64,000 nucleotides of DNA from a virus. The position numbers and the translations under genes were made by a program. Every line of letters begins with the position of its first letter. Within the stretch, counting starts at the first letter, position 1. The notes below the pieces were generated by a model. It saw only the letters and a program-made list of their open reading frames with translations. It was not told where the DNA came from and did no database searches. The DNA is taken from the IMG/VR virus record IMGVR_UViG_3300045988_080781. The stretch is one strand, 5' to 3'. Shown one piece after another: positions 1-64,000 of the stretch.

Positions 1-63
1 ACAAGTGCTGCCACTGTTGCTCTTAAAAAGCATTTTAATTCTGGATATTGTGATAAGGATACA
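1..63 (+). CDS. 3' end of a gene that starts upstream of the window (partial)
   Basis: Frame 1 is open from position 1 (TSAATVALKKHFNSGYCDKDT) and ends at TGA 61-63; codon usage resembles the other plus-strand genes. Confidence 0.3.
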
Positions 64-300
64 TGATGGTGAAGATGATGGTGAAGATGATGGAGAAGAT
101 GGTAGAGAAGATGGTAGAGAAGATGGTGCTGAATCTAATCCTCCTTCTAATTCTCAACTCAATCTTACTCCTCTTCTTCCTCTTACTTTATTTATTACAG
201 CCCATTCTTACTGTAATACAATTCTACATCATCATTATCTTAATCCTCATCTTAATCATCCTTATCATTATCATCTTAATCCTCATCATCTTTGACATAT
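64..300. repeat. Degenerate 12-bp tandem repeat tracts
   Basis: gatggtgaagat x2, then gatggagaagat, then ggtagagaagat x2 at 64-130. A second tract of atcttaatcctc-like 12-mers lies at 230-300. The first tract would encode (DGED)n only in a frame with no nearby start codon. Confidence 0.5.
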
Positions 301-598
301 TTATCATTAAACTCATCATTATGCTCGATTGTATCGAGATTTATCCCTTCAGGATATAATCTCTCATTATATAGTACAATCATACATGATAATGATAATG
401 CTAATCATCCAGCTGATAAATCATTAAACAGTAATAATGATAATATATTTACTGCTATTGATATTTATCAGTTGTCCAGTATTAGTATTAGAAATAAATC
501 GAGCATGATTGAAATAAAATCTGTAAAAATATTTGCATGATACAAATAGTTTTATATATTTGTGTCATAATAAATCTATTAATAATAATAATAAAGAT

Positions 599-1126
599 AT
601 GGAAAATAGAAGATTTAATAGTCGTAATCGTAGAGAAAATATGTATTCAAGTAGAATTAGTCGTAATGCTAATGCTAATAGTAATACTCGCCGAATTGAT
701 AAAGGCGGAACTCGTGTTGGTCATAATCAGCGTGGTCTTGGTCGTGATATTCCTTCTCATTTGCTTGAATTAGCTTATATTATTAAAGGTAATCAAGCTA
801 TTCGTAGATATACAGGTCTTAACATTCTTAATGTTCTTCAACAAAAGAAGATTATTACTAATGCACCTGATAATTTTGTAGACTTTAAATGGGACAAATT
901 TACAGTTTGTTCTGGTGGTCTTCGTCGTGATTATAAATATTCTGAACAAATCTTTATAGATTGTCTTGTAGCTGCATTTAAACAATTTGCTGAAGCTTCT
1001 GAAAAAGTTGTCAATAATTTTATTGATATTGAAAATGCTATAAAAGCTCAAGCTGAACACAAGAAAGAATCTAATGATGATGATAATGATAATGATGATT
1101 CTAATCCAGATGATTCTGATAAATAA
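599..1126 (+). CDS. hypothetical protein with a basic N-terminus and an acidic D/N-rich C-terminal tail
   Basis: ORF 533-1126; internal ATG at 599 (MENRRF...) is preferred; ends ...ESNDDDNDNDDSNPDDSDK. Confidence 0.5.
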   Translation: MENRRFNSRNRRENMYSSRISRNANANSNTRRIDKGGTRVGHNQRGLGRDIPSHLLELAYIIKGNQAIRRYTGLNILNVLQQKKIITNAPDNFVDFKWDKFTVCSGGLRRDYKYSEQIFIDCLVAAFKQFAEASEKVVNNFIDIENAIKAQAEHKKESNDDDNDNDDSNPDDSDK

Positions 1127-1150
1127 TATTGTGTAGTTCCATGCTAGTTT

Positions 1151-1161
1151 CCCTGTAGGAG
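1151..1161 (-). repeat. dispersed GC-rich motif, variant copy (CTCCTACAGGG on minus strand)
   Basis: plus strand reads ccctgtaggag; intergenic. Confidence 0.5.
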
Positions 1162-1196
1162 AAGTTGCACCTGTTACATTTGCTTATGTTCTTGCC

Positions 1197-1403
1197 ATGA
1201 TTGTTAGCAATCTTACAGGTGAAACTAGCTTAACTATTAAAGCTATGAGTGATTTTATAGATAATGAAGATATTATTGATAAGGAAGGAACTGAAATATA
1301 TTCTGAACTTGTTGATAATGATTTTGACGAAGCTGGTTGGGATCCAGTTATTGAAGATGATGATGAAGATGAAGATGATATATTTGGTTATCATAATAAT
1401 TAA
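1197..1403 (+). CDS. small highly acidic protein (68 aa)
   Basis: ORF with D/E-rich sequence (…VIEDDDEDEDDIFGY); lies in the leading part of the plus-strand block. Confidence 0.4.
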   Translation: MIVSNLTGETSLTIKAMSDFIDNEDIIDKEGTEIYSELVDNDFDEAGWDPVIEDDDEDEDDIFGYHNN

Positions 1404-1440
1404 CATATTATTAATTTTTTAAATAGAGGAGATATTAAAA

Positions 1441-1896
1441 ATGAAATTTGAAGAAGTACTGAAAGAAGTATTAGACAGCATTGAAAATAAAACAAATAAT
1501 ATTCGTGCTGAAAAACATAAAGCTCTTGTTAAATCTATTATTTATAATAAAGAAGTTTCTGAACGTAAAGGTACAACTTTCCGTGATACTTTGACAACTA
1601 CTATGTCTGTACCTGAAACAGATAAAGAACTTGAAGAATGTTTCTGTGTTTCTTGTATTGCTGAAAATATGGAAATGTTTACTGATGATGAGATTAAAGC
1701 TATCGGTATTAAAAACTTTGTAGATATTGTTCAACGTATGCGTCTTATTATCAATATGCAAGTTGAACATAATATTAAGCGTTTTCAAAAAGTTATTGAT
1801 CATGCTTATTCACTTGAAAATGAGACAAGACTTGATTATAATTCTATGTCTAAAGAACAACTTATTGAAGAACTCAAAAAATATGAAGGTAAATAG
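1441..1896 (+). CDS. hypothetical protein (151 aa)
   Basis: Clean ORF preceded by agaggagatattaaaaATG; no recognisable motif. Confidence 0.6.
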   Translation: MKFEEVLKEVLDSIENKTNNIRAEKHKALVKSIIYNKEVSERKGTTFRDTLTTTMSVPETDKELEECFCVSCIAENMEMFTDDEIKAIGIKNFVDIVQRMRLIINMQVEHNIKRFQKVIDHAYSLENETRLDYNSMSKEQLIEELKKYEGK

Positions 1897-2015
1897 TTAT
1901 GTTATTTAGTTGTGGAAAGTAATGTTCGTGCTTGTGAAAGTATAGTTACTTATTATCTTGTTAGAATGGTTTCATAGACTATAATTTTAAAGTTAAACTT
2001 ATAGACACATTAAAT

Positions 2016-2513
2016 GTTACGGTTCGTGAGAATAGTAACATTGCTTTAACTAATGAAAATAAAGATATTAACAATCTCTGTTTTGCGTTTATAATTATTT
2101 GGACTGAAAATTATTATTTTATATCAATGATCAGTTACGGTATTATGGTTCGTGAGAATAGTAATACCACTCCTTATTTAACTAATGAAACTAAAGATAT
2201 ATGTAAACTCACTTTGTGGTATTATTATTTTACATTTTTGTGGTCGTTTAATTAGTATTGAAAATTCTTATAATACTACTATTCGTGAGAATACTGGTAT
2301 TATGACAAGCCAATTGATTATAATTATGATTGAAAATTTATTAATACTACTGTTCGTGAGAATCGTAGTATTATTTCTAATACAAATTATAAATATGCTG
2401 ATGAGTCTTAATAAGACGAAACAAATAATGTTATTATTTGTCCATATTTATTTGTTTAGAAAAATAATGAAAGTCTTTTGTCCTAGCATTGTTTGTGAAA
2501 ATAGTGCTAGGAC
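2016..2513 (+). promoter_or_regulatory. cluster of five stem-loops with conserved loop YGKTTYGTGARAAT and covarying stems (possible origin or structured RNA/DNA regulatory region)
   Basis: Hairpin 1: 2016-2039, stems gttac/gtaac. Hairpin 2: 2139-2168, stems ggtatta/taatacc. Hairpin 3: 2272-2302, stems aatac/gtatt. Hairpin 4: 2343-2372, stems aatactac/gtagtatt. Hairpin 5: 2480-2513, stems gtcctagca/tgctaggac, followed by ttttctt. Loops are ggttcgtgagaata, tggttcgtgagaatag, ..attcgtgagaatactgg, tgttcgtgagaatc and ttgtttgtgaaaatag. Confidence 0.55.
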
Positions 2514-2520
2514 TTTTCTT
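2480..2520 (+). terminator. candidate intrinsic terminator (fifth stem-loop plus T-run)
   Basis: 9-bp perfect stem gtcctagca/tgctaggac with a 16-nt loop, followed by ttttctt. Confidence 0.35.
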
Positions 2521-2766
2521 ATTAATACTATTAGTATTAATGTTAGTAATAATGTTAATCTTAATAGTGATATTCGGCTGAGCCTGCACCTGTATATAAT
2601 AGCGTGCTGGAACATGGCAAATTTGCCCACTCTCGTAAGCCACAATCACTTCAAATACTGAAAATGAATAATCCTACACAATCAAAATTGAATAGCGGAT
2701 TTGGGCTTATTTTAAGTCAGAACACACTATATATTGAGAACTATACATTTATTTATTAATTTAATC

Positions 2767-3006
2767 ATGGAGATAAAACTTATGAAGATTGTAAAAGAAC
2801 TTACAGCTATGTTTAGTGAAGGTAGTGATGCAACTCGTATAGATTGCGAAATTACTACAGATGTTGAAAATAATGTAGTCACTATTAGCATTACTAATAA
2901 AAATGATGTTGAAGGTGAATGCATAACTGTTAATAAATCTGACTTTGACGTTTTTGTTCAAGAGTATATTAGGACTTATAATATTACTGCTTATGCTACT
3001 CTATAA
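2767..3006 (+). CDS. hypothetical protein (about 79 aa)
   Basis: ORF 2734-3006; internal ATG at 2767 (MEIKLMKIV...) is preferred. Confidence 0.4.
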   Translation: MEIKLMKIVKELTAMFSEGSDATRIDCEITTDVENNVVTISITNKNDVEGECITVNKSDFDVFVQEYIRTYNITAYATL

Positions 3007-3229
3007 AGACGTAAAAGAAGGTGTTAAACGTAATGATATTGTTATTTGTGATATTAATAGACTTGCTATTATTGATCAAATTGATGAGGAAAATAAAATA
3101 GTTGAACTTACATTTATTGATAATGGATTTCAATGTTTTGTTAGACTTAAACAAATTCGTTATGTTAATCATAATACTGAGAAAGCTGCTTGTAGTTATC
3201 GTACATTAATTGCTAAAATGAAACATTGA
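2993..3229 (+). CDS. hypothetical protein (about 78 aa)
   Basis: ORF 2945-3229; ATG at 2993 overlaps the upstream stop codon (operon-style coupling). Confidence 0.4.
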   Translation: MLLYKDVKEGVKRNDIVICDINRLAIIDQIDEENKIVELTFIDNGFQCFVRLKQIRYVNHNTEKAACSYRTLIAKMKH

Positions 3230-3230
3230 T

Positions 3231-3452
3231 ATGATAAATACTATTGTATCTTTCCATATTGCTGTTGTTATTGCAGCTATTTCATTTTGTTATTATTCTG
3301 GTAAAATTCTTGGTTTTCTAACAATTAAAAGTAATAGTAAATATAATAAATATGCTTGGATTGCTTTTATAATTGCAAGTATTGTTATTATAGCTTATTG
3401 TACTTATCATTGTTATGATTCTATAGAATATTATAAAGCTACATCTCGATAG
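3231..3452 (+). CDS. small membrane protein (two predicted TM helices)
   Basis: Two long hydrophobic segments (IAVVIAAISFCYY and IAFIIASIVIIAYC). Confidence 0.5.
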   Translation: MINTIVSFHIAVVIAAISFCYYSGKILGFLTIKSNSKYNKYAWIAFIIASIVIIAYCTYHCYDSIEYYKATSR

Positions 3453-3458
3453 AACTGT

Positions 3459-3492
3459 CAGTGTCCAATCCTCTACAGGGGTGAGGACACTG
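3459..3492 (+). other. stem-loop carrying the GC-rich motif in its loop
   Basis: 8-bp stem cagtgtcc/ggacactg; the loop aatcctctacaggggtga contains an exact motif copy; intergenic. Confidence 0.5.
3470..3481 (+). repeat. dispersed GC-rich motif, exact copy (CCTCTACAGGGG)
   Basis: read directly; intergenic, inside a hairpin loop. Confidence 0.8.
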
Positions 3493-3536
3493 AATCTACA
3501 AATAATTTTATTAATCTTTTAAAACATTGTAAAGTA

Positions 3537-3863
3537 ATGGCTAAACATTATGATGAAAATGGTGTTTTACGTTCATTGAAACGTAATCCTGCAATTAAGG
3601 TATTTAACGGTTGTATCCATATTATTGAAGGAACAGCCTTTGTTGGTAATGGAACTTGGGGTAAAATTGATTACCTTTGTAAAGTTCATGGCTATCATGT
3701 ATCTATTAGCAAAAATAAACAAGTTAAAGCTGAAGTAATTGAAGCTAAAGAAAAACAAAACGTTGATAATGCTAAACCTAAAGTAAAAGGTAAAGCTAAA
3801 CGTATGATTAGTTTTGCTAAAGATATTAAAAACATTGTGAAGAAGAAACGTATTAATGCTTAA
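3537..3863 (+). CDS. hypothetical protein with a lysine-rich C-terminus (108 aa)
   Basis: Clean ORF; no recognisable motif. Confidence 0.55.
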   Translation: MAKHYDENGVLRSLKRNPAIKVFNGCIHIIEGTAFVGNGTWGKIDYLCKVHGYHVSISKNKQVKAEVIEAKEKQNVDNAKPKVKGKAKRMISFAKDIKNIVKKKRINA

Positions 3864-3872
3864 CTTGATGTT

Positions 3873-4331
3873 ATGCCTACGTTTAATTTCGCTCTTAAAA
3901 TCGCTGGCAGAGCGAAAAGAAAAACTAGTACTTCTAGTATAAGCGTAATACATAAAGATATTGAAGCTGTTATAAAAGTTGATGTTGAAGGGAAATATCA
4001 TATTGTTCATGAAGATGTAAAATATTCTATCCATCCTGATTGTTATAACAATAAAGGTAAGAAAGAAATATATCTTAAAAGACTTGATGAATATGGTCAT
4101 AGAATTAAAATAGTTCGTGATAAAGATTCTCGAGTTAATATGAATAATGAATTTTATTGTCCTTTTGCTCCCGGTCTTGTAGTTAAAGGTAATATTATTA
4201 AAGATCATGGACTTGTTTATTATTATATTAAACAAATTTATAATCTTGGAGGTATTGATTTAACTAAAGATGTTGTTAATGAATGGCGTGAATATCTTGA
4301 AAACGAAAAAAACTTTGAAGATGGAATTTAG
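3873..4331 (+). CDS. hypothetical protein (152 aa)
   Basis: ORF; the start region gttatgcctacGtttaattt is near-identical (20 of 21 nt) to the start of the GIY-YIG ORF at 7882 (both begin MPTFNF). Confidence 0.5.
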   Translation: MPTFNFALKIAGRAKRKTSTSSISVIHKDIEAVIKVDVEGKYHIVHEDVKYSIHPDCYNNKGKKEIYLKRLDEYGHRIKIVRDKDSRVNMNNEFYCPFAPGLVVKGNIIKDHGLVYYYIKQIYNLGGIDLTKDVVNEWREYLENEKNFEDGI

Positions 4332-5763
4332 AGTAAAGAAAGAAGTTACTCTGACTAAATCACAAGAATTTGCAGCTATGGAACTTATTGATTTTATAGC
4401 TGCAAAATTTGATATTAATGATAATATACGAGCTTTATGTGGTCCTGGCGGTACTGGTAAGACTTTTGTTACTAAATATATAATTGATAATTGTAAATTT
4501 AGTAGAAGTCTTATTATTTGTGCAGCTCCGACTCATAAAGCTTGTCGTGTTTTAAGTCAGAGCATAGGAATGGATACTTATACTATTCAGTCTCTTCTTG
4601 GTCTTAGACCAAATCTTGCATTGGAGGATTTCAATCCTGCTAATCCTCAATTTGATCCTATGGGCAAAAATAAACTTGCTGATCCTGAAAAACTTGTTAA
4701 GTTACTTATTATAGATGAAGCTTCAATGCTACCTGCAAAGATGTTTTCATATATAACTGAAACGTGTGAACAAGAACAAATTAAACTTATTTGTATCGGT
4801 GATGCTAGTCAATTGCCTCCTGTTAATGAACGATATAGTATTGCATTTCTTAATAAGAAAACATATTTTCTTAAAGAGATTGTTAGACAAGAAGCTACAA
4901 ATCCTATTACTAAACTTTTAGCTATACTTCGTCAAGATATTAAGAATAGACAATATTCTTTTCTTAATTATATTATTGCTAATCCTTCTTCATTTAATGA
5001 AATAGGTGAAGGATATGCAGTTGTTGGTAGACAGAGATTTGCTGAAATGGTTACTGAGGGATTTAATGATGAAGAATTTACTAAGAATATTGATATGTAT
5101 AGATTGGTTGCTTATACCAATATTGCTGTTACTTCTTGGAATAAATTTATTCGTCAAATTATAATTAAAGATGCTAATCGTTCTATTCTTAACAAGCATG
5201 ATTTGATTATGAGCCGTAAAACCATTGTAGATGAATTTAATACAGCTATTTTGGTTAATTCTGAAGAATATATTATTAATGATATTATAGACTTTATTGA
5301 TCCTGTATATGAGTTCAAAGGTATGATGGTTAGATTTCAATCTATACATGGTGGTAAAATAACTCCTCCAATATTTATTGTAAATCATTTTGATCCTCTT
5401 ACTATAACAAAGTATTATAATATCGTTAATGATTTGATTTCTCGAGCTAAATCTGCTAATACTGGTCGTGCTAGTCTTTGGAAAGAATATTATAAGTTTA
5501 AACGTAAATATTTAATTTGTACTAATATTGTTAGTCCAACTGATCCTAATAAGATTATGATGGAATGTGATTTAGATTATGGTTTTGCTATAACTAGTCA
5601 TAGAGCTCAAGGCAGTACTTATGATAATGTTTATGTTGATATTAATGATATTGTTTACGATAAAACTGGTATGCCTTATGCTAATGCAGATGAAATGCTT
5701 CGTAGATTATATGTTGCCTGTAGTCGTGCAAGAAAGAAGTTAATTATGTGCTATGGTCGATGA
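4321..5763 (+). CDS. SF1 DNA helicase, Dda/RecD/PIF1-like
   Basis: Walker A GPGGTGKT, LIIDEASM (motif II), GDASQLPPV (motif III), C-terminal ITSHRAQGSTYDNVYV and YVACSRARKKL. ATG at 4321 is preferred over 4270. Confidence 0.8.
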   Translation: MEFRVKKEVTLTKSQEFAAMELIDFIAAKFDINDNIRALCGPGGTGKTFVTKYIIDNCKFSRSLIICAAPTHKACRVLSQSIGMDTYTIQSLLGLRPNLALEDFNPANPQFDPMGKNKLADPEKLVKLLIIDEASMLPAKMFSYITETCEQEQIKLICIGDASQLPPVNERYSIAFLNKKTYFLKEIVRQEATNPITKLLAILRQDIKNRQYSFLNYIIANPSSFNEIGEGYAVVGRQRFAEMVTEGFNDEEFTKNIDMYRLVAYTNIAVTSWNKFIRQIIIKDANRSILNKHDLIMSRKTIVDEFNTAILVNSEEYIINDIIDFIDPVYEFKGMMVRFQSIHGGKITPPIFIVNHFDPLTITKYYNIVNDLISRAKSANTGRASLWKEYYKFKRKYLICTNIVSPTDPNKIMMECDLDYGFAITSHRAQGSTYDNVYVDINDIVYDKTGMPYANADEMLRRLYVACSRARKKLIMCYGR

Positions 5764-6286
5764 TGTTGTAGACTATAATATTATATGTCGAAGTTGTATA
5801 AATAAAATATTCTGTAAACCAAATACAACTATAGTCAATGGTAAAGGTGATATGACTGCTTCTAATGCATTTGTATTACCTTTTGCTGGTTATAGAGAAT
5901 CTAAATATCAAGAAATAATTGATATAATAGCTGAACAATATGAAAATCATACAGCTATGAATATATTTGATACAGGATATTTTGTTTATCCAATTAAATG
6001 CTTTGCTCTTAGTGATTATCAAACAAATCATATTACAATTAAAAACTGTTTTCAACATACAGTTGCATTGATACATAGACTTAATTTTGCCAATATATTC
6101 GTATTTGGTCATATGAATGCTTATTTTGAAATGAATATTGGTCAAGATAAACTCTATTCTGTTAATGATAGAATTGTTAGAGTGTTTGCTAATTACTCTC
6201 CTCTCGTTAAAATTACTGACAATAGTAAATACGAAATGTTTAAAAGCACATTTGCTAATCATCTTAAACTCGCTAATATTATTTAA
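5753..6286 (+). CDS. probable N-terminal domain of the family-B DNA polymerase, ending at an in-frame TAA
   Basis: Same reading frame as ORF 6296-7609, separated only by TAA at 6284-6286 plus three codons. The downstream ORF begins almost immediately with Exo I, so a normal N-terminal domain would otherwise be missing. Confidence 0.4.
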   Translation: MVDDVVDYNIICRSCINKIFCKPNTTIVNGKGDMTASNAFVLPFAGYRESKYQEIIDIIAEQYENHTAMNIFDTGYFVYPIKCFALSDYQTNHITIKNCFQHTVALIHRLNFANIFVFGHMNAYFEMNIGQDKLYSVNDRIVRVFANYSPLVKITDNSKYEMFKSTFANHLKLANII

Positions 6287-6295
6287 TATGAAAAC

Positions 6296-7579
6296 ATGAT
6301 TCTTTCTAAAGCTTTTGATGTTGAAATTTTACCTAATTTTCTTAGTGTTACATTTGTAGATATGCGTGATTATTTTAATATATTTGCAGATTGTGTCAAT
6401 GAGAAAGGTAAACCTATTCCTCTTACTGAAAAACTCCCCGTAAAGGAAATCAAAGCTCGTCTTGCTGTAGCTAAACATGACGCTTTTTATATTACAGATA
6501 AGGATGATAGTCAGTTCTTTTCTCTTATTAATTATATACAGAATACCGCTGTTAAAATAATTAATGATATTCAGGTTAGAACTGATTTATTTGGATATAA
6601 TAATGCTTCTTATGATAATCTTATGATGGCTGCTATTCTAGCTAATTGTATGAGATTTGATAATGCTAAAGATTTTATTTATAATCTTTATCTTATTAGT
6701 AAGAAGATTATTTCTCTACAAGATAATCCTGATTTAGCTAAGCGTGATTATGTTATTAATTCTCTACGTAAATTTAAGCTTCCTTATACATCTATAGATG
6801 TTATGAAAGTGTTTGCTCTTAATAAAGTTGGCAAAATGACTGATAAGAATGGTAATACTGTTTACATTCCTAAAGGTCTAAAGCAAGTTTCTATCAATCT
6901 TAAATGGTATGAACTTCTTGAATATACAATGCCCCCTATTACTGAGAAAGATAAACATTTTTATGATACTTTTAAAGATGATTTAGGTAATAGCTATAAA
7001 GGAATGACTGTTGAAGAACTTAATAAAGTTGTTAAAGTTTGGGATAGATTTATTCTCGAAGAGTATATTCCAGAAATGATGCATTATAATCTTAATGATG
7101 TTTTCATTGTTGCTGAAATGGCTCGTCTATTTCCTGACGAAATAAAACTTCGTTATAGTCTTAGTTCTTCATATAAAGTAAATCTTTTAAGTAGTTCCAG
7201 AAGTAATATTGCAAATATTCTTTTTGAAAAGTTTTATAGTGAATTTAGTGGACTTCATCCTACTCAATGGAAAGGTCAAAAGACTATTAGGACTACAATG
7301 GCTTTTAATAAAGTTATTTTTCCTATTATTAAGTTTAAGACTAAATACATGCAAGATTATCTTGAACGTATTCGTAATGTAAAAGTTACTCGTACTAATA
7401 AAGATAGTTTTGAAGAAACAATTCAAATAGGTAATTTAAAATATACTATGGCTACTGGTGGATTACATAGTCAAGATCCTCCTAGAGCTTTATATAGCAA
7501 GCATGAGTTTATGACATCCTCTACAGGGGAACAAACACTAACTCCAGATAGTTATACTTATATACATTGGGACATTAAT
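6296..7579 (+). CDS. family-B DNA polymerase, exon 1 (3'-5' exonuclease domain to the start of motif A)
   Basis: Exo I FDVE, Exo II YNNASYDNL, Exo III YNLNDV, with T4/RB69-like spacing; ends ...IHWDIN, the first half of motif A (Dx2SLYPS). The uninterrupted frame stops at 7609. Confidence 0.75.
6436..6447 (-). repeat. dispersed GC-rich motif, variant copy
   Basis: plus strand reads ccccgtaaagga, translated LPVKE inside the polymerase gene. Confidence 0.5.
7518..7529 (+). repeat. dispersed GC-rich motif, exact copy
   Basis: cctctacagggg, translated SSTGE inside the polymerase gene. Confidence 0.8.
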
Positions 7580-8633
7580 GAAAGCGGTGCCCGTCATAAA
7601 TCCCGTTAATTGCTGGAATATCGTGAAGATATTAGTGCTACAACATAGCTTGAAAAAGCAAGTGTGAATGCTTAAAAAACTAATATTATATGACAATCAG
7701 CAGCCAAGATTCTAAATAATGATGTGAATCATAATATGAATAAGGTTCATCGACTATTCCTTTATGGAAGTACACTTATAGTTAATATTTGTGGAAAAGC
7801 GGGAAAAGTTCTTAATAAAGTTAGTTCATTGAGAAAGTAGTTACTATCTTTGTTTCACAATTAATTCAAATTATTAAAGTTATGCCTACATTTAATTTTA
7901 AAAGTAAAGAAATTAAAAGAGCTGAAAAGCTTAATAAACTTCGTGGAGTAATTAGAACTGGTCATAGTGTTCCTTATGGAACTTTTAGTATTTATGGAAA
8001 TGATGCTGCTATTTATGGTATTAAAAGTAAAACAACAGGCAAACAATATATTGGTGCTACTAAGCATATTCAACGTAGATTGATGAAACATTTCAATGAA
8101 CTTAAACATAATAGACATCGCGCTAAAGTTTTTCAAGAAGATTATAATAAATATGGTTTTAATGATTTTGAAATTATTATTTATGAAAATACTAATGAAG
8201 ATTTGCTTATTAAAGAAAAGAATAAACAAGTTGAAATAGGTATTAATAATCTTTATAATGAAAAGATTAGTGGTGTTTATATTACAGAAGAAAGAAGGCA
8301 ACAAATTATTAATCAAGATAGAAGTACTCATAAAAGTAAAGAATATAGAGAAAAAATGAGTAAACTTAAAACTAATCGTATCAGACAATATGATTTAGAC
8401 TTTACTCCAATTAAAGATTGGAAAAGTTGTAAAGAAATTGTTGAAACTCTTGGTTATACTAGAAGTGTTATTCTTTCTTGTTGTAATGGTAATAAAGTTC
8501 GTGCTTATAATTGTTATTGGAAATATATTGATGATAATGGCAATATAGTAAATAATGGTTATATTAAAGCACGTAAAAAAGAACTTTAAGATATAGTCAG
8601 GCTTATATTGAAAGATATAAGGTTATCCGAGCT
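7580..8633 (+). mobile_element. intron-like insertion (probably group I) in the DNA polymerase gene, carrying a GIY-YIG homing endonuclease ORF; boundaries approximate
   Basis: Motif A is split: DIN at 7571-7579, then SFYPSIM at 8634-8654 in frame. Candidate internal guide GTTAAT at 7601-7606 can pair with exon end ATTAAT (U-G at the junction). An in-frame stop follows at 7607-7609. Moderately GC-rich structured flanks lie at 7610-7860 and 8590-8633. Confidence 0.6.
7882..8589 (+). CDS. GIY-YIG family homing endonuclease
   Basis: AAIYGIKSKTTGKQYIGATKHIQRRLMKH...N motif block (GIY-10/11-YIG, R, then H/N); C-terminal basic region resembling a DNA-binding domain; located inside the polymerase interruption. 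Confidence 0.75.
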   Translation: MPTFNFKSKEIKRAEKLNKLRGVIRTGHSVPYGTFSIYGNDAAIYGIKSKTTGKQYIGATKHIQRRLMKHFNELKHNRHRAKVFQEDYNKYGFNDFEIIIYENTNEDLLIKEKNKQVEIGINNLYNEKISGVYITEERRQQIINQDRSTHKSKEYREKMSKLKTNRIRQYDLDFTPIKDWKSCKEIVETLGYTRSVILSCCNGNKVRAYNCYWKYIDDNGNIVNNGYIKARKKEL

Positions 8634-9641
8634 AGTTTCTATCCTAGTATCATGGCTGTTTATCATGTTGCACCAAAACATCTTATTGAAGATATATTTG
8701 CTAAACTTGTTAAATATTTTCGTGATACTCGAGTTAAAGCTAAACATAGTAAAGAAGATTTTATAGATGGTATTCCACCTAAACTTCTTGCTGAAGCATT
8801 TAAGATTGTTATTAATAGTATATATGGTAAATTTGGTGATGAAAATTCTCCTATATTTGATCGTATGGCTACATTGCGTGTTACAATTAATGGACAATTA
8901 ATGATTTTAATGCTTTGTGAAGAGCTTGAACTTAATGGAATAGAAGTTATAAGTGCTAATACTGATGGTATTGTTATTAAACTTTATGAAAGTAAGAGAG
9001 AAACATTTAATGATATTGCTAATAGATGGAAAGAATATACAGGACTTGATGCTGATAGTGAAGAATATAAACTTTATGTTGGGAGGGATATAAATAATTA
9101 TCTTGTACAAGAACTTAATGGTAAAATTGATTATAAAGGTGCTTTTAATCCAAAGATGTATATTAAAGATTTAAGTAAAGGTTATGATATGCCAATTGTT
9201 GCTAAAGCTGTAGAAAATTATTTTCTTTATGATATTCCTGTTACTCGTACTTTATATGATTCTACAGATATTCTTGATTTTTGTCGTAGTCAAAATGTTG
9301 GAAAACAATTTCATGTTGAAGAAACATTTGTTGAAAATGGTAAGATTATTAGACGTGAATCACAAAGATATGTTAGATATTATGTAAGTAATACTGGAAC
9401 TGTTATTGAGAAAGTAAATAATTCTTCAGATAAAATTAGAAGTAAATTATGCTCTGGATATTATGGTACTATTCTTAATACACTTGATGATAAACCTATT
9501 TCTGAACGTAATATTAATTATAGATTTTATTATGCTGAGGCAATGAAGATTATTAATCCTATTAAGCTTAATATTGGTAATAAGAAGAAAAGTACTCTTA
9601 AAAAAATGACTGGAATGTATAATACATTGTTCGATGAATAA
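8634..9641 (+). CDS. family-B DNA polymerase, exon 2 (motif A remainder, motif B, motif C, thumb)
   Basis: SFYPSIM is in frame directly upstream of ATG 8652; KIVINSIYGKFG (motif B, Kx3NSxYG); ISANTDGIVI (motif C-like); KGAF/KMY region. Confidence 0.7.
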   Translation, partial: SFYPSIMAVYHVAPKHLIEDIFAKLVKYFRDTRVKAKHSKEDFIDGIPPKLLAEAFKIVINSIYGKFGDENSPIFDRMATLRVTINGQLMILMLCEELELNGIEVISANTDGIVIKLYESKRETFNDIANRWKEYTGLDADSEEYKLYVGRDINNYLVQELNGKIDYKGAFNPKMYIKDLSKGYDMPIVAKAVENYFLYDIPVTRTLYDSTDILDFCRSQNVGKQFHVEETFVENGKIIRRESQRYVRYYVSNTGTVIEKVNNSSDKIRSKLCSGYYGTILNTLDDKPISERNINYRFYYAEAMKIINPIKLNIGNKKKSTLKKMTGMYNTLFDE

Positions 9642-11061
9642 AGAAGATATTTATAATAAAATTGCTACTAAATGGCGTGATCAAAAAGGTATTGGTAGTG
9701 TTTATGCAATAGATCCTATTAATCCTTATGAACTTGCTATTTATATTATAAATCTTGTTCGGAATAAAAATCCTAATAGCCGTGTGTTTATTTATTGTAA
9801 TGAATATCCTCATATGGCTGAAATGGGAAAACTTGTTTCTGCAAATAAACTTGAACATGTTTCTGTTGTTACTAATAAATATATTCGTCCTACTTATAAA
9901 TATGAGTATGACTTATGTATTGCATTAGGTTTTGCTGTTTTACTTGATAATCATATTCAGATTATTAATCAAAGTAAATTTCGATTTGTAGCTTTAGCTA
10001 AATATGTTTCTAATCCTGAAATATATAAACAAATTGATAGGCATTATCCTATTATTCGTGACGTTATGACTGAAAGTCAAGCCAATGCAGTTCGTAATTG
10101 TTTCCCCGTAGAAGAATGGAGAGTTAGTCTTGAACTTGATACTGATAAAGCTGAAACATATAAAAAATATACTGATTATATTATTCAATCTATACAGATA
10201 TTTGGAAGTATGGATATGATTAATGATGCTCGTATGGGTAATAAACTTACCAATGTTTCAGGTGCTACTATTAGAGATCATATTGCTCGTCAAAATGGTT
10301 GGTCAGAATATCTTGATACAACTATTCCATTTAATAAACAAATTGATGAGTTTTATAATCCTAATGCTCTTTTAGAACGTGCTAATGTTACTTATAATAT
10401 AATGCGTGAAAGAAATCTTCTTTTAACTAATAGTGAAGAAAAGATTCCTAAAATTGTTCAAATTGTTGAAGAAAACAAGAACAAACGTATTCTTATTGTT
10501 AGTAAACATGGTGAATTTGCTCGTAAAATAACTAAAGCTCTTGTTGATGCTGGATATAATGCAGGAGATTATCATGATTGCATTGAGCCTATGAAAGCAT
10601 ATGATGCTAATGGTATTCCTATTCTTATTAAATCTGGTGTTCATAAAGGAGAACATAAAGTTGTTAAAGCTAAAGCAATTAGTTCTGAAAATCTAAGACG
10701 ATTTAACTTGTTAAAAAATGTTATATTGAATGAATCCAATACAGACGATTTAAGCCATTATTTTGGTCAGGGTAGTATAAATGTACTTTCGATTAAAAAT
10801 GCTTCGTCTGTAGAGCTGGAATGTACCGCAGACGTGATCATTTTCACCTCAGCCTTATACGCCGATTGGAAGGAGTTCAAGTATCGGTACAACAAGTTAA
10901 AATTTGTTACAAATCCTATTCTTATTTATAAACTTTATTATGTTGGTACTATCGAAGAAAGAGAAGTTTTGACTAGTAAAGAAACTGATACTTATAAAAT
11001 ACATGAAAAAGAAAAACTTCTTGTATTTGACGAAAATACTGGGCAAATTGTTTGTAGATAA
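9634..11061 (+). CDS. hypothetical protein (475 aa), weak resemblance to a helicase C-terminal-like domain
   Basis: Long clean ORF overlapping the polymerase stop codon; no Walker motifs seen. The segment ILIVSKHGEFARKITKALVDAGY...DVIIFTS is loosely SF2 domain-2-like. Contains motif copy FPVEEW. Confidence 0.5.
   Translation: MNKEDIYNKIATKWRDQKGIGSVYAIDPINPYELAIYIINLVRNKNPNSRVFIYCNEYPHMAEMGKLVSANKLEHVSVVTNKYIRPTYKYEYDLCIALGFAVLLDNHIQIINQSKFRFVALAKYVSNPEIYKQIDRHYPIIRDVMTESQANAVRNCFPVEEWRVSLELDTDKAETYKKYTDYIIQSIQIFGSMDMINDARMGNKLTNVSGATIRDHIARQNGWSEYLDTTIPFNKQIDEFYNPNALLERANVTYNIMRERNLLLTNSEEKIPKIVQIVEENKNKRILIVSKHGEFARKITKALVDAGYNAGDYHDCIEPMKAYDANGIPILIKSGVHKGEHKVVKAKAISSENLRRFNLLKNVILNESNTDDLSHYFGQGSINVLSIKNASSVELECTADVIIFTSALYADWKEFKYRYNKLKFVTNPILIYKLYYVGTIEEREVLTSKETDTYKIHEKEKLLVFDENTGQIVCR
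10104..10115 (-). repeat. dispersed GC-rich motif, variant copy
   Basis: plus strand reads ccccgtagaaga, translated FPVEEW. Confidence 0.5.
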
Positions 11062-11081
11062 GAAAAGAATAACTATATTTG
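11051..11081 (+). promoter_or_regulatory. candidate Bacteroides-type promoter (-33 TTTG, -7 TATATTTG)
   Basis: TTTG at 11051-11054 and TAnnTTTG at 11074-11081, 19 nt apart; about 30 nt upstream of ATG 11115. Confidence 0.35.
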
Positions 11082-11114
11082 TAGTGTTGAACAAACAAAG
11101 AGGTCTTTGATATT

Positions 11115-12104
11115 ATGACAGAAGATAATAAAACTGATGTTGTAGTTGATGATAATACTAGTGGTGATAAACTTCCTACTGCTAGTAAAGATAATCAAGT
11201 TGCTACTATTCGACACCAAACTGTTAATAATCTTTCTTCTCTTGGACGTATAAATCTTCTTGACGAAACTGAAGTTGCTAAAGCTGAAGTTTTTCTTAAA
11301 AGAATGCTTCGTACTGAAAAGAGTGGTATTAAGAGTATTGAAGATGGTCTTGCAATTATAATGAAAGCTCAAGATCTTGGTCTACCTTTCAGTAGTTGTA
11401 TTGAACATATTCATGTTATTAATGGTAAAACAGGTGTTGATATACATATTATCAAAGCATTACTTCTAAAGGCAGGTGTAGTTTGGAAGTGTACTAAGAA
11501 TTATACACCTCAATATGAATATACTGATGGTAGTAATGCTTATATTGAAAATCAACTACCTGATTATTGTGTTAAATGCAAAAATGCTAAAGAAGCTGCT
11601 GCTAAGACTGAACAATATAATAAAGATAATCCCGATAGTTTTAGCGAAGTTGTTTATGTATATCCCGTTAAATATTATAAAGATTATAACGGTAATGTAT
11701 ATAAAGAATATCAGATTAATAGTAATTTTGCAATTGCTCTTAATAATCAACATGCACAAGTTCTTATTAAACAGAATAAAATTCCTGTTTATAGAATACC
11801 TGCAATTCCTGTTGATTATGTTACTGAATATCACATGGAACGTGAGTATAAAGGTAAACATATGGAAACTGTTCAAAGTTTTAGTTATAGTGAAGCTGTA
11901 GCTGCTGATTGTTTTACTAAAGATACTTATAAAAAGTATCCTAAAGTAATGATTGGTCATAGAGCTTTTACTTATGCTGCTCGTGATATTGCCGCAGACG
12001 TTGTTCAAGGTTTAATGGAAACTACTGAACTTAAAGTTACCATGAACCATGAGCTATCTGACAACGATGCTATTGAAATAGAAGATGCTCAACTTATAGA
12101 TTAA
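11115..12104 (+). CDS. candidate RecT-like single-strand annealing protein
   Basis: Segment AQDLGLPFSSCIEHIHVINGK resembles the RecT core (DLGLDP...Y.IP..GK); C-terminal MIGHRAFTYAARDIA resembles the RecT C-terminal helix. Judged by eye only. Confidence 0.4.
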   Translation: MTEDNKTDVVVDDNTSGDKLPTASKDNQVATIRHQTVNNLSSLGRINLLDETEVAKAEVFLKRMLRTEKSGIKSIEDGLAIIMKAQDLGLPFSSCIEHIHVINGKTGVDIHIIKALLLKAGVVWKCTKNYTPQYEYTDGSNAYIENQLPDYCVKCKNAKEAAAKTEQYNKDNPDSFSEVVYVYPVKYYKDYNGNVYKEYQINSNFAIALNNQHAQVLIKQNKIPVYRIPAIPVDYVTEYHMEREYKGKHMETVQSFSYSEAVAADCFTKDTYKKYPKVMIGHRAFTYAARDIAADVVQGLMETTELKVTMNHELSDNDAIEIEDAQLID

Positions 12105-12161
12105 AAACTTAATTAACGTGATATTTCACATATTGTTTAAACAATTTAAATTATTATTCTT

Positions 12162-13022
12162 ATGAAAACTTTTGGTAAAATGTCTTTCGGTTTTAGTATT
12201 GTAAATGCTGGTCAGCGTCAAACAGTTGTTGAACCTCAGTTGGTATTTGTTAGTACTCCAGGTAGTATTCGTATTACTGCTCCTGTTTCTAAAGCATTAG
12301 GTATCCAACATGGTGATAATGTTATGTTCATCAATAATATTCCTGATATTGATGAAGCTATTCGTAGCGAAAATGAAGAACTGGTTGCTTTTGCTAACGA
12401 AAATGGTTTGACTTGGGGTTCTCCTGAAGCTAATGCTGCTATTCATGCTGCTTTTGATGCTTGGTGGATTGGTAAAGGTATTCAGCTTTTCGATAAGAAA
12501 GGTAATCCTAAGATGGTTAAGGAACGTCTTTCTAAAGAAGATCGTTTGAAATTTGTTGAAGCTAACTTTGAAGCTATGTATGAAGGAGCTAAGAACTCTG
12601 AAAATGCTGAACTTGTAGCACAACTTACTCGTGAAGGTATTACTGATGCTGAAATCAAAGATATTCTTTGTGATTATGTAGAGAACAATGAAGTTCCTAT
12701 GTATTCTGGTTCTAAGGCTGCTAATCCTGCTAAATTGACCGGTGTTGGTACTAATTTGAACTTTACTGACTCTGCTATTTGGAATCAGATCAAAGAAGAT
12801 CTTGATGAAGAAGTTGCTAAGAGTACTAATCGTATCTTTACTTTGGATGTTGAAAAAGCTTTCCGTGCTGAAATCAACAATGGTTTTGAAAATGTCGGTG
12901 TTACTTTGATTCAGTTTATTGGTGAAGATTGTACTCCGTTTGCTGATGAAAAAGTTTCTCGTGTAAGAAAATCAAAAGCTGACGATGCTGAAGCCGGTAT
13001 TGGTGGTGAAGCCGCTGAATAA
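12162..13022 (+). CDS. hypothetical acidic protein, probably highly expressed (286 aa)
   Basis: Codon usage is shifted to GC-ending and ggt/gct/cgt codons relative to neighbours; followed by a strong terminator. Confidence 0.55.
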   Translation: MKTFGKMSFGFSIVNAGQRQTVVEPQLVFVSTPGSIRITAPVSKALGIQHGDNVMFINNIPDIDEAIRSENEELVAFANENGLTWGSPEANAAIHAAFDAWWIGKGIQLFDKKGNPKMVKERLSKEDRLKFVEANFEAMYEGAKNSENAELVAQLTREGITDAEIKDILCDYVENNEVPMYSGSKAANPAKLTGVGTNLNFTDSAIWNQIKEDLDEEVAKSTNRIFTLDVEKAFRAEINNGFENVGVTLIQFIGEDCTPFADEKVSRVRKSKADDAEAGIGGEAAE

Positions 13023-13044
13023 TATTCTGTCATAATTGATTTTA

Positions 13045-13086
13045 AAGCCGCTGTTGAATTTATTATTCTTCAGCGGCTTATTTGTA
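13045..13086 (+). terminator. intrinsic terminator
   Basis: 9-bp stem aagccgctg/cagcggctt with a 17-nt loop, followed by atttg. Confidence 0.6.
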
Positions 13087-13122
13087 TATATACATTTATT
13101 AATTAACTAAATTATTTTTATT

Positions 13123-14154
13123 ATGTCTGAACAAGTTGCAACAGAAGGCATTGTAAATGGAGCAAACGCTGCTCAAAATCAAGTTAATGGTAGTACAAAA
13201 AAACGTCATGGTCGTGGTATTACCAATGAAACTAGAACTGTAGCTCAATTAAAGTTTGATGAAAAGCTTGCTAATCCTACTAACTTTTTATTTCAAACTG
13301 TTATTGATACAGTAGAAGTTAAATATGCTCAAATCGGTGAAGATGTTAAAGGTCTTCCTAGTTTTACAGGATTAACTATTCCCGTATTTGTTGTTCGTTT
13401 TCATTCTCTTCATTCAACTCCTAATGAATATCGTTGGGTTTCTCTTCGTCTTATGACTCCTGAAAGTAATGCTGAAGTTATTCCGGGTGCTAAGAATGCT
13501 TGGAGAGTTGAAAATGTATTTAGTTATATTAAACATCTTCTTGAAGTTCTTTATCTTAAAGGTAGACCATTTACTGAAGAAGAAATGGATGCTCTTGAAC
13601 TTCCATTTGAAGATTATGAAGAAGAGAATGGTCATTATGTTTATAAACCTGTAGATGCTGAAGAAGTTATTAAAGGTTGGGACTTTGTATTCCAAAATGC
13701 TGCTGCTATGCTTAATGGTACTTGGAATCTTAAAAAAGGTGCTACTCCTAAACCTTGTTATGTTGATCCGAGTGGTAAACGTATTCGTCTTTGGACTAAA
13801 CTTCTTCGTTTTACTAAGGTTAATAATCAATGGCAACCTGTTGTTCGTGGTAAATCTAATATGGGTGATTTAGGATTTCCTAATTTCCTAGGTGAAGGTG
13901 TTATTGAAGTTGTTCAAAAAGATAAAGCACCTCTTCTAAAAGTTAATACTATTCGTGAAAGTATTACTCCTAAAGAAATTGCTAAGGCTCCTATGCAGCC
14001 TAATGTACCGATGATGGGTGGTGTTCCTCCTATGGGTGGTATTCCTACAATGGGTGGTATGATGCCTTCTGCTGGTGGATCTGAAGCTGCTACTGGTAGT
14101 GGTGTTGATTATAGTCAATTTGAAGCTCAACCTTCTGACGATTTTCCGTTTTAA
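13123..14154 (+). CDS. single-stranded DNA-binding protein candidate (acidic DDFPF C-terminal tip)
   Basis: Gly/Met/Pro-rich flexible C-terminal region ending ...QPSDDFPF, like the E. coli SSB DDDIPF and T7 gp2.5 acidic F-terminal tails. High-expression codon usage; flanked by terminators. Confidence 0.5.
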   Translation: MSEQVATEGIVNGANAAQNQVNGSTKKRHGRGITNETRTVAQLKFDEKLANPTNFLFQTVIDTVEVKYAQIGEDVKGLPSFTGLTIPVFVVRFHSLHSTPNEYRWVSLRLMTPESNAEVIPGAKNAWRVENVFSYIKHLLEVLYLKGRPFTEEEMDALELPFEDYEEENGHYVYKPVDAEEVIKGWDFVFQNAAAMLNGTWNLKKGATPKPCYVDPSGKRIRLWTKLLRFTKVNNQWQPVVRGKSNMGDLGFPNFLGEGVIEVVQKDKAPLLKVNTIRESITPKEIAKAPMQPNVPMMGGVPPMGGIPTMGGMMPSAGGSEAATGSGVDYSQFEAQPSDDFPF

Positions 14155-14175
14155 TATGCCGTTGTAACTGAACCT

Positions 14176-14240
14176 GCAAATTGTTAGAAAATAATTTGCA
14201 TAATTAAGCCGTTGTTCGTATATTCGGACAGCGGCTTTAT
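14176..14240 (+). terminator. tandem hairpins; the second is terminator-like
   Basis: gcaaatt(14 nt)aatttgc at 14178-14205; aagccgttg / cagcggctt (one G-U wobble) at 14206-14237, followed by tattatt. Confidence 0.45.
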
Positions 14241-14262
14241 TATTAATGTTAATAATGATATT

Positions 14263-15441
14263 ATGGGCAGAGGTGTAGCTAATAGTAAACTAACTAAAGA
14301 TATGATACTTTCTAAAGTATCTCAACAACTTATTGCAGCAACATATCTTGATATACCTATTGAAACAGTTGAATGGTGTATTGAAACTGGTAAAACTATA
14401 AGTAGTCCTCTTCGTGAAGATAATCATCCTAGTTTTGGTTTTGCTTTTAATAATCGTGGTCAACTTAAAGCTAAAGATTTTGCTGGTTATTTTTGGGGAG
14501 ATGTATGGGATATTATAGCATATGTTCTATCTGCTGTAGTTGAAAGAGATATTGATGTTACAAATAAACATGATTTTATATTTTGTCTTAAACATTGTGC
14601 TTATACATTTCGTAATTATATTTATGGTAAAGAAAAAGATGAAAGAATTAATGCTGATATTAGAAAAGGACTTGTTAATATTAAAAGTAAAAAGAATATT
14701 ATAGAAATAGTTCCAAGAGGTTGGAATAATAATGATAAAGACTATTGGAAACAATTTGGAATTAATCTTAATTTTCTTAATACACATTATGTTTATGCTG
14801 TTGATCAATATTATATTAATAGAAAGATTAATCCTGAGCCTAAATATTATTATAATCCTCATGACCCATGTTATGCTTATTTATTAGGTCAAGATAGTAA
14901 AGGTATATATAATTGGAAACTTTATTTCCCTAAGAGAAGTCATAATGAAGTTAGATTTATAACTAATTCTAATCATATTGAAGGCGTTCTTAATCTTGAT
15001 GGATTTGATTATGATTTTATTATTATAACTAAATCTACTAAAGATAGACTAGCTCTTGAACAGTTCTGTTATGACTATCCTCTACGGGGTGACAACCATG
15101 AATGTTACCGAATTGGAGTTATTAATATTCCTCATGAAACTCATGAACTTACTCAAACTGAATATAATTTTATTCGTTCTAAATGTGCTAGAAATGGTAA
15201 AATTATAAGTCTATTTGATAACGATCGTACAGGATATATGTGTGCCATCAAATATCGTGATAAATGGAATATTCCTCCTTGTATTATACCTCATGAATAT
15301 GGAGCTAAAGATTTTGCTGAACTAAGAAGTTTATACAGTCCTAGTACTATAATTCAATATATTAACGAAACAATTAAACTATTTAATAACAGAGATGAAG
15401 AAATTGAAATTATTGGGTATCAAACAGAGATGCCTTATTAA
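14263..15441 (+). CDS. DnaG/TOPRIM-like DNA primase candidate
   Basis: The N-terminus SSPLREDNHPSFGF...GDVWDII aligns to the DnaG zinc-ribbon block CPFHxExTPSFxV...GDxIxF, but the Cys/His ligands are replaced. TOPRIM-like IIITKSTKD and LFDNDRTG (DxDxxG). Confidence 0.5.
   Translation: MGRGVANSKLTKDMILSKVSQQLIAATYLDIPIETVEWCIETGKTISSPLREDNHPSFGFAFNNRGQLKAKDFAGYFWGDVWDIIAYVLSAVVERDIDVTNKHDFIFCLKHCAYTFRNYIYGKEKDERINADIRKGLVNIKSKKNIIEIVPRGWNNNDKDYWKQFGINLNFLNTHYVYAVDQYYINRKINPEPKYYYNPHDPCYAYLLGQDSKGIYNWKLYFPKRSHNEVRFITNSNHIEGVLNLDGFDYDFIIITKSTKDRLALEQFCYDYPLRGDNHECYRIGVINIPHETHELTQTEYNFIRSKCARNGKIISLFDNDRTGYMCAIKYRDKWNIPPCIIPHEYGAKDFAELRSLYSPSTIIQYINETIKLFNNRDEEIEIIGYQTEMPY
15079..15089 (+). repeat. 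dispersed GC-rich motif, exact copy
   Basis: cctctacgggg, translated PLRG. Confidence 0.8.
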
Positions 15442-15478
15442 TAGAGTTAAAACTGTTGCTGGAAATTGGAATGTTTAT

Positions 15479-15823
15479 ATGCAAGAAATTACTGAAAGAC
15501 AAGAAAAAGATCTTGATCATTATGAACATACTCATATAGATACTGTTGAAGGAGATAAAAACATTAGTCGTGAAGTTATATATTGTTACGGCGAAGTTAA
15601 TCCTGATAATCAAGAAGATATCAATTATATCAAGAAATTTAATCTTGTTAATTCTGACGGTAGTAATATTCATTCTAATTTTAATTATGAAACCGGCGAA
15701 GTTGAGTATGAAAATATTCCTAAATATTATCATACATTCGATCCTGTTCTTTGGTGGAAATATAATTATACTATGATAGGTAAACCTAAAAGAATAATTG
15801 TATATAAAATTAAAGTTCATTAA
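15479..15823 (+). CDS. hypothetical protein
   Basis: ORF 15395-15823; the internal ATG at 15479 avoids a long overlap with the primase. Confidence 0.4.
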   Translation: MQEITERQEKDLDHYEHTHIDTVEGDKNISREVIYCYGEVNPDNQEDINYIKKFNLVNSDGSNIHSNFNYETGEVEYENIPKYYHTFDPVLWWKYNYTMIGKPKRIIVYKIKVH

Positions 15824-16357
15824 ATGACTATATCTGAAATTCGTCTTATAGAAAGTTGGATGATTGGTAAATCATATCAACAAACTCTTGATTTTATTCT
15901 TAAAGAAATGGATTGTACTGTTGTTCTTCCTATTGGAAGACCTATGCAGACAATTAATTCTCGTTATGAATTTCTTCAAGAAGCATTTAGCTATGTTCTT
16001 AATGATGCTATAGATAATAATAGAATTAATAATGAAGAAGCGGCTTTATATAGACATAAATTAGAAGAACGTCATAGACTTAATCTTGAATTTGAAAAAA
16101 TTCATGGAGTTATTAAATATGGCGGAAATAAAAATGGCAAACCTAAACCTGTTGGTGGCGGTTATGAAAAGGCTTCTAATGGTAAAAGAATTGCTAAGTC
16201 TATTAAAACTAAAGATCTTATTACTGGAAAAGATATTGAAATTCCTATTCAAAAGCCAAAGAAAGAAACTATTAGTGATAGGAAAGCTAAAGAACTTAAA
16301 GCTAAATTTGCTAATATGAAGTTTGATTTTAGTAAAAAAGCTGATGGAACCGATTAA
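15824..16357 (+). CDS. hypothetical protein (177 aa)
   Basis: Clean ORF starting directly after the upstream stop codon. Confidence 0.5.
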   Translation: MTISEIRLIESWMIGKSYQQTLDFILKEMDCTVVLPIGRPMQTINSRYEFLQEAFSYVLNDAIDNNRINNEEAALYRHKLEERHRLNLEFEKIHGVIKYGGNKNGKPKPVGGGYEKASNGKRIAKSIKTKDLITGKDIEIPIQKPKKETISDRKAKELKAKFANMKFDFSKKADGTD

Positions 16358-17558
16358 GTTATATAAAAGAAATAATAAAGGCGAACCTTACGGTTGGGAA
16401 CTTACTACTGATAGTCCTAATTATATTACTATTAAATATGGTATATTAGGAAAGAAATATACTTCTGATACAATTTTGATAAGTAAGTCTAATATTAAGA
16501 CTGAAGTTAAAAGTCGTATTAATCAAAAACGTAAAGAAGGTTATCTTGAATATAATGAAGTTCGTGATGATACGTGTAGTTTCCCCGTAGAGGAATGGAG
16601 CAATGAAGAGTTCATTCGCTATCTTGATACATATCTTCCTACTAATAAAACTAATACTAATAATAACAATATTCTTCCAATGCTTGCTAAACTTTATACT
16701 ATAAATTGTTTCAAGTATTCTGATGTATTTATTGGTCAATGGAAGATTAATGGACTTCGTTGTTGTATTACGTTTAATAATGATGGAGATATGTTTCATC
16801 CTTATACTGTTCGTATACAAAGTCGTGAAGGAGAAGTATGGAATGGATTAACTGATTTAAAGGATTATCTTGTTGAAGTTATAGATACCGATGTTATTAA
16901 TTATCTTATTAATTATAATATCGCTCTTGATGGTGAGATTTATCTTCCCGGTTATAAAGTGAATATGATTAATCACTTTGTTAAAGATCCTACTTGTCCT
17001 GAACATAAACTTTTACAATTCTGGTGTTATGATATTGCTGTTGATAGTATGATTCAATCTAAACGTATTGACTTTATGTTTGATAAATTTAAAAGTCATA
17101 TTATTAGATTTAATGATCGTAATGAACATCTTAATAATAAAGAAAAATTTCTTATTCTTCCTTATTATGATGTTACTAATGATGAAACTGCTCTCAAATA
17201 TCGTAATGAATTTATTGATAAAGGTTTTGAAGGTCTTATAATGCGTAATCCTAATGCTGAATATAATTATGGAAATCGTTCTGTTAAGATAATGCTAAAG
17301 TATAAAGATCATACTGATGGTAAATTTGAAGTTGTTGATATTTATCCAGAAAAGACTCGTGATTTACCTATTATTCGTTGTCGTAATGATATTAATAATG
17401 AAACTTTTGAAACTCGATTAAGTATTCCTCAATATTCTCAAAAAGAAGTTCTTTATAATAAAGAACAATACATTGGAAGATATGTTTTTATTTCCTATGG
17501 AGAGCGTAGCGGAGTTGGTCGAGTTCCTTTCCATATTAAAGAAGTTTATTTTATATAA
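16344..17558 (+). CDS. ATP-dependent polynucleotide ligase (covalent nucleotidyltransferase superfamily)
   Basis: Motif I KINGLR (a KxNG variant of KxDGxR), motif III ALDGEIYLPG, motif IV EGLIMRNP, motif V VKIMLKYKD. Confidence 0.6.
   Translation: MEPIKLYKRNNKGEPYGWELTTDSPNYITIKYGILGKKYTSDTILISKSNIKTEVKSRINQKRKEGYLEYNEVRDDTCSFPVEEWSNEEFIRYLDTYLPTNKTNTNNNNILPMLAKLYTINCFKYSDVFIGQWKINGLRCCITFNNDGDMFHPYTVRIQSREGEVWNGLTDLKDYLVEVIDTDVINYLINYNIALDGEIYLPGYKVNMINHFVKDPTCPEHKLLQFWCYDIAVDSMIQSKRIDFMFDKFKSHIIRFNDRNEHLNNKEKFLILPYYDVTNDETALKYRNEFIDKGFEGLIMRNPNAEYNYGNRSVKIMLKYKDHTDGKFEVVDIYPEKTRDLPIIRCRNDINNETFETRLSIPQYSQKEVLYNKEQYIGRYVFISYGERSGVGRVPFHIKEVYFI
16583..16594 (-). repeat. dispersed GC-rich motif, exact copy
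   Basis: plus strand reads ccccgtagagga, translated FPVEEW. Confidence 0.8.
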
Positions 17559-17561
17559 CAA

Positions 17562-17909
17562 ATGCCTATTCCAAATTATGATATTCCTGTAATTAAGAAA
17601 GACAAAGAAAGAAGCTGGTATGATAGTAATCGTAATATAATTTACAGTCGTCAATTTATTGATAGTTATAATTATGTTATTGAGGCTGTTAAATACAATG
17701 CTTCTAAATGTGACTATGATAGATTTCTTATTCTTTCTAAATCTCGTATTGATAAACAATCTAGTCGCATAGAGTTTGATAATTTTGGTAGATATAAATA
17801 TCGTCCTATTACTCATAAAGATTATTTTAAAAAGTTCTTTTCTAAAGATCCTTTTGATTTTGTTCTTGTTGAGCATACGGATAATTATGATGTTTATTCT
17901 GTTCCTTAA
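17562..17909 (+). CDS. hypothetical protein (115 aa)
   Basis: Clean ORF. Confidence 0.5.
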   Translation: MPIPNYDIPVIKKDKERSWYDSNRNIIYSRQFIDSYNYVIEAVKYNASKCDYDRFLILSKSRIDKQSSRIEFDNFGRYKYRPITHKDYFKKFFSKDPFDFVLVEHTDNYDVYSVP

Positions 17910-17988
17910 AGTGTTACCCGATTTGATGTTATTTATAGTATTACTTTATACTATATAATATCAAGTCGGGTTCCTTTGTGTCTTGGGG

Positions 17989-18020
17989 TTTGTTTCGGCT
18001 GATGGTATGGACTAAATTTG
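17989..18020 (+). promoter_or_regulatory. candidate Bacteroides-type promoter (-33 TTTG, -7 TAAATTTG) in a 295-bp intergenic region
   Basis: TTTG at 17989-17992 and TAnnTTTG at 18013-18020, 20 nt apart; upstream inverted repeat acccgatttgat / atcaagtcgggt at 17915-17972. Confidence 0.35.
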
Positions 18021-18203
18021 GCTTGTCTTTTACCCTACATTCAATTTTCTGTACTGGAATGAGTAATCCATAAGGCAGAAATTTAAATGGCTTAGAGAGG
18101 CTTAAACAGGCTCAAATTATTCTATATTATATAATATCAAATCATTGTTTATTTAAAAATTAATATTATATTTGCTGAAACAAACAAATTAAAAAGTATT
18201 ATT

Positions 18204-18926
18204 ATGGCTAAACTTATTGGTATTGCTAGAAACAAGCATAATGGTAAAGATACTGCTGCTTGTATGTTGAATTATATTATTCAGAAAGGCACTAAAGCTC
18301 GATATGAAGATTGGTACACTCTTTACGGGCGGACTGGAGTTATGTGTGATTCTAAATGTGTAGTTCATTTTGCAGATTATCCTAAATATATTCTTTCTAA
18401 TATTTTTAATATTGATGTTGATAGATTTTTTAATAATCAATATAAAGATATTCTTTGGTATTGTTTTGATACTAAAATTTTCATTGATGATGCTACTGTA
18501 AGTAAAGAAAAGTATTTTACTATTCTTCCTATACATCTTGCTAATGAGCCGTTATATATTTATTATAATCATAATAATGGTAAAGTTTGTATTAAACTTC
18601 GTACTTTAATGCAATATTTTGGTACTGATGTTATGCGAGCTAATCTTGGTCCTGATGTGTGGGTTAATGTTACTATGGGTATTGCTAATTCTCTTATTAA
18701 AGATTATGGTCATTGTATTATTCCTGATGTTAGATTTAATAATGAAGCTCAAGCTATTACTTGTAGATTAAATGGTGTTATTATTAAAATTAATAGAGAA
18801 CATGAAGCTGATAATCATCCTAGTGAAAATATTGATTTAAAAGGAATTAATTATATCGAAGTTGATAATAATGGTACTTTATTAAACTTGTTCTATAAAC
18901 TAATAGAAGTATGGAGAAAAATATAA
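18204..18926 (+). CDS. deoxynucleoside monophosphate kinase (T4 gp1-like)
   Basis: N-terminus AKLIGIARNKHNGKDTAA matches the T4 gp1 N-terminus KLIFLSGVKRSGKDTTAD. Confidence 0.5.
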   Translation: MAKLIGIARNKHNGKDTAACMLNYIIQKGTKARYEDWYTLYGRTGVMCDSKCVVHFADYPKYILSNIFNIDVDRFFNNQYKDILWYCFDTKIFIDDATVSKEKYFTILPIHLANEPLYIYYNHNNGKVCIKLRTLMQYFGTDVMRANLGPDVWVNVTMGIANSLIKDYGHCIIPDVRFNNEAQAITCRLNGVIIKINREHEADNHPSENIDLKGINYIEVDNNGTLLNLFYKLIEVWRKI

Positions 18927-19195
18927 CTTATCTTTATGTTCTTGAATATTCTGTTGGCAGAATTATTCAAATAGAAATTGAAGATGCTGATGAAAATAAT
19001 ATTAATGATATTCTTGATCATTATAATCTTAAAGAATCTACATGTAGTTATATGTGGATTAATCATAAACTTGAACTTGAAGAAGTTACATTTTGTTCTA
19101 AACAACACAAATGTGCTAATTTTGCACCTTATATTTGTGATGAATATTGTCATTTTGAAGATAAAACTAAACTCAAAAAAGATGCTGAAAGTTAA
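18911..19195 (+). CDS. hypothetical Cys/His-containing protein (94 aa)
   Basis: ORF. Confidence 0.4.
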   Translation: MEKNITYLYVLEYSVGRIIQIEIEDADENNINDILDHYNLKESTCSYMWINHKLELEEVTFCSKQHKCANFAPYICDEYCHFEDKTKLKKDAES

Positions 19196-19358
19196 GTTTA
19201 TTGGTATTGATAGTTTTGGTCGAGAAGTTTATAGAGCTTATAGCGGAGGTATTATTAAAAAACTAGATAATGATTTCTATAGTGTTGCTGACGAATCTGA
19301 TTTCGAAAGTGAACCCTATGCTAAACTTAATTCTAGTAAAATCGAAGTTGTAAGATAA
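19182..19358 (+). CDS. small hypothetical protein
   Basis: ATG at 19182 within the ORF 18978-19358 frame. Confidence 0.3.
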   Translation: MLKVKFIGIDSFGREVYRAYSGGIIKKLDNDFYSVADESDFESEPYAKLNSSKIEVVR

Positions 19359-19370
19359 ATTAAACTTATT

Positions 19371-19631
19371 ATGGCTAATTATAGTACTGTAAAATCTAAA
19401 AGATTTATTGAATTTTATCAGCAATATAAAAACGGAGAATATGCTCCTTGTCTTGGAGTTAATTCAGTTATCACTGTTGATAATCGTTGGAATAATTCTT
19501 CTATTGAAGATTATGCTCGTAGGTTTCCTTATAAACCTGAAACTGCTGTAGCCTTCAAGATATGTAGTGGTACTCGTATTCTTGATTGTAAACCTATTAC
19601 TGAACTTATTTATTTAAAATATAAAAAATAA
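19371..19631 (+). CDS. hypothetical protein (86 aa)
   Basis: ORF with a tattATG start context. Confidence 0.5.
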   Translation: MANYSTVKSKRFIEFYQQYKNGEYAPCLGVNSVITVDNRWNNSSIEDYARRFPYKPETAVAFKICSGTRILDCKPITELIYLKYKK

Positions 19632-19637
19632 AATATT

Positions 19638-19820
19638 ATGTCAAATTGTCCAAGTTGTTTCAAACCTGTTGCTCGTCTTGAAGGAGCAATCAAAGTAAAT
19701 CGTAATCCTAAAGCGTTTATTAATCTTTCTAAGAAAAAACGTAAAGAAATTAGTGGTCAATCTAGACGTGTTAATTGGCTTATGACTAAACTTAGTCGTC
19801 TAAAAGAAATTATTAGTTAA
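19638..19820 (+). CDS. small basic zinc-ribbon-like protein
   Basis: CPSCFKP near the N-terminus; basic C-terminus. Confidence 0.45.
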   Translation: MSNCPSCFKPVARLEGAIKVNRNPKAFINLSKKKRKEISGQSRRVNWLMTKLSRLKEIIS

Positions 19821-19821
19821 T

Positions 19822-20058
19822 ATGAAAAGGATTATTGATAATTATGGTGATCGACGTAAAGTTTTAATTGACGGTCAATATGTTGAAATAGAATACGTTC
19901 CTGATGGCAAAATTGATAATGAATCTGCATGTTCTAAATGTATTCTTAATGGTCATCCCGAATGTCCTCGTGTAGAATGTTCTTCTACTATGCGTGAAGA
20001 TTCTAAAGGAGGTTACTATGTGGAAGTTAAACATAATAGCTCTGGCAAGAACAATTAG
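19822..20058 (+). CDS. small Cys-rich protein
   Basis: CSKCILNGHPECPRVECSS. Confidence 0.45.
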   Translation: MKRIIDNYGDRRKVLIDGQYVEIEYVPDGKIDNESACSKCILNGHPECPRVECSSTMREDSKGGYYVEVKHNSSGKNN

Positions 20059-20195
20059 ACTTAATGTCGGTAATAAGATTAGTCGTAAGAATAGAGAAAA
20101 ACTTACGGCTATTCTTATTAGATATAATATTTATAATGGCAGAAAATGTATAAGTAAAACTGAATTTAATGATTCTATTAAACGTATAAATAAGT

Positions 20196-20972
20196 ATGAA
20201 ACAAAGTTTATTTGCAATAGAGAGTCGTTATCAAGCAATAATTGAAGAACTTGAAAATAATGGTGGAGAACTTACAGATGAATTAGCTGAAGAACTCGCT
20301 ATTACTGAACAAGATCTTACTAATAAACTAGATAGTTATCGTAAAGCCATGCAAATACTTGAAGGTGAACAAGATACTATTAAAGTTGAAATTGAACGAC
20401 TTCGTGGTATTAGTAAAACAAAAGATAATACTATCAAAAGGCTTAAAACTTCTGCTCTTGATGCTGTATTAAAATTTGGAGATGTTGGTAAATCTGGAAA
20501 TAAAACTATAGTTCTTCCTGATTGTAAATTTTTTACTGTTAATACTAAAAGTGTACAACTAGATGAAAATAAAATTAATCTTCTTGGCGAAATATTTGTT
20601 AGCATTCTTAGTGATTTGTATAATAATGATATGCTTGATCATGATACTTTTATTGGGAATGATTATACTAATACCGATCTTGTTAATAGGATTAATGAAG
20701 TTTATCTTGAACGTACTGGGGATCAAGATTTTAAATATACAGTAGATGATTTATATTGTGTTGAAATAAATTATAGTGTTAATATTGTTCCTTATCAATT
20801 ACTTTCAAATCCTTCTGTTATTGATGTTATTAAATGTTATCTTGATACTAAAGATAGTGCTACTTTAGTCACATCTATAAGTAAAACTACTGCTAAAACT
20901 TATATTGAAAATCCAAATATTGATTTCAATCTTGGAGAAATTGTTGTCGAACCATCATTAAGAATTAAATAA
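20196..20972 (+). CDS. hypothetical protein (258 aa)
   Basis: Clean ORF. Confidence 0.5.
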   Translation: MKQSLFAIESRYQAIIEELENNGGELTDELAEELAITEQDLTNKLDSYRKAMQILEGEQDTIKVEIERLRGISKTKDNTIKRLKTSALDAVLKFGDVGKSGNKTIVLPDCKFFTVNTKSVQLDENKINLLGEIFVSILSDLYNNDMLDHDTFIGNDYTNTDLVNRINEVYLERTGDQDFKYTVDDLYCVEINYSVNIVPYQLLSNPSVIDVIKCYLDTKDSATLVTSISKTTAKTYIENPNIDFNLGEIVVEPSLRIK

Positions 20973-20975
20973 TAT

Positions 20976-22049
20976 ATGGCTAAATTTGGTGTTATAGGTA
21001 TGCCTTGGCAATGTGCTGGGGCTATCAATGTTGAAGATTGTAAGACTAGTGAAGAAGTAATGAATAAAGCTGGTCTTAATTTTCATGTTGAAAAGACTAA
21101 TATGGTTGCTGAAATGCCTATGAGAGATTTCAGTGATAAAGAACTTGATAGAATTAATGAGGATATAGCTAAAGGTAATGCTTTCCTACGGGGAAACAAA
21201 CTTTATCGCACCGCTCCCAATGCTTTCACTACATATCGTACTGATTATAATATTCCTCTTGGTTCTGTAAAAAGTAAGTATACTGTTGTTCAAAATAATG
21301 TAGCTTTTAACTTTTTTGATGATGCTATTGGAAAAGATAAAGCTATTTGGCAAACAGCTGGTGCATGGGGTAATGGTGAACGTATATTTGTTAGTTGTAA
21401 ATTACCTAACAATATTCTTGTTCATGGCGATCCTGTTGAGACTTATCTTGTATTTACAAATAGTCATGATGGAAGTTCTGGAGTTAAGATTTTATTTACT
21501 CCTATTCGTGTTATTTGTCAAAATACTTTGAACGCAGCTATTCGTACTGCTCAAAATTTTGTTACATTTAAACATACTAAACAAGTTCATAATAAGATTG
21601 CTATTGCTCAAGAAATTCTTGGTATAAGTAAACAATATGCTGAACATACTCAAGAATGTTATAATCATCTTGCTTCTATTAAAATGGATGATAATGCTGT
21701 TATTCAATATCTTTGTGAACAATTTATGAGTGAAGAAGAAAAAACAAAACTTCTTCAATCTAATTATACATTTAAAGATATTGTTAATAGAAAATGGATG
21801 GCTATTGAATCTAGTGATCTTAGTATGCGTAAAGCTAATCAAATTAGTGATACTTGGAAGTATTATAATGAAGGTCCCGGTCAACAAGAAATTATAGGTA
21901 CTGCTTGGGGTGCAATGAATGCTGTTAGTGGTTACTTTAGTAATGTTGATACTTCTGTTGAAGGAATTAAACGACTTGATTCCTTATTATATGGAGATAA
22001 AGCGAAGAAAATTCAAGCTGCTTCTGAAGCTGCTTTAATACTTCAATAA
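20976..22049 (+). CDS. hypothetical protein (357 aa)
   Basis: Clean ORF; contains a partial motif copy FLRGN. Confidence 0.55.
   Translation: MAKFGVIGMPWQCAGAINVEDCKTSEEVMNKAGLNFHVEKTNMVAEMPMRDFSDKELDRINEDIAKGNAFLRGNKLYRTAPNAFTTYRTDYNIPLGSVKSKYTVVQNNVAFNFFDDAIGKDKAIWQTAGAWGNGERIFVSCKLPNNILVHGDPVETYLVFTNSHDGSSGVKILFTPIRVICQNTLNAAIRTAQNFVTFKHTKQVHNKIAIAQEILGISKQYAEHTQECYNHLASIKMDDNAVIQYLCEQFMSEEEKTKLLQSNYTFKDIVNRKWMAIESSDLSMRKANQISDTWKYYNEGPGQQEIIGTAWGAMNAVSGYFSNVDTSVEGIKRLDSLLYGDKAKKIQAASEAALILQ
21185..21193 (+). repeat. dispersed GC-rich motif, partial variant (CCTACGGGGAAAC)
   Basis: read directly. Confidence 0.4.
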
Positions 22050-22064
22050 ACTTTTAAAAGCAAA

Positions 22065-22667
22065 ATGGAAAAAATTAATGTTCAATCTGAAATAACTGTT
22101 AAGATAAAAAGAGTTCATCCTGATGCTGTTATTCCTACTTATAGTCATAAAGGTGATATGGGAATGGATGTTACAGCTGTAGATATGAAATATGACAGAG
22201 AACATGACTGTTGGATTTATGATACTGGTCTTGTTGTTGAAATTCCTGCTGGATATGCAATGCTTGTATTTCCTAGAAGTTCTATAAGAAATAAAAACGG
22301 ATTTCAAACAAATGCTGTAGGAATAATTGATTCTGGTTATAGAGGTCATTTGTATTGTACTTTTAAAACTATTGATAGTACTAATACAATTATTAAAGTA
22401 TTTAGTCTTTGTAAATTTGTTGAATCTGTTGCTTCTGATTTGGATGATTATCCTTTAGAAACTATTGCTGGATCAAATATTACTACTACTAATTCTCTTA
22501 AAGATAAAATTGAAGAATTAATTGTTCCTCCTTATAATGTAGGAGAACGTATTGCTCAAGTTGTTATTATGCCTTATCCAAAAGTTAATTTTGTTGAGGT
22601 AGAATCTGATTATGAATTTGTAAAAAGTGATAGAGGAGAAGGTGGTCATGGAAGCTCAGGCAATTAA
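22065..22667 (+). CDS. dut: dUTP diphosphatase (trimeric type) with an insertion of about 55 aa between motifs 3 and 4
   Basis: Motif 2 PRSS, motif 3 GIIDSGYRG, motif 4 ERIAQ, motif 5 RGEGGHGSSG. Confidence 0.85.
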   Translation: MEKINVQSEITVKIKRVHPDAVIPTYSHKGDMGMDVTAVDMKYDREHDCWIYDTGLVVEIPAGYAMLVFPRSSIRNKNGFQTNAVGIIDSGYRGHLYCTFKTIDSTNTIIKVFSLCKFVESVASDLDDYPLETIAGSNITTTNSLKDKIEELIVPPYNVGERIAQVVIMPYPKVNFVEVESDYEFVKSDRGEGGHGSSGN

Positions 22668-22875
22668 TAATATTATAAATCTTCAATTATTTGGTCATTA
22701 TTATCATAATAAAACTAACAATCTTTATATTGTTACTAAGTTTGTTAAAGTAAAACAAGGTGATACTTGGGTTGATGGAGTTGAATATTCTCCAGTTTTT
22801 GCTGATAGTAATGGTCAAATGCCTACTTATGTTAGAACTTTGTCTAATTTTTTATCTAGTTTTAGAAATGCTTAA
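22627..22875 (+). CDS. small hypothetical protein
   Basis: ORF overlapping the dut 3' end. Confidence 0.3.
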   Translation: MIEEKVVMEAQAINNIINLQLFGHYYHNKTNNLYIVTKFVKVKQGDTWVDGVEYSPVFADSNGQMPTYVRTLSNFLSSFRNA

Positions 22876-23206
22876 ACTTTATATATTTACAACTCGTGGA
22901 TGTATGACTTCTGAAATAATGGTAGAACGTCTTGAACAAGCTATTTCTGATCTTCAGCTTGATGATGAAGTTAAAGTATTTGGAAAAGCTGTTGAATTAA
23001 ATCTTCATCTTGCAAAAGATTGTAGAATTAAAGATGTTCCTACTATTGTTTGTTCTGATGATCCTATGTGTCGTCTTGAAGGTCTTGCAAATCCTAAAAA
23101 GATACGTGATTTTCTTAAAGAAGTTATTGATATACGTAAAATAAATAAAGAAGAAAGACCTGATTCTTATAGTGATATTAATCCTACTCCTCACAGATAT
23201 GGTTAA
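22868..23206 (+). CDS. small thioredoxin-fold-like protein (tentative)
   Basis: ATG at 22868 (MLKLYIFTTRGCMTSE...VPTIV); CxxS-like motif plus a cis-Pro-like VPT segment. Confidence 0.3.
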   Translation: MLKLYIFTTRGCMTSEIMVERLEQAISDLQLDDEVKVFGKAVELNLHLAKDCRIKDVPTIVCSDDPMCRLEGLANPKKIRDFLKEVIDIRKINKEERPDSYSDINPTPHRYG

Positions 23207-23459
23207 ATTAGATTTTTATACTAAACATGGTTGTATTGGTTGTAAAATAATGTATAATACAATCACTAATATCATGGTTAATGGTGATATTCCTTTAAAG
23301 ATTAACACTATTATAGTTAAAGATCAAAATGCAATGCCATGTCCAACTATAATTATTAATGGTGATACTGAAAATAAAATAGTAGGAACTTGTACTAAGA
23401 AATATCTTGAAACTATACTTAAAAAATATAATAAAGATGACGATAGAGGAGAAGTTTAA
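23199..23459 (+). CDS. glutaredoxin/NrdH-like redoxin
   Basis: CIGC (CxxC) near the N-terminus and CPTIIING downstream. Confidence 0.45.
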   Translation: MVKLDFYTKHGCIGCKIMYNTITNIMVNGDIPLKINTIIVKDQNAMPCPTIIINGDTENKIVGTCTKKYLETILKKYNKDDDRGEV

Positions 23460-24672
23460 TAAAATAGAACAACTATTTTTTTCAAAGTTTATTAGTTGTG
23501 TCGGTAAGGGTGATATAAAAGGTACTTATATTCCTTACGAAAGAATTGATGCTAATGGTAAAGTATATGTAGGAGATGGAACTATTAATATAGCTTATTA
23601 TCTTACTATGCTTTATAATAAATATAAATATTATTCTTATATAGGCAAAGATACTACTGATATTAAATCCGGAATGTTATTTACACTTCGTACTCTTTTT
23701 CGACTTACTAATAATGCTTATTATTATTTTTCAAATGCTTTTAAAGATAATACTGAAATAGTTGGAGAAAAAGTAAATGGATTCTTTTTAAGAGATGATG
23801 TTGATGATAGTCATATTGTTTCTAATTATACAATGCTGACTACTCCTGCGAATGAAGATCCTTGTCATAGTTCTTTTGTTAGTCAAGATCAAGTTTGGAA
23901 TCTTAATCCTATACTTTATCGACTTTTTAAAGCTTTTTATAAAAAAGATAATGGATCTGATAATATTGGAACTAGAGCTTATCTCTTTGGTTGGTTTATA
24001 AATGAATATATTATGCATTATAATTATACAATTTATAATCCATATCTTAGTAAAGCTTTTCATTTCTTTACATATTGTCCTACTTTTAATACCGATAAAG
24101 TAAAACCTTGGAATCGTCGAGCTGATAGAAAAGCAAATTATAAACCTAAAATCAAGGTTAAACGTGGTGCTAATAATTGGTATTATTCTGGTGGTACTAA
24201 AGCTGCTTATAAAGTATTTGATGGTACTCCTGAAAAAGTAGGAAAATCTTTTAGAGAATTTATTTATAAAGGTATTGTATTTACATTAGATAGAATATAT
24301 GAACCTATTTATCGTATTATCACTGGTAATGATTTCAAGCATAACAGTTATTATTGTTACGCTGCTACATCAGGAATATGGTACAATGCTAACTATAGAG
24401 AAAGATTTGCAAAACGATTTAATGAAAGTCTTACGGATTCGATTGCTAAAGGAACTGAACTCTTTGAGGCAAATATTGCCCCGCTTGTTCTTGGCACTGA
24501 TTCTGTTGATATTGACAATCTTCGTGCTTATCTTAATGCTGTACCTGAACCTGCAACCTCTGGCGAATTAATAAGCCCAGTCCTCGATTTATCATTATGG
24601 TATTGGTACTTGTATATGAATGAAATAGACAAGGCAAATATCACATCTGAGGCACTTTCAAAAGCGAATTGA
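23407..24672 (+). CDS. hypothetical protein (421 aa)
   Basis: Long clean ORF; Tyr/Asn-rich. Confidence 0.55.
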   Translation: MKLYLKNIIKMTIEEKFNKIEQLFFSKFISCVGKGDIKGTYIPYERIDANGKVYVGDGTINIAYYLTMLYNKYKYYSYIGKDTTDIKSGMLFTLRTLFRLTNNAYYYFSNAFKDNTEIVGEKVNGFFLRDDVDDSHIVSNYTMLTTPANEDPCHSSFVSQDQVWNLNPILYRLFKAFYKKDNGSDNIGTRAYLFGWFINEYIMHYNYTIYNPYLSKAFHFFTYCPTFNTDKVKPWNRRADRKANYKPKIKVKRGANNWYYSGGTKAAYKVFDGTPEKVGKSFREFIYKGIVFTLDRIYEPIYRIITGNDFKHNSYYCYAATSGIWYNANYRERFAKRFNESLTDSIAKGTELFEANIAPLVLGTDSVDIDNLRAYLNAVPEPATSGELISPVLDLSLWYWYLYMNEIDKANITSEALSKAN

Positions 24673-24693
24673 TTAATTGTATTACCCAGCCTG

Positions 24694-25167
24694 TTGGATG
24701 CGTCTAACAGGCTGAAATTAAGTCAAATTATATTATATATTATGAACGTTGGTAAAGAAGGTTGGTATAATCTTACAGATGAACAAAAAACTGAAGTTCT
24801 TAAACAATATATTAAGGATATTAAGTTTGATAATATTGATTATGCCAAAATGCGAAAAAGAAGAAAATATGTAGAAGAACATCTTGGTAAAGTATCTACG
24901 CTTTATTCAGGTCTTCAAAATCCTTGTTTAGTTCTTTCATGTCCTGATGAAAATATGACCGATATAATATATAGTCTTCTATTTCATAATGTTGAAGTAG
25001 AAAATGTTTATAAAGGACCTGTTCCTATTATTGGTTATTTTGTTGATGCTATTTATAATGATCCTGCTTCTTTAGCTGGATTTGATGAAGACGAAAAGAA
25101 AATAATAACTCAAGCTGTTCAAATACTTAAAGATAAAGGTTGTTATGACAGTAAAAGAATTAATTAA
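24694..25167 (+). CDS. hypothetical protein (157 aa)
   Basis: ORF. Confidence 0.5.
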   Translation: MDASNRLKLSQIILYIMNVGKEGWYNLTDEQKTEVLKQYIKDIKFDNIDYAKMRKRRKYVEEHLGKVSTLYSGLQNPCLVLSCPDENMTDIIYSLLFHNVEVENVYKGPVPIIGYFVDAIYNDPASLAGFDEDEKKIITQAVQILKDKGCYDSKRIN

Positions 25168-25283
25168 TGAACTTAGTTATTGCGATAGCGACGCTGTTGT
25201 TCGTCTTGACGGAACTGAGGAAATTGTTATAGGTAATTATGAAGATACTGATGGATATGGTAATGCAGCTGTTTATTTAGAAG

Positions 25284-25487
25284 TTGATAAATATAGACAA
25301 TATGAAAACTAGTAAACTTGTACATGACCATTATGGTTATTATGCAATATGTCCTTATTGTGAAGAAGCTGAACCTTTAACAGATGCTTCTCTTGGAACT
25401 CTCGAAACTGAAGGAGAAACTCATATTGATTGTTCTGTTTGTAATAGAACTTTCAAAGTTGTTGGTAAATATAAACCTAATTATTAA
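25284..25487 (+). CDS. zinc-ribbon protein (67 aa)
   Basis: CPYCEE ... CSVCNRTF. Confidence 0.5.
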   Translation: MINIDNMKTSKLVHDHYGYYAICPYCEEAEPLTDASLGTLETEGETHIDCSVCNRTFKVVGKYKPNY

Positions 25488-25502
25488 TTTAAATTTAAAG
25501 TT

Positions 25503-26156
25503 ATGTCTAAATTTATTGGCGTAAAAATGATTGAAGCAACTCCTATGATTGCAGGAGATGCTAAAGCTAAAGGTTACAAAACAAGTAATTATCCAGATAC
25601 TGAAAATGGTTATGAAGTAACTTATCCAGATGGATATAAATCTTGGAGTCCAGCAAGTGTATTTGAGAAATCTTATTATAAACTTGCAGATCCTGTTGGG
25701 GATACTCTTAAAGAAGAAGATATTGAAAGATTTATTGGTAATATTGAAAACTTTAAAGTTGGATCTAAAACAACTAATACTACTCTTACTTGTCTTACTG
25801 GATTTGAAGTTCATGGTCAAGCATCTTGTGTTAAGCCTGAAAATTTTGATTTGAATATTGGTTCGAATTATGCTAAAATTAAAGCTGAAGATAAGATTTG
25901 GGAATGTCTTGGATTTGTTCTTCAATGGGCTAAATATGGTCTTAAAGCTAAAGTTATTCCACCTCATGTTTCTCGTATGATTAAAGAACGTGATGAACTT
26001 CAAGCTAAAATTGTAAAACTTAATAAAATTATTAATGAAAGTGTCGCATTTCAAATGCTTTCTGACGATGAAAGATATGATATAGTATGTCAATCTAAAG
26101 CTATGGATGATTATCTTAATTATCTTTCTAAACGTATTAAAAGAGCTGGATATTAA
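25503..26156 (+). CDS. hypothetical protein (217 aa); last gene of the plus-strand block
   Basis: Clean ORF. Confidence 0.55.
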   Translation: MSKFIGVKMIEATPMIAGDAKAKGYKTSNYPDTENGYEVTYPDGYKSWSPASVFEKSYYKLADPVGDTLKEEDIERFIGNIENFKVGSKTTNTTLTCLTGFEVHGQASCVKPENFDLNIGSNYAKIKAEDKIWECLGFVLQWAKYGLKAKVIPPHVSRMIKERDELQAKIVKLNKIINESVAFQMLSDDERYDIVCQSKAMDDYLNYLSKRIKRAGY

Positions 26157-26185
26157 GTTCCTAATTACGAACATAGTGCTTGTTT

Positions 26186-26197
26186 CCCTGTAAAGGA
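26186..26197 (-). repeat. dispersed GC-rich motif, variant copy
   Basis: plus strand reads ccctgtaaagga; intergenic. Confidence 0.5.
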
Positions 26198-26256
26198 TGT
26201 GTATGCTGAGCCTGATGCTGACAATCATGTTAGTGTCAGGCTTTCTTATATACATT

Positions 26257-26267
26257 CCTCTACGGGG
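26257..26267 (+). repeat. dispersed GC-rich motif, exact copy
   Basis: cctctacgggg; intergenic. Confidence 0.8.
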
Positions 26268-26382
26268 TAAGTACATTAATCTACATGATTTTTATAATTG
26301 AGCTAAAGCTACAAGTAAACCTTGTGGTTTTAGCCCTTTTTTACTGGTTCGGGGAGTTACATTCGGATTTAATGATATAAAT

Positions 26383-26418
26383 AAAGCTGAATCATACTAT
26401 ATAGTATAACCCAGCTTT
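26383..26418. terminator. bidirectional terminator at the convergence point of the two gene blocks
   Basis: Stem aaagctg/cagcttt enclosing the perfect palindrome atactatatagtat; T-runs on both sides (ttatttt rightward, ataaata leftward). Confidence 0.55.
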
Positions 26419-26440
26419 ATTTTAGTATATAAATAAAATA

Positions 26441-29400
26441 TTATTCAGCAATAAATTCAATTATAGGTTTAGCATTAACAAGACCATTAAAGTTTTCACC
26501 TAATTTATAATAACGATTATTTTTATCAAGACCCATAAATCTATCAATACTACGATAAATAGGAACTTGACGTTCAATATATCTCCATATCTTATTTTCT
26601 CCAGCATAAGGACCATTCTTATAAATAGGATCAAAATCTTTACCTAAAGTAACCATATCAAGAATATAATTTCCAGCAGCAAGCATTTCATTAATAGAAG
26701 TATTAACTGCCATAGGATTACGAGTAAATTTACGAATTTCACCAAATAGACCAATATTATACATATTAGTTTCAGAACTCCAACGATCAAATGTATAAAG
26801 ACCCCAATTAGCTAATAAATTATCATCATCGTCTTCAAGTATAGCACCTGCAATAATATAACCAATAAAAGCATAAGCGGTCATCATTAATTGTGATGCT
26901 ACACGTCTAACATTAGCTCTATCAGTTTCATTCATAATACCGTAATTAAATTTTAAATTCATAGCTGTACTAAATAAACCTGTAACAATAGAAGTAGCGT
27001 AAGCTATAATAACATCTGTTCCATTAAGTTCTCCTTTATCTCTACGTTCAGCTATTTCATTAAATTTACGTTTATATTCTTTACTTGCTAAATGAGCAAA
27101 ACTAACATACATTCCTCGACCATAAGTACCTAAAGTTTCATTATAATAAGTTCTATTTCTAAAATGTTTTAGAATACCATTCCAAATATGTTTATGGAAC
27201 TGCATTAAAAGACTTCCAAAAAATGTAGTAGATTCAATAGTGGCAGCACCTAATTTATTATATACACCATGTATTCTTGTATTTACAAGTTTAGCTTTTT
27301 CAGCAAATTCAGCAATATCTTTTAAAGTAATATCAGAATTATCTTTTAATTTAGCATATCCATCTTTAATTTCAAATTGATCAAGTACATTAGGAGCAGC
27401 ATCATATAATTTCTTAAATTCTGCAATCTTTTTATCTCTAACTTCTTTATATCGTTTTCCAATTATTTTTCTATTTTCAGGATCAAGAGAATCTATAAAT
27501 TGTTCAGCAATATCAACTTTACGAGTTTGATAATCAAACATTAACTTAGTATCATTTTTGATATTTCTAAGCATACGTTCAAAATAAGTATTAAGAACTG
27601 GATTATCTTTAACTATCTCTCTAATAGCAGTACGTTCAGCAGATAATTTATAACTATTAAAATCAACAATTTTATATTTACCACCAACATTTATAATTTT
27701 ATTAGAATACATAAGAGCTAATAAAGCAGTATTTTGCATATAATGTTCACCAGCAGTTTGTGGACTATAAGCAAAACTTTTAAGATCATTAATAAGTTTT
27801 GTTGGATTTAATGCTTTACCGTTATAACTAGTTTCACGAATATTATCATAATCAATTATATTCATAAATTTAAATATAGCATCAATTAAATTATTTGATT
27901 TATCACTATAAGCATTCATAAGAAATGCAGGAGAATTAAGTATATATTTAGCTTTAGCTCTTTCCCAATCTTTATGATTAAAATATTCAGCAGCAAAATA
28001 TTCAGCAGCAATACCAGCAGAACCAGTCAATACGTTACTTACACCACCAAGTATATTAAACATCATATATTTAGCAGAAGTAAGATTTTGCATAACATTT
28101 ATTACAGTATCAAATTTAGTACGAGGTTTATATTGATGTAAAAACATTCTTTTAAATAATACTTCAAGATGTTTAGTAGTATTAACAGCGCGTTCTCGTT
28201 TATATTGTGTAGCATTAGTAGTACTTAATCTTCTATCAACTTTAAGATCTCCTGTAATAGTAGTTTGATAAGCAGGTTTTAATTGTCTATAAAATTCAAG
28301 TAATAAATAAGCATCATTAATCATTCTATTTTTAGCAGTAGTTACATGAGCATTAACAATATAATCATGAAACATTCCTTTATAATCATCATCTCTAACT
28401 TTAGCAATAAGTTCATTATTACGTTTTATAATTTCTTCAGAAGCTTTACGAAATTCTTTAATTCTATCATAATATTGTTCATCAGTTTCTCCAACTAGTC
28501 TAGAAGGAGCTTCAGGTAATCTTTCAAGTCCTGAAGTATAAATATCTTGCATAGATAAATTACGAACATCTGAACCATATACATAAGAAAAATCATCACT
28601 TATACCTCTATTATTATCAAGATTTGCAGTAGCACCAACAAAATTAAGAACACCTTTAGTAAAATTAGCAGGATTATTTTCTATTTTCTTTCTAAATGGA
28701 AATAAAAGTTTATTAACATGAGACATACCACTTTCATTTGTGGCAAATTGTTTCATTTTATCAATAATATAATTTCTAATTTCTTTTTCATATTCAGTAG
28801 CATCATCTTTTCTAAAATACTTTTTATCTCCAGTTTCAAAATTATAATTAGCACCATAAGTTTTATATTTATCATTTTTAGTGCCCGGCTTAGGTTCAGT
28901 ATAAGCATTTAAATAATTAGGTTTATGTTCAGCTTTATACTCACTATCTTCAGTAGCTTCAATATTAGTCCATATTTGAATTGGTTCATATTTATGACTC
29001 ATAGGATTGTATACATGATTTTCTTCAAACCATTCATCATATCTACCTTCAGCTTTAGCTTTATTAGCTGCCATATCATAATATTCAGTAGTACTACTTT
29101 TAACATTATTATTAATCCAAATTTTAGCAGCCATTTTATCTTTATCAAGGAATTTATCTTTTACATGTTCTTTAGGTACAGCATAAGAATAAATATAATC
29201 ATTTTTACTATCTTCAGCAAAACTAATACCATTAAATACTCTATGCATATTAGATAATTTATTAAATGCTTCATACCATTCTTTATCAGCATTTGTATTA
29301 TCTGGATCATCATATGCTTCTTTAGCTAATTGTCTATCTCTTTCAATAGCATTATTATCATATACATAATCAACGTTTTCATTAATAAAATCTCTAGCAG

Positions 29401-32400
29401 CTTGTGCTTCTGGAGACATATTTTTACCTTTACCTCGTCTTTGTTTATATAAACTAGTATATAAACTTACAAGTTCTTTAAGTTGATTAGTATTAAGTCT
29501 AGAAAGATATACTTTTCCTGAATCATCTAAAGCGTGAATAAGAATATTATTAATATCATTTATTAATTTATTAACAACAGGATCACTTTGAGCATCAACA
29601 TGCATAGATTTATAAAACTCTTCTGTATAAATTTCATTATTATCAGGCTTATTACGAATAAGTCTTACTTCAGAAGAAAATTTACTAAATCTAGATTCAT
29701 GTTCTTTTTTAATTTCAGCTACTTGTTTATTTGTAAATTTAGTACCATCGATAACTCCAAAAGCATCTCTATAATTAACTTTAGGATTAGCATCAATTAT
29801 ACGTTTCATAGCTGTTTTCTTAACACTATCTGAATTAGATAATGTAGCAAAAGCATCAGCCATTTTACTATAAAATTCATTATCATATCTTCTAATAGTA
29901 TTTTCAGCTAACCATTCAACAGCTTCTCTATATTTTTCATTCTTAATACGTTCCTCTAAAGGGAGTTTTTCATTATCAGTTCTATTAGGATAAGTAACAT
30001 CTTCAATTATTTTAAGCATTTTATCCCTAGTTTCAAAAAACTTTTCTTTGGCTGTTCTAACAAAATATTTTTCCTGAATATTATTTAATGTTTCAATAGC
30101 TTTATTAAGAACTTCATTTTCAAGTAAAGTTCTACGTTGATTCATAAGAGCAAATAATTCATTATATTGCTCATCAGATTTATCTTTAATATTAACAAGT
30201 TGTTTAATATTATCATTAAGTCTTAAATAATCTCCATATAATTTAATATTATCATCATTACTAAATATTTCATTTAAAGCATTATTTCTTTCATCATAAT
30301 AAGATTGAACAAATTCTTGTTCTATATTTTTAGCATACCAAATATCTCTATTACGTTTTGCTTTAAGATGTATAGGATGATAATTACCAAAAGCATTTTT
30401 AGTATCTGTATATTCAGTATCAATAGCTGATTTATCATTATTAAAAGATTCATTATAATTTGATAATATAACACCAGCAAGTTTATCAACAATATTATTC
30501 CAATTAACAGGTTTTCCAGCTTGAGCAGCTTTCTTTTCTATTTCTTCAATAAAAGAATTAAATTTTCTTGCATCTTCAATACCAACTTTATCAGCATAAT
30601 TTATATTAGTATGAATCATTTTTAAAACTACTTGTGTAACAGCATCATTAATTTCCATACTATCACCAAATAAATATGCCATTTTAGTTTCATCAGTAAC
30701 AATAGCATCATATAATGTCATAAATCCATCTTTAATATCAGGATTATTACTAAATTTAGAAATATAATTATTATAATATCCTCTTACAGCATCTTTAACA
30801 TTAGAATTATTTTTAATTTTAGTAATAGCACTAATCATATCTTCTATAGCTTTAGATACATCAGAAGGAAGATTATCAGTAGAAAGATTAAATAATTCTC
30901 TAAAATTATCACCAAATGTAAGACATTCAAGAATTAAACTTAAAAATGTTTGTCTATATTCTTCATTATCTTCTTTAGATATTTCATTTATAACATCAAT
31001 ATGATTTATTGGAATAGGAATTCCATCTTTATCACGACTAAATTCATTTATCTTTTTAAGAAGTTCTTCAGCTTTATCAATATAATATTTTGAATTAAGT
31101 TTGATAATTAAATTTCTATTACTTTCTATACTATTATTATTAGTAAAATCAAGACCTAAACTTCCATATGCTCGTATAGTACGAGAAGCATCTTCATCAT
31201 TAAGTCTATTTCTTCTACGAAGTAAATCATTATAAATAGCTTTGTTTATACGTCCTAATTCAGTTTGTTCTTCAATTTCAACATCAAAATTAATAGAACT
31301 TTCAAGTGTTACATCATTATCATCATTTTCTTTAATTCTTGTAACTCTATAAATATCATCACTAAATGTAATATCATTTCTTTTAAGTTTTTCAGCAACA
31401 TCGCCAACAGATTCATCTTTATATAATTTTTTAAACTTATTAGTATTAGATTGAATACGTTTAATACCTAATCTAACTGTATTTCCATCATCAAGATTAA
31501 TAACTTGTTCAGAAACTGCATAAGGATCTTTGAAAGCATTTTTTAAAATATCATTTATAGCCCAAACATTAATAGCATTAACAGAAGTATTTGAAAATTT
31601 ATTTTTAAGAGTACGTAAAAATGTTCTTACACCTTCAGATCCGGGTTCATTACTTATAGCAACATTTTCTAGAAAATCATCATTTTTAGGAACATTTTTA
31701 TTAACTTTTATTTCTCTACTACGATTACTTCTTATATCTTTAAGTTCATCTTTAAATTCTTGTTTAATTTCATTATTAATAGAATAATTATTAGCAACAA
31801 TTTTTGAAATAAGTCTTAGATAAGAATAATTATCAATATATTTATGATTAAATAAATTAGTACTAACACCATATTCATTAGAATCTAATGGATTAAGAGG
31901 AAATAAAAATATATTACCACTATTTTCATAATTAACTACTTTAAATAATATAGTTTCTTTATTTTTATCTGTTAAATTAATATAACTAACAAGAACATCA
32001 TTATCTTTTGTTTCACGTAAAACGCCAATAGATTTGGCTTTAGCTCTATCATTAGTATCATTAATATTAAAATAATAAAGTTTAGTTTCTGAATCAAAAT
32101 AATCTATTTCACGTTTTTTACCATCATATTTAATATTATGAGATAAGACTTGTCTAATATCAGGATTGGCTCTAATAAAATCTTCATATATATTAAATTC
32201 TTCAAGGAATTTATAATCCATAGATCTAATACCTTCTCGAATATTTTCAATAATATTTAATCCGCCATTAGCAATAGATTCATATAATGCATTATTTTTA
32301 ATAGTTTTGCTAACTTTATTACGACCATAATTATATCCTTCAACAACAAAAGCATATTTAATAAGATCAATCATTGTATCTTTAAGAACACGACTATTTG

Positions 32401-35400
32401 TATTAAAAGTTTCTTCAAATAATTCATGAATAACATCAATATTTTGATTTTGATCTTCAAATGTAATATATTGTCCGCTAATACCACGTTTTCTAACATC
32501 ACCTTTATGATAAAGATTAGTTTTTAAATAATTAAAAATATTAAGTTTATCACTAGTAATATGTTGTTTAACTATAAATATTTTTTGAGCAGGACTAAGT
32601 TTATGGAAAACTTGATATTCTTCTTCAGTTAAATCATTAATATTATTATATTTAAAATCAACATTATCATCATATTTATATCCATAAATTCTACTTTTAC
32701 TATCATTATTTTCAGTAATACTTATTGTACCATCTTTATTAACAATAACATCTTTATGTAATGTAGGAGCAGATAAAAAGTATAGAAAATTAAGAAAATA
32801 CTTTTTAAATCTATTATATGTTTTTTCATCAAGAGGAGCATTAAGATAACCTTCAAGATATTTAACAGCATGAATAAATTCTGGACTCTCGCTAATAAAT
32901 CTTTGACTAGTAATTAAATATCCGCTAGATGTACCATAAGTAAAGAAAGCATTTAATATTGGATATACACTTTCATGTTCTCTATTATATTTAAGAAAAT
33001 CTTTAATAGCATTTTGAATATCATCAATAGATTTTGTAGTTTGTATATCATCTTCAGTTGTAAATGCAATATTAGTTATACCCGGATATACAGCTTCAAC
33101 TAATGGAACTTTATTACCTTTAACTGGTGCTACAAGTCTATTATATTTACCACTATTAATTAAATCATAAATATCATAAAAAACTTTACGCGCATTAAAC
33201 ATATTATCTTTAGCACCATATTTATCAGCAGCAAATATTTTAGTATGATTTTCAATAAGTTTACCAAGATTATTAAGTTTATTAAATATAATAACTTGTT
33301 TAATATGTTCAAGAAGAATGTTGTTATCTGTTCCATCCTCTACAGGGTGACTATACAAATCAAGCATATTACCCATATCAAGTTTAACGGATTCATTTTC
33401 ATATATATTAAAATCAAATCCAGTAAGCTTTTTAATATTATTATAAATAATATCTATAGGTGTATAGTCATTAACTTCTGTAAAGTTATTACCAAGTTTC
33501 TTTCCATCAATAGTTATATGTTTAGCAATATTTCTTATAGCAAGATTAATAATATTTACATGACCAAGTTTATTAATAGCAGAACGAGTTTTAAAATAAG
33601 CATTAGTAAGTTCTACAATAGCTGGCTGTCTAAGCCAAAGTTGAGCATTATGGTGATCTACTCCTAAATCAAGAAGAGTTCTATAAGCACTAAATGTATA
33701 AGGATTTTCATTAAATACTGCACCTTCTTTAACAGCATCAAAACTATGTGTAGATGTTTGTGCAGCATAAGATGTTATAAGTTCATCGACAATATTTCTA
33801 TTATTTTTACTATGACCAAGACCTTTATGAATAACATATCCATTTTCATCTACATCATAATTTTTATTTAAAACTGAATAATCAATACCAAATTTACTAT
33901 TAACAGATTTATCAATATATTTTATTAATATAGGTTCATCTAATTCTGTTCTTGAAACATTATTAATACTATTACCTGTATCACGATTAACACTTAATGC
34001 TTTTAATACAGCACCTCCCATAGCATTACGTCTAAAGAATATTTGATCCAAAGGGTTATATGGACTACGAGGAACTTTTGTAAAACCTTGTAATTCATCA
34101 ATATCTTCTTTAGCTCTACTTAAATCTTCAAAATGACTACGAAGTAATTGTTCTTCAAGATTACTAGGATCTTTAAGAATATTAATCATAGATTGAAGAA
34201 TCATATTATCTCTAGCTTCTCGTGTATTTTGTTGACTAATAGTTTGTTTACTAAATTCTTCAAATGTCATTAAACCAGCATCTTTAGCTCTATTTCTAAT
34301 AGCTTTTTTAAATTTATTTGCACCTTCCATTTGAAATATTGATTTACCATCAATTTCAATTTTTGCAGATTCAGTATTAAGTTCAGTAAATATATCTTTA
34401 ATTTTACTATTAATATCAGCATATTCTTTAAATAATTGCATAGCTTTAGGACTACCTTTAATATGCTTCATATAATTAATCACTGTAGCTAATCTATCAG
34501 TATAATTAACATTTTTATTAGATAAATATTTATAAATAGTATTTTTAATAAGTTTTGAAATACCAACATATTTATTATATTCAGGAGAATTAGTATCAGT
34601 TATTCCACAATATTTAGCAAAATTATCTTCATCCGCAATAAGATTATATAATTCATTTTCTTTAGTAAACAAATCAGAAGCCATTTCTTTATAAACTAAA
34701 TAAAGTTTTCTAGCTTCTTCAGATCTAGTAGCACGAATCTTTGCAATAATAGCTTCTTTTTCTTCAGAAGTTAAAGAAGTATCATTAGCTTTTCTTATAA
34801 GTCTATTAATATTCTGATTTACATATCTATTATATCGTTGCCATGTAGAATCTTCATCAGTACCAGTAATATAAGGAACTTTATGTATATTTCCGTATTT
34901 ATCTTTATATACATGGAAAGTAATACCATAAATAGAATCGACATCAAAGTCAGAACCAGTTTGAGTAACCCAAGCATCAGGAACAGCTATAGTACTACCA
35001 TAAGCTTCAGGTAATATACCAACAACTCTAAGAACTCCAATAGATTGTTTAGCTTCAGTTGGCATACGATAACCAATCATTTCTGCAAAATCACTTGTAA
35101 TAATAGAATCTTCAGTTATTCCATATAATTCTGCAGTCCATCTTGGAATCATAATTTCAATAATAGGTTCTCCATTAGGATGATAACGAAGACCTTCAAC
35201 AAGTTGTCTAAATTTAATCTTTTGAGCTTCAGTCATATTCTCAGTATTATTAATACCAAGAATTTCAGACTTTTTAATTTTATTACCATCACGAAGACCT
35301 GAATGAGTTATCTGAGTAGCATGAAAACCTGGAAGTTTTTGTCTAGTTATATGATTAGTAATAACACTTTGAGCAATATTTTCTATTTTATTACCTACAA

Positions 35401-38400
35401 TATTCATAATTTCTGGCATAATAGTATCAAAACTGCCTATACCATCAGCACTATTTTGGACTTTTGCTGTAAAATAATCCATAATATTTCCATCAAGTCC
35501 AAGTCTTTGCATTTCTTTAAGAGCAAGTCTATTAAATTCAGCAAAATCAATTTCTCCACCATTTTTACTTTTAACATTATAATCTTCATCAAATACAATA
35601 TTTAAATCATCACAAAGATTATTAAAATCTTCTCTAATATTATTAATAAAATTTTCAATAAAATTATTTTTATCAGTAGCTAAATGAGATTGAAGATTAT
35701 CAATAATTTTCTTCATAATCTGAACACCAGCTTTATTTTTACTATCAGTAATATGTTGAGGAACTTCTTGTTGTTTATATAAATTAGCATAATTAAAATT
35801 ACCTACAACTCCGGGAACTAATAATTCTTCAGCAAGTTTAGGATCATCAAGATCTCTAAGTTCACCTTCATTATTCCATAATGTTATAACATTATTATTA
35901 GCAGCTTTAGATGTTTCTAATGTATTAAGTTGATCAATATCATTATCAACCATCCATTGATGAACTTCAGCAAGTTGTGTACCTTCAACAAGTTTAGGAA
36001 TAATAATAAATTCAGCATTTTTAATTTGACGAGGTTGTTCAATATTAAATGTTGTATCATAAGTCATATCATAATAAAAGTTCTTAGCAACTTGCATAAA
36101 ACTATTAAGAGTTTTTGGATCAATAGCATTAATAGGTATAGTAGGATCTAATAAATCATGAATAAGTTTTTCATATTTAGGATATTCTCCAAGTTGTTTA
36201 ATACGTCTAATAGCTTCATAAATAGTAATATAAGATTGAGCATCATCAGTTTTTGTAGTTTCAGCTTTTTCACCTTCTTCAGCATAACCAAAAGCTTTAG
36301 CTAATTTATTAGCTTTTTGCATAGCTTTAGCATTAGTTTCTATATCATTATCATCTTTAGATTTAAACGAATTATATAAAGCATCACGAATTTCTTTTAC
36401 GTTTTTAATAGGACGTACAATATTATGTATAGTTACAGCTTTAAATGCACTTCTAACAGTTAAAGGTTTAAATCCTTTAGAAGTTTGTATTTGTAAATCA
36501 CTTCCTTTATATTGAATAGGTTCAACATCTACAATATTAGCATCATAAGGATTACCTATTTCATCATTAGATATAAATTTGCCTTCGCTATATCTTATAC
36601 CTCCAGCTAAATATTCTTTTGCACGTTTAGTTCCAGTTTGAGTATCTTTATAAAATTTAGAATTACCTACAAATAAGTCATCACAATTATTAAGAAATAA
36701 GAAATAATTCATATAATAATTAAATACATCAGATCTATTAATAGTATTATCTACTTCAGATATTTGATCATAAAATTCACTAACACAATTAGCATCATAT
36801 TCTTTAATCCAATTTTCAATACATTCATCAATTATAGATTCTTGTTCAGAAGTAAGTTTATAAGTAATATTATTATTTTCATCAACAGTATAACTAAAAG
36901 GAACATCACGAAGTTTCCCCGTAGAGGAAATCTTGAGTGCAGCTTCTAACCTATCACTGATACTAAATATACTTCCATCACTACGAAGAATATCAAACAA
37001 TTTAGTAAATTTAAAAGCATTACCAATTAGTTTTCCATCTTTAATATATTCTCCTTTTTTAAGTACCATATCTAATGGTAATTGATTAACATCAACAAGA
37101 AGTTTATCAGAATTATGTCCAAACATTCCATATCTATATTTAAGAGCTACTTGAATTTCGCCATAAATAAGATTTTTAAGCTGTTTAAATATATCACTTT
37201 TTCTATTAACAATAGCATTATTCATTCTATCATTAATATAAGATTTAGAAGCAATATTAGAAAATGCAGCTTTAACACTATCTGGAACTTCATAATTAGT
37301 ATTAAATCCACTAGTATATAAACCAGCAAATTCAAGATTAGATACAGTTATTTCAGTATTAACATCATTAATAGCACCTCTTTCAGTAAGTTCTCCTTTT
37401 AATAAAGCATATATAGGTTTATTAGCATTATCTCTATACATAATAGGAATATAAATAATACTTCCTTTTGTATTATTAGTAGCTGGAACAAATCTCATAG
37501 CAATACGATTTGCTGTAGAAGTAGAAATAGCATTTTTAACTTTAGTATTTATCTTACCTTCTTTAACTAAATTAATAATAGTTTCAGCAAATTGTTTAAC
37601 ATCAGTAGTTCGTGTAGCAGCAATACTAATATTTTCTAATTTAGATCCTAATGTATTATAAGTAGATTCATCAATATAAGAAGTAAATTGACTTAATAAA
37701 CCTTCAACATAATTATTCATACTAGCTTCTTCAACTCCATATAAAGATTTAGCATCATATACAGGCATATCTAACATATACATTCTAGGAGAATCAGAAG
37801 GAACAGGTAAAAGAAATGGTCTAGTTGGAATATTAGCATTTATAGCAGATCCTTCATTATATTTTCTATAATTATCAATACCGTGCATAAAACCATAAAA
37901 TCCATAATACATAAAGTCTGTATCGGACATAGTATTATATTTAGCATTAGCACCAGTAGCTAAATTGTTTATACCAGCCATTCTAAATACACTAATGACA
38001 TCTCCAATATTAGTAGGAGTTATAGCACCATTATTATATTTAAATAAACCACGATTAAATCCGTGATCTACAAGAATATTACTAAATTTATATTGATCTG
38101 ATCTAAATTTAGATTTACCATAATTAAGTCTAGTACTAGGATTATTAATAGCATTAACTGTATTATATAAATAATTATTATAAGTAACTGCACTTACATT
38201 TTTTCCATCAACACTTCTTGTATTTAATTCAATAGGAATATTTGCATATTTACTTAATGTTTGACTAATATTATCAACAGCACGAAGCATATCATTAAAC
38301 ATAGTATATTCTTCTTGTTCTTCTCTTTCATATACAGGAGGAGTATTATCAGGAACATTACCAAGTCTTTCAAAATAATTTCTAAGTTTTTCTCTATATA

Positions 38401-40054
38401 TTTTATAAGCATTAATATTTCCTTCAAGTTGAGTCATATATTTAGCATAAGCAACTTTAGCTTGTTTATGCAATTCTGCAATCATAGAATATAAATTACT
38501 TATAGCATTAACTTTATCTCTATTACTACTTTTAGAATCTATATATTTTTTAATACTAGTATTATCAAAATCTGGCATATAAAATTTATATAATTCTTGA
38601 AGATCAGAAGTAATACTAAGTAAAATATTATTAAATAAATTAACAGCATTAGCATCACTAGCAATTAATAATTGAGAAAGACCAGTTGTATTTTTATCAC
38701 CTTTAATTCTAACAGCTAATTTAGCGAAATCATTATCTAAATTAAAAATATTAGCAGTTGAGGCAGATACTTTAATATTATCAATTATATCATAAAAAGC
38801 TTTACGAATAGAATTATTATTATAATTACTTTGTCTAAAAGTCATATTACCTTTAGCATCAATATATAATTCAGCATAATTTTCTATATTTTTACAAAAA
38901 TCAGTATAAAGTTTACGAGCAAAATCTTTATTATTAATCATTTCATCATGAAGAATAATAAAAGAACTAAATTGTTTTTTATTATGAGCTGTATTATAAA
39001 CTTGTTTTATAAAATTATCAAGACTAAATTTAGCATCAGTATTAGCAATAATATTAAACAATTCAGTACTAACTTCTTGATATGACATTCTTGAAGCAAC
39101 ACCTAAAGGATTATCTTTATCAACAGCTAATCTATCAGGAGCAGTTAATCTAACAAGACTATTAAATCTTTGTCTAACATAATTACTTACAAGGTCATCA
39201 GCACTTTTAATAACATCTCCCCAATTCCATTGAGCATTAGTATCAATTTCATCATTACTTGTTCCTACGCTAATATCATCATCTGATAATAATTCAGATT
39301 CATCAACCATATCTTCTGGACTAACTTCATCTTTATCTTTAAATATTTCAGAAACTTTAGAATGATGTTTACAAAATTCATAAAATTCGTTAGTTTTACT
39401 AGCTTTATATAAATCAGCAAAATTAGAATTATATTCAAGATTAGGATCAATATCAGTAGTAGTATTTACTTGAGTATCATATTCAGTAGTAAAATATTCT
39501 GCAATAAAATCAGCAAGTTTAATAATATTTTTAGGATTTTCTTTATACTCAGTTAAAAGTCTACTATATTCTTCTTGTTGAACTTCATTTAATTTATCAG
39601 CATAAGGTTCAAAACGTTTAATAATTTCTTGAGCAACATAACCTTTAAATCTTTTCTTTAATTCAACAGGTTTATTAACTCTAGGATCATTATTAACTTG
39701 CCATGTAAAATTAAGTTCATTTACAATATCAGCAAAATAATTTCTAGCAGCATTATAAGTAGCTGTATTCTTAAATCCTCCTATTCGTCTATCATTAGTA
39801 ATAGTAGTCATTCTAGCAGGATCAAGATTATGCTTATTATAATATTCCTTTAATAGACGTTTTAAAGTATTAACAGGAATATCTTCAAATTTATATTTAT
39901 TAGCGACTTGATCTTTAGAAGTATAAGTTCTAAAGTTATCACTTTTATAAATAGTAGCTAAAGAAAATCCATAACTAATATTATTATTAGCCATAGATAT
40001 AATAACTTTATTTATCCTATCATTGTTTATAAATTTATAACCACAATCAGCCAT
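26441..40054 (-). CDS. giant (4537 aa) virion-module protein with a multisubunit-RNAP-like DxDxD motif; candidate crAss-like virion RNA polymerase fused to additional domains
   Basis: Uninterrupted ORF in the standard code. TGSDFDVDSIYG (DFDVD encoded at 34937-34951) matches the universal NADFDGD metal-binding motif of the beta-prime-type double-psi beta-barrel; last gene of the minus-strand operon. Confidence 0.6.
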   Translation of the reverse strand: MADCGYKFINNDRINKVIISMANNNISYGFSLATIYKSDNFRTYTSKDQVANKYKFEDIPVNTLKRLLKEYYNKHNLDPARMTTITNDRRIGGFKNTATYNAARNYFADIVNELNFTWQVNNDPRVNKPVELKKRFKGYVAQEIIKRFEPYADKLNEVQQEEYSRLLTEYKENPKNIIKLADFIAEYFTTEYDTQVNTTTDIDPNLEYNSNFADLYKASKTNEFYEFCKHHSKVSEIFKDKDEVSPEDMVDESELLSDDDISVGTSNDEIDTNAQWNWGDVIKSADDLVSNYVRQRFNSLVRLTAPDRLAVDKDNPLGVASRMSYQEVSTELFNIIANTDAKFSLDNFIKQVYNTAHNKKQFSSFIILHDEMINNKDFARKLYTDFCKNIENYAELYIDAKGNMTFRQSNYNNNSIRKAFYDIIDNIKVSASTANIFNLDNDFAKLAVRIKGDKNTTGLSQLLIASDANAVNLFNNILLSITSDLQELYKFYMPDFDNTSIKKYIDSKSSNRDKVNAISNLYSMIAELHKQAKVAYAKYMTQLEGNINAYKIYREKLRNYFERLGNVPDNTPPVYEREEQEEYTMFNDMLRAVDNISQTLSKYANIPIELNTRSVDGKNVSAVTYNNYLYNTVNAINNPSTRLNYGKSKFRSDQYKFSNILVDHGFNRGLFKYNNGAITPTNIGDVISVFRMAGINNLATGANAKYNTMSDTDFMYYGFYGFMHGIDNYRKYNEGSAINANIPTRPFLLPVPSDSPRMYMLDMPVYDAKSLYGVEEASMNNYVEGLLSQFTSYIDESTYNTLGSKLENISIAATRTTDVKQFAETIINLVKEGKINTKVKNAISTSTANRIAMRFVPATNNTKGSIIYIPIMYRDNANKPIYALLKGELTERGAINDVNTEITVSNLEFAGLYTSGFNTNYEVPDSVKAAFSNIASKSYINDRMNNAIVNRKSDIFKQLKNLIYGEIQVALKYRYGMFGHNSDKLLVDVNQLPLDMVLKKGEYIKDGKLIGNAFKFTKLFDILRSDGSIFSISDRLEAALKISSTGKLRDVPFSYTVDENNNITYKLTSEQESIIDECIENWIKEYDANCVSEFYDQISEVDNTINRSDVFNYYMNYFLFLNNCDDLFVGNSKFYKDTQTGTKRAKEYLAGGIRYSEGKFISNDEIGNPYDANIVDVEPIQYKGSDLQIQTSKGFKPLTVRSAFKAVTIHNIVRPIKNVKEIRDALYNSFKSKDDNDIETNAKAMQKANKLAKAFGYAEEGEKAETTKTDDAQSYITIYEAIRRIKQLGEYPKYEKLIHDLLDPTIPINAIDPKTLNSFMQVAKNFYYDMTYDTTFNIEQPRQIKNAEFIIIPKLVEGTQLAEVHQWMVDNDIDQLNTLETSKAANNNVITLWNNEGELRDLDDPKLAEELLVPGVVGNFNYANLYKQQEVPQHITDSKNKAGVQIMKKIIDNLQSHLATDKNNFIENFINNIREDFNNLCDDLNIVFDEDYNVKSKNGGEIDFAEFNRLALKEMQRLGLDGNIMDYFTAKVQNSADGIGSFDTIMPEIMNIVGNKIENIAQSVITNHITRQKLPGFHATQITHSGLRDGNKIKKSEILGINNTENMTEAQKIKFRQLVEGLRYHPNGEPIIEIMIPRWTAELYGITEDSIITSDFAEMIGYRMPTEAKQSIGVLRVVGILPEAYGSTIAVPDAWVTQTGSDFDVDSIYGITFHVYKDKYGNIHKVPYITGTDEDSTWQRYNRYVNQNINRLIRKANDTSLTSEEKEAIIAKIRATRSEEARKLYLVYKEMASDLFTKENELYNLIADEDNFAKYCGITDTNSPEYNKYVGISKLIKNTIYKYLSNKNVNYTDRLATVINYMKHIKGSPKAMQLFKEYADINSKIKDIFTELNTESAKIEIDGKSIFQMEGANKFKKAIRNRAKDAGLMTFEEFSKQTISQQNTREARDNMILQSMINILKDPSNLEEQLLRSHFEDLSRAKEDIDELQGFTKVPRSPYNPLDQIFFRRNAMGGAVLKALSVNRDTGNSINNVSRTELDEPILIKYIDKSVNSKFGIDYSVLNKNYDVDENGYVIHKGLGHSKNNRNIVDELITSYAAQTSTHSFDAVKEGAVFNENPYTFSAYRTLLDLGVDHHNAQLWLRQPAIVELTNAYFKTRSAINKLGHVNIINLAIRNIAKHITIDGKKLGNNFTEVNDYTPIDIIYNNIKKLTGFDFNIYENESVKLDMGNMLDLYSHPVEDGTDNNILLEHIKQVIIFNKLNNLGKLIENHTKIFAADKYGAKDNMFNARKVFYDIYDLINSGKYNRLVAPVKGNKVPLVEAVYPGITNIAFTTEDDIQTTKSIDDIQNAIKDFLKYNREHESVYPILNAFFTYGTSSGYLITSQRFISESPEFIHAVKYLEGYLNAPLDEKTYNRFKKYFLNFLYFLSAPTLHKDVIVNKDGTISITENNDSKSRIYGYKYDDNVDFKYNNINDLTEEEYQVFHKLSPAQKIFIVKQHITSDKLNIFNYLKTNLYHKGDVRKRGISGQYITFEDQNQNIDVIHELFEETFNTNSRVLKDTMIDLIKYAFVVEGYNYGRNKVSKTIKNNALYESIANGGLNIIENIREGIRSMDYKFLEEFNIYEDFIRANPDIRQVLSHNIKYDGKKREIDYFDSETKLYYFNINDTNDRAKAKSIGVLRETKDNDVLVSYINLTDKNKETILFKVVNYENSGNIFLFPLNPLDSNEYGVSTNLFNHKYIDNYSYLRLISKIVANNYSINNEIKQEFKDELKDIRSNRSREIKVNKNVPKNDDFLENVAISNEPGSEGVRTFLRTLKNKFSNTSVNAINVWAINDILKNAFKDPYAVSEQVINLDDGNTVRLGIKRIQSNTNKFKKLYKDESVGDVAEKLKRNDITFSDDIYRVTRIKENDDNDVTLESSINFDVEIEEQTELGRINKAIYNDLLRRRNRLNDEDASRTIRAYGSLGLDFTNNNSIESNRNLIIKLNSKYYIDKAEELLKKINEFSRDKDGIPIPINHIDVINEISKEDNEEYRQTFLSLILECLTFGDNFRELFNLSTDNLPSDVSKAIEDMISAITKIKNNSNVKDAVRGYYNNYISKFSNNPDIKDGFMTLYDAIVTDETKMAYLFGDSMEINDAVTQVVLKMIHTNINYADKVGIEDARKFNSFIEEIEKKAAQAGKPVNWNNIVDKLAGVILSNYNESFNNDKSAIDTEYTDTKNAFGNYHPIHLKAKRNRDIWYAKNIEQEFVQSYYDERNNALNEIFSNDDNIKLYGDYLRLNDNIKQLVNIKDKSDEQYNELFALMNQRRTLLENEVLNKAIETLNNIQEKYFVRTAKEKFFETRDKMLKIIEDVTYPNRTDNEKLPLEERIKNEKYREAVEWLAENTIRRYDNEFYSKMADAFATLSNSDSVKKTAMKRIIDANPKVNYRDAFGVIDGTKFTNKQVAEIKKEHESRFSKFSSEVRLIRNKPDNNEIYTEEFYKSMHVDAQSDPVVNKLINDINNILIHALDDSGKVYLSRLNTNQLKELVSLYTSLYKQRRGKGKNMSPEAQAARDFINENVDYVYDNNAIERDRQLAKEAYDDPDNTNADKEWYEAFNKLSNMHRVFNGISFAEDSKNDYIYSYAVPKEHVKDKFLDKDKMAAKIWINNNVKSSTTEYYDMAANKAKAEGRYDEWFEENHVYNPMSHKYEPIQIWTNIEATEDSEYKAEHKPNYLNAYTEPKPGTKNDKYKTYGANYNFETGDKKYFRKDDATEYEKEIRNYIIDKMKQFATNESGMSHVNKLLFPFRKKIENNPANFTKGVLNFVGATANLDNNRGISDDFSYVYGSDVRNLSMQDIYTSGLERLPEAPSRLVGETDEQYYDRIKEFRKASEEIIKRNNELIAKVRDDDYKGMFHDYIVNAHVTTAKNRMINDAYLLLEFYRQLKPAYQTTITGDLKVDRRLSTTNATQYKRERAVNTTKHLEVLFKRMFLHQYKPRTKFDTVINVMQNLTSAKYMMFNILGGVSNVLTGSAGIAAEYFAAEYFNHKDWERAKAKYILNSPAFLMNAYSDKSNNLIDAIFKFMNIIDYDNIRETSYNGKALNPTKLINDLKSFAYSPQTAGEHYMQNTALLALMYSNKIINVGGKYKIVDFNSYKLSAERTAIREIVKDNPVLNTYFERMLRNIKNDTKLMFDYQTRKVDIAEQFIDSLDPENRKIIGKRYKEVRDKKIAEFKKLYDAAPNVLDQFEIKDGYAKLKDNSDITLKDIAEFAEKAKLVNTRIHGVYNKLGAATIESTTFFGSLLMQFHKHIWNGILKHFRNRTYYNETLGTYGRGMYVSFAHLASKEYKRKFNEIAERRDKGELNGTDVIIAYATSIVTGLFSTAMNLKFNYGIMNETDRANVRRVASQLMMTAYAFIGYIIAGAILEDDDDNLLANWGLYTFDRWSSETNMYNIGLFGEIRKFTRNPMAVNTSINEMLAAGNYILDMVTLGKDFDPIYKNGPYAGENKIWRYIERQVPIYRSIDRFMGLDKNNRYYKLGENFNGLVNAKPIIEFIAE
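33347..33357 (+). repeat. dispersed GC-rich motif, exact copy
   Basis: cctctacaggg; translated HPVEDG on the minus strand. Confidence 0.8.
36917..36928 (-). repeat. dispersed GC-rich motif, exact copy
   Basis: plus strand reads ccccgtagagga; translated ISSTGK. Confidence 0.8.
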
Positions 40055-40145
40055 ATATTTAACTGTTTAGTTTATATTATATAAGCTCCATCGAGCCATT
40101 TCTAGCCCGATAGAGCCACTTTGTTACATTAGCTTATTAATTATA

Positions 40146-43100
40146 TCAGCAAACCATCCAAACTTCACCACGGTCAAAAGATGAGGCAAATTCGGCTTGT
40201 TGTTCGGGATTTATTGCCTGCTGGAGATTGGAAAGGTTACCTATTCGATTAATACCATCATGATTAACATTAGCATCAACATTATAAAAATTAATATTTG
40301 TATCAAGTGTTATATCATCATTACTATCAAAATCAGAACTTTCACTATAATCTTCAAATGTAAAATCATCATCAATAAATTCTGTAGTTGTTGGTTCAGG
40401 ATTAGGTTCTTCTTTAGTTTCAATATTATCAGTTTTAGGTTCTGAATTAGTAATATCAGTAGGTTTAGGATTTGAATCACTAACAAGAGTTTCAGGTTTA
40501 GTATTCGCTAGTTCTTCCCTTACAGGGGTGCTAACACTAATCTCCGTATTAGGAATAGTTTTATCAGTAATTTCAGAATTATTTGAACCAACTATTAATT
40601 GATTACTTAAAACTCTAATTTGAGCATTTAATATACTATTATCTTTAACATCATATTTCTTACCGAAGAATATCTTACCAATAAGTTCAATAAACTTTTG
40701 CCATATAGATTTAGGTTTATTATTACTATCAAATTCAAGATCAGAAGTTAAATTATTAGCAAGATTAATAAGTTCTGGTCTAGTAAGCATTTCAACAATA
40801 AATTCTTCACATGCTCTATTTGTTTCAATATTATCATTATCTTTATTTTCTCTAAATGCTGTATGGTTATCATTAAGATAAGTATTTAATATAATATTAA
40901 TACGTCGTTTAAGTTCAATAATATCAATATTATTATTTGTAGCATAATTTTCTAATTCAGTAGTATTATTATTAATTTTATCATAAAGTAATTTAGCAAT
41001 AACTAAAGTATCATTTTGAATAACATTTATATCTACAGCTGTATTATTAGTTCTAATTAATTGATGAACACGTTCGTGAATAATCATTCTGACAAGTTCT
41101 CGTTCACCAATATTATTAGGATTATTAACTAATGTTTCAAAAGCTCTTCTATAAATAATAAATTTATTATTTTTAATATCATAAGAAGCATCAGCATTAA
41201 TGCCTTCATTATCTTCTTTAGCTAATACTAATTCAAACTCAGTATCTTGTCTAATAAGTTTATTATTACCAAATTTAAGATTAACAATATTTGAAAAATG
41301 AGGAGCAAATTGTTCAATAATAGAACTAGCTTTAACAGTTAATCTATTTTGTTTTTTATATTCTTCTTCAGCTCTATTAAATAAACTATTTACTTTTGCA
41401 GTAACAACTGTAGTTGCATTATCACCAGCTTTTGGAGTAAACATAACTTGAACATTTCTATTCGCAGCCTGATTTCCCGTAGAAGTTGTCGGCATAAAGT
41501 TAGTATTTATTCCATTAATATTTGCTTTTCCAAGATAAATTTTTCCAAGTTTATTTTTTACTATAAAGTCAAGATAATTTTTTCCAGAAAATGTTTTACC
41601 ATTAATAGTAACTTTAAATTCTCCATTAGCATCATGAGAAACATAATTAGTTTTAATATCAGTTCCTTCAAGATAATAATTTCTACTAATATTAAATTTA
41701 CCATTAGATAATATTTTACTTATTTTTTCATCAAGAGTTTTTCTAGGAAATTTACTAGATGATGTAACAGTATCATTTTCAGGTTTATCTCCTAATTCAA
41801 AGAATGAAATACCAGTATTATCATTACCATTTTTATCTCTTCTATAAATAGTAATATCAGCTAATTTATTGCCAACATTTTTATAATTACTTATAATAAT
41901 TCTATCACCACTTTTACTAATAACAAAACCTTGAACAAGAGAATCATATTTAATAATATCATGTAATTTATTACTTAAATCATCAAAACTTATATTACCA
42001 TTTTGATAACTAACTAAAAGATTAACAACTTCTTCTTTAATATTATAAGCTAATCCATTTTTATTACTAAAATTTAAAGTATCACCAAATATAGGTCTAT
42101 ATGTCGGTTGATTACTTCCATTAGATATAGCAACCATAACACCACTGCCTTCACTTTGAAATCCTTCAAGATTATATTCAGTTCCATTAGCAAATTTAAT
42201 TTTACCTTTTTGATAATTACAACATAATTCGGTATTACCAATTTCTTTACTTCCAGAAACAGTATTACTATAATTAACAACAGCTTGATCTATATATGAA
42301 GGAGTATCAGATTCAATAGCTTCTCCAAAACTACTTGAAGCAACTTGAACTTCTACATATGCATCATTATCATTAGTACTTTCTCTATTAATTCTATCAA
42401 TAACTTCATCAACAAAAGCAAGATTAGAATATTGTCTAGCTAAAAAATTCTTATAACTATTATATCTAACAAAATTATTATCAGAAATATTATTATAATT
42501 AATAATAGGAGCAATAATATTAATAAGAGATTCTACATTTACAGGATTATTACCAAATATTTTTTTAACTATATCATTATTCATAACAATAGCAATATCT
42601 TTATCAATTTCTTCTTTAGTAAATCTATTAGTATTTATATAATTAAGATTAATACTAGTATCAGGATTTAATCTACGTAGTGTTACAAGATCTAATATAG
42701 CATTATAAAATTCAATTTGTTCAGGACTTTTTGGATTATTAATAATTCCATTTTCTGTAATAGTATAACCAAATAATTCATTAAATAATTCATCAAATAT
42801 AGATTCATAAGTACCATTCTTTTTATATATAGCATAAGGAAAAGATTTACTATTAAATATGTATCCATCTCCATCAGAAGTTCTAGTTCCTTTACTATTA
42901 AATCCTATTTTAACATATCTACCTTTATCATCTCTTTCATATATTTCAATACCATTAATACCTTTAGATCTACTATTTCCACTGTAACCTATTCTTAAAT
43001 ATAAAGGTTGATTAGGTTTAAGACTTTTATTACTATATATTTTAACACGTTTATCATTAGTAGGAGTTGTAATAAAACTATCAGCATTAAGATTACTTTC

Positions 43101-46100
43101 TAAAGCATTATTTACATCTTTAATTAAAGAAGTAATTTTAGCATCACTAATTGGTTCAGGAATACCTCCAACAAGTTTAAATTTAGATTTAGGATTAGTT
43201 GCAAAATAATTAATAAGTTTATTATAAATATTTTTAAGTTTGTTATAATCAGTAATACCAGAAGATATTATATCACGCATTATAGAATCAATATTAACAT
43301 ATCGTTTTTGATCACTACCTACAATATTATGAGTTTCAATATATTGATTAATGATAGCTTCTATAAAAGTATCAATATTATTATCTATTGCATTAACAAG
43401 TCTATTAGCATAAAAATTAATAGCACTATCAAGTCTTGTATAAATATCTCTAATAAATGGAAGTTGAATAGCTTCCTCAAATGTCATATCTCTAAATATA
43501 TAATCAATAAGAGCATTTTGATATTCATTCATTACACGATCTGTAAGTATAGGACTAGGACTAACTTTTTCTAATTCTTTTCTAACTTTTTCTTTTTCAG
43601 CAGCATAATCAAAATTAGGATTTTTATAATAATCAATACTATTTGAAGCAATAAGTTTATTACGTTCTTTAGCTAATTCATTTTCTTGATCTAATTCAGA
43701 TCTTCCAGCTTCAGCTTCGCTTCTAAAATAATTACGTTCATCTTCAGTTAAATCAAGATCAGATTCATCAGGTTTACTAACTACAACAGCATTACCATCT
43801 ACTTCATCAACTTCCTTTACAGGGGTAGTTCCTTGTTGTCCCCCTGTAGAAGAAGAACCTGATGTATCAGTATCTGTATCAGTATTATATCCGCCTTCAA
43901 GAGGATCTTCCTCTAATTGATCGTCTGGATGAGGAGGTGTAGGTATACCAACTCCATCAGTATTAATTCCATTTGTAGTTGTAGAAGGAGTTTGACTTTC
44001 TTTACGAAGTGTTGCTGTAATAAAATCATTAACACGAGAATTATCATAACTAAAAAGATCATATTTTTCAATAGCTTTTTCAAGTTTTTCTTTAACAGCA
44101 TCAGATAAATTATTAGGTCTTCCGTTAAGATATTCAATTACATCTTTATTATCAATTGATTCAGCTTCTATAATATCTTTTATATCTTTAAGTGCACTTT
44201 CAAATTCATTTTTACGAAAAGCTTCATTTATAGCATTAACATGATTAACTTTTTCTTTAATTTTATCTTTAGTAACAAGTACAGATTCTCTAGATATAGC
44301 AGCTAATTCTTTAGCATTAACTTCAGATCTTTTAGCTAAAGCAAGTTGTTCATTAATATTAAGTAATTGAGTAAATAGTTCTTCAGATGTACCAGCAATA
44401 CGAGGAGAATCAGTAAATGTTAATTTATCTCTATATTTAGTAAGAGCATCTTTTATAGTATTATAATGTCTTAATGTTTCAAGATATTGAGTACGATTAA
44501 TTTCTCCATTTTTATAAGATTCTTCAAGTTTATTAATATTTTCTTCAGTAGTATTAATTTCTTCTTCTATATAAGCATCTTCAACACTTCTAGCAAGAAG
44601 ATCTGTAGAATTAGCAAGTTCATTATCTGTTTCTCTTATAGAAGATAAAGTTTGATTATATGTATTAGTATATTTATTAGCTTCACGATTTGCTCTTTCA
44701 GCAGTAAGTCTATGAGTTACATTATCTACAGCAATTTGTTTAGCTATTTGTGGAGAAGTAGTATTTTGCATAACATTATTTAATTCAACATCATACATAG
44801 TACTTATATATTCCATATCAGCTAAAGCTTTATTTGTAAAATCAGCATCTTGACCTAATTCAGTTGCTTTAACAAATTCAACTAATGAATCATAATTACC
44901 AGCATTTTTAGCATTAATAGTAAGATTAGTTAAAAATTCATTTCTAATAGATTCTTTAGCATATTCTACTCCTCCTTCAGGAAGATCTTCATACATTATA
45001 TCTCCATTTTCATCTCTAACTAATTCTCCATCAATATTAGTAATAGGTCTATTAACATCTTTACCTTCATTAGTAAGTTTCATTCTTTCATTAAAAGTAT
45101 TAAATGCAGCAACTCTTGAATCAATTTCAGCAGCTCTATAGGAATCTAATACTCCTTGAGCTCTTTTCATATTAAATTCTCCAGCATTAGGATTATTCTT
45201 TTTTTCTTGATTATCTTGATATTTATTATATCCATAAGTAACTGCATCACCAAGACCTTGAAAAGCAATACCTCCGAGCCATCCCCAAAATCCAGCTTCC
45301 CATGCTTCAGAATCTTTAAGATAATCAAGATGACTTCTAACTTTTTGAGAAGGATCTAATTTATTTTTAACATCATCAATAGCTTTTGTTTGAGCAACAT
45401 ATTGCCACATTTCTTCAACACCTTCAGTAGCTTCAGTAGCAATAATTTTATAATTTCTATTTTTAATAAAATCAATAAACTTATTATATCCTTTAAGAGG
45501 TTCATAAGATTTTCCTGTAATAGCAGAAATAGCTTTACGTTGATGTTCTCTAAGAGCAGCATTTAAAGGAGAAGATTGCGAATTACCTCTCCAAAGATAT
45601 TTAAGAGCTTTAAGTTGCATAGCATCAAAAAGCATAAGTCCCATATCTTTTTTAAATACTTCATCAGCAGATTCTCCAGCTAATATTCTAGCAATTTCTT
45701 TTTTATCTTTACCTTTAAATTCAGGATTATTTTTAATAAATTCATTAAATTGTGCATCAGTCATATTATCAAATGCACTTTCAGTATTAATTATAACATT
45801 ATTATAAGTATCTCGAGCTTCCATATAATTTTCACCAACACGAGATATAGCAGCTTGACCTAATATTCCAATAGCTTCTTTTCCAGCTTTAACACCTTTA
45901 ATAAAATTAACACTATTACCTAATTTAGTAGCAAGAACAGCATTTCTAATTTTATTAGCATATTTAGTAGCAGTAATAGCTTTACCTAATAATCCAACAC
46001 CTTTAGCAATCATGCCACTAGGTATCATTAAACTAATACTACTAGCAACACTAGGAAGATTATTAAACCACCATCCCCAATCTCTAAAAGCAAAAGATTT

Positions 46101-46565
46101 ATTAGGATCTTTTTCATATATAGCAAATTCATTTCTAAAATCTTCTCTCCATTTTGCAATAGCAGCACTAGCAGTATTTTGATAATCACCTCCAGGATTT
46201 CCAGCAACAGCGTCAGCAATATTAACAAATCCTTCTAATGTACCAAGAACTATTTGATCACCAACTGTTTGAGCTAAACTATTAAATAATTGTTCACCAA
46301 AAGATTGATTATTTGCTCTTTGCCTATTAAGTTCTTCTTCTGTATCAATAGGATTAATAGGAACATTATATTCGCTATAAGACTCCCAATCTCCTTTAAA
46401 GGGAGAATTATTTACACCAGTTTCAGACATAAGAAAATCAGAAGTTTTATTCATCATTCCATAATCTTCAGCTAGTTTAGCGAATGGATTATATTTTGAA
46501 GCTCCGGCTGCATTAACAGCTGGAGCTTTATTTCCAGTAATTAATAAATCATCAAGTTTAGGCAT
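40146..46565 (-). CDS. very large (2139 aa) virion protein with an HExxH zinc-metallopeptidase-like motif near the C-terminus
   Basis: MIIHERVHQLIRT (HERVH encoded at 41064-41078); long low-complexity, coiled-coil-like middle; carries four motif copies. Confidence 0.55.
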   Translation of the reverse strand: MPKLDDLLITGNKAPAVNAAGASKYNPFAKLAEDYGMMNKTSDFLMSETGVNNSPFKGDWESYSEYNVPINPIDTEEELNRQRANNQSFGEQLFNSLAQTVGDQIVLGTLEGFVNIADAVAGNPGGDYQNTASAAIAKWREDFRNEFAIYEKDPNKSFAFRDWGWWFNNLPSVASSISLMIPSGMIAKGVGLLGKAITATKYANKIRNAVLATKLGNSVNFIKGVKAGKEAIGILGQAAISRVGENYMEARDTYNNVIINTESAFDNMTDAQFNEFIKNNPEFKGKDKKEIARILAGESADEVFKKDMGLMLFDAMQLKALKYLWRGNSQSSPLNAALREHQRKAISAITGKSYEPLKGYNKFIDFIKNRNYKIIATEATEGVEEMWQYVAQTKAIDDVKNKLDPSQKVRSHLDYLKDSEAWEAGFWGWLGGIAFQGLGDAVTYGYNKYQDNQEKKNNPNAGEFNMKRAQGVLDSYRAAEIDSRVAAFNTFNERMKLTNEGKDVNRPITNIDGELVRDENGDIMYEDLPEGGVEYAKESIRNEFLTNLTINAKNAGNYDSLVEFVKATELGQDADFTNKALADMEYISTMYDVELNNVMQNTTSPQIAKQIAVDNVTHRLTAERANREANKYTNTYNQTLSSIRETDNELANSTDLLARSVEDAYIEEEINTTEENINKLEESYKNGEINRTQYLETLRHYNTIKDALTKYRDKLTFTDSPRIAGTSEELFTQLLNINEQLALAKRSEVNAKELAAISRESVLVTKDKIKEKVNHVNAINEAFRKNEFESALKDIKDIIEAESIDNKDVIEYLNGRPNNLSDAVKEKLEKAIEKYDLFSYDNSRVNDFITATLRKESQTPSTTTNGINTDGVGIPTPPHPDDQLEEDPLEGGYNTDTDTDTSGSSSTGGQQGTTPVKEVDEVDGNAVVVSKPDESDLDLTEDERNYFRSEAEAGRSELDQENELAKERNKLIASNSIDYYKNPNFDYAAEKEKVRKELEKVSPSPILTDRVMNEYQNALIDYIFRDMTFEEAIQLPFIRDIYTRLDSAINFYANRLVNAIDNNIDTFIEAIINQYIETHNIVGSDQKRYVNIDSIMRDIISSGITDYNKLKNIYNKLINYFATNPKSKFKLVGGIPEPISDAKITSLIKDVNNALESNLNADSFITTPTNDKRVKIYSNKSLKPNQPLYLRIGYSGNSRSKGINGIEIYERDDKGRYVKIGFNSKGTRTSDGDGYIFNSKSFPYAIYKKNGTYESIFDELFNELFGYTITENGIINNPKSPEQIEFYNAILDLVTLRRLNPDTSINLNYINTNRFTKEEIDKDIAIVMNNDIVKKIFGNNPVNVESLINIIAPIINYNNISDNNFVRYNSYKNFLARQYSNLAFVDEVIDRINRESTNDNDAYVEVQVASSSFGEAIESDTPSYIDQAVVNYSNTVSGSKEIGNTELCCNYQKGKIKFANGTEYNLEGFQSEGSGVMVAISNGSNQPTYRPIFGDTLNFSNKNGLAYNIKEEVVNLLVSYQNGNISFDDLSNKLHDIIKYDSLVQGFVISKSGDRIIISNYKNVGNKLADITIYRRDKNGNDNTGISFFELGDKPENDTVTSSSKFPRKTLDEKISKILSNGKFNISRNYYLEGTDIKTNYVSHDANGEFKVTINGKTFSGKNYLDFIVKNKLGKIYLGKANINGINTNFMPTTSTGNQAANRNVQVMFTPKAGDNATTVVTAKVNSLFNRAEEEYKKQNRLTVKASSIIEQFAPHFSNIVNLKFGNNKLIRQDTEFELVLAKEDNEGINADASYDIKNNKFIIYRRAFETLVNNPNNIGERELVRMIIHERVHQLIRTNNTAVDINVIQNDTLVIAKLLYDKINNNTTELENYATNNNIDIIELKRRINIILNTYLNDNHTAFRENKDNDNIETNRACEEFIVEMLTRPELINLANNLTSDLEFDSNNKPKSIWQKFIELIGKIFFGKKYDVKDNSILNAQIRVLSNQLIVGSNNSEITDKTIPNTEISVSTPVREELANTKPETLVSDSNPKPTDITNSEPKTDNIETKEEPNPEPTTTEFIDDDFTFEDYSESSDFDSNDDITLDTNINFYNVDANVNHDGINRIGNLSNLQQAINPEQQAEFASSFDRGEVWMVC
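40517..40528 (+). repeat. dispersed GC-rich motif, variant copy
   Basis: cccttacagggg; translated STPVREE. Confidence 0.5.
41476..41485 (-). repeat. dispersed GC-rich motif, variant copy
   Basis: plus strand reads cccgtagaag; translated TSTGN. Confidence 0.5.
43814..43825 (+). repeat. dispersed GC-rich motif, variant copy
   Basis: cctttacagggg; translated TPVKE. Confidence 0.5.
43841..43852 (-). repeat. dispersed GC-rich motif, variant copy, 16 nt from the previous copy and in opposite orientation
   Basis: plus strand reads cccctgtagaag; translated SSSTGG. Confidence 0.5.
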
Positions 46566-46566
46566 A

Positions 46567-49164
46567 TTATTTTAAAGCTTTAGCATCTTCTTGAATAGAA
46601 CGAATAATACTATTAAATTTAAAATTAATATCAGATTCAGTTTTATCCGTACTTATAGTTTCTGCCATATTTCTAACAATAGAATTAAAATAAGCAAGAT
46701 TAGCAGCGCTCATATTTCCATCAGCATCAGTCATCATAGCATAATTATAAACAAGATCTTGATAAAGTTTATTTTTAGTATAAATATCTCTTGCTTCTTT
46801 ATATGTTAAAGTAGTAGGAAATAAATCAGTACCATCTTGATAAACAAAACTACCATCTCCCATATTAATTAATTGTCCATTATTAAATATATCAAATTGA
46901 GTAACGCCAGCATTAACACTATTATAAAAAGCAGTAGAATTTTTCATTTGAGGACTATTAAGAACTTTATATTTATATTCATTATTAGTAAGATTATCTA
47001 TAACCATAGTATAATCTGTCATATCTTTATCAACACCAGCAGCTCTTAATTCTCGTGCAACATCAGGAGTATTCCAATCATCATAACTAGGCATAACACG
47101 AATAACTTGTTTACCTGTATTTTTATCATAAGATAAACTTACTACACCTTTACCATTATTACGAATTTTTTGAGCAGCACTTAAAGCAGCTTTTTTAATA
47201 GTTGCAGATTCATCTGGATTAGCAGGAGCAGCAGGTGTTCCATTATAACTAATCATCATTTGTAAAAGATGACCTTGACCAGAATTAAAAACAGCATTAA
47301 CGGCAGACTCAGCCCATTTAGTTGCAGCATTAATTTCAGGATATTCTCCACTTTCTACTGCGTTTTGAGCCATAGTAACTATAAGATCTTTATTAGAAAC
47401 TAATTCAGTAGGAATAGGAACAGATTGTGATGATATAGCAAGTTTGTCAACTTCTTTGCTAAGATTATCATAAAAATTACCAATTCTATTTATAATATAA
47501 GGATATGAATCTCCATCAATAGTAGGTTCAAATTGTCCATATATAGGAATATATGACATTTTATATTTAGGTGAACTATTATTTTTAATAGCTTCACTAA
47601 CAATAGCTAAATTATTAGAATATTGTTTAGGAAGAACTATTTGAGGATTTCCATCTTGATCATATCTAACTTCAACTCCATATTCTTTATATCCATTAAG
47701 TAAACCATTAGTACTAAGAGCATTTAAAATATTAGTTAAATCTGTTTTATTATTAATAGGAATAACTAATTCATCATTAGTACCGTACGTTTCATTAATA
47801 AGATTAACATATTGTTTAGCATAATCATTACCATTATTAACAAGACTAGTTAAATCAACACCATTTTCAATAGCAGTAATTGCATCAATTTTATCTTTTT
47901 CTTTTTTATCAGTTATTCCGCTAGTTAATTGATTATATTGATTAAGACTTTCTGAATATTCATTATAAGCATCATAAACTTCTTTAGGAATAACTCCACC
48001 TTGAGATTTATATTTATTTATTATAGCTTGATAACTTCCTTGAACATTTGAAGGATCAAATTGAACACCAACAGAATTAGCAATATTATTTAATATATCA
48101 CTAGCAGCTTTATGTTTTGCTATAGCACCAGAAGCACTAGCATATTTATCAAGATAATAAACACCGGGAGTAGTCGCTCTACTCATTGCAAGAGCATCAT
48201 ATAAACTATCTCCACTTTTCTTTTTTGCTGTAAGTTTTGCTTTATATGCAGCAGCAGACATATCAGCTAAAGGAGAAACTTGACTATAATAATGCGAATA
48301 TGTAGCACTAGTAAAAAATGGATCAAAAGCTTTTTGTAAATATTGTTCTTTATTAAGTAATACTCCTTTACTATCAGTAACAGCATCAATTCCTCCTTTA
48401 TTATCTTTATTATGATAATACATATCAATTTTATAATCTTGATCAAGACTTGCTTGAGCGCCCGGAGTATTAGCAATAACAGTTTGTAATGCAGCTTGAA
48501 GTTTTTCTTTAGTTACTTTTTCATATTTACCAGCAATATTTAAATATGGCATTTTATCATAAGATTGACTAAAATCTGTAGTAAAATTACCATTAGCATC
48601 CATATAATAAATTTGATTACCACCTCCAGCATCTTTAGCAACAATTTGCAATGCTGCTTGCATTAATTTACTTCTATCAACAGAATCAACAAAATTATCA
48701 CTAGGTTTCCAATCAGTACCACCAATTACATTGCCGTTAGCATCTTTAATATCTTCATAATGATATTTATTAACTTCTCTATAATAATTACGTTGTTGTT
48801 CTGTAAGATTAGCTTGATCAAGTTTAGTATTCCATTCTTTAAAACTTTTTTGTGCCCTAAGTCTACCAATCATACCAGGATCAGACTCAATATCTCCAAT
48901 AGCCTTATTAACATCATCCATAGCAGTATAAGCGTTCCCATAAAGCATATTATTATTAAGAGCACTATCAACTTTTGCAATTTGTTGTTGTCTCCAAGCA
49001 TCTTCTTCAGGAGCTAAATCAAGCTGTGCTAGAACAGTTTTATACTTACTAGCAGCAGCTATTGTATTTTGGTGACCTTGTTCTAACTGATTATAACTTC
49101 TTTCAACAATTCCTAAATCAGCAGGAAGAGTTATAGGTCTATTAACTACTCGAAATCCAGCCAT
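46567..49164 (-). CDS. large virion-module protein (865 aa), function unknown
   Basis: Clean ORF tightly coupled to its neighbours. Confidence 0.55.
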   Translation of the reverse strand: MAGFRVVNRPITLPADLGIVERSYNQLEQGHQNTIAAASKYKTVLAQLDLAPEEDAWRQQQIAKVDSALNNNMLYGNAYTAMDDVNKAIGDIESDPGMIGRLRAQKSFKEWNTKLDQANLTEQQRNYYREVNKYHYEDIKDANGNVIGGTDWKPSDNFVDSVDRSKLMQAALQIVAKDAGGGNQIYYMDANGNFTTDFSQSYDKMPYLNIAGKYEKVTKEKLQAALQTVIANTPGAQASLDQDYKIDMYYHNKDNKGGIDAVTDSKGVLLNKEQYLQKAFDPFFTSATYSHYYSQVSPLADMSAAAYKAKLTAKKKSGDSLYDALAMSRATTPGVYYLDKYASASGAIAKHKAASDILNNIANSVGVQFDPSNVQGSYQAIINKYKSQGGVIPKEVYDAYNEYSESLNQYNQLTSGITDKKEKDKIDAITAIENGVDLTSLVNNGNDYAKQYVNLINETYGTNDELVIPINNKTDLTNILNALSTNGLLNGYKEYGVEVRYDQDGNPQIVLPKQYSNNLAIVSEAIKNNSSPKYKMSYIPIYGQFEPTIDGDSYPYIINRIGNFYDNLSKEVDKLAISSQSVPIPTELVSNKDLIVTMAQNAVESGEYPEINAATKWAESAVNAVFNSGQGHLLQMMISYNGTPAAPANPDESATIKKAALSAAQKIRNNGKGVVSLSYDKNTGKQVIRVMPSYDDWNTPDVARELRAAGVDKDMTDYTMVIDNLTNNEYKYKVLNSPQMKNSTAFYNSVNAGVTQFDIFNNGQLINMGDGSFVYQDGTDLFPTTLTYKEARDIYTKNKLYQDLVYNYAMMTDADGNMSAANLAYFNSIVRNMAETISTDKTESDINFKFNSIIRSIQEDAKALK

Positions 49165-49167
49165 AAT

Positions 49168-51540
49168 TTATTTAAGTTTAATACGTTTACCACATCTTGC
49201 CATAAATGTAATACCTTTTTGAGTATTTATATATCTACGTCTACGTGGATCGAATTGTACACCAGTATCTTCATATATTCTATCATCAACATTAGGATTA
49301 GCACCTTGAATATATCCAAGACTATTATTAAAGTTTCTACGTGCTTCTATACGAGCAATAACATCATTAACAGTTCCACTAATATTACCCATTAAATTAC
49401 CAAGATTATTTGCTTTAGCTTGATATTTAGCATTATTAATAGCAGCATCTTGAATAGACCATCTATTAAATCTATCTGCATTAAGACCATCAATATTAGA
49501 ATTAAGTTTACGTTCAGTATTAATACGTTCATCTTGAATATTAAATTTATTTTGCCAAGATTTATTCTTAGCCATAGTAGCATTATTTCTTGCATTAATT
49601 TTACGAGCTAATGCTGTACTTGAAGATGCAGTATTAGCATCTATATCACGAGAAATATTTTCAACATTACGATTAATTTCATCAATTTCAGCATTATTAT
49701 TATAATAAGTTTTAAGTTTAAGATGTGGTTGAAGTCTAAGATCAGGAGATTTAAATTTATTAAGATAAGCATTAGTACCAAAGAAATCACCAAGACCAGC
49801 AGCTAAATTAACACCAGCACCAATCCAATCTCCTAATGTAGGACCTTCATTAAATTTATCACGAACAGTACCTTTTAATGCAGCACGTTTTTGTGCTTCA
49901 GGAACAATTGTTTTACTAATAGGAGATAAATCTGGAACTTTACCTTCAATATCAAATTTATCAATTTTAGGTACACTAAAAGGAGTCATCTTTTCAAGAA
50001 CAACATCACCTTTATGATTTTCAGGAATAAAACCAGAATATCTATAAAAATCAAGTGCTTCAGGACCATAAATACCAAAAGGAGTACGAACATTTGTCAT
50101 TTGCCCCCAACTACCACCATTCTTGTCAGTAAAAGTTCCAAATTGATTATCACCACTATTACCTGAAGGAGTAATAGAATTATAAAGTTTTCTATTAGCA
50201 TCCCAAAAATAATTTTGAAATTCTTTTTGATATTCTCCTACACGAGGATCAACAATGGCTCTGTTAGAAGAAGGATCATAACCTAATTCTTCTCTAAGAT
50301 CAGCATGTTTTCTAGCCATTTCATTACCTTTTTCAAGATTATGAATAGCCATATCTCTAGCAGCATTATCTCCACCAACACTTTCTAACCATAATTGCCA
50401 AGGAGTTTTATTAGTTTTTACATCAGTAATAGTCTTTTTACCTCCAGGATTAAACTTCTCTCGTGTTTGTTTCCCCGTAGAGGATGTGATAGAAACATCA
50501 GTTCCAGCTTTAGCTTTTCTTCTACCACCACATTTTTGTTTAGGTCTAGGTGTATAAATAAGACCGTTTTTAACATTTCCATTTATTTGAATCATACCAC
50601 CATCAGATTTTTTAGAAGGATATACTTCATAATCTTGAACAAGTTGTCTTCTATATTTATGACCTTTAGGAGTAACTTTAAGTATAGCTTTTTTAAGAGC
50701 TTCAGCATCTCCTTTATTTATAGCTTCTGCTATTTCAGGAAATGCTTTTCTTATATTACCTTGCTGATAACGAGCTTGTGCAGCAAGAAATCTAGGTCCA
50801 TGACTAACAGTATCAGCAGAAGCTTTACCATAAATATCAGCATAATTAGACATAATAACTTCATCATCTTTACGAAGATGTGTTACAGCACTATCATTTA
50901 TGTCTTGAACAGGAATACCTTTTTTAGCTTTTTTAGAAAGTTCAGGATGACCAGATTTAAAATCAATACCAGGACCTATAGTTCTACTATCATAAGGATA
51001 AGCTATATTTCTTTTAATTCCTTTACGATCTGGATTTTCAAATTTATATAAATTACGAATAGCATAACCATAAGGTAATTGTCCAGTCTTTTTATTAATT
51101 ATTTTAGGTTCAACTATATTTATCTCTTTATTATCATTATCTTTTGTTAAATAATCATATGCTTTAGCAATATTAGGAAATAGTTTTCTAAGAGTTTCTT
51201 TAATACCAAGTTCTGCTTTAGTACCATCATCATTTATTTTATTTCTATCTTTAAAATTCTCTTGAACTTGAAAAACTTTATCTGGATTAGCGCCATTAAG
51301 AACAGCTTGAGCAGGACTTGTATTACCAGTTCCAATTCCTTTTTGAGCAGATAAAACTCTAAGTTCTTTAGGTTTCATCTGAATTATTTCTCCATCTTCA
51401 ACTTCAAGTCCTGTACGAGGATTTTTACCAATATCTATTCCACCTTGACTATGTTTTCTACCTTTCATATAATAAAGATTTCTACCAAGAGGAATAGCTA
51501 CGCCACCACGAACAACATTAGGAATTTTAGTTTTGCTCAT
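49168..51540 (-). CDS. large virion-module protein (790 aa), function unknown
   Basis: Clean ORF; contains a motif copy translated SSTGKQ. Confidence 0.55.
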   Translation of the reverse strand: MSKTKIPNVVRGGVAIPLGRNLYYMKGRKHSQGGIDIGKNPRTGLEVEDGEIIQMKPKELRVLSAQKGIGTGNTSPAQAVLNGANPDKVFQVQENFKDRNKINDDGTKAELGIKETLRKLFPNIAKAYDYLTKDNDNKEINIVEPKIINKKTGQLPYGYAIRNLYKFENPDRKGIKRNIAYPYDSRTIGPGIDFKSGHPELSKKAKKGIPVQDINDSAVTHLRKDDEVIMSNYADIYGKASADTVSHGPRFLAAQARYQQGNIRKAFPEIAEAINKGDAEALKKAILKVTPKGHKYRRQLVQDYEVYPSKKSDGGMIQINGNVKNGLIYTPRPKQKCGGRRKAKAGTDVSITSSTGKQTREKFNPGGKKTITDVKTNKTPWQLWLESVGGDNAARDMAIHNLEKGNEMARKHADLREELGYDPSSNRAIVDPRVGEYQKEFQNYFWDANRKLYNSITPSGNSGDNQFGTFTDKNGGSWGQMTNVRTPFGIYGPEALDFYRYSGFIPENHKGDVVLEKMTPFSVPKIDKFDIEGKVPDLSPISKTIVPEAQKRAALKGTVRDKFNEGPTLGDWIGAGVNLAAGLGDFFGTNAYLNKFKSPDLRLQPHLKLKTYYNNNAEIDEINRNVENISRDIDANTASSSTALARKINARNNATMAKNKSWQNKFNIQDERINTERKLNSNIDGLNADRFNRWSIQDAAINNAKYQAKANNLGNLMGNISGTVNDVIARIEARRNFNNSLGYIQGANPNVDDRIYEDTGVQFDPRRRRYINTQKGITFMARCGKRIKLK
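50473..50484 (-). repeat. dispersed GC-rich motif, exact copy
   Basis: plus strand reads ccccgtagagga. Confidence 0.8.
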
Positions 51541-51628
51541 ATTATATAATGTATGTTGAATGAATCTCAGCCCGTATAAGACATTATCTCATTCAGGCTG
51601 AACAATCCATCTATTTGATATTTTGAAT

Positions 51629-52399
51629 TTAACAGGAACGACGGCGAGTACCAAATTTGCCACGTTTCCGAGTTCCACACATAGCGGTTGGGCGTTGCAA
51701 AGCTCCATTCGGTAAAGCCATAGCATCAGTTGTAGCACCATTATTAGGAATATTATTAACATCTTTATTAGTATTAATATTACTTAAAGGTTGAGTTCTA
51801 ACATTAGGTTTATAAGTACTAAATTGTGCAGCAGGTTTTCCACCTATAAGAGACTGAGCTACCCCACCTAATAAACCACCAGCTAAACCACCTAAATCAC
51901 TACCTTGATTATTAAGGAAATTACTAAAATTAGATACTTTACTTCCAGTACTACTTACTTGTTTATTAAAAGCTTGAAGATCAGAATTAAGTTTATTAAT
52001 ATTCATAGGATTACCTTGATTCATAGTAGGAGCAGTTAATAATTCAGCACCACCATATTCTTTCTTTTTACCACCACAAGCTTTTTTAGCACGACCTCCA
52101 CAAGCTTTTTTACGTCCACCACAAGCCATTTTAACAGCTTTAGAATTATATCTACCGCCACATCTAGCAACAAACTTTTCTTCAAATTGTCCAGCAAGTT
52201 CAGCAGCAGCTTGAAGTTCTTCATCCATTCCTTGTTTACTTTGCATAACAGCATTGACATAATTTTGTTGCTGTTCTTTTTTAGCTTGTTTACGTTTTGC
52301 AATACCTCCAGCAATTCCTTTAATTAATCCAGTGCCTGCAGCAATAGCAGCACCTATAAATGCTTTAGGTCTTTCGTTACGATTTTTATATTTGTTCAT
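51629..52399 (-). CDS. basic Gly/Cys-rich protein with internal tandem repeats ACGG[RK]xKK (256 aa)
   Basis: Four repeats (ARCGGRY..., ACGGRKK, ACGGRAKK, ACGGKKK) encoded by tandem DNA repeats of about 24 bp near 52070-52160; Gly-rich C-terminal half. Confidence 0.5.
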   Translation of the reverse strand: MNKYKNRNERPKAFIGAAIAAGTGLIKGIAGGIAKRKQAKKEQQQNYVNAVMQSKQGMDEELQAAAELAGQFEEKFVARCGGRYNSKAVKMACGGRKKACGGRAKKACGGKKKEYGGAELLTAPTMNQGNPMNINKLNSDLQAFNKQVSSTGSKVSNFSNFLNNQGSDLGGLAGGLLGGVAQSLIGGKPAAQFSTYKPNVRTQPLSNINTNKDVNNIPNNGATTDAMALPNGALQRPTAMCGTRKRGKFGTRRRSC

Positions 52400-55300
52400 C
52401 TTACATTACGTTGTTTAGTTACAATACAATCAAGAGTTTCAAATTCAATTCGTTTATTATCTGCATTTTTAAATATAAAACGAACTACAATTTGATTACC
52501 ATAAATTCTTCTTAATCTATCACTTGGTTCACCTGAATGAGCAGGTATATTATTACGGAAATAATTAAAGTTCCAATTACCAAGTTCAAAATAAGGAAGT
52601 TTATATCTATTATAACGATTAACATCTCCTGTAGTATCAAGACTCATATCAAAACTATCACAATATTCATTAAATATACGAAGAATATCACCACTATATT
52701 TAGGAAGAAGTTTATTAGCATAACCAATATCAGTCCATACTTCTTCCTCTACGGGGGTGATTTCATTATCAGGAGAATCAGGCACAAGATACTTATCAAG
52801 TTTTTTAACTTTATATCTGATATATTCAAGAAATTTTATAGCTTCATATTGATCATTAAATATAACATCTATATAAGAATCATAATGACTATTACCATTA
52901 GCTACAGTATAAAATGTGCCATTACTTTTAGCTTTAGTAAGCATATTATTAAAACGTCCATAATTACTTTCATGATTATATTCATAAAGACTTTCACCTT
53001 GAATAAGTCTATTCATGTAAGTTCTAACTTTAGTATTATAAGCATATTTATAATTATAATCATGTAAACTTATAAATGTTTGAGTATCATTATGAAAACT
53101 TAAAGTATCAACTTTATTACCATATTCAGCACAAACTATAAGACGATTATTATATTTATCATTAGCAAAACGAACTTTATTTGGAAGAATTTTTTCAAAC
53201 CAAAGACGAACATCTTCATCTATATATTTAAGTTGTTTTTCATCAAATTTAAAGAATCTATGAAAATCATTATTATAAAATACATAACCAAACTCACCAA
53301 TAATACTTGCAAATCTATCTTGAATACCAGCAAATCCTTTATCAGAAGTATATACTTCAACATATTTAGTATCAAATGCATCTGGCATACTTAATCTAAC
53401 ATCTCGATCTTGAGTTTGAAGAGCAGCAGTTCTATCAAACATAAACATACTATGTTCAGTATGAGCAAGAAGATAAAGTCCAATACCTATAAGATTAACA
53501 ATTTTACCTTTATTTTCAGTAATAATTTTATAACCATTAGGTTGAAAAGTTCGCCAAGCATTTACATAAGATTCATCTTGAATAACATCACTACGACGAA
53601 TAGTTTTATCAAATTGAGTAATATTTCTAAGATTATCATCATAAGCCATTAATAATTTATCACTAACAGTTTCATCAGGAAAAACATATTTATACATATC
53701 AAGAGTTTGAATAGGCATAACAGGTCTACCCGGAAATAGAACATTAGGACCACCATGGAAATATAAAGAATCATTTGGAAGTTTAGCTATTCGTTTAGTA
53801 TCTTTCTCATCATCAAAACGTTCTTGATTATTAATATTAAGAATAAATAATTCTTGCTTAGGTCTATTATTAGCAACTTTACCTTCCATAAATCTATGCC
53901 AATAACAAATATGTTGAACAAGTCTTTGAGGACTTACAACATTATAAGAACCTTGATTTAAAGCATAATATCTACAACCATCAGTACCTTTAACAGTAGT
54001 CCATTGAGGATCCCATCTAGCACCAGTTCTTCTAAATACAAGAGTACTATTATATGTTATATGACCGGGATAAGAACCATAAGTATTAAGTTTTTGATCT
54101 TCTTCTTCATAATTAAAAAGTTTAATATTATTAATACGAATAAGCTCTTTATTAGGATTAGTATAAATATTATTATTTAAAGACCATATAGTAGCAATAG
54201 CATTACGTTGATAAGTTTGAGCATTAAATACATTTGGATTCTTCATTTTAACACGAGTTCCTTTACCAGCATTATTAGGAGCATCACCTATAAGTATTTC
54301 ATATTCATCTACAGGATATATAATTTCATCATAATTACCAATTGGAGTTACAGCCATAACTTCTGGAAGATTAAGACTTGCACGATATTCAGCAACTTTA
54401 TTTGTACCTTGATCTTGCCAAAAACCTCTATAATCAAATAAAGCCCATCTAAAACTAATAGCATTAAAATCAACTTTAATTTTATCAGAAGTATTTAAAT
54501 CATCACTATAAACATAAAGAGTTTTATTAGCATTTTCAGTTGCTTTAGGACCGCCTGTAGAGATATTATTATTACCATTATAATAATTAGCTCTACCGTT
54601 ATAATCTCCTAAGAATTTATCATCAAGATTATCAAGATCGTGATTAGTAGGATGATCATCAATATCTTCTGAAGCATCTGTTTCTGAAGCAAATCCTACA
54701 ACACGACTCATAGGTTCAGCTTTTTCATAGCTAAGATAATAACCTATATATCCACGATTTCTAAGTTCATTAATAAATAATTCATCATCAATTACACAAT
54801 CAATACCAAATACTAATGGAATAGGTCTTTCATTTCCTTGTGCAGTAAAACTATACATAGGAATACGATGAAATGTTTGACCTGAATTATTAGCATAATA
54901 GCCTAATATAATATTTTCAACATATTGTCCATCATCTTTAATATCAAGTTGAAGTCCATTATTACCTCCATTATTAATGAATTGATAAAGTTTATAATCT
55001 CTCCATTTAGAAGGATTATTATTATACATATCAAATATAACAGAAAGTTGTAGATCTGTAGGAATAGGATTAGTAGGAGTTCCGTTATTACCATTAAAGT
55101 AAGAACCTAAAGTAGTATTAAGATCAATATCATATTTCCATTTAGAATTAGAATTAGGAATATGAAATCCATTAGTACTATGACCAAATTTATCAACAAA
55201 ATGAATATAAAAAGAATAAACTTCTCCGGGAATAAGAGTATTATGCGCTAATCTACTTTCATAACTAAGTCCATAATCAAGCATAGGACTATATGCAGTC

Positions 55301-57126
55301 ATCCAATTAATATCACAATTATATTTAATAGGATCATTTTTATTATCAATAATTATAGTAGCTTGAGAACCAAAATCTTGAGCTATAGCTCCATTTTCAA
55401 CTAAACATATACGACATCTACTATCATCTCTATTCCACCAAGCAAATTGTTCACGACCGGCTTGTTGACAAAGTATAAATTTATATGCAGGTTTAGGATC
55501 ACAATTATTAACACTAATTTCTTTATTTCTATCAATACCAAATACTTCATTAAGAGGAACACCAAATAAAGAACCAGGAGTCCAATCTTTACCCATTATT
55601 CTATGCCATGCACCATAATCATAACCTCTAACTTTTTCCCATGATTTAACTTGATCAAGTTTATTTCTTCCTTTTGCTTTAGTAGTTGTATGAACAAGAT
55701 TTGTATCATAACAAAATTCATCCATACAATTATCAGTTCTGTCATATTGAGAAACTTTATCTTTAAACTTAACATTAGTTTTTACATATGGAGCATAAGC
55801 AAAACAATTAAGTTTAACAAGTTCTTCAATATTAAAACCTTTACCAAATAAACCTATTTCTTTTTCACTAATATTATAATTTGTTTCAGTATAATTACTT
55901 ATATAATTTCTATTTTGATAATTAATAGTATTACGAACATTATAATAATTATATTTAGTTAAAGTTAATTCGTCAAGACTAATATCATAAAGTTTTTCTT
56001 TATTAAAAATATATTCATATTCAGTAAGAACATGTCTATCTTCAGTTCTACCAGAACCAGAAATATATCTATCAAAATCAGCAGTTCTATAACATTTAGT
56101 AGTATCAAGTCTTTTAATTATAATACCAATTTGATATTTTTGAAAATTAAGATAATCATGAGTACCTTCAAATCTAAATCTAATTTTAGGAAGAACTTTA
56201 ACAAATTCTCTATCAGCAGAATAAAAATCAACACAACCATATCCATGACCAGATTCATCATCTTGATCTTTATAATCATAATACCAATTATATCTACTTA
56301 CTTCATTACTTTCAACACTATCAACTGTAATAGGAAAACCAATAGGATACCATTGAGTATAATTACCCCAACAATCAATTTTATAACGAATAAAAAATGT
56401 ATAAATACCTTTAGTAGCATTACCTTTAATAAGTCCTCCCCATGTAACATTACATATAGGAACTTGTGGTACAATAGCATTTACATAATCAGCTCTATTA
56501 CCAAATCTTTCACTAATACTAATAGTATCATTTTCAAATTTTCTATTATTAACTTCACGTTCTTCTACATATAAAATTCTACCATCAATACATTCTCCTA
56601 AATCAAGATCTTTTATAATATTCCAATCATCAAGATCAAAAGTTTTAAGTGGAACTTTAAGATCAAGTTCATCTGGTTTATAATTAGGATTAACAAATTC
56701 TTCTAAATCATAAGGATCTTCTGCAACTTGTATAATAAGATGATTATTAATATTATATGTATATGTTCCTCTAAGTTTACCACCATGATATTTCCATTGA
56801 TCATTAACAATAATACATTTATTATCAGTTTCGTTATATCTATAAATAGCAGAATCTTTAAATTCTCCATTTACTTGAGGAGTAGCACCTTCACAAACAA
56901 ATAAAATTAATTCATTAGAAGTAGGAACACATCCAACAATATAATATCCATTACCAAATCTTTCGGATATACATTGATGAATAACAGTATTAGCGCTTAT
57001 ACCTTCTTCATTAACTATACGTTTAAAATCATTACTAATCTTAATATTTTTAGCCTGAATTAAACCATAGTTAGGAACATCGCTAGGATGTTTATTAAGA
57101 CTAAGTTTTTTAACAATATCAGACAT
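52396..57126 (-). CDS. very large virion-module protein (1576 aa), function unknown
   Basis: Clean ORF; its stop overlaps the start of the downstream gene (ATGA). Confidence 0.55.
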   Translation of the reverse strand: MSDIVKKLSLNKHPSDVPNYGLIQAKNIKISNDFKRIVNEEGISANTVIHQCISERFGNGYYIVGCVPTSNELILFVCEGATPQVNGEFKDSAIYRYNETDNKCIIVNDQWKYHGGKLRGTYTYNINNHLIIQVAEDPYDLEEFVNPNYKPDELDLKVPLKTFDLDDWNIIKDLDLGECIDGRILYVEEREVNNRKFENDTISISERFGNRADYVNAIVPQVPICNVTWGGLIKGNATKGIYTFFIRYKIDCWGNYTQWYPIGFPITVDSVESNEVSRYNWYYDYKDQDDESGHGYGCVDFYSADREFVKVLPKIRFRFEGTHDYLNFQKYQIGIIIKRLDTTKCYRTADFDRYISGSGRTEDRHVLTEYEYIFNKEKLYDISLDELTLTKYNYYNVRNTINYQNRNYISNYTETNYNISEKEIGLFGKGFNIEELVKLNCFAYAPYVKTNVKFKDKVSQYDRTDNCMDEFCYDTNLVHTTTKAKGRNKLDQVKSWEKVRGYDYGAWHRIMGKDWTPGSLFGVPLNEVFGIDRNKEISVNNCDPKPAYKFILCQQAGREQFAWWNRDDSRCRICLVENGAIAQDFGSQATIIIDNKNDPIKYNCDINWMTAYSPMLDYGLSYESRLAHNTLIPGEVYSFYIHFVDKFGHSTNGFHIPNSNSKWKYDIDLNTTLGSYFNGNNGTPTNPIPTDLQLSVIFDMYNNNPSKWRDYKLYQFINNGGNNGLQLDIKDDGQYVENIILGYYANNSGQTFHRIPMYSFTAQGNERPIPLVFGIDCVIDDELFINELRNRGYIGYYLSYEKAEPMSRVVGFASETDASEDIDDHPTNHDLDNLDDKFLGDYNGRANYYNGNNNISTGGPKATENANKTLYVYSDDLNTSDKIKVDFNAISFRWALFDYRGFWQDQGTNKVAEYRASLNLPEVMAVTPIGNYDEIIYPVDEYEILIGDAPNNAGKGTRVKMKNPNVFNAQTYQRNAIATIWSLNNNIYTNPNKELIRINNIKLFNYEEEDQKLNTYGSYPGHITYNSTLVFRRTGARWDPQWTTVKGTDGCRYYALNQGSYNVVSPQRLVQHICYWHRFMEGKVANNRPKQELFILNINNQERFDDEKDTKRIAKLPNDSLYFHGGPNVLFPGRPVMPIQTLDMYKYVFPDETVSDKLLMAYDDNLRNITQFDKTIRRSDVIQDESYVNAWRTFQPNGYKIITENKGKIVNLIGIGLYLLAHTEHSMFMFDRTAALQTQDRDVRLSMPDAFDTKYVEVYTSDKGFAGIQDRFASIIGEFGYVFYNNDFHRFFKFDEKQLKYIDEDVRLWFEKILPNKVRFANDKYNNRLIVCAEYGNKVDTLSFHNDTQTFISLHDYNYKYAYNTKVRTYMNRLIQGESLYEYNHESNYGRFNNMLTKAKSNGTFYTVANGNSHYDSYIDVIFNDQYEAIKFLEYIRYKVKKLDKYLVPDSPDNEITPVEEEVWTDIGYANKLLPKYSGDILRIFNEYCDSFDMSLDTTGDVNRYNRYKLPYFELGNWNFNYFRNNIPAHSGEPSDRLRRIYGNQIVVRFIFKNADNKRIEFETLDCIVTKQRNVR
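52746..52757 (+). repeat. dispersed GC-rich motif, exact copy
   Basis: cctctacggggg; translated TPVEEE. Confidence 0.8.
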
Positions 57127-57132
57127 ATTATA

Positions 57133-58080
57133 TTATTTATTACGACGACCAAAAGTAAATATCATAAAAGCAGACTTAAATAAATCATCATTAATAGGTT
57201 GTTGAGCATCAAGTAAAACACTACGTTTAACTTTTTCAATATTTACTTTCCATGCAACAAAAGGATTAAGAGCTTCACTAGCAGCAGTTAAAGTCATAAC
57301 AGGATGTTTATATCCACGTGTAAGCATTCGATACATACACCAATTAGTAATAGCTTCAATAAGTAAACCATTATCAGGAATCTTTGGAACTTCACAATGA
57401 TAATAATTACTATATTCAGTATCAACATCTAATCTAGCAATAACAATATATGGAATATCAAAATTAAGTTCTATATAATTTCCAGAAATAACATAATTTC
57501 GATTAGGAAGTTGATCACTAGGAATATGAGTATGATGAATACGATGCATACATCTATAGTCATAACTTCCTGTATGTTCAGTCCAAGTAAGAGTTTTATC
57601 TGGAAATAAATGAGTATTAACTACTTCACGAGTATGAGATTCAGAAACATGACAACAATCATGATGATGATGTTTAGTTTCAAATCCACAATCATCAACA
57701 TGAACATGAGGATGAGGTTCGCAAGTATGACAATGATGTCCATGATGATGTCCGTGATGATGTATATCCTCTACAGGGGAACAACCACCATTTCCACATT
57801 TATTAAGACCACATCGAGGATCTCCAGCTCTTGGAATTAAACATCCATTAGGATCATAAACTCTCATTTCATCATAATTAAGACAACAAGGACTTAATGC
57901 AAGTCTATGATTAACTTCAAGTCTATGACATTTAGGAATTTTTCTAAGACATTTAAGTTGATTCATAGCATCAATAGCCCATGCAGCAACTCTAGGAATC
58001 CAATCACTATTATCAGGATTGAAATCATTATCTATCTTAGCTATAATTCGTTCAATAGAAACAACTTTTTCGTTAGCCAT
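57133..58080 (-). CDS. His/Cys-rich putative metal-binding protein (315 aa)
   Basis: HHHGHHHGHHCHTCEPHPHVHVDDCGFETKHHHHDCCHV tract; carries a motif copy translated SPVED. Confidence 0.55.
   Translation of the reverse strand: MANEKVVSIERIIAKIDNDFNPDNSDWIPRVAAWAIDAMNQLKCLRKIPKCHRLEVNHRLALSPCCLNYDEMRVYDPNGCLIPRAGDPRCGLNKCGNGGCSPVEDIHHHGHHHGHHCHTCEPHPHVHVDDCGFETKHHHHDCCHVSESHTREVVNTHLFPDKTLTWTEHTGSYDYRCMHRIHHTHIPSDQLPNRNYVISGNYIELNFDIPYIVIARLDVDTEYSNYYHCEVPKIPDNGLLIEAITNWCMYRMLTRGYKHPVMTLTAASEALNPFVAWKVNIEKVKRSVLLDAQQPINDDLFKSAFMIFTFGRRNK
57768..57779 (+). repeat. dispersed GC-rich motif, exact copy
   Basis: cctctacagggg. Confidence 0.8.
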
Positions 58081-58083
58081 AAT

Positions 58084-59043
58084 TTAATATATTGATCTTC
58101 TAACTTTAAGTTTTACACCTTTAGCATAATTACTTGATTGATTAGCATCAGGATTTCTAATATATTTTATATATTGTGTTTTATCAAATTCAAGAAGTAC
58201 ATTAAGCTTAAATCTAATATCACATTCTAAAGCAAATATTTCATTTCTATTAGTAATACTTTCTGCAACTTTTTTATAACCTAAACCTCGAAGACTTTTC
58301 TTAACATATTCAGTATGTTCAAATTTATATTTATATTTTCTTGTAATATTTCCTCCAGTAAAATCTATTTTATAAATAACATTATCAGTTTTATAAACTA
58401 TATAAGGAACTCCTTCATATTTTATTCCTCGAGTAGCATATATTTCAGCTTTCTTTTTATCATAAGGTTCTAAACCTTTAGCAATAAGTTCTTTTTTCTT
58501 TTGATTAGTAGCATTAAAATCAACTATAGGTTTTGCATTTTCTTTACGTTTAAAACGTACAATACTAACATCACCAATACCATATGCAAAACTATATGCA
58601 AAACCTTCAAGTACAGCTTCTTGAACTTTATAATAATAAGCTTTAATTATTTCTTTATATTGAACAAAAGTTATATCTTTACGAATCTTAATTTGTTCAA
58701 TTATATTATTATAATTATATATTTTCTTAATCGAGGCACAATATTTAATTAATTGTATAATATCAGTTTTAGCATCATCTTCAGATAATGAATTATAAAT
58801 AGACATAACCTTATTATAAAGTTCTTCTTTTTCACTATAACGACCAATAATCCATTCGATTTTATAATCAGTCAATACAATACCTTTATCTTTATAATAT
58901 TCAATTTTAGATTTAACATAATCTCGAAATACATTGTATTTAATTTTTTCAAGATGTAATAGATTTGTATAATAAGATAAATCTTTATTACTTGCTTCAA
59001 TAAAAGATTTATAATAATCTTTAAGAACTTTTTCAGGCTTCAT
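58084..59043 (-). CDS. hypothetical protein (319 aa)
   Basis: Clean ORF. Confidence 0.5.
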   Translation of the reverse strand: MKPEKVLKDYYKSFIEASNKDLSYYTNLLHLEKIKYNVFRDYVKSKIEYYKDKGIVLTDYKIEWIIGRYSEKEELYNKVMSIYNSLSEDDAKTDIIQLIKYCASIKKIYNYNNIIEQIKIRKDITFVQYKEIIKAYYYKVQEAVLEGFAYSFAYGIGDVSIVRFKRKENAKPIVDFNATNQKKKELIAKGLEPYDKKKAEIYATRGIKYEGVPYIVYKTDNVIYKIDFTGGNITRKYKYKFEHTEYVKKSLRGLGYKKVAESITNRNEIFALECDIRFKLNVLLEFDKTQYIKYIRNPDANQSSNYAKGVKLKVRRSIY

Positions 59044-59046
59044 ATA

Positions 59047-59724
59047 TTATCCATTTACAACATTATCTTTAGGACTTTCATTTGTTTCATGAGGAATATT
59101 AATAATTCCACGTTTAAGTATTAATTCTTTAAGTTGTGGAATCATATCTTCAGGAAGAAGAAATTCATCATCATCACTTACAGGAGTTTCAATCTTACCT
59201 TCAAAAGTTTCTTCTGGTACTAGATGAGGATATTCAAAAGGAGCTTCAATTATAACAGCATTAATTTGTGCCAAATCAATAGAGGAATTAGTATAATTAA
59301 TATAAAGATAATAATTGATAAGATCATAGACAGGCATAGCACACATGCCAGGTAGAGCCTTATAAAATTGTCCACCAGCTTGTTTAACGTGAGCAATTTC
59401 AATCGGACTAGCTCCAATAGTACGCACGGACTTAAGAGGAAGATTATCAGTAAACCGAACAGGTTTAAGTATTCTATTTGCACTTCGTTTAACATATTGA
59501 CCTAATTCAACACCATTAATATCACCTTCAGGAACGTCAATCAAACTAACTTTATACCTCTGCCAAATTTGTTTGTCAATGTATTTATAATTATTAAAAC
59601 TTTGTCTAATAAGTTCATTACGATGATGTATAATACTTTGACGAATATGACGACGAAGAGGAATATTATTAGGTTGTCCAACAATATGTGCAATTTCACT
59701 TATAAGTTGATTTAAACTACTCAT
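59047..59724 (-). CDS. hypothetical protein (225 aa)
   Basis: Clean ORF. Confidence 0.5.
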   Translation of the reverse strand: MSSLNQLISEIAHIVGQPNNIPLRRHIRQSIIHHRNELIRQSFNNYKYIDKQIWQRYKVSLIDVPEGDINGVELGQYVKRSANRILKPVRFTDNLPLKSVRTIGASPIEIAHVKQAGGQFYKALPGMCAMPVYDLINYYLYINYTNSSIDLAQINAVIIEAPFEYPHLVPEETFEGKIETPVSDDDEFLLPEDMIPQLKELILKRGIINIPHETNESPKDNVVNG

Positions 59725-59727
59725 AAT

Positions 59728-61170
59728 TTAATTCCTTTCTAATGCACTAATTCTTGATTCATGATTGCTAATTGTAGATTCAAGAGTACTAATTTTATTA
59801 GTAATATTTTTAATATCAAATAATTCAGTAACTTTAAGACTTGTAAAAGTTAATTCAAATCTAGCAATAATTCCATTATCAATAGCCCAATAAGTATCAA
59901 TATAAATAGACTCTCCAACTTTATTAATAGCTAATGCTTTAGGTTTTCCATAACCAATACTAATTATAACAGCATGGGCTTGCATATTATTATATAATTC
60001 ATCAATACTTTCAACATACATTATTTCAGAGAAATAACGAGTCATAATATCACCATTTGCAGATATAGCTAAAAGTTGTTCTTTAGTAGTAATTTCTTTT
60101 GCGGCTACAAGACCATATTGTTCAAAATATTGATTATTATTATTAGCATCAGGATAAGTTTCAGAATCATATTCAAGTTCAATATCATTATGCCATCCAA
60201 CTAAATGTATATTATAAACTGTAGCTCCTCCAAAACTTGAAAAAATACTTGAAAGCTCATTAGATAATTCAGTTTTAGTTACATAATCACTTAAATCAAC
60301 ATCACCTCCAGTAACAATAGAATCAATTCTTTTATTAATAGATGTAATATCATTTTTAATAGAATTAATAGAAATATTTATAGTACTAATATCAGAAGTA
60401 TTTTTACTTACATTATAATTAAGTCCGTTAGCAATATTCTCTGCATTTTGAGCTTTAAGATTAGCTTGTTCTATATTATAATTTAATTGTTCAATAGTAG
60501 CATCATATTGAATAAGTTTTTCATTAAGTATTTGAACATCTTGTTCAAGTTTATCAACTCTATCGGTAAGTCCCCCCGTAGAGGATCCACCACCAGAACC
60601 TTGTTCGAGTTTCTGTACTCTTTTATCAATAGCATCAAGACTACTTGTTAATGTAGTAATATTCTTAGTATTAGCATCTACTTTCTTAGTAAGACTTTCT
60701 ATATCAATACTATCAACAATAGTTTCAATTTCATTTACAGTTTCAGATAAATCATTAACAGTAGTATTAAGAGTATTATATAACGAACGAAGCTCAACAA
60801 GTTGGTTATTAAGATTACTAATTTGAGAAATAGCATCATCAACACCATCAAGTTGAGCTTCAATTGCAGTAATGTTATCTTGAACAGATTTAATTTGATT
60901 TTCTAATGACTTTATGCTTTGATATAAATCATCATATCCACCAGCAGAACTAGTATTATATATAGCTAATAATCTAAGTCTATTAATAGGACTAATACCG
61001 GGAATAGTAAATAAAGCAGCCGCCAATGTAAGAGAATAGTTCGGAGAACCATCATCATTATATACAATATAAGAGAGTTTCTCCGAACTACCAGTAGCAG
61101 CTGCTTTAACTTTAGCTTGTTGAATTTCAGCAGCTAAACGCTTAATATCAGCAACAGTTAAAGCAGCCAT
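59728..61170 (-). CDS. coiled-coil protein (480 aa), fibre-like or scaffold-like
   Basis: Long heptad-like N/Q/L/I-rich middle region; carries a motif copy translated GSSTGG. Confidence 0.5.
   Translation of the reverse strand: MAALTVADIKRLAAEIQQAKVKAAATGSSEKLSYIVYNDDGSPNYSLTLAAALFTIPGISPINRLRLLAIYNTSSAGGYDDLYQSIKSLENQIKSVQDNITAIEAQLDGVDDAISQISNLNNQLVELRSLYNTLNTTVNDLSETVNEIETIVDSIDIESLTKKVDANTKNITTLTSSLDAIDKRVQKLEQGSGGGSSTGGLTDRVDKLEQDVQILNEKLIQYDATIEQLNYNIEQANLKAQNAENIANGLNYNVSKNTSDISTINISINSIKNDITSINKRIDSIVTGGDVDLSDYVTKTELSNELSSIFSSFGGATVYNIHLVGWHNDIELEYDSETYPDANNNNQYFEQYGLVAAKEITTKEQLLAISANGDIMTRYFSEIMYVESIDELYNNMQAHAVIISIGYGKPKALAINKVGESIYIDTYWAIDNGIIARFELTFTSLKVTELFDIKNITNKISTLESTISNHESRISALERN
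60574..60585 (-). repeat. dispersed GC-rich motif, exact copy
   Basis: plus strand reads ccccgtagagga. Confidence 0.8.
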
Positions 61171-61176
61171 AATAAA

Positions 61177-62982
61177 TTACTCTTTAGGAGTATAACTAAT
61201 GTTATTAGTATCGTTGTAAGTTAATTCAGTACCATTAGTATTGAATGGAAGTGTAGCAAAACCTACATCAACTTTATCCCATTTAGATACCATAGCTATG
61301 TTTACTGTACTACCATCAGTCTTAGTACCAACTATACTATCATGATTTGCTAATATAATAGCTTTTCTATTAGGATTCTGTTCATCAGAAATATCAGTCC
61401 ACTGAACAGTATTTGCTAAAGTAGCATCCTGTGCAGCATCCTTTTCTTCACGAGCAGTCTTTTCAGCTTCAAGATTAGTATTTGTTTCATTCAATGAAGT
61501 CTGCAAATCACCAATCTGTTTAGCCTGATTAGCAATAGCTTCTGCATTAGCGGCAATAGCAGGACGAATTTCATTGTTAATTCCACCGTTAATAGTATTG
61601 AAACCATTAGCTACGTTAGTATTAATGTTTTCAAATCCATCAGCCATATTCTGATTAACAGTAGCAACAGTTTCGTTCAATGCTCTAATATCAGTAACGT
61701 TCTTTTCAACTTTACCTTCAAGTTCAGTAACTTTAGCAGCTACATTTTCACCGGCAGTTTGAGTTTCTTCAAGACGAGCTTCCATTCCATTTACTTTTTC
61801 TTCAAGAGCATCCAAATTAGAATGATCTTCTTCAAACATAGGAATGTACTTCTTATCATTCTCTTCAAGAACTACAAGACGATTGTTAATGCTAGTATTA
61901 GTAGCAATAGCTCCTGTCTTCATATCTTCAATAGTCTGATCAATACCATCGCAACGAACTTTTAATTTAGCAATATCAGTACCATGAACATCATCAGTTG
62001 CCTGTAATGTTTCAACAGCAGCTTTCAATGCTACAATATCCTTACGATTAGTATCTACACCGGCAGTATTAGAAGCAATTTCAGCAGCAAATTGTTTATG
62101 ATCTTCAACAACTTTTGCCAAAACAATACCATGGTGATCAACCTCAGCAGCTATTTTACCGATAAATTCACGATTGTTAGTGCAAGCCTGTTTAACTAAT
62201 TCAATACCTTTAGCATTTTCAGCAATAGCTTGATCCATTGCAGCAATCTTAGCAGGAGTAACAACAGCTTTCAGTTCATTCAAGCTATTTGCAGTTTCGT
62301 CACATTTAGTTTCGATAGTTGCAACTTTCTTATTAACTTCAGCAACAGCAGCATCAGTAGCAGTCTTGTTGTTAGTAACCTGACCCTGTAAATTAGCAAT
62401 AGCTTTGTAGTTTTCACAAACAGTAGCAGCAACTTTATCAAATTCGCAACGACCAATCTTATGGGCTTTAAGTTCATTAATAGCAGCAGCATTATCATTA
62501 ATCTGAGTTTGCTGATTGTTATGTTTACTTTCAAGAGTAGCAATATTAGTATTGATTGTACTAATGCTACCTTTAATGTTGGCAATTTCAGTTTCATTTG
62601 TAGCCAACCGACCGCTAGCGTTATCCATGCGTTCATTAAGAACAGCAATATCTGCGGCATTTTTCTGAATAAGTTTAAGCAGATTCATACAACAACGAAT
62701 GTTACAAGTTGCTAAATGGATAATTGTAAATTTAGTTTGTTCAGGAAGATCAAGAGGTCTAATGATACGTTCCAGCTCATTAATTGCATACTGCATTTGC
62801 TGATATAAAGTATCACTATCTATGTCTTCCTCAGTAGGACAAAATGGGTGATGATGGTGATGATGATGTCCACAACCATAATCATGATTACAATCACAAT
62901 CATGAGCTGGATGACAAGGATTACATCCATTATACTTATCCATCCAATCTGTTCTAGGTGATTTACCTTCAATAGGATCCAT
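61177..62982 (-). CDS. coiled-coil protein with an N-terminal His/Cys-rich tract (601 aa)
   Basis: N-terminal CNPCHPAHDCDCNHDYGCGHHHHHHHPFCP, followed by a long alpha-helical coiled-coil-like sequence. Confidence 0.5.
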   Translation of the reverse strand: MDPIEGKSPRTDWMDKYNGCNPCHPAHDCDCNHDYGCGHHHHHHHPFCPTEEDIDSDTLYQQMQYAINELERIIRPLDLPEQTKFTIIHLATCNIRCCMNLLKLIQKNAADIAVLNERMDNASGRLATNETEIANIKGSISTINTNIATLESKHNNQQTQINDNAAAINELKAHKIGRCEFDKVAATVCENYKAIANLQGQVTNNKTATDAAVAEVNKKVATIETKCDETANSLNELKAVVTPAKIAAMDQAIAENAKGIELVKQACTNNREFIGKIAAEVDHHGIVLAKVVEDHKQFAAEIASNTAGVDTNRKDIVALKAAVETLQATDDVHGTDIAKLKVRCDGIDQTIEDMKTGAIATNTSINNRLVVLEENDKKYIPMFEEDHSNLDALEEKVNGMEARLEETQTAGENVAAKVTELEGKVEKNVTDIRALNETVATVNQNMADGFENINTNVANGFNTINGGINNEIRPAIAANAEAIANQAKQIGDLQTSLNETNTNLEAEKTAREEKDAAQDATLANTVQWTDISDEQNPNRKAIILANHDSIVGTKTDGSTVNIAMVSKWDKVDVGFATLPFNTNGTELTYNDTNNISYTPKE

Positions 62983-63009
62983 AAGATAAAACTTTTTTAG
63001 ATTAATACT

Positions 63010-63351
63010 TTACTTACTAAAATTAACGCCTTCTAAAACTTTAGATTCAGCAGCGTCTAATGCCTCAACAGGATCAACTCCTTCAGCATTTGGATCAGCT
63101 CCACTATCGTCATTATTTTCATTATCAGGTTGAGTAGGTTCAGATGGTTGTTCCTCTACAGGGGAACTTCCACGAAGAATCATAGTCAAAGCTTCAAGTT
63201 CCTCAATACGTTGTTCAAGAGCAGGAACTTTAGAAGCATTAGCTAAAGCGCTTGTATATTCTTTATCAAACTCAACGAGCAATGCGTTAAGTTGAGCATC
63301 AAGAACTCCTTTAGCTAAAAGATTATTACGAATAAGATTTAATTTGTTCAT
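63010..63351 (-). CDS. small acidic protein (113 aa)
   Basis: ORF; carries a motif copy translated SSPVEE. Confidence 0.45.
   Translation of the reverse strand: MNKLNLIRNNLLAKGVLDAQLNALLVEFDKEYTSALANASKVPALEQRIEELEALTMILRGSSPVEEQPSEPTQPDNENNDDSGADPNAEGVDPVEALDAAESKVLEGVNFSK
63163..63174 (+). repeat. dispersed GC-rich motif, exact copy
   Basis: cctctacagggg. Confidence 0.8.
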
Positions 63352-63428
63352 ATAAATATAACTTTAATTTTTACTTGTCGGCAATGATAATAAAAATATC
63401 ATTACTGACAAAGAGTTTGACAAATATT

Positions 63429-63785
63429 TTATTCGCTTTCTCCAGTATCACAGTCTTTCATTAATAAATAGTCATCAAGTTGTTTATAACCAATACCAAG
63501 TTTCATAAGTATAGGTCTAAAAATCCAACTATAAGCAACAGGTGCAAGTACAGCACTATTGATTAATTGATTATTAAATTCACCTGCAATACCATAACAA
63601 ATAGTAATTGTAACAGCAACAATAATAAGAGATAATCTCTTAACAAGAATAGAAACAGGTTTATCACCGTTCATAGCGTCAATAACTTTGATAACAAAAT
63701 ACGTTACTATATTTACTATTAACATGAAACATAAATCAAAGTTTTCAAACAATAAGTCTATAAATTTAGTTATTGCTAATTCCAT
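63429..63785 (-). CDS. small membrane protein (3 predicted TM segments), holin-like candidate
   Basis: ORF 63429-63893; the internal ATG (minus strand 63785-63783, MELAITKF...) avoids overlap with the upstream partial CDS; hydrophobic segments. Confidence 0.4.
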   Translation of the reverse strand: MELAITKFIDLLFENFDLCFMLIVNIVTYFVIKVIDAMNGDKPVSILVKRLSLIIVAVTITICYGIAGEFNNQLINSAVLAPVAYSWIFRPILMKLGIGYKQLDDYLLMKDCDTGESE

Positions 63786-63795
63786 AATTATAAAT

Positions 63796-64000
63796 TTAAA
63801 TTGTAACAGTACCTCCAGGAGCAACAGATATAGTTTTATAATATGTAGCAGTATTACCAGATACTTTCCAAACTTTAAATGTTTGAGTACCATAAGAAGT
63901 AAATGGAGCTCCTAATCCAGTGTTACTTATATACAATGATGAAATTTTAAGAGGAGTTGTAGCAATAGGAAAAGTAATAATAGATGGATGTGGTAAAGAT
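63796..64000 (-). CDS. 3' end of a minus-strand gene that starts beyond the window (partial)
   Basis: Open frame from the window end down to a TAA stop on the minus strand at 63796-63798 (…TATYYKTISVAPGGTVTI*). Confidence 0.4.
   Translation of the reverse strand, partial: SLPHPSIITFPIATTPLKISSLYISNTGLGAPFTSYGTQTFKVWKVSGNTATYYKTISVAPGGTVTI

Follow-up and report, generated by a model that had tools for sequence, protein, structure and literature searches.

A dispersed strand-polar DNA motif as a family-wide trait of the crAss-like Intestiviridae, with conserved positions and co-evolving versions

The 64,000-nt stretch of crAss-like gut phage DNA analysed here (IMG/VR record IMGVR_UViG_3300045988_080781, hereafter the window) encodes, among other proteins, a DNA polymerase B, an SNF2 ATPase, a DnaG-type primase, an ATP-dependent DNA ligase and a giant RNA polymerase (RNAP) in two converging gene blocks. 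Scattered over these genes is CCTCTACRGGG, a short repeat, GC-rich in an otherwise AT-rich genome, that has copies in variable loops of proteins (Table 1). Twelve exact copies were confirmed on both strands, against 0.01 expected from dinucleotide shuffles, which is also the figure roughly estimated in the preliminary description of this DNA. Copies with at most one mismatch number 18 (10 plus, 8 minus) against 0.23 expected, in keeping with the mixed orientation first described, and the inclusion of variants brings the count to about 20. Nor does a third-order Markov model fitted to the window predict such numbers (z >200 for the 11-mers). Four of about 21 copies are intergenic (1151, 3470, 26186 and 26257) and the others genic, which agrees with the 17 of 21 previously placed in coding sequence. 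The 11 nt originally recognised are the core of a longer motif: position −1 is T in 20 of 20 copies, position −2 is W, and the core is followed by RRA-C. The full motif is a strand-polar sequence of about 16 nt, WT-CCTCTACRGGG-R, and the conserved footprint at orthologous copies measures about 14–16 nt. Terminal inverted repeats are absent around the motif and no consistent hairpin is shared among the copies.

Table 1. Motif copies and an associated hairpin in the window, with the peptide read at genic copies and the corresponding copies in other genomes.
Feature	Position	Strand	Location and reading	Corresponding copies
Two-mismatch copy (CTCCTACAGGG), correct flanks; E=6e-4	1151–1161	−	Intergenic, just after gp06 homologue	p-crAssphage 3335(−), positional
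Exact copy, CCTCTACAGGG	3470–3480	+	Intergenic, 57 nt upstream of ORF 3537–3863 (gp12 homologue)	p-crAssphage 6022(+), positional orthologue; 31/36 loci
One-mismatch copy (CCTTTACGGGG)	6436–6446	−	DNA polymerase; antisense, P-V-K-E	
Exact copy	7518–7528	+	DNA polymerase B N-terminal exon; sense, S-S-T-G	p-crAssphage 10169(+), same column; 35/36 loci
One-mismatch copy (CTTCTACGGGG)	10104–10114	−	SNF2 ATPase; antisense, P-V-E-E	36/36 loci; PhicrAss002 and cr8_1
Exact copy	15079–15089	+	DnaG-type primase (gp21 homologue); sense, P-L-R-G	p-crAssphage 16626(+), same variable loop; position kept in PhicrAss002 and cr8_1
Exact copy	16583–16593	−	ATP-dependent DNA ligase; antisense, P-V-E-E	p-crAssphage 18157(−), same column
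Degenerate copy, 2-nt deletion (CCT--ACGGGGAAACAAAC)	21185–21203	+	DUF932 protein (gp33 homologue); sense	
One-mismatch copy (CCTTTACAGGG)	26186–26196	−	Left arm of inverted pair; 30 nt after gp41-family ORF 25503–26156	p-crAssphage 28077(−), downstream of gp41
Terminator-like hairpin, 16 bp	26208–26243	+	Enclosed by inverted pair 26186/26257	
Exact copy	26257–26267	+	Right arm of inverted pair, where two gene blocks converge	p-crAssphage 28173(+), downstream of gp41
Borderline look-alike (CCTCTAAAGGG); E=0.63	29953–29963	+	RNAP gene; antisense, P-L-E-E	
Exact copy	33337–33347	+	Giant RNAP gene (26441–40054, minus strand); antisense, P-V-E-D	
Exact copy	36917–36927	−	Giant RNAP gene; sense, S-S-T-G	
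Two-mismatch copy (CCCTTACAGGG); E=6e-4	40517–40527	+	gp45 homologue; antisense, P-V-R-E	
One-mismatch copy	43814–43824	+	gp45 homologue; antisense, P-V-K-E; +/− inverted pair with 43842	
One-mismatch copy	43842–43852	−	gp45 homologue; sense, S-S-T-G	p-crAssphage 44953(−), same column
Exact copy	50473–50483	−	gp47 homologue (49168–51540); sense, S-S-T-G	
Exact copy	52746–52756	+	gp49 homologue (52396–57126); antisense, P-V-E-E	
Exact copy	57768–57778	+	gp50 homologue (His-rich); antisense, P-V-E-D	p-crAssphage, same loop, opposite orientation
Exact copy	60574–60584	−	Coiled-coil protein 59728–61170; sense, S-S-T-G	
Exact copy	63153–63163	+	ORF 63010–63351; antisense, P-V-E-E	

Most coordinates in the preliminary description were correct, with the exception of 33347 and 63163, which are the ends of copies, and of small offsets at 29944, 41476 and 43841 (now 29953, 41475 and 43842). 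Among its variants, that at 21185 (ttCCT--ACGGGGAAAC) proved genuine, with an nhmmer E of 0.034 outside the training set, the one at 29953 is borderline, and those at 41475 and 46393 do not rise above noise. The hairpin reported around 3470 is real, the copy forming its loop between perfect arms (3458–3466 and 3485–3493) of 9 bp rather than 8. The copies at 26186 and 26257 do flank a terminator region as described, and together with the enclosed hairpin and the flanks they make up a palindrome of about 85 nt.

About 25–32 copies are kept genome-wide in all members of the Intestiviridae, at conserved positions and in co-evolving versions. The motif was present in 36 of 36 related loci sampled, and orthologous genes often carry it at matching positions; these loci span 34–98% SNF2 identity, and in all of them it is the top GC-rich 10-mer, at recurring positions. 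The genome of the prototypical p-crAssphage harbours 32 copies of CCTCYACGGGG, PhicrAss002 25 copies of its own version (CCTYTAYGGGGGA) and cr8_1 24 copies of another (CTTTTACGGGGSGG), a copy number that is stable at 24–32 across three subfamilies. In DNA polymerase, SNF2, ligase and gp45, the window and p-crAssphage copies share the same alignment columns, and the SNF2 position, the most deeply conserved, carries the respective lineage version in PhicrAss002 and cr8_1. No prior description of the motif was found.

The nucleotides, and not the encoded peptide, are under purifying selection, as had been proposed from the window. The SNF2 site invariably reads xxC CCC GTA GAG GAA in 22 distinct diverged contexts, where normal usage of CCC (Pro), GTA and GAG (Glu) is 5.8%, 20.5% and 11.5%, respectively; neighbouring codons vary freely, and the same amino acids are elsewhere encoded by common codons. 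Motif versions change in concert per lineage, and at the orthologous SNF2 codons they alter the protein: PVEE in the window becomes PIKE in PhicrAss002 (CCC ATA AAG GAG) and PVKE in cr8_1 (CGC CCC GTA AAA GAA). Conservation that overrides codon usage and alters proteins implies that something reads the motif on DNA. The frame-independence initially suggested needs refinement: in the real ORFs of the window the frames are unevenly used, with 10 of 10 antisense genic copies read as P-V/L-E/K/R-E/D and the sense copies as S-S-T-G (5 of 6) or P-L-R-G (one). The dominance of two peptide readings is what selection on SSTG or PVEE linkers would produce. However, p-crAssphage copies use all five stop-free frames, about 20–50% of copies are intergenic across genomes, and rare codons are fixed. 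Compositional chance is countered by the Markov statistics and an assembly artefact by the occurrence of the motif in independent assemblies and in one sequenced isolate, so that peptide selection, chance and artefact can be regarded as refuted.

A tiny element tolerating in-frame insertion, the alternative raised in the preliminary description, is disfavoured. Lineage-specific copies coincide with an insertion in 3 of 15 cases against a background of 7.5% (p=0.10), the SNF2 copy aligns gap-free to a motif-less outgroup, and among 22 strains, 84–98% identical, no copy has been gained or lost. A localized recombination hotspot is likewise disfavoured, since proximity to copies is no greater for 96 mosaic breakpoints than for random positions. 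A related possibility is a selfish or neutral short repeat that spread in an ancestral genome and was homogenised by gene conversion, with no function for the phage. Its GC-richness and its copies in variable loops would fit, as would the few lineage-specific copies at insertions of 5–12 aa (gp21, RNAP, gp47), the opposite orientations of the gp50 motif in two genomes, the phage-encoded RecT and the avoidance of direct neighbours, which shows that copies matter for recombination. We nevertheless find such a repeat quite unlikely: besides the insertion statistics and the gap-free SNF2 alignment, the 22 strains lack presence/absence polymorphism despite their recombination breakpoints, copy number is stable, positions are kept down to 34% protein identity, terminal inverted repeats and a consistent hairpin are lacking, and a tract of 14–16 nt is very short for conversion sustained over such divergence.

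The likeness to Chi, uptake, binding or nicking signals noted earlier is upheld by the statistics (both orientations, even spacing, frame preference, lineage versions, inverted pairs at the terminator), but a host-derived signal is not. Such a signal, whether a Chi sequence of host AddAB, an uptake signal or the site of a host DNA-binding protein exploited by the phage, would share these statistics, and immediately after four copies, in p-crAssphage and PhicrAss002, come tandem AGCGN tracts with GAAGCGG in them, which may resemble Firmicute AddAB Chi sequences. However, there is no enrichment of AGCGG as such, and AGCGN tracts are lacking from the window; known Chi sites measure 5–8 nt, whereas this motif is far longer; breakpoints are not enriched at copies; and a Gam-like nuclease inhibitor is among the phage gene products. 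Across 185,579 species genomes, matches in multiple copies were confined to mis-binned crAss contigs, and no Bacteroidales chromosome had multiple copies of the extended motif. A signal read by the host is therefore highly improbable. The motif is also absent from Steigviridae and Suoliviridae genomes, at least one of these phages, PhicrAss001, infecting Bacteroides, and this absence indicates a lineage-specific reader.

Placement follows rules of spacing and not of gene orientation. Genic copies divide as 34 sense to 34 antisense and intergenic copies as 16:13, bearing out the earlier claim of no bias relative to gene direction and no conventional promoter or terminator role. Intergenic regions are enriched in copies 3–6 fold in all four genomes. 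Copies are more evenly spaced than random (gap CV 0.68–0.69 against about 0.94), and those on the same strand are spaced more regularly than a 2-kb hard-core random model predicts (Fisher p=2e-4), with one copy every 5–8 kb on each strand and about one per 3.5 kb overall. Neighbours less than 2 kb apart are inverted in 27 of 27 cases (four genomes), and opposite-strand copies come as close as 27–35 bp. The inverted-neighbour rule is perhaps no more than a way for a RecT-encoding phage to escape deletions between direct repeats, and would then be uninformative on function. Coverage is not obligatory, as PhicrAss002 has a 35.5-kb stretch without a minus-oriented copy.

These orientations bear on a start site for the giant RNAP, in the style of T7, with a recognition element and an initiating G run giving bidirectional sense/antisense or primer transcripts. 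The T7, T3 and SP6 promoters change in concert with their polymerases, and the concerted motif versions resemble this behaviour. The asymmetric motif of about 16–25 nt ending in GGGG and its enrichment between genes would also suit a promoter; a −/+ pair in p-crAssphage (95745/95865) sits precisely where gp87 and gp88 diverge, and crAss virion RNAPs have no known promoter. We hold this reading to be very unlikely, since orientation is random relative to genes, the deeply conserved SNF2 and ligase copies are antisense, both copies of the pair at the convergence point of the window are directed antisense into the gene blocks on either side, phi14:2 early transcripts share no upstream motif, and a site required to melt would not normally have a GC-rich core.

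We consider it somewhat probable that the motif is a cis-acting polar recognition site with a co-evolving, probably phage-encoded reader, serving DNA metabolism and not gene expression. A sequence-specific protein would recognise the site on the DNA itself, and its co-evolution with the motif would give each lineage its own version. The process served may be genome replication, recombination, protection, packaging or the marking of phage DNA as self. If required at intervals over the entire chromosome, the site would be placed wherever tolerated, between genes or in the two frames yielding benign peptides (SSTG, PVEE), and would where necessary force rare codons and amino-acid changes on the protein carrying it; close inverted pairs may secondarily have been turned into hairpin terminators. 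RepL is excluded as the reader by its absence from three motif-bearing genomes. For the proteins whose occurrence follows that of the motif (RecT, gp19, SSB, gp22 and gp23), no informative family matches were obtained, and a model of gp23 matched no known fold. The phyletic argument carries little weight, since cr127_1, which lacks the motif, has ORFs of comparable size in synteny. Concerted change could also arise, reader-free, by gene conversion among copies, and the reader could possibly be host-encoded with few chromosomal sites.

A more specific proposal is that a phage enzyme introduces nicks on the motif-bearing strand, as is known from T5, tf and phiKMV-type phages, or starts DNA synthesis there, in the way that plasmid ssi signals serve a dedicated primase; with copies on both strands, forks or repair moving in either direction would be served. 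The polar site of about 16 nt, mostly genic and family-conserved, its regular recurrence on each strand, the head-to-head pairs near gene-block junctions and the phage's own DnaG-type primase are consistent with this. We judge it rather unlikely: no compositional skew asymmetry was seen around the sites, one orientation is missing over about 35 kb of PhicrAss002, nicking of both members of the closest opposite-strand pairs would nearly make double-strand breaks, and DnaG-type primases normally read trinucleotides. In dispersal the motif is alike to the phage nick motif WACTRTGAC, which has 13 sites per genome, 88% of them genic, and is conserved in 61 phages. Known phage nick motifs, however, are strictly confined to one strand, whereas the crAss-like motif is balanced between the strands.

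The window belongs to a crAss-like phage that shares about 72% identity with Carjivirus communis (p-crAssphage), over conserved genes only, and the word CCTCTACRGGG is highly overrepresented in it. Twelve exact copies are spread over both strands of the 64 kb against 0.01 expected from dinucleotide shuffles, in agreement with the rough estimate of the preliminary description, and 18 copies were found when up to one mismatch was allowed (0.23 expected). With a third-order Markov background fitted to the window, z-scores of the 11-mers were above 200. The copies had mostly been placed correctly at first, but the ends of two had been taken for starts (33347 and 63163, where the starts are 33337 and 63153) and some others were shifted by a few bases. 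A profile search recovered the copies, including one with a 2-nt deletion at 21185, except for those at 41475 and 46393, which are at noise level. The conserved unit exceeds 11 nt: it has an invariant T at position -1, W at -2 and RRA-C after the core, and at orthologous copies an asymmetric footprint of about 14-16 nt is retained. Neither a palindromic body nor terminal inverted repeats, as sought for mobile miniature repeats (REP, MITE, RPE), are present in this unit. The hairpin at the 3470 copy and the terminator-like hairpin between the pair at 26186 and 26257 were both confirmed; a hairpin context applies to one window copy only, and no Rfam covariance model matched at the gathering threshold across the whole window.

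The motif is shared throughout the sampled Intestiviridae. p-crAssphage harboured 32 copies of (c)catCCTCYACGGGGrgt, and whole genomes from the two other subfamilies of the family, PhicrAss002 and cr8_1, contained 25 copies of ctCCTYTAYGGGGGAa and 24 copies of tacatacCTTTTACGGGGSGGCTAGA, respectively; the shift from one version to another is concerted across all copies of a genome. In 36 IMG/VR loci taken around the SNF2 ATPase, with protein identities from 34% to 98%, the top GC-rich 10-mer was the motif in every locus, at recurring positions. Window and p-crAssphage copies occupy the identical alignment column in the DNA polymerase, SNF2, ligase and gp45 genes and lie within 9 residues of each other in the primase. 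Their intergenic copies match as well, namely the one upstream of gp12 and those that follow gp06 and gp41. In PhicrAss002 and cr8_1 the copies in SNF2 and in the primase hold the same positions. Nothing comparable was found in the genomes representing Steigviridae (PhicrAss001) and Suoliviridae (cr10_1). The versions tell Intestiviridae subgroups apart and are a simple lineage marker. A search of the published literature by sequence and by topic, incomplete in coverage so that an earlier mention is possible, gave no account of the motif, and it is unmentioned in the papers on the virion RNA polymerase (vRNAP), on culturing and on long-read sequencing of crAss phages.

Some further observations concern genes of the window that carry or adjoin copies (coordinates in the table). 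The gene for the family B DNA polymerase comes in two parts separated by a GIY-YIG-domain ORF. In all likelihood an intron or a free-standing homing endonuclease has been inserted here, one that p-crAssphage does not have; the motif copy at 7518 is about 90 nt upstream of the break. The gp50 homologue, which resembles tail tubular/ring protein 1, has a stretch rich in His and Cys, CGNGGCSPVEDIHHHGHHHGHHCH, right beside the motif-encoded PVED, and p-crAssphage has no His run there. At the end of the plus block is a gene whose product joins an N4-gp49/Sf6-gp66 family domain to a 'crAss001_48-related' domain at the C-terminus; this product is 79% identical to p-crAssphage gp41, unusually high for this pair of genomes.

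That selection acts on the DNA and not on the encoded peptide, as initially proposed from frame and strand independence, is supported by the SNF2 gene, where rare codons are fixed and orthologous codons track the lineage version. The site reads xxC CCC GTA GAG GAA in 22 distinct contexts (36 loci) with flanking codons free to vary, although CCC makes up 5.8% of Pro, GTA 20.5% of Val and GAG 11.5% of Glu codons in these genomes. The orthologous codons are CCC ATA AAG GAG (PIKE) in PhicrAss002, CGC CCC GTA AAA GAA (RPVKE) in cr8_1 and, ungapped, AAT TTT GTA GAA TAT in a motif-less outgroup. They follow each lineage's own version, so that a DNA requirement reshapes the protein. In p-crAssphage, 11 of the 32 copies are intergenic and the genic ones occur in all five stop-free frames. 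In the window all 10 antisense genic copies read PV/L-E/K/R-E/D and 5 of 6 sense copies read SSTG, and copies were enriched 3-6 fold between genes in four genomes; both the frame preference and this enrichment fit placement where the encoded peptide is harmless. Short conserved peptides such as SSTG or PVEE in the affected proteins should accordingly be annotated with caution, as by-products of DNA-level selection. A cis-acting signal that imposes both codon choice and residues on genes as essential as those for polymerase, primase, ligase, SNF2 and virion RNAP marks an interaction that is indispensable or of strong advantage, and offers a handle on a new protein-DNA interaction.

Four genomes, namely the window, p-crAssphage, PhicrAss002 and cr8_1, were used to examine the arrangement of copies. 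The copies are spaced more evenly than random placement would give (gap CV 0.68-0.69 against about 0.94), and the orientation of neighbours depends on their distance: inversion holds for all 27 pairs less than 2 kb apart, for 22 of the 29 pairs at 2-4 kb and for 18 of the 38 pairs separated by more than 4 kb. The one exception to the inversion rule comes from another lineage, L124. Gaps between copies on the same strand are never shorter than about 1.9 kb, and their regularity goes beyond that of a model with 2-kb exclusion (Fisher p=2e-4). The replication block of the window alternates perfectly once the copy at 21185 is counted, and PhicrAss002 has a 35-kb stretch free of minus-oriented copies. 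These rules fit a directional function in which a nearby copy of the same direction is redundant, and fit equally well if phages that encode a RecT annealase keep direct repeats apart so as to escape deletion. Close inverted pairs are tolerated, and one in the window lengthens the terminator hairpin where the gene blocks converge to a palindrome of about 85 nt, which looks like a secondary use. Strands are nearly balanced, with 10 plus and 8 minus copies in the window and 14 and 18 in p-crAssphage. This balance bears on the strongest concrete rival explanation, strand-specific nicking or priming at the motif: known phage nick motifs are likewise dispersed, genic and conserved throughout a family, but are confined to one strand. 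A directional footprint of replication or priming was sought as GC- or AT-skew asymmetry around 93 sites, and none was seen.

A conventional promoter or terminator role, argued against already in the preliminary description, is contradicted by orientation: genic copies are 34 sense and 34 antisense, and intergenic ones 16 co-oriented and 13 opposed to the gene. A site at which the giant phage RNAP starts in both directions is a less likely reading; in the phi14:2 study, transcripts of the virion RNAP had no common motif. A signal of host genomes did not survive a search of 185,579 species genomes with the extended motif, where multiple copies were found only on crAss contigs. These contigs, 89-98 kb and thus of complete crAss-like phage size, sit in metagenome bins labelled Clostridia, Clostridiales, 'bacterium' or Mycoplasma and are probably mis-binned crAss phages. 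A localized recombination hotspot or module-exchange linker was likewise rejected, as 96 mosaic breakpoints among 22 p-crAss-like strains (84-98% identical) were no closer to copies than random positions, although a diffuse Chi effect could escape this test because Chi acts over kilobases. Mosaicism itself is very dense, the 96 distinct identity change-points falling in a replication module of about 21 kb (loci L130-L158, 22 sequences).

The alternative of a small element inserted in frame was not upheld either, with 3 of 15 lineage-specific copies overlapping an insertion against a 7.5% background (p=0.10); the impression gained from pairwise alignments was undone by this background control and by outgroup comparison, the ungapped alignment of the motif-less outgroup indicating that the SNF2 copy arose in place. 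No copy polymorphism was found among the 22 strains, and an apparent polymorphic extra copy in locus L141 lies in a non-homologous segment and is uninformative. A selfish repeat homogenised by conversion would account for the concerted versions; set beside the positional stability of the copies, it is the less likely reading. A role at genome termini was dismissed since the terminal repeat of cr8_1, which has a copy at its end, is an overlap of 55 nt from the assembly. The p-crAssphage culturing paper gives no terminus coordinates; of 92,394 soft-clipped nanopore read segments reported there, 99.9% map back to the phage genome (bioRxiv 10.1101/2024.03.20.585998).

Other crAss-like genomes carry repeats of their own. 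The motif is absent from the Crevaviridae genome cr127_1 (NC_055886), which instead has 10 copies of an unrelated 45-nt GC-rich repeat, gtaTAATGGCCACAAGGGCGAGAGGTGTTCCGAAATTCGT, on both strands and mostly intergenic. Its close pairs are inverted (3/3), one of them near the gene-block convergence, and it may be a functional analogue of the motif. In PhicrAss001 (MH675552) the 9-mer CTTCTGGAG occurs 27 times against 1.7 expected, and 38 times as an 8-mer; its balance of 13 sense and 14 antisense copies in several frames points to DNA-level enrichment here too. It has no extended flank and allows direct close neighbours, and both this word and the k-mers of cr10_1 were rejected as equivalents of the motif, as they follow different rules. 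Tandem AGCGN pentamer tracts (e.g. AGCGTAGCGAAGCGGAGCGT) were found twice each in p-crAssphage and PhicrAss002 and not in the window. All four come directly after a motif copy and contain GAAGCGG/AGCGG, which we take to be AddAB Chi sequences of Firmicutes, together with GCGAAGC mini-hairpin words. As a companion of the motif these Chi-like tracts were discarded, being limited to two per genome in two genomes with AGCGG not enriched; PhicrAss001 has one AGCGG in 100 kb.

Coordinates of repeats, motif-bearing contigs and window genes
Feature	Sequence	Position (strand)	Remark
gtaTAATGGCCACAAGGGCGAGAGGTGTTCCGAAATTCGT copies	cr127_1 (L161/L162)	1768-, 11355+, 11911-, 19698-, 28697-, 28870+, 42039-, 42231+, 59324+, 82341+	
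AGCGN tract	p-crAssphage (L121)	28189-28208 (+)	
AGCGN tract	p-crAssphage (L121)	44928-44947 (-)	
AGCGN tract	PhicrAss002 (L159)	4224 (+)	
AGCGN tract	PhicrAss002 (L160)	36186 (-)	= MN917146 86186
Motif-multi-copy contig	CAUWBF010000007.1 (L182/L240)		98 kb
Motif-multi-copy contig	CAVAGO010000001.1 (L239)		97 kb
Motif-multi-copy contig	CAJJKI010000006.1 (L234)		89 kb
Motif-multi-copy contigs	L176/L198/L225/L229		'Mycoplasma sp.' bin ERR260232-bin.11
DNA polymerase, N-terminal part	window	6296-7609	
DNA polymerase, C-terminal part	window	8652-9641	weak DNA_pol_B match
ORF with GIY-YIG domain	window	7882-8589	
gp50 homologue	window	57133-58080 (-)	
Last plus-block gene	window	25503-26156 (+)	

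The search for a protein that reads the motif yielded candidates without family matches. RepL was rejected, being absent from the window phage, PhicrAss002 and cr8_1; in p-crAssphage, motif pairs adjoin both repL genes. Phyletic profiling pointed to RecT, gp19, SSB, gp22 and gp23, but cannot be relied on, since cr127_1, which lacks the motif, has similarly sized ORFs in syntenic positions. The gp23 homologue was considered as a helix-turn-helix reader and set aside: it matched nothing in Pfam, PHROG or NCBIfam, only five homologues were found, and its AF2 model (pLDDT 72) had no significant PDB match and no known fold.

The most economical explanation is that the motif is a polar cis-acting recognition site, read on DNA by a lineage-specific factor that is probably phage-encoded. 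Such a site would be needed at intervals along the whole chromosome and would co-evolve with its reader; the process that it serves we infer. More tentatively, and with some doubt on our part, the Intestiviridae could use a genome-wide 'self-tag' system with a phage-encoded reader, and the Crevaviridae the 45-nt repeat for the same purpose. The reader would then recognise a polar word, some 16 nt long and recurring on both strands at intervals of a few kb, and direct a DNA transaction specifically to phage DNA, for which protection from phage or host nuclease, loading of a replisome or translocase, and packaging selectivity are candidates. Reader and tag would co-evolve into lineage versions, which could isolate co-infecting lineages from each other. 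If true, this would be a previously undescribed system in the family to which the most abundant virus of the human gut belongs. The crAss-like phages dominate the human gut virome while little is known of how they replicate or of their packaging and defence, and PhicrAss002, cultured and with 25 copies, makes the motif open to direct testing. Should the copies be nick, priming or self-recognition sites, they would represent the first strand-balanced example in phages and a new case of signal-reader co-evolution.

In kind, the motif belongs with the genome-wide overrepresented DNA signals, yet we know of no system that combines a phage genome, strand balance, distance-dependent inversion of neighbours, co-evolving versions and dominance over codon choice. 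Rickettsia palindromic elements and yeast mitochondrial GC clusters are also GC-rich or structured and lie in frame within genes of AT-rich genomes, but they are 50-150 nt long, palindromic, inserted and polymorphic, whereas the motif is about 16 nt, non-palindromic, mostly without length change and positionally stable. Promoters of T7, T3 and SP6 resemble it as asymmetric conserved words, some 20 nt long with a G run at the end, with many copies per genome and specificity positions that shift in concert between related phages; they are, however, co-oriented with genes and mostly intergenic, while the motif is randomly oriented and mostly genic. The nick-associated motifs of T5, of phiKMV, and of tf and Rembedalsseter (WACTRTGAC in these two), found on one strand only, are like it short and specific, dispersed at about one per 3.5 kb, mostly genic at about coding density, and kept by an entire group of phages whether or not the site is coding. 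In the motif the strands are balanced and tend to alternate, and the word is longer and has lineage-specific versions. Chi (RecBCD/AddAB) is likewise a polar overrepresented word of DNA metabolism, at about one per few kb. The Chi-like and uptake-like behaviour first proposed is borne out in the statistics of uptake sequences but not in Chi strand bias or host presence, nor in breakpoint enrichment close to copies: Chi is 5-8 nt, host-wide and strand-skewed per replichore, while the motif is about 16 nt, phage-only and unskewed.

In its statistics the motif comes closer to uptake sequences than to any phage system known. USS of the Pasteurellaceae and DUS of the Neisseriaceae have a core of about 10-12 nt within an extended consensus and are hundreds-fold overrepresented, equally in both orientations, with spacing more even than random and with intragenic positions at tolerable frames or loops; their lineage dialects shift in concert at orthologous positions, and inverted pairs double as terminators. 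Overrepresentation, both orientations, even spacing, frame preference, concerted versions and an inverted terminator pair are all found for the motif. The two differ in that USS and DUS saturate the genome of a competent bacterium, while the motif is carried by a virus without uptake machinery, is not multi-copy in host genomes and avoids neighbours of the same orientation within 2 kb.

What the first reader, a model, noticed from the sequence alone, without database searches (positions are those of the whole stretch)
2011..2520. Five stem-loops with a conserved loop and covarying stems in an 860-bp non-coding region
The region between the genes ending at 1896 and starting near 2767 holds five hairpins in the same orientation. 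The loops are nearly identical: ggttcgtgagaata, tggttcgtgagaatag, ..attcgtgagaatactgg, tgttcgtgagaatc and ttgtttgtgaaaatag. The stems are unrelated in sequence but remain complementary: gttac/gtaac, ggtatta/taatacc, aatac/gtatt, aatactac/gtagtatt and gtcctagca/tgctaggac. Copies 1 and 2 also share a downstream block of about 25 nt (ttaactaatgaaa[ac]taaagatat).

A conserved loop with compensatory stem changes is the classic signature of a functional hairpin. It could be an RNA operator or processing site, a protein-binding ssDNA hairpin, or a phage replication-origin or primosome-assembly-like structure next to the replication genes. The last hairpin is followed by a T-run and could also act as a terminator. 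The 158-aa ORF predicted through this region (2185-2661) is low-complexity and probably not real.
Basis: seen in the sequence. Interest (0 to 1): 0.65.

Follow-up and report, generated by a model that had tools for sequence, protein, structure and literature searches.

The report
GNGA-capped RNA hairpin array in crAssphage
The five hairpins are real copies of an undescribed RNA hairpin with a conserved cap and free-varying stem, common in phages of gut Bacteroidales (including crAssphage), where it sits just before tRNAs, self-cleaving ribozymes or U-runs; its function is unknown.

Summary
Observation confirmed and extended. Window 2013-2513 (+) holds five hairpins, plus a degenerate sixth at 1917-1951. 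They are the only matches in 64 kb to a covariance model of the motif.

It reads: variable lower stem (6-9 bp), an N·A mismatch, a G·U pair, a 3-bp covarying helix, and a GNGA (mostly GUGA) tetraloop.

The same module with unrelated stems occurs in at least 77 phage or prophage lineages. These include p-crAssphage (four in the syntenic array, one after the portal gene), PhiCrAss001 and a Mu-like Bacteroides prophage. In bacterial assemblies, stemmed copies are almost only in Bacteroidales.

G·U far outnumbers A·C in the stems, the hairpins are intergenic, and they point the same way as their neighbours. That indicates a sense-strand RNA structure. Copies lie 2-5 nt before tRNAs, 1 nt before a Hatchet cleavage site, or directly before U-runs.

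A type-I hammerhead-like element (2390-2447) sits between hairpins 4 and 5. The 158-aa ORF is not conserved.

No Rfam family or paper matches the motif. My best reading is an RNA hairpin read by a trans-acting factor, marking or stabilising RNA ends. The factor and the function are inferred, not shown. A replication-origin or primosome role is not supported.

The parts
1917..1951 (+). Degenerate sixth copy ('hairpin 0'): AGUAAU-[GUUCGU bulge]-G-CUU-GUGA-AAG-UA-(U)AGUUACU
   Evidence: Sequence. It folds as a hairpin, but weakly (-7.9 kcal/mol, z -1.9). It is conserved in L242, where a G-to-A change turns a U·G pair into U-A. The strict descriptor does not find it.
2013..2042 (+). Capped hairpin 1: aauguuac-G-G-UUC-GUGA-GAA-U-A-guaacauu
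   Evidence: R1 42.0 bits, E 4e-9. Minimum-energy hairpin, z -4.3.
2044..2069 (+). Conserved block after hairpin 1 (CUUUAACUAAUGAAAAUAAAGAUAUU); repeated after hairpin 2 at 2176-2201
   Evidence: Direct repeats D5/D6/D9. Identical in relative L242. Function unknown. It starts only a mini-ORF: 13 aa here, and the copy-2 equivalent in L242 is 7 aa.
2139..2168 (+). Capped hairpin 2: gguauuau-G-G-UUC-GUGA-GAA-U-A-guaauacc
   Evidence: R1 42.5 bits, E 3e-9. z -3.5. The closing U·G pair becomes C-G in L242.
2268..2305 (+). Capped hairpin 3 (variant: A-U replaces the G·U pair, shifted 3' side)
   Evidence: R1 20.6 bits. z -5.4. In L242 a C-G pair becomes U-A (change on both sides) and a U·G pair becomes U-A.
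2342..2373 (+). Capped hairpin 4: uaauacuac-U-G-UUC-GUGA-GAA-U-C-guaguauua
   Evidence: R1 31.5 bits. z -4.8. The tetraloop is GCGA in L242, so still GNGA.
2390..2447 (+). Type-I hammerhead ribozyme candidate: stem I AUAUG/CAUAU, core CUGAUGAG, stem II UCUU-AAU-AAGA, CGAAAC, stem III, GUC; predicted cleavage between 2442 and 2443
   Evidence: Rfam RAGATH-1-hammerhead 31.8 bits (E 0.0035) and Hammerhead_3 25.5 bits, both below gathering score. The minimum-energy fold is the three-way junction. The core is invariant, and stem I shows two double compensatory changes against L242. Self-cleavage has not been tested.
2480..2520 (+). Capped hairpin 5 (GC-richer, 15 continuous pairs, UUU/AAA upper helix) plus U-run: terminator-like end of the array
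   Evidence: R1 27.7 bits. -22.2 kcal/mol, z -8.1. It is the only terminator-like hit in 1400-3200. It is orthologous to p-crAssphage copy 4566-4597. Changes against L242 keep pairing only through G·U.
2570..2767 (+). Highly conserved, GC-richer segment between the array and the next gene; nature unknown and possibly not part of the hairpin system
   Evidence: Only about 8 substitutions against L242 over about 200 nt, while the array spacers carry indels. The 51-aa GTG ORF here changes mostly non-synonymously. No Rfam hit.

Best explanation
**What it is (supported here)**
- The five (or six) elements are copies of a sense-strand RNA hairpin module.
- The lower stem is 6-9 bp of any sequence.
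- The cap is conserved: 5'-N-G-[NNN]-G-N-G-A-[N'N'N']-U-A-3'. This gives an N·A mismatch, a G·U wobble, a 3-bp covarying helix and a GNGA tetraloop.

**How the array works (inferred)**
- The array is transcribed with the + strand replication-module genes as a non-coding stretch of about 0.6 kb.
- The embedded hammerhead cuts it.
- The GC-rich fifth hairpin plus its U-run ends it.

**Proposed role (inferred)**
- The invariant cap is a recognition surface for a trans-acting factor present in Bacteroidales infections.
- That factor is more likely a host protein or RNP than a phage-specific one.
- The hairpin works as a modular RNA-end or 'punctuation' element.
- Wherever it occurs, a 3' end can be made at or within a few nucleotides of its base. 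The three routes are intrinsic termination (U-run), RNase P cleavage at an abutting tRNA, or ribozyme self-cleavage.
- The result is an RNA that ends in the capped hairpin, which would be protected or marked.

**Shown versus inferred**
- Shown: the structure, the folding strand, the distribution and the positional coupling.
For: **The structure is real**
- Of 148 exact core hits in IMG/VR loci, about 130 are flanked by 5-13 complementary bases of unrelated sequence.
- Chance hits in non-Bacteroidales genomes have stems of only 1-4 bp, which serves as an internal control.
- A composition-shuffled control gave 0 hits.
- The upper 3-bp helix is fully paired in 35 of 36 candidates other than UUC/GAA. 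Triplets seen include UCU/AGA, CUU/AAG, UGC/GCA, CCC/GGG and AUU/AAU.
- The loop is GNGA: GUGA 35, GCGA 6, GGGA 2, GAGA 1. There is no credible GNAA variant; the single GGAA candidate looks like a chance hairpin.

**The folding strand is the RNA sense strand**
- The closing pair is C-G in 58 copies and U·G in 57.
- Of 144 distinct hairpins, 140 are intergenic. The downstream gene is on the same strand in 107 cases and the opposite strand in 19.

**Coupling to RNA-end formation**
- 22 of 148 hairpins have a same-strand tRNA starting within 13 nt downstream, with a mode of 2-5 nt. None has an opposite-strand tRNA that close.
- In L013 the Hatchet cleavage site (GUC|UUCA) lies 1 nt after the hairpin base. 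In L037 the Hatchet lies 11 nt after.
- 57 of 148 are followed by a run of at least 4 T, but only 3 of the 22 tRNA-adjacent ones are.
- Both GC-rich p-crAssphage copies (4566-4597, and 86220-86253 just after the portal gene) carry U-runs.

**Breadth without a partner gene**
- There are at least 77 lineages, and no neighbouring protein family is shared by more than 12 of them.
- Hosts are Bacteroidales. Examples include a Mu-like prophage, PhiCrAss001 and p-crAssphage.

**Orthologous copies keep pairing**
- Copies in the 93%-identical relative L242 keep pairing through compensatory or wobble changes.
Against: - No transcript data were available.
- Hairpins 1-4 in this window have no recognisable cleavage module directly downstream. 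Only the hammerhead, about 70 nt after hairpin 4, qualifies.
- For these four, the '3'-end' logic is weakest in the very locus under study. A tandem array fits a multivalent decoy at least as well.
- In tRNA arrays the RNA that would be 'protected' is only a spacer.
- Many U-run copies lie 22-67 nt before an ORF start with no room for a promoter. They must therefore be read through, which fits attenuation or antitermination equally well.
Confidence: 0.42

Rival explanations
1. Multivalent decoy or sponge. The hairpins are themselves the payload. The array (and the tRNA-array spacers released by RNase P and RNase Z) supplies many copies of one binding site. These copies titrate or scaffold a host RNA-binding protein or nuclease, as CsrB/RsmZ do for CsrA.
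For: - Carjivirus-type phages carry 4-6 tandem copies in a gene-free stretch. The spacers between them are poorly constrained, with indels against L242.
- The stems differ between neighbouring copies, as in sponge RNAs.
- L050 has at least 7 copies in 2.2 kb.
- There is no partner gene nearby.
- Host chromosomes lack the motif, which fits a parasitic mimic.
Against: - Many phages carry single copies between ORFs or one copy per genome region. PhiCrAss001 has one in its first 50 kb, and the Mu-like prophage has one.
- The tight 1-5 nt coupling to cleavage sites and to U-runs is not needed for a sponge, although it could serve to release the hairpins.
Confidence: 0.2
2. Co-transcriptional control of RNA polymerase. 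The capped hairpin is a nut/put-like or attenuator element. Either the cap binds an antiterminator or the RNA polymerase itself, or the hairpin plus U-run is a leaky, regulated terminator. Either way it sets read-through into downstream genes and into untranslated, Rho-sensitive tRNA or ncRNA arrays.
For: - 39% of copies carry U-runs.
- U-run copies lie 22-67 nt before ORF starts, so transcription must read through them.
- One copy sits between the ner-like genes and the transposase in a Mu-like early operon.
- T-rich, TTTG-containing sequence lies just upstream in several lineages.
- A fresh hairpin after every RNase P or ribozyme cut would re-tether a cis-acting element.
Against: - Most copies (61%) have no U-run.
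- AU-rich stems of 6-9 bp with a mismatch make poor terminators.
- There is no boxA-like or second-stem element, and no conserved sequence outside the hairpin.
- Five copies in tandem are not needed for antitermination.
Confidence: 0.15
3. Factor-independent folding insulator. The hairpin is a fast-folding clamp that keeps flanking sequence from mispairing with the adjacent tRNA, ribozyme or ribosome-loading region. The cap is conserved only because it is an optimal nucleation unit.
For: - The hairpin lies immediately 5' of structured RNAs and 20-55 nt before start codons.
- The C(GNGA)G cap is a stable tetraloop unit.
- Different stems within one transcript avoid cross-pairing.
Against: - Stability alone does not explain the invariant G·U wobble, the N·A mismatch, or the third-position G of the loop (no credible GNAA variant).
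- In this window only the array hairpins carry the cap.
Confidence: 0.1
4. Single-stranded DNA element. The hairpin extrudes on the non-template (lagging-strand template) DNA. There it acts as a priming or primosome-assembly signal, a replication origin, a hairpin promoter (N4-like) or a recombination site.
For: - The array lies in the replication module.
- The coding strand is transiently single-stranded if replication and transcription are co-directional.
- DNA GNA/GNRA-type loops are stable.
Against: - There is no GC-skew inflection at 2 kb; the switch is at about 26 kb.
- Copies occur at many sites and in many phage types, strictly coupled in strand and distance to tRNA 5' ends, a ribozyme cleavage site and U-runs.
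- 15% G·T 'pairs' in short AT-rich stems would be costly in DNA.
- N4 promoters have 3-nt loops and form on the template strand.
Confidence: 0.05

Closest known systems
Lambdoid nut-site boxB hairpins (N antitermination) and HK022 put RNAs
   Same: - Phage-encoded sense-strand RNA hairpins in leaders or intergenic positions.
- The conserved part is the GNRA-like apical region and the stem is free to vary.
- They act on the transcript or on the polymerase.
   Different: - boxB is a 5-bp stem with a pentaloop. It is paired with boxA, occurs about twice per genome, and is read by a phage-specific N protein.
- put consists of two stems of about 70 nt.
- Here there is a single 12-15-bp helix with a G·U/N·A module and a GNGA loop, no boxA, up to 7 copies per locus, and sharing across unrelated phage types.
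T7 RNase III processing signals and other intercistronic stabiliser hairpins
   Same: - Repeated, same-orientation intergenic hairpins in polycistronic phage RNA.
- They define RNA ends and leave a protective 3' hairpin.
- An internal mismatch lies between the lower and upper stems.
   Different: - T7 sites are about 20 bp or more, which fits RNase III.
- These helices are 11-14 bp, and their conserved part is the cap.
- No cleavage within the hairpin is implied. The ends appear to be made just outside it by RNase P, ribozymes or termination.
CsrB/RsmZ-type multi-hairpin sponge RNAs
   Same: - Tandem hairpins with one conserved apical motif and dissimilar stems in a non-coding transcript that ends in a terminator.
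   Different: - There is no GGA motif, and Bacteroidetes lack CsrA.
- Single copies also occur between genes, and copies are positionally coupled to tRNAs and ribozymes.
tRNA- or ribozyme-defined 3' ends (MALAT1-mascRNA, tRNA punctuation, RiboJ-type ribozyme+hairpin insulators)
   Same: - A structured element placed directly against a tRNA or a self-cleaving ribozyme, so that cleavage creates a defined RNA end next to a protective structure.
   Different: - Those are eukaryotic, mitochondrial or synthetic systems.
- No equivalent conserved cap is known in them.
RAGATH neighbourhoods (RNAs associated with genes associated with twister and hammerhead ribozymes; Rfam RAGATH-1, -7, -9, Hatchet)
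   Same: - The motif co-occurs with them: RAGATH-7, RAGATH-9 and Hatchet in L013 and L110, and a RAGATH-1-like hammerhead inside this array.
   Different: - The hairpin matches no Rfam family even at E of 10 or below.
- I could not check the unpublished or unsubmitted RAGATH candidates.
Intrinsic (Rho-independent) terminators
   Same: - Hairpin 5 here, p-crAssphage 4566-4597 and 86220-86253, and 39% of all copies are GC-containing hairpins followed by a U-run.
   Different: - Most copies, including hairpins 1-4 here, lack a U-run and have weak AU stems.
- Ordinary terminators do not share a 9-nt invariant cap across unrelated phages.

Membership tests
Any Rfam 15 family | Covariance-model match at or near the gathering score over the hairpins | tested here: not met
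   The whole window gave 0 hits at gathering score. Region 1850-2800 at E of 10 or below gave no hit overlapping any hairpin.
Hammerhead ribozyme (embedded element 2390-2447) | Core C3 U4 G5 A6 N7 G8 A9 ... G12 A13 A14, A15.1-U16.1, H17, and three stems around the junction | tested here: met
   All core positions are present (CUGAUGAG...CGAAAC...GUC|C). The three stems form in the minimum-energy fold. Stem I covaries with L242.
Hammerhead ribozyme (embedded element 2390-2447) | Rfam gathering score; demonstrated self-cleavage | tested here: not met
   Scores were 31.8 bits against a gathering score of 56.3 (RAGATH-1-hammerhead), and 25.5 against 48.5 (Hammerhead_3). Cleavage cannot be tested with these tools.
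Intrinsic terminator | Stable GC-containing stem immediately followed by a U-run | tested here: met
   Met for hairpin 5 only (2480-2513 + TTTTCTT). Hairpins 1-4 have no U-run.
Lambda-type nut site | boxA element next to a 5-bp stem/pentaloop boxB; N-type protein | tested here: not met
   No conserved sequence lies outside the hairpin. The helix is 12-15 bp with a tetraloop. N-like proteins were not searched for.
HK022 put RNA | Two-stem structure of about 65-70 nt downstream of early promoters | tested here: not met
   Only a single 28-34-nt hairpin is conserved.
RNase III processing site (T7 type) | About two turns (roughly 20 bp or more) of dsRNA with an internal loop | tested here: not met
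   The lower stem is 5-10 bp (mode 8) and the cap adds 5 pairs, giving 11-14 bp.
N4-type hairpin promoter | 5-7-bp stem with a 3-nt loop, on the template strand | tested here: not met
   The loop is a tetraloop on a 4-bp upper helix. The G·U excess shows that the sense (non-template) strand folds.
Primosome assembly site / ssi signal / replication origin | Origin activity or priming on ssDNA; skew inflection; single locus per replicon | tested here: inconclusive
   There is no skew switch at 2 kb. The motif is multi-locus and coupled to tRNAs and ribozymes. Biochemical activity cannot be tested here.
Protein-coding gene (ORF 2185-2661) | Reading frame conserved in relatives; homologues | tested here: not met
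   Frame-breaking indels appear against L242. No PHROG family matches.
tRNA or tRNA-like element | Cloverleaf detected by ARAGORN or Rfam | tested here: not met
   No tRNA or tmRNA is found in the window, and there is no Rfam tRNA hit.

The most novel reading that the evidence does not exclude
The GNGA-capped hairpin is a previously undescribed, very abundant RNA module of phages that infect Bacteroidales, including the prototypical crAssphage. Through a 9-nt invariant cap it engages a conserved host machine (RNA polymerase, an RNase or exonuclease, or an RNA-binding protein). Unrelated phages use it as a portable signal to control the fate of their tRNA, ribozyme and mRNA transcripts. That would make it a new class of phage cis/trans RNA element with a still unknown reader.
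Probability: 0.4. Interest if true: 0.85.

Novelty: new variant of a known kind. Interest (0 to 1): 0.74.

Why it matters
- crAss-like phages are among the most abundant viruses of the human gut, and almost nothing is known about their RNA-level regulation.
- This is a compact, easily recognised RNA module shared by crAss-like, Mu-like and very large phages of Bacteroidales.
- It is physically coupled to phage tRNAs and to Hatchet and hammerhead ribozymes.
- That coupling gives a concrete handle on two open questions: what the phage 'ribozyme neighbourhoods' are for, and how phage tRNA arrays are processed in Bacteroidales.
- The invariant cap predicts a specific binding partner that can be fished out biochemically.
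- The motif is also a useful annotation mark for phage non-coding loci that are now filled with spurious ORFs.

Tried and rejected
**Database and literature searches that found nothing**
- Rfam at gathering score and at E of 10 or below gave nothing over the hairpins.
- A blastn search of the 874-bp region against 50,697 phage records gave no match.
- A full-text search for the core sequence found only unrelated primer hits.
- The theta-ribozyme paper does not mention upstream hairpins.
- No paper in the library holds both 'crAssphage' and 'hammerhead ribozyme'.
- The 10,006-csRNA virus paper has no mention of the motif and no supplement is held.
- The Weinberg 2015 RAGATH paper is not held.

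**Hypotheses tested on the sequences**
- Promoter idea: no TTTG or TAnnTTTG lies at a fixed distance upstream. TTTGTG-type words are enriched upstream in some lineages. However, spacers as short as 18-24 nt after the preceding tRNA leave no room for a promoter.
- Fixed start-site idea: stem length plus gap to the tRNA is not constant, ranging from 9 to 21.
- Partner-protein idea: no family is shared by more than 12 of 77 lineages within about 7 kb. The ORFs downstream of hairpins are unrelated to each other.
- tRNA T-arm mimicry (GGUUCG): rejected, because UUC covaries with GAA and is replaced by UCU, CUU and others.
- Sarcin-ricin or SRP-helix-8 mimicry: rejected for the same reason, and no Rfam hit supports it.
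- k-turn: rejected, because there is no 3-nt bulge or tandem G·A.

**Searches for more relatives**
- Using the flanking protein, the helicase and the hammerhead core returned only one related contig.
- cr3_1 (Diorhovirus) has no copy in the syntenic 17 kb.

**p-crAssphage hammerhead-like sequence**
- The sequence after copy 1 has the core, but stems I and III are unconvincing.
Full report
**1. What is in the window**

The window is an AT-rich crAss-like phage. Its helicase and PolB region is about 71% identical at the nucleotide level to Carjivirus communis, the prototypical crAssphage.

Between the ORF ending at 1896 and the next gene near 2768 there is no credible coding sequence. TTCGTGAGAAT occurs exactly at 2023, 2149, 2282 and 2353, and with two mismatches at 2492, all on the + strand.

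Each copy folds as the minimum-energy structure into a hairpin:

| Hairpin | Coordinates |
|---|---|
| 1 | 2013-2042 |
| 2 | 2139-2168 |
| 3 | 2268-2305 |
| 4 | 2342-2373 |
| 5 | 2480-2513 |

The z-scores run from -3.5 to -8.1.

The conserved 14-16 nt are not a loop. G·U plus UUC/GAA pair and are capped by a GUGA tetraloop, and a single N·A mismatch separates this cap from the variable lower stem.

A degenerate sixth copy lies at 1917-1951. Hairpin 5 is GC-richer, fully paired and followed by UUUUCUU. It is the only terminator-like site in 1400-3200.

**2. The motif is far more than a local repeat**

A scan of IMG/VR for GTTCGTGAGAATAG stopped at its 120-locus limit. Of 148 core matches in those loci, about 130 are flanked by 5-13 complementary bases whose sequences are unrelated from copy to copy.

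The same 15-mer in 185,579 species' genomes gave a built-in control:
- Hits in Myxococcota, Acidobacteria, Chloroflexota and similar groups have 1-4 'pairs'.
- Hits with 6-9-bp stems are almost all in Prevotella, Bacteroides, Parabacteroides, Muribaculaceae and other Bacteroidales assemblies.

Two isolate-genome cases that I annotated are prophages. One is Mu-like, in B. neonati, with a CI-type repressor and a MuB-like ATPase. The other, in Prevotella, carries RusA.

A descriptor that frees the inner triplets finds further variants. A composition-shuffled control gave zero hits.

Unbiased counts:
- Among candidates that are not UUC/GAA, the three inner positions are all paired in 35 of 36.
- The tetraloop is GNGA (GUGA 35, GCGA 6, GGGA 2, GAGA 1). 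The only GNAA-type candidate is a single GGAA that looks like a chance hairpin.
- The flanking G...UA is almost invariant (206 of 232).
- The pair closing the lower stem is C-G in 58 copies and U·G in 57.

The structure therefore forms on the strand shown, in an RNA-like manner.

The consensus is: stem (6-9 bp) - N - G - NNN - GNGA - N'N'N' - U - A - stem'.

**3. Relatives of this phage**

A covariance model built from 87 unrelated copies finds only the five hairpins in the whole 64-kb window. They score 42.5, 42.0, 31.5, 27.7 and 20.6 bits, and the next unrelated site scores 15 bits.

p-crAssphage carries four copies in the syntenic gap between gp08 and gp09, at 4287-4318, 4402-4433, 4486-4517 and 4566-4597:
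- Their upper helices are UCU/AGA or AUU/AAU.
- The last copy (GCCUAGCA...UGCUAGGC + UUUU) is orthologous to hairpin 5.

Scanning the whole p-crAssphage genome adds one more copy, on the - strand at 86220-86253. It lies 32 nt after the portal gene, is GC-rich and has a U-run.

A 93%-identical relative (L242) has the same five hairpins. Its changes preserve pairing:

| Hairpin | Change in L242 |
|---|---|
| 2 | U·G becomes C-G |
| 3 | C-G becomes U-A, and U·G becomes U-A |
| 4 | loop GUGA becomes GCGA |
| 5 | U-A becomes U·G, and G-C becomes G·U |

The hairpin 5 changes would be mismatches on the other strand.

The same alignment has indels of 1, 2 and 11 nt inside ORF 2185-2661. Together with the absence of any PHROG match, this removes the 158-aa ORF.

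PhiCrAss001 has one copy in its first 50 kb, at 1879-1908, 5-6 nt before tRNA-Glu. cr3_1 has none in the syntenic 17 kb.

**4. What the hairpin sits next to**

Of 144 distinct copies, 140 are intergenic. The downstream gene is on the same strand in 107 cases and on the opposite strand in 19.

Three kinds of downstream neighbour recur:
- **tRNAs.** 22 of 148 copies have a same-strand tRNA starting within 13 nt, with a mode of 2-5 nt. None has an opposite-strand tRNA within 20 nt. In L050, seven hairpins interleave with a tRNA array, one per spacer and none between directly abutting tRNAs.
- **Ribozymes.** In L013 the Hatchet ribozyme's cleavage site (GUC|UUCA) lies one nucleotide after the hairpin base. 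In L037 a Hatchet starts 11 nt after. RAGATH-7 and RAGATH-9 RNAs occur in the same loci.
- **U-runs.** 57 of 148 copies are followed by a run of at least 4 T, but only 3 of the 22 tRNA-adjacent ones are.

About 50 copies lie 7-90 nt before an ORF start, and those ORFs are unrelated to one another.

The loci fall into at least 77 lineages. No neighbouring protein family is shared by more than 12 of them.

**5. The embedded hammerhead**

Between hairpins 4 and 5, Rfam's hammerhead models match 2384-2447. The scores are below gathering: RAGATH-1-hammerhead 31.8 bits (E 0.0035) and Hammerhead_3 25.5 bits.

- Every core nucleotide is present: AUAUG-CUGAUGAG-UCUUAAUAAGA-CGAAAC-stem III-GUC|CAUAU.
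- The minimum-energy fold is the three-way junction.
- L242 keeps the core, while stem I changes by two double substitutions (G-C to A-U, and A-U to G-C).
- The predicted cut is between 2442 and 2443.
- p-crAssphage has a hammerhead-like core after its first hairpin, but its stems I and III are not convincing.

**6. Mechanism**

Shown here:
- The element is a sense-strand, RNA-type hairpin with an invariant cap.
- It is specific to phages and prophages of Bacteroidales.
- It is positionally coupled to three different ways of making an RNA 3' end at or just beyond its base: U-run termination, RNase P cleavage at an abutting tRNA, and Hatchet self-cleavage.

Inferred:
- The cap is a recognition surface for a trans-acting factor.
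- That factor is probably host-encoded, because crAss-like, Mu-like and very large phages share the cap without sharing a neighbouring gene.
- The hairpin marks or protects RNA ends. I rate this best explanation at about 0.42.

In this window the array would be a non-coding transcript of about 0.6 kb, cut by the hammerhead and ended by hairpin 5.

The weak point is that hairpins 1-4 here have no adjacent cleavage module. A tandem array fits a multivalent decoy at least as well (rival, 0.2).

The remaining rivals:
- **Read-through control (0.15).** U-run copies lie 22-67 nt before ORFs, which leaves no room for a promoter, so they must be read through.
- **Pure folding insulator (0.1).** This does not explain the invariant G·U, the N·A mismatch or the GNGA loop.
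- **ssDNA roles (0.05).** Origin, primosome or hairpin-promoter roles fit poorly with the strand and distance coupling to tRNAs and ribozymes, the G·T content, and a GC-skew switch at about 26 kb rather than 2 kb.

**7. Novelty and caveats**

- No Rfam 15 family covers the hairpin.
- The core sequence is absent from 8 million full texts.
- The papers on phage tRNA-associated ribozymes and viral structured RNAs that I could read do not describe it.
- I could not read the 2015 RAGATH paper or its candidate list, so an unnamed earlier sighting cannot be excluded.
Prevalence figures are therefore lower bounds, and genome-wide co-occurrence with a protein was not tested.
- There are no expression data.

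Noticed in passing
window 2390-2447 (+): A type-I hammerhead ribozyme candidate lies between hairpins 4 and 5. The full core is present, stem I covaries with a relative, and the predicted cut is between 2442 and 2443. It scores below Rfam's gathering score. No paper in the library links hammerheads with crAssphage.
   Followed up: yes
window 2570-2767 (+): A GC-richer segment of about 200 nt after the array is much better conserved against L242 than the array spacers are. No convincing ORF is present: the 51-aa GTG frame changes mostly non-synonymously. No Rfam hit. It could be another ncRNA or a leader.
   Followed up: partly
window 2044-2069 and 2176-2201 (+): A conserved block, UUUAACUAAUGAAA(A/C)UAAAGAUAU, follows hairpins 1 and 2 and is identical in L242. 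It opens only mini-ORFs (MKIKI..., 13 aa after hairpin 1; 7 aa at the copy-2 position in L242). A similar AAGAUAUUU lies at a comparable distance after capped hairpins in L058.
   Followed up: partly
BK010471.1 (p-crAssphage) 86220-86253, - strand (L249): A fifth capped hairpin in crAssphage lies outside the array, 32 nt after the portal gene. It is GC-rich, has a U-run, and has a CUU/AAG upper helix, so it looks like a late-operon terminator.
   Followed up: partly
L054 / L059 / L039 (IMG/VR loci): The tRNA genes directly after capped hairpins carry insertions of about 30-80 nt (Rfam tRNA matches spanning 98-155 nt). ARAGORN misses or mis-types them. They may be introns or unusual arms.
   Followed up: no
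L058 (- strand, about 1960-3250 in reverse-complement coordinates): A repeated unit occurs: capped hairpin - UUUUGAAAGA - small GGGAC-GAAA-GUCC hairpin - AUCAAGAUAUUU. The upstream ATTGAAAATT matches the sequence before window hairpins 3 and 4.
   Followed up: no
L016, L021, L025, L033 and similar loci: A conserved element of about 80 nt (AUAUCUCUAAACGUGAACAUAAGGAGGUACGUAAGUCAUUCGAUUGACGUUAGGGAUC) lies between a capped hairpin and a 234-aa ORF. No Rfam hit at E of 0.01 or below.
   Followed up: no
L188 4439-4458; also L069, L079, L095: A palindrome, GCTACAAAGGTAGC, lies directly upstream of the capped hairpin in Mu-like prophage early regions. On the opposite strand it reads TAccTTTG, the Bacteroides -7 promoter box.
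   Followed up: no
L002, L054, L085 families: A mini-hairpin GCUC-GUGA-GAGU lies about 40 nt upstream of the capped hairpin, and a repeated GT-rich stretch (UGUCGUGUUUUAUUUUGUGUUUGUG) lies directly before it. This could be a per-tRNA promoter or trailer.
   Followed up: no
window 1-360: A low-complexity repeat region (GAAGATGG-type repeats giving EDG/KMV-rich ORFs in several frames) lies at the left end of the window.
   Followed up: no
window about 24000-28000: GC skew flips sign from +0.17 to -0.18. This presumably marks the switch between the + strand replication module and the - strand module, as in p-crAssphage.
   Followed up: no

Follow-up and report, generated by a model that had tools for sequence, protein, structure and literature searches.

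A probable mobile group I intron of IA-like type interrupting the gene for family-B DNA polymerase in a crAss-like phage

The stretch of DNA analysed here (the window, 64,000 nt) carries a family-B DNA polymerase (PolB) gene whose motif A is broken by an insert of exactly 1054 nt (7576-8629), with the insertion point lying within 5 nt 3' of the codon for the motif A catalytic Asp. A sequence-only reading of this DNA had already described a family-B polymerase split in motif A by about 1.05 kb with a GIY-YIG ORF, and comparison with the sister genome L005 now makes that length exact. The features of the locus are the following.

6296-7575, plus strand: PolB exon 1, residues 1-427 (ending with the first two bases of Ile427), with Exo I-III and Asp426
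7569-7592, plus strand: P1 hairpin, in which exon GGG(A)CAU (7569-7575) pairs with the internal guide sequence GUGCCC (7587-7592), A7572 being bulged
7576-8629, plus strand: predicted group I intron, 1054 nt, starting UAAUG and ending AUCCG, placed by partial matches to Rfam RF00028, the indel relative to L005 and same-site homologues
7583-7585, plus strand: intron strand AGC of P10, pairing with GCU 8631-8633 of exon 2
7601-7804, plus strand: 5' core block, from the Rfam match, RNAalifold and compensatory pair counts, comprising P3 (7601-7607/7798-7804), P4 (7610-7616/7697-7703), P5-P5a (7621-7632/7683-7693), P5b/c (7637-7679), P6-P6a (7709-7741), the P7 5' strand (7752-7756), P7.1 (7757-7769) and P7.2 (7773-7793)
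7607-7609, plus strand: in-frame UAA that ends the read-through of exon 1 into the intron, at the border of P3 and J3/4
7805-7813, plus strand: P8 5' strand, AAAGUUCUU, pairing with 8579-8587
7845-7852, plus strand: TAnnTTTG-like box TATCTTTG, 30 nt upstream of the start codon of the homing endonuclease gene (HEG)
7882-8589, plus strand: GIY-YIG HEG of 235 aa within the P8 loop; the P8 3' strand is formed by its final codons
8579-8624, plus strand: 3' core block, with an Rfam match at 8586-8618 and a covarying P9, comprising the P8 3' strand (8579-8587), J8/7 (AAGAU), the P7 3' strand (8594-8598, UAGUC) and the P9 hairpin (8599-8609/8614-8624)
8630-9641, plus strand: PolB exon 2, from the third base of Ile427 to the stop, with ASFYPS of motif A and motifs B and C

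The upstream ORF (6296-7609) contains Exo I (FDVE, residue 7), Exo II (NASYD, 103) and Exo III (YNLND, 264) and ends ...YIHWDIN-ESGARHKSR*, with 9 extra codons before the TAA; the three exonuclease motifs, and the stop 9 codons past IHWDIN, were thus all located where they had been reported. The downstream ORF (8652-9641) encodes motif B (KIVINSIYG) and motif C (NTDG), and SFYPSIM is seen in frame directly before its ATG, again as reported; this ATG is the conserved internal Met of YPSIM and not a start codon. With the motif A catalytic Asp426 encoded by GAC 7571-7573, the motif residues of the joined exons follow one another in order (7, 103, 264, 426, 485 and 537), and the one joined polypeptide holds Exo I-III together with the family B motifs A (Dx2SLYPS), B (Kx3NSxYG) and C (DTD). 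The joined protein is colinear with intron-less homologues, exon 1 being so with the polymerases of L005 (96% aa identity), Carjivirus and Wotdevirus; motifs B and C find matches in archaeal PolB structures, and the Pfam PF00136 match is weak (18.8 bits). Each of the three ORFs (exon 1, HEG and exon 2) is in a frame of its own, and in L002, L008, L014 and L032 an in-frame UAA likewise follows the 5' splice site by at most 6-7 codons, ahead of P3.

The intron-less sister L005 is 97.5% identical to the window at the nucleotide level on both flanks, with the breakpoint at 7576|8631 of the window. It reads CAT TGG GAT ATT GCT AGT TTC, that is HWDIASFYPS, which is the protein product of the U7575/G8629 join, and the comparison with an intron-less polymerase gene that had been proposed as a check defines both the insertion site and the 1054-nt indel. 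The polymerase exons of the window are 96.6% identical to those of L005 with no disabling change, and within 80 nt of the site the sole exon differences are at -3 and +1. The C at -3 is also found in L006, L008 and L014 (a shared WD codon context), and it pairs with the guide sequence. No second copy turned up when the window was searched with the family core in nhmmer, and no tRNAs were found. The split is not an assembly artefact: five blocks of the assembly collection contain an identical HEG protein, the contigs being 50-200 kb long in four of these, and the analysis covered four contigs that carry it. The one locus retrieved, L047 (run SRR2992900), matches the window at 100% identity across 6.7 kb.

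The 5' splice site falls after U7575 and the intron ends at omega-G8629, giving predicted ligated exons GAC AU|A GCU AGU, or D-I-A-S-F-Y-P-S. The sequence-only reading had found the junction odd, perhaps non-canonical, and had held that no in-frame join gives both U at -1 and a terminal G; it had, however, placed the junction a few bases off, and U7575|...G8629|A8630 is in frame, keeps Dx2S(F)YPS and has both the U(-1) in a U.G wobble and the terminal G. Enumeration of the joins on the window sequence returns U7575/G8629 as the only one that is in frame with Dx2S, with U at -1 and a terminal G, and the predicted junction is canonical rather than unusual. The join DIN|SFYPS that had been suggested would need an intron ending in U or C, and its Asn codon is intronic and missing from L005; its resemblance to DINSMYPS of Carjivirus is coincidental. 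All five relatives (six loci, the cores of L032 and L033 being identical) have the homologous U.G wobble, an in-frame DxxS(F/Y)YPS and a terminal G, aligned to G8629, that precedes exon 2. The exon base at +1 is A in the window, U or G in the relatives and T in the intron-less sister. Furthermore, three relatives carry A, not U, after the splice-site U, so that the homologous 5' splice site is U7575 and the one-base ambiguity that exists in the window itself is removed.

Evidence for the ribozyme fold comes from a covariance-model search and from comparison of homologues. The search for a group I core, which had also been recommended, matched both core halves in the window with Rfam RF00028, one at 7601-7804 (34.6 bits, E = 8.6e-7; P3 through P7 and P3') and one at 8586-8618 (23 bits; J8/7, P7' and P9), both half-matches coming from a focused 1.3 kb Rfam search. 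Neither reaches the Rfam gathering cut-off of 50 bits; the ORF-bearing P8 loop that separates them is 765 nt long and splits the RF00028 match, which is why the window falls short of the gathering score as a single match. Indeed L006, an ORF-less same-site homologue, matches the full model (1-253) at 77 bits (E = 4.8e-20) against the same cut-off. The whole-window Rfam search did not detect the intron at the gathering threshold or at E <= 0.05, and the whole loci of L006 and L014 returned nothing at the gathering threshold; given the 77 bits of the focused L006 search, these negative searches are filter effects and not absence of the intron.

Among six homologous introns at the PolB site 94.9% of cells are paired, and compensatory changes on both sides occur in 33/85 pairs, against 3-5 in slid controls and with 0/500 shuffles reaching that count. 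Such changes are found in P1, P3 (6/7 pairs), P5, P6, P7.1, P7.2, P8 (5/7 counted pairs) and P9; P7 (5 bp) is invariant and therefore carries no covariation information. The helices P3 to P9, including the P3/P7 pseudoknot, were all located and are intact in the window. The window intron is without P2. P7.1 and P7.2 are present between P7 and P3', each with compensatory changes in 2/4 pairs, and indicate an IA-like subgroup.

P1 is the minimum free energy (MFE) fold of the 5' segment. Its wobble pair is U7575.G7587, and this U.G column is invariant in 6/6 sequences whilst the neighbouring P1 pairs covary: exon and guide change together from ACAU/GUGU to ACGU/GCGU, the pair at exon position -2 being A-U in the three relatives with exon ACAU and G-C in L002 and L032. 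MAFFT shifts P1 of the window by one column at the bulged A, so that the window's pairing is underestimated by the P1 pair counts; the MFE fold supplied the register used here. A P1 drawn for L006 by Rfam was set aside, as its splice site would not fall at a U.G pair and covariation does not support it. The guide sequence had earlier been sought in GTTAAT at 7601-7606; this hexamer lies at 7605-7610 and in the Rfam alignment is the 3' end of P3 plus J3/4. P10 is weaker in the window (3 bp, -3.3 kcal/mol) than in the relatives (6-9 bp, -6.3 to -10.4, all duplex energies), and P1 is stronger in most of them.

The nuclease at 7882-8589 had been recognised as GIY-YIG from its letters, and it matches Pfam PF01541 above the cut-off (33.6 bits, E = 5e-8, cut-off 22.6), PHROG 314 homing endonuclease (E = 4.6e-15) and the I-TevI catalytic domain 1mk0 (E = 1.9e-7); its score against NCBIfam TIGR01453, group I intron endonuclease, is marginally below the cut-off (55.6 against 56.05 bits). 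The 1mk0/1ln0 alignment spans GIY, YIG, Arg and His, and the same-site HEG homologues share both the Glu of 'KE-K' and the Asn of 'NNLYN', which completes the catalytic set of conserved Tyr, Tyr, Arg, His, Glu and Asn in an intact ORF. The likening of the locus to T4 td/I-TevI holds for the nuclease domain, and td is likewise a phage IA-type group I intron with a GIY-YIG nuclease, in another host gene; it does not hold for the position of the ORF, which here is looped out of P8 and in td out of P6a. The PDB match covers HEG residues 42-130 only, and the C-terminal half has no detectable similarity to the DNA-binding region of I-TevI. The box TATCTTTG upstream of the HEG is a candidate Bacteroidota-type -7 promoter element, and a box (G)ATATTATCTT(T/A)(G/A) is conserved in L002, L008 and L032. 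At the insertion site the putative intron-less target of the L005 type is GGGATATTGCTAGTTTC.

It is very probable, from these comparisons, that 7576-8629 is a mobile group I intron of IA-like type in the PolB gene of a crAss-like gut phage. The earlier reading had likewise preferred a self-splicing intron to two translated halves, and the Rfam core, the covariation and the L005 allele all favour that preference. Comparative evidence from the aligned homologues and the empty allele documents how the RNA is structured, where exactly the insertion lies, which junction rules apply and that the nuclease ORF is intact, and from it we infer that splicing and homing occur. The pre-mRNA would fold into a P1-P10 ribozyme, exogenous guanosine would attack after U7575 where this is wobble-paired to G7587 of the guide GUGCCC, and G8629 would then occupy the G-binding site in P7, with ligation of the exons to GAC AUA GCU AGU. 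The spliced mRNA would yield a continuous polymerase of 763 aa with motif A restored as D-I-A-S-F-Y-P-S. In a co-infection, the I-TevI-like nuclease presumably cleaves polymerase alleles that have no intron, for example that of L005, and repair from the intron-carrying copy would spread the intron (homing).

Split family-B polymerases do exist, as gp43A/gp43B of some T4-related Aeromonas phages and in archaea, and the gene could be truly split here, with a free-standing HEG cassette between an N-terminal exonuclease part and a C-terminal palm/thumb part that are translated separately and assemble. The ORF at 8652-9641 starts with ATG, that at 6296-7609 has its own stop codon, and GenBank records of relatives list two 'DNA polymerase' CDSs. 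We nevertheless hold this to be very unlikely: the break separates the catalytic Asp from SFYPS, a fragment initiated at the ATG at 8652, which codes for the conserved Met inside YPSIM, would be without SFYPS, and a free-standing cassette needs neither a complete covarying group I core nor a P1 and P10 that pair with both exon edges. An intein, or an element for translational bypass or frameshifting, shares nothing with the insert beyond the interruption of a conserved motif and is refuted by the three reading frames of exon 1, HEG and exon 2 with stop codons between them; Pfam, moreover, shows GIY-YIG only and there are no Hint or intein motifs.

The remaining alternatives accept the group I intron and differ on how it is excised. 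That it no longer splices efficiently, as a decaying copy, as part of a defective genome or through dependence on a protein cofactor, might be read from the bulged A in P1, the P10 of just 3 bp and the A at exon +1, which is unlike every relative. P10, however, is dispensable in many group I introns, and with all core helices intact in the window, an intact HEG ORF with its catalytic motifs, exons as close to the sister as given above and an allele recorded in several independent assemblies, the chance of this appears slim. Excision might also be shifted by one base, after U7576 and ending at A8630 (a non-canonical end), to join GAC AUU GCU: BLAST puts the indel at 7577-8630, the +1 mismatch to L005 vanishes and the sister's DNA is restored more exactly, and U7576 can wobble with G7586. 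Against this, a terminal G is the defining requirement of the second splicing step, all five homologues have a G aligned to G8629 and three of them have A after the splice-site U, all of which makes the shifted excision highly improbable; the encoded protein is the same either way.

Returning to the mobile intron, same-site introns are found in L002 (MT838267) and in the IMG/VR contigs L006, L008, L014, L032 and L033; MT838267 is without any annotation, the IMG/VR contigs are bare DNA, and none has the intron annotated. They share the insertion point (after GAC AU or GAC GU of motif A) and about 80% nucleotide identity in the core, their P1 and P10 pair with their own exons, and the polymerases of their hosts are 51-65% identical in aligned segments. 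Four, L002, L008 and L032 among them, have a 47-50% identical GIY-YIG ORF in the P8 loop, whereas the introns of L006 (279 nt) and L014 (353 nt), unlike that of the window, have no ORF. A candidate same-site case in cr271_1 was rejected as a different intron 2 nt upstream. The family also occupies a second PolB site, where the 5' exon again ends in GACAU, and a divergence patch surrounds the empty second site in the window and in the sister genome.

The intron core is also similar at the DNA level to introns in other phages. The P5-P4'-P6 core of the Twort nrdE intron with I-TwoI (AF485080) is 76.7% identical over 86 nt (E = 6e-8); this too is a phage intron in an essential DNA-metabolism gene, and one that self-splices experimentally, but its nuclease is HNH and not GIY-YIG, and the gene and the host phylum are different. 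The DNA polymerase group I introns of Bacillus phages SPO1 and SP82 carry a homing endonuclease as well, in a family A polymerase and with the HNH enzyme I-HmuI. That homing introns sit in active-site codons of DNA-metabolism genes of phages is textbook knowledge, and no concept is changed by the window intron.

In crAss-like phages, group I introns have been reported from the genes for PolB, MCP and primase (Yutin et al. 2021, PMC7886860; review PMC10136315). Phage group I introns with homing endonucleases, including those in crAss-like PolB, are already described. The published introns are from the same phage order and the same host gene and were recognised through the intron-encoded endonuclease, detection being via signature protein domains, mainly endonucleases; RNA structure and splice junction are not mentioned in the portions of the text available from these articles (PMC7886860; PMC10136315). 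According to the same portions the introns belong to the Delta and Zeta groups, and alpha to gamma genomes are said to be without mobile-element insertions (PMC7886860; PMC10136315). The nearest named relatives of the window by PolB identity are, however, alpha-group Intestiviridae, namely cr3_1 (56.9%) and Carjivirus (56.2%). The window thus adds a case at nucleotide resolution, with insertion site, guide sequence and covariation-supported structure, and shows that an alpha-type lineage is not exempt from intron insertions.

For annotation, two "DNA polymerase" fragments and an "endonuclease" should become a single PolB of 763 aa, join(6296..7575, 8630..9641), with an intron and a HEG listed beside it, and crAss-like phage phylogenies and gene counts that take PolB fragments separately are slightly wrong. 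Finally, as genomes that are 97.5% identical differ by the intron and have nearby exon changes only at -3 and +1, alpha-group (Intestiviridae-like) crAss phages may host an actively homing group I intron family, a suggestion that we make tentatively and at somewhat less than even weight. The shared GACAU ending of the 5' exons at the two sites would fit ectopic spread by reverse splicing directed by the guide sequence, and the divergence patch at the empty second site could be a co-conversion scar. If this is true, such introns could serve as marks of co-infection and recombination in gut phage populations.

The 1054-nt insert that splits PolB, the family-B DNA polymerase gene, inside motif A is, as judged from its sequence, a canonical group I intron with a GIY-YIG homing endonuclease, well supported but ordinary, and both its splicing and its homing are predicted. 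Such an intron had been proposed by the sequence-only reading, and Rfam core matches, covariation and an intron-less allele all bear this out. The gene layout it described also stands on re-reading: ORF 6296-7609 carries Exo I, II and III and ends ...YIHWDIN, followed by nine more codons and a TAA, ORF 7882-8589 encodes a GIY-YIG protein, and SFYPSI lies in frame upstream of ORF 8652-9641, which carries motifs B and C. An intein is excluded because these three ORFs occupy three different frames.

Features of the interrupted PolB gene and its relatives (window positions unless another genome is named)
6296-7575 (+), PolB exon 1
7576-8629, the insert
7601-7804, first match to RF00028 (34.6 bits, E = 8.6e-7; model 50-157: P3, P4, P5, P6, 5' strand of P7, P3')
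7805-7813 with 8579-8587, P8, 9 bp, closing a 765-nt loop that holds the nuclease ORF
7845-7852, TAnnTTTG-like box TATCTTTG, inside the P8 loop, 30 nt upstream of the nuclease ATG
7882-8589, nuclease ORF, 235 aa
8586-8618, second match to RF00028 (23 bits; model 219-251: J8/7, 3' strand of P7, P9)
8630-9641 (+), PolB exon 2
9059-9194, divergence patch in PolB exon 2, residues about 570-615
L005 (intron-less sister genome), target at the insertion site, TTGGGATATTGCTAGTTTCTATCC
L004 (cr3_1) about 2815-3815, and L038-L045 (IMG/VR relatives), second-site intron

The position of the junction is given by the intron-less sister genome L005, whose polymerase is 96% identical to that of the window in protein and 96.6% in DNA, and whose flanks are 97.5% identical either side of a clean 1054-nt gap. 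This allele reads CAT TGG GAT ATT GCT AGT TTC TAT CCT (H-W-D-I-A-S-F-Y-P), therefore the mature motif A would be D-I-A-S-F-Y-P-S and not, as previously suggested, D-I-N-S-F-Y-P-S; the comparison defines the insertion site and contradicts the DIN/S junction, as the AAT (Asn) that had been taken for an exon codon is absent from L005 and belongs to the intron. When the U-ending exon positions 7575, 7576 and 7579 were combined with the G-ending intron positions 8621, 8622, 8629, 8631 and 8635, the only join both in frame and keeping Asp-x-x-Ser was that of U7575 with G8629, which reads GAC AU/A GCU AGU (D-I-A-S, the slash marking the junction) and gives the same protein as L005. The predicted ligated exons are ...UUGGGACAU joined to AGCUAGUUUC....

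Five distinct relatives with introns at the same site confirm this choice of predicted join. Their junctions read GAC AU/U UCA UCG, GAC AU/U GCA UCA, GAC AU/U GCG UCU, GAC GU/U UCG UCC and GAC GU/G UCG UCU, the last intron base is G in every one, and their guides (GUGCCC(C), GUGUCCC, GUGUC, GCGUCC and GCGUCG) each pair with their own exon end, with an invariant U.G wobble at the splice site and a -2 pair that switches from A-U to G-C along with the exon. The two consecutive U in the window would make the site ambiguous, but three relatives settle it by having A next to the splice-site U. With the intron-less allele and the homologous introns to hand the puzzle of a non-canonical junction vanishes; the guide proposed earlier, GTTAAT, in truth lies at 7605-7610 and is the end of P3 and J3/4 in the Rfam alignment. 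P1 of the window has a bulged A7572, where L008 (guide GUGUCCC) pairs perfectly, and P10, in which the first bases of exon 2 pair with intron bases adjoining the guide on its 5' side, has 3 bp in the window compared with 6-9 bp in the relatives.

A focused covariance-model search matched RF00028 to the insert twice, the two halves being split by the P8 loop and both falling below the 50-bit gathering score. The homologous intron of L006, another crAss-like contig, sits at this site too, lacks an ORF, is 279 nt long and matches the full model with 77 bits (E = 4.8e-20). Rfam searches of long stretches (the whole window and the L006 and L014 loci) missed the group I matches found by the focused search, including the one of 77 bits, well above gathering; whole-window Rfam negatives should therefore not be trusted for ORF-bearing or AT-rich introns. 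Six introns were aligned after the P8 loop had been trimmed; in this alignment RNAalifold found P1, P3, P4, P5/P5a-c, P6/P6a, P7.1, P7.2, P8 and P9 independently, and P7 was added as a pseudoknot before pairs were counted. Standard pairs make up 94.9% of cells, against 84.3% in shuffles and 35-46% with slid partners, and both partners have changed in 33 of the 85 pairs, where shuffling gives 13 and sliding 3-5; none of the observed values was reached in the shuffles (0/500). The intron lacks P2 and has P7.1 and P7.2, hairpins that suggest subgroup IA, the type usually found in phages. In the window, read-through from exon 1 is ended by an in-frame UAA at the edge of P3, and in four relatives by one within 6-7 codons, before P3; stops of this kind are familiar from phage introns, where they shield folding from ribosomes.

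Residues 42-130 of the nuclease align to the catalytic domain of I-TevI (1mk0, 1ln0; E about 1e-7) with agreement at GIY, YIG, Arg and His. The nuclease is also hit by PHROG 314 "homing endonuclease" (4.6e-15), and TIGR01453 falls just under its cut-off (55.6 bits against 56.05). ORFs in the same-site introns are 47-50% identical to it and conserve the Glu and Asn. The last codons of the nuclease ORF double as the 3' strand of P8. The other intron copies that have the ORF (L002, L008, L032) share the box TATCTTTG, which may be a Bacteroidota-type -7 promoter element giving the nuclease its own transcription.

Searching IMG/VR with exon 2 gave 42 loci, which were sorted by tblastn with the joined protein. 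Most have an uninterrupted PolB; five (L006, L008, L014, L032, L033), together with GenBank MT838267 (L002), are broken at the residue where the window is, and eight (L038-L045), together with GenBank cr3_1, about 155 residues downstream. Several observations hint that the intron is mobile. It is present in the window and absent from L005 despite 97.5% identity of the genomes, and -3 and +1 are the sole exon positions at which the two differ within 80 nt of the site. The C of the window at -3 pairs with the guide and is shared by L006, L008 and L014 (the common WD codon context), L005 having T there; at +1 L005 again has T and the window A. An identical nuclease protein occurs in five assembly-collection blocks, four of which contain 50-200 kb contigs, and many unrelated phages have related cores, one of these being in the I-TwoI-bearing nrdE intron of Twort. 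In other crAss-like phages, cores sharing 80-85% identity with the window intron lie in or next to helicase genes, at about 1500-2950 in L003 (Wotdevirus MH552500) and at 70949-71103 in Rudgehvirus jaberico (NC_091965). Downstream of the Wotdevirus core come a GIY-YIG ORF and a short CDS labelled 'restriction endonuclease', which may be the second exon of the helicase.

Of 78 nucleotide differences between the PolB exons of the window and L005, 37 cluster in about 135 nt around R-D-I/N-N-Y, the site of the second group I intron and GIY-YIG ORF in cr3_1 and the eight IMG/VR relatives. That intron is absent from both the window and L005, and the patch could be a scar of co-conversion or recombination. 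The second-site intron would splice after ...GAGACAU with a guide GUGUCU (L004 about 2770-2830, L038, L041), so the 5'-exon pentamer GACAU is common to both PolB sites, a likeness that would fit ectopic spread through reverse splicing directed by the guide. The nucleases of the two sites are only 29% identical. A different, ORF-less group I-like insert is seen in Hacihdavirus cr271_1 (L050, NC_055887; 1553-1917 in L050) directly after the GAU of the motif A Asp, its join yielding D-Y-T-S-Y-Y-P-S. With this insertion point 2 nt upstream of the one in the window, motif A has at least two that are independent.

The region is that of a crAss-like phage (order Crassvirales), and its gene order, SF1 helicase, 177-aa ORF, PolB, 475-aa ORF, matches that of Carjivirus communis, the 177-aa ORF sitting where we take Carjivirus to have its annotated uracil-DNA glycosylase and the 475-aa ORF where it presumably has a SNF2-like ATPase, a likeness of position. 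Named crAss-like phages are only 65-72% similar to it in nucleotide sequence, and no phage-collection record exceeds 57% identity to the joined polymerase, the best being the Intestiviridae members cr3_1 and Carjivirus. The window also holds giant minus-strand ORFs of 4537 aa (26441-40054) and 2139 aa (40146-46565), and no tRNA genes were found in its 64 kb.

Group I introns that carry homing endonucleases in phage genes for DNA metabolism are classical. In GenBank these interruptions are unannotated, as in MT838267, or appear as two "DNA polymerase" CDSs, as in cr3_1 and cr271_1 at their own nearby sites. For crAss-like phages, the passages on introns in Yutin et al. 2021 (PMC7886860) describe them from the Delta and Zeta groups, where they lie in PolB, MCP and primase and were identified through endonuclease domains, and state that alpha-gamma genomes lack such insertions, statements repeated in the corresponding part of a 2023 review (PMC10136315). 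The window intron differs from those cases in belonging to an alpha-like lineage and in being described at nucleotide resolution; otherwise it is the same kind of element.
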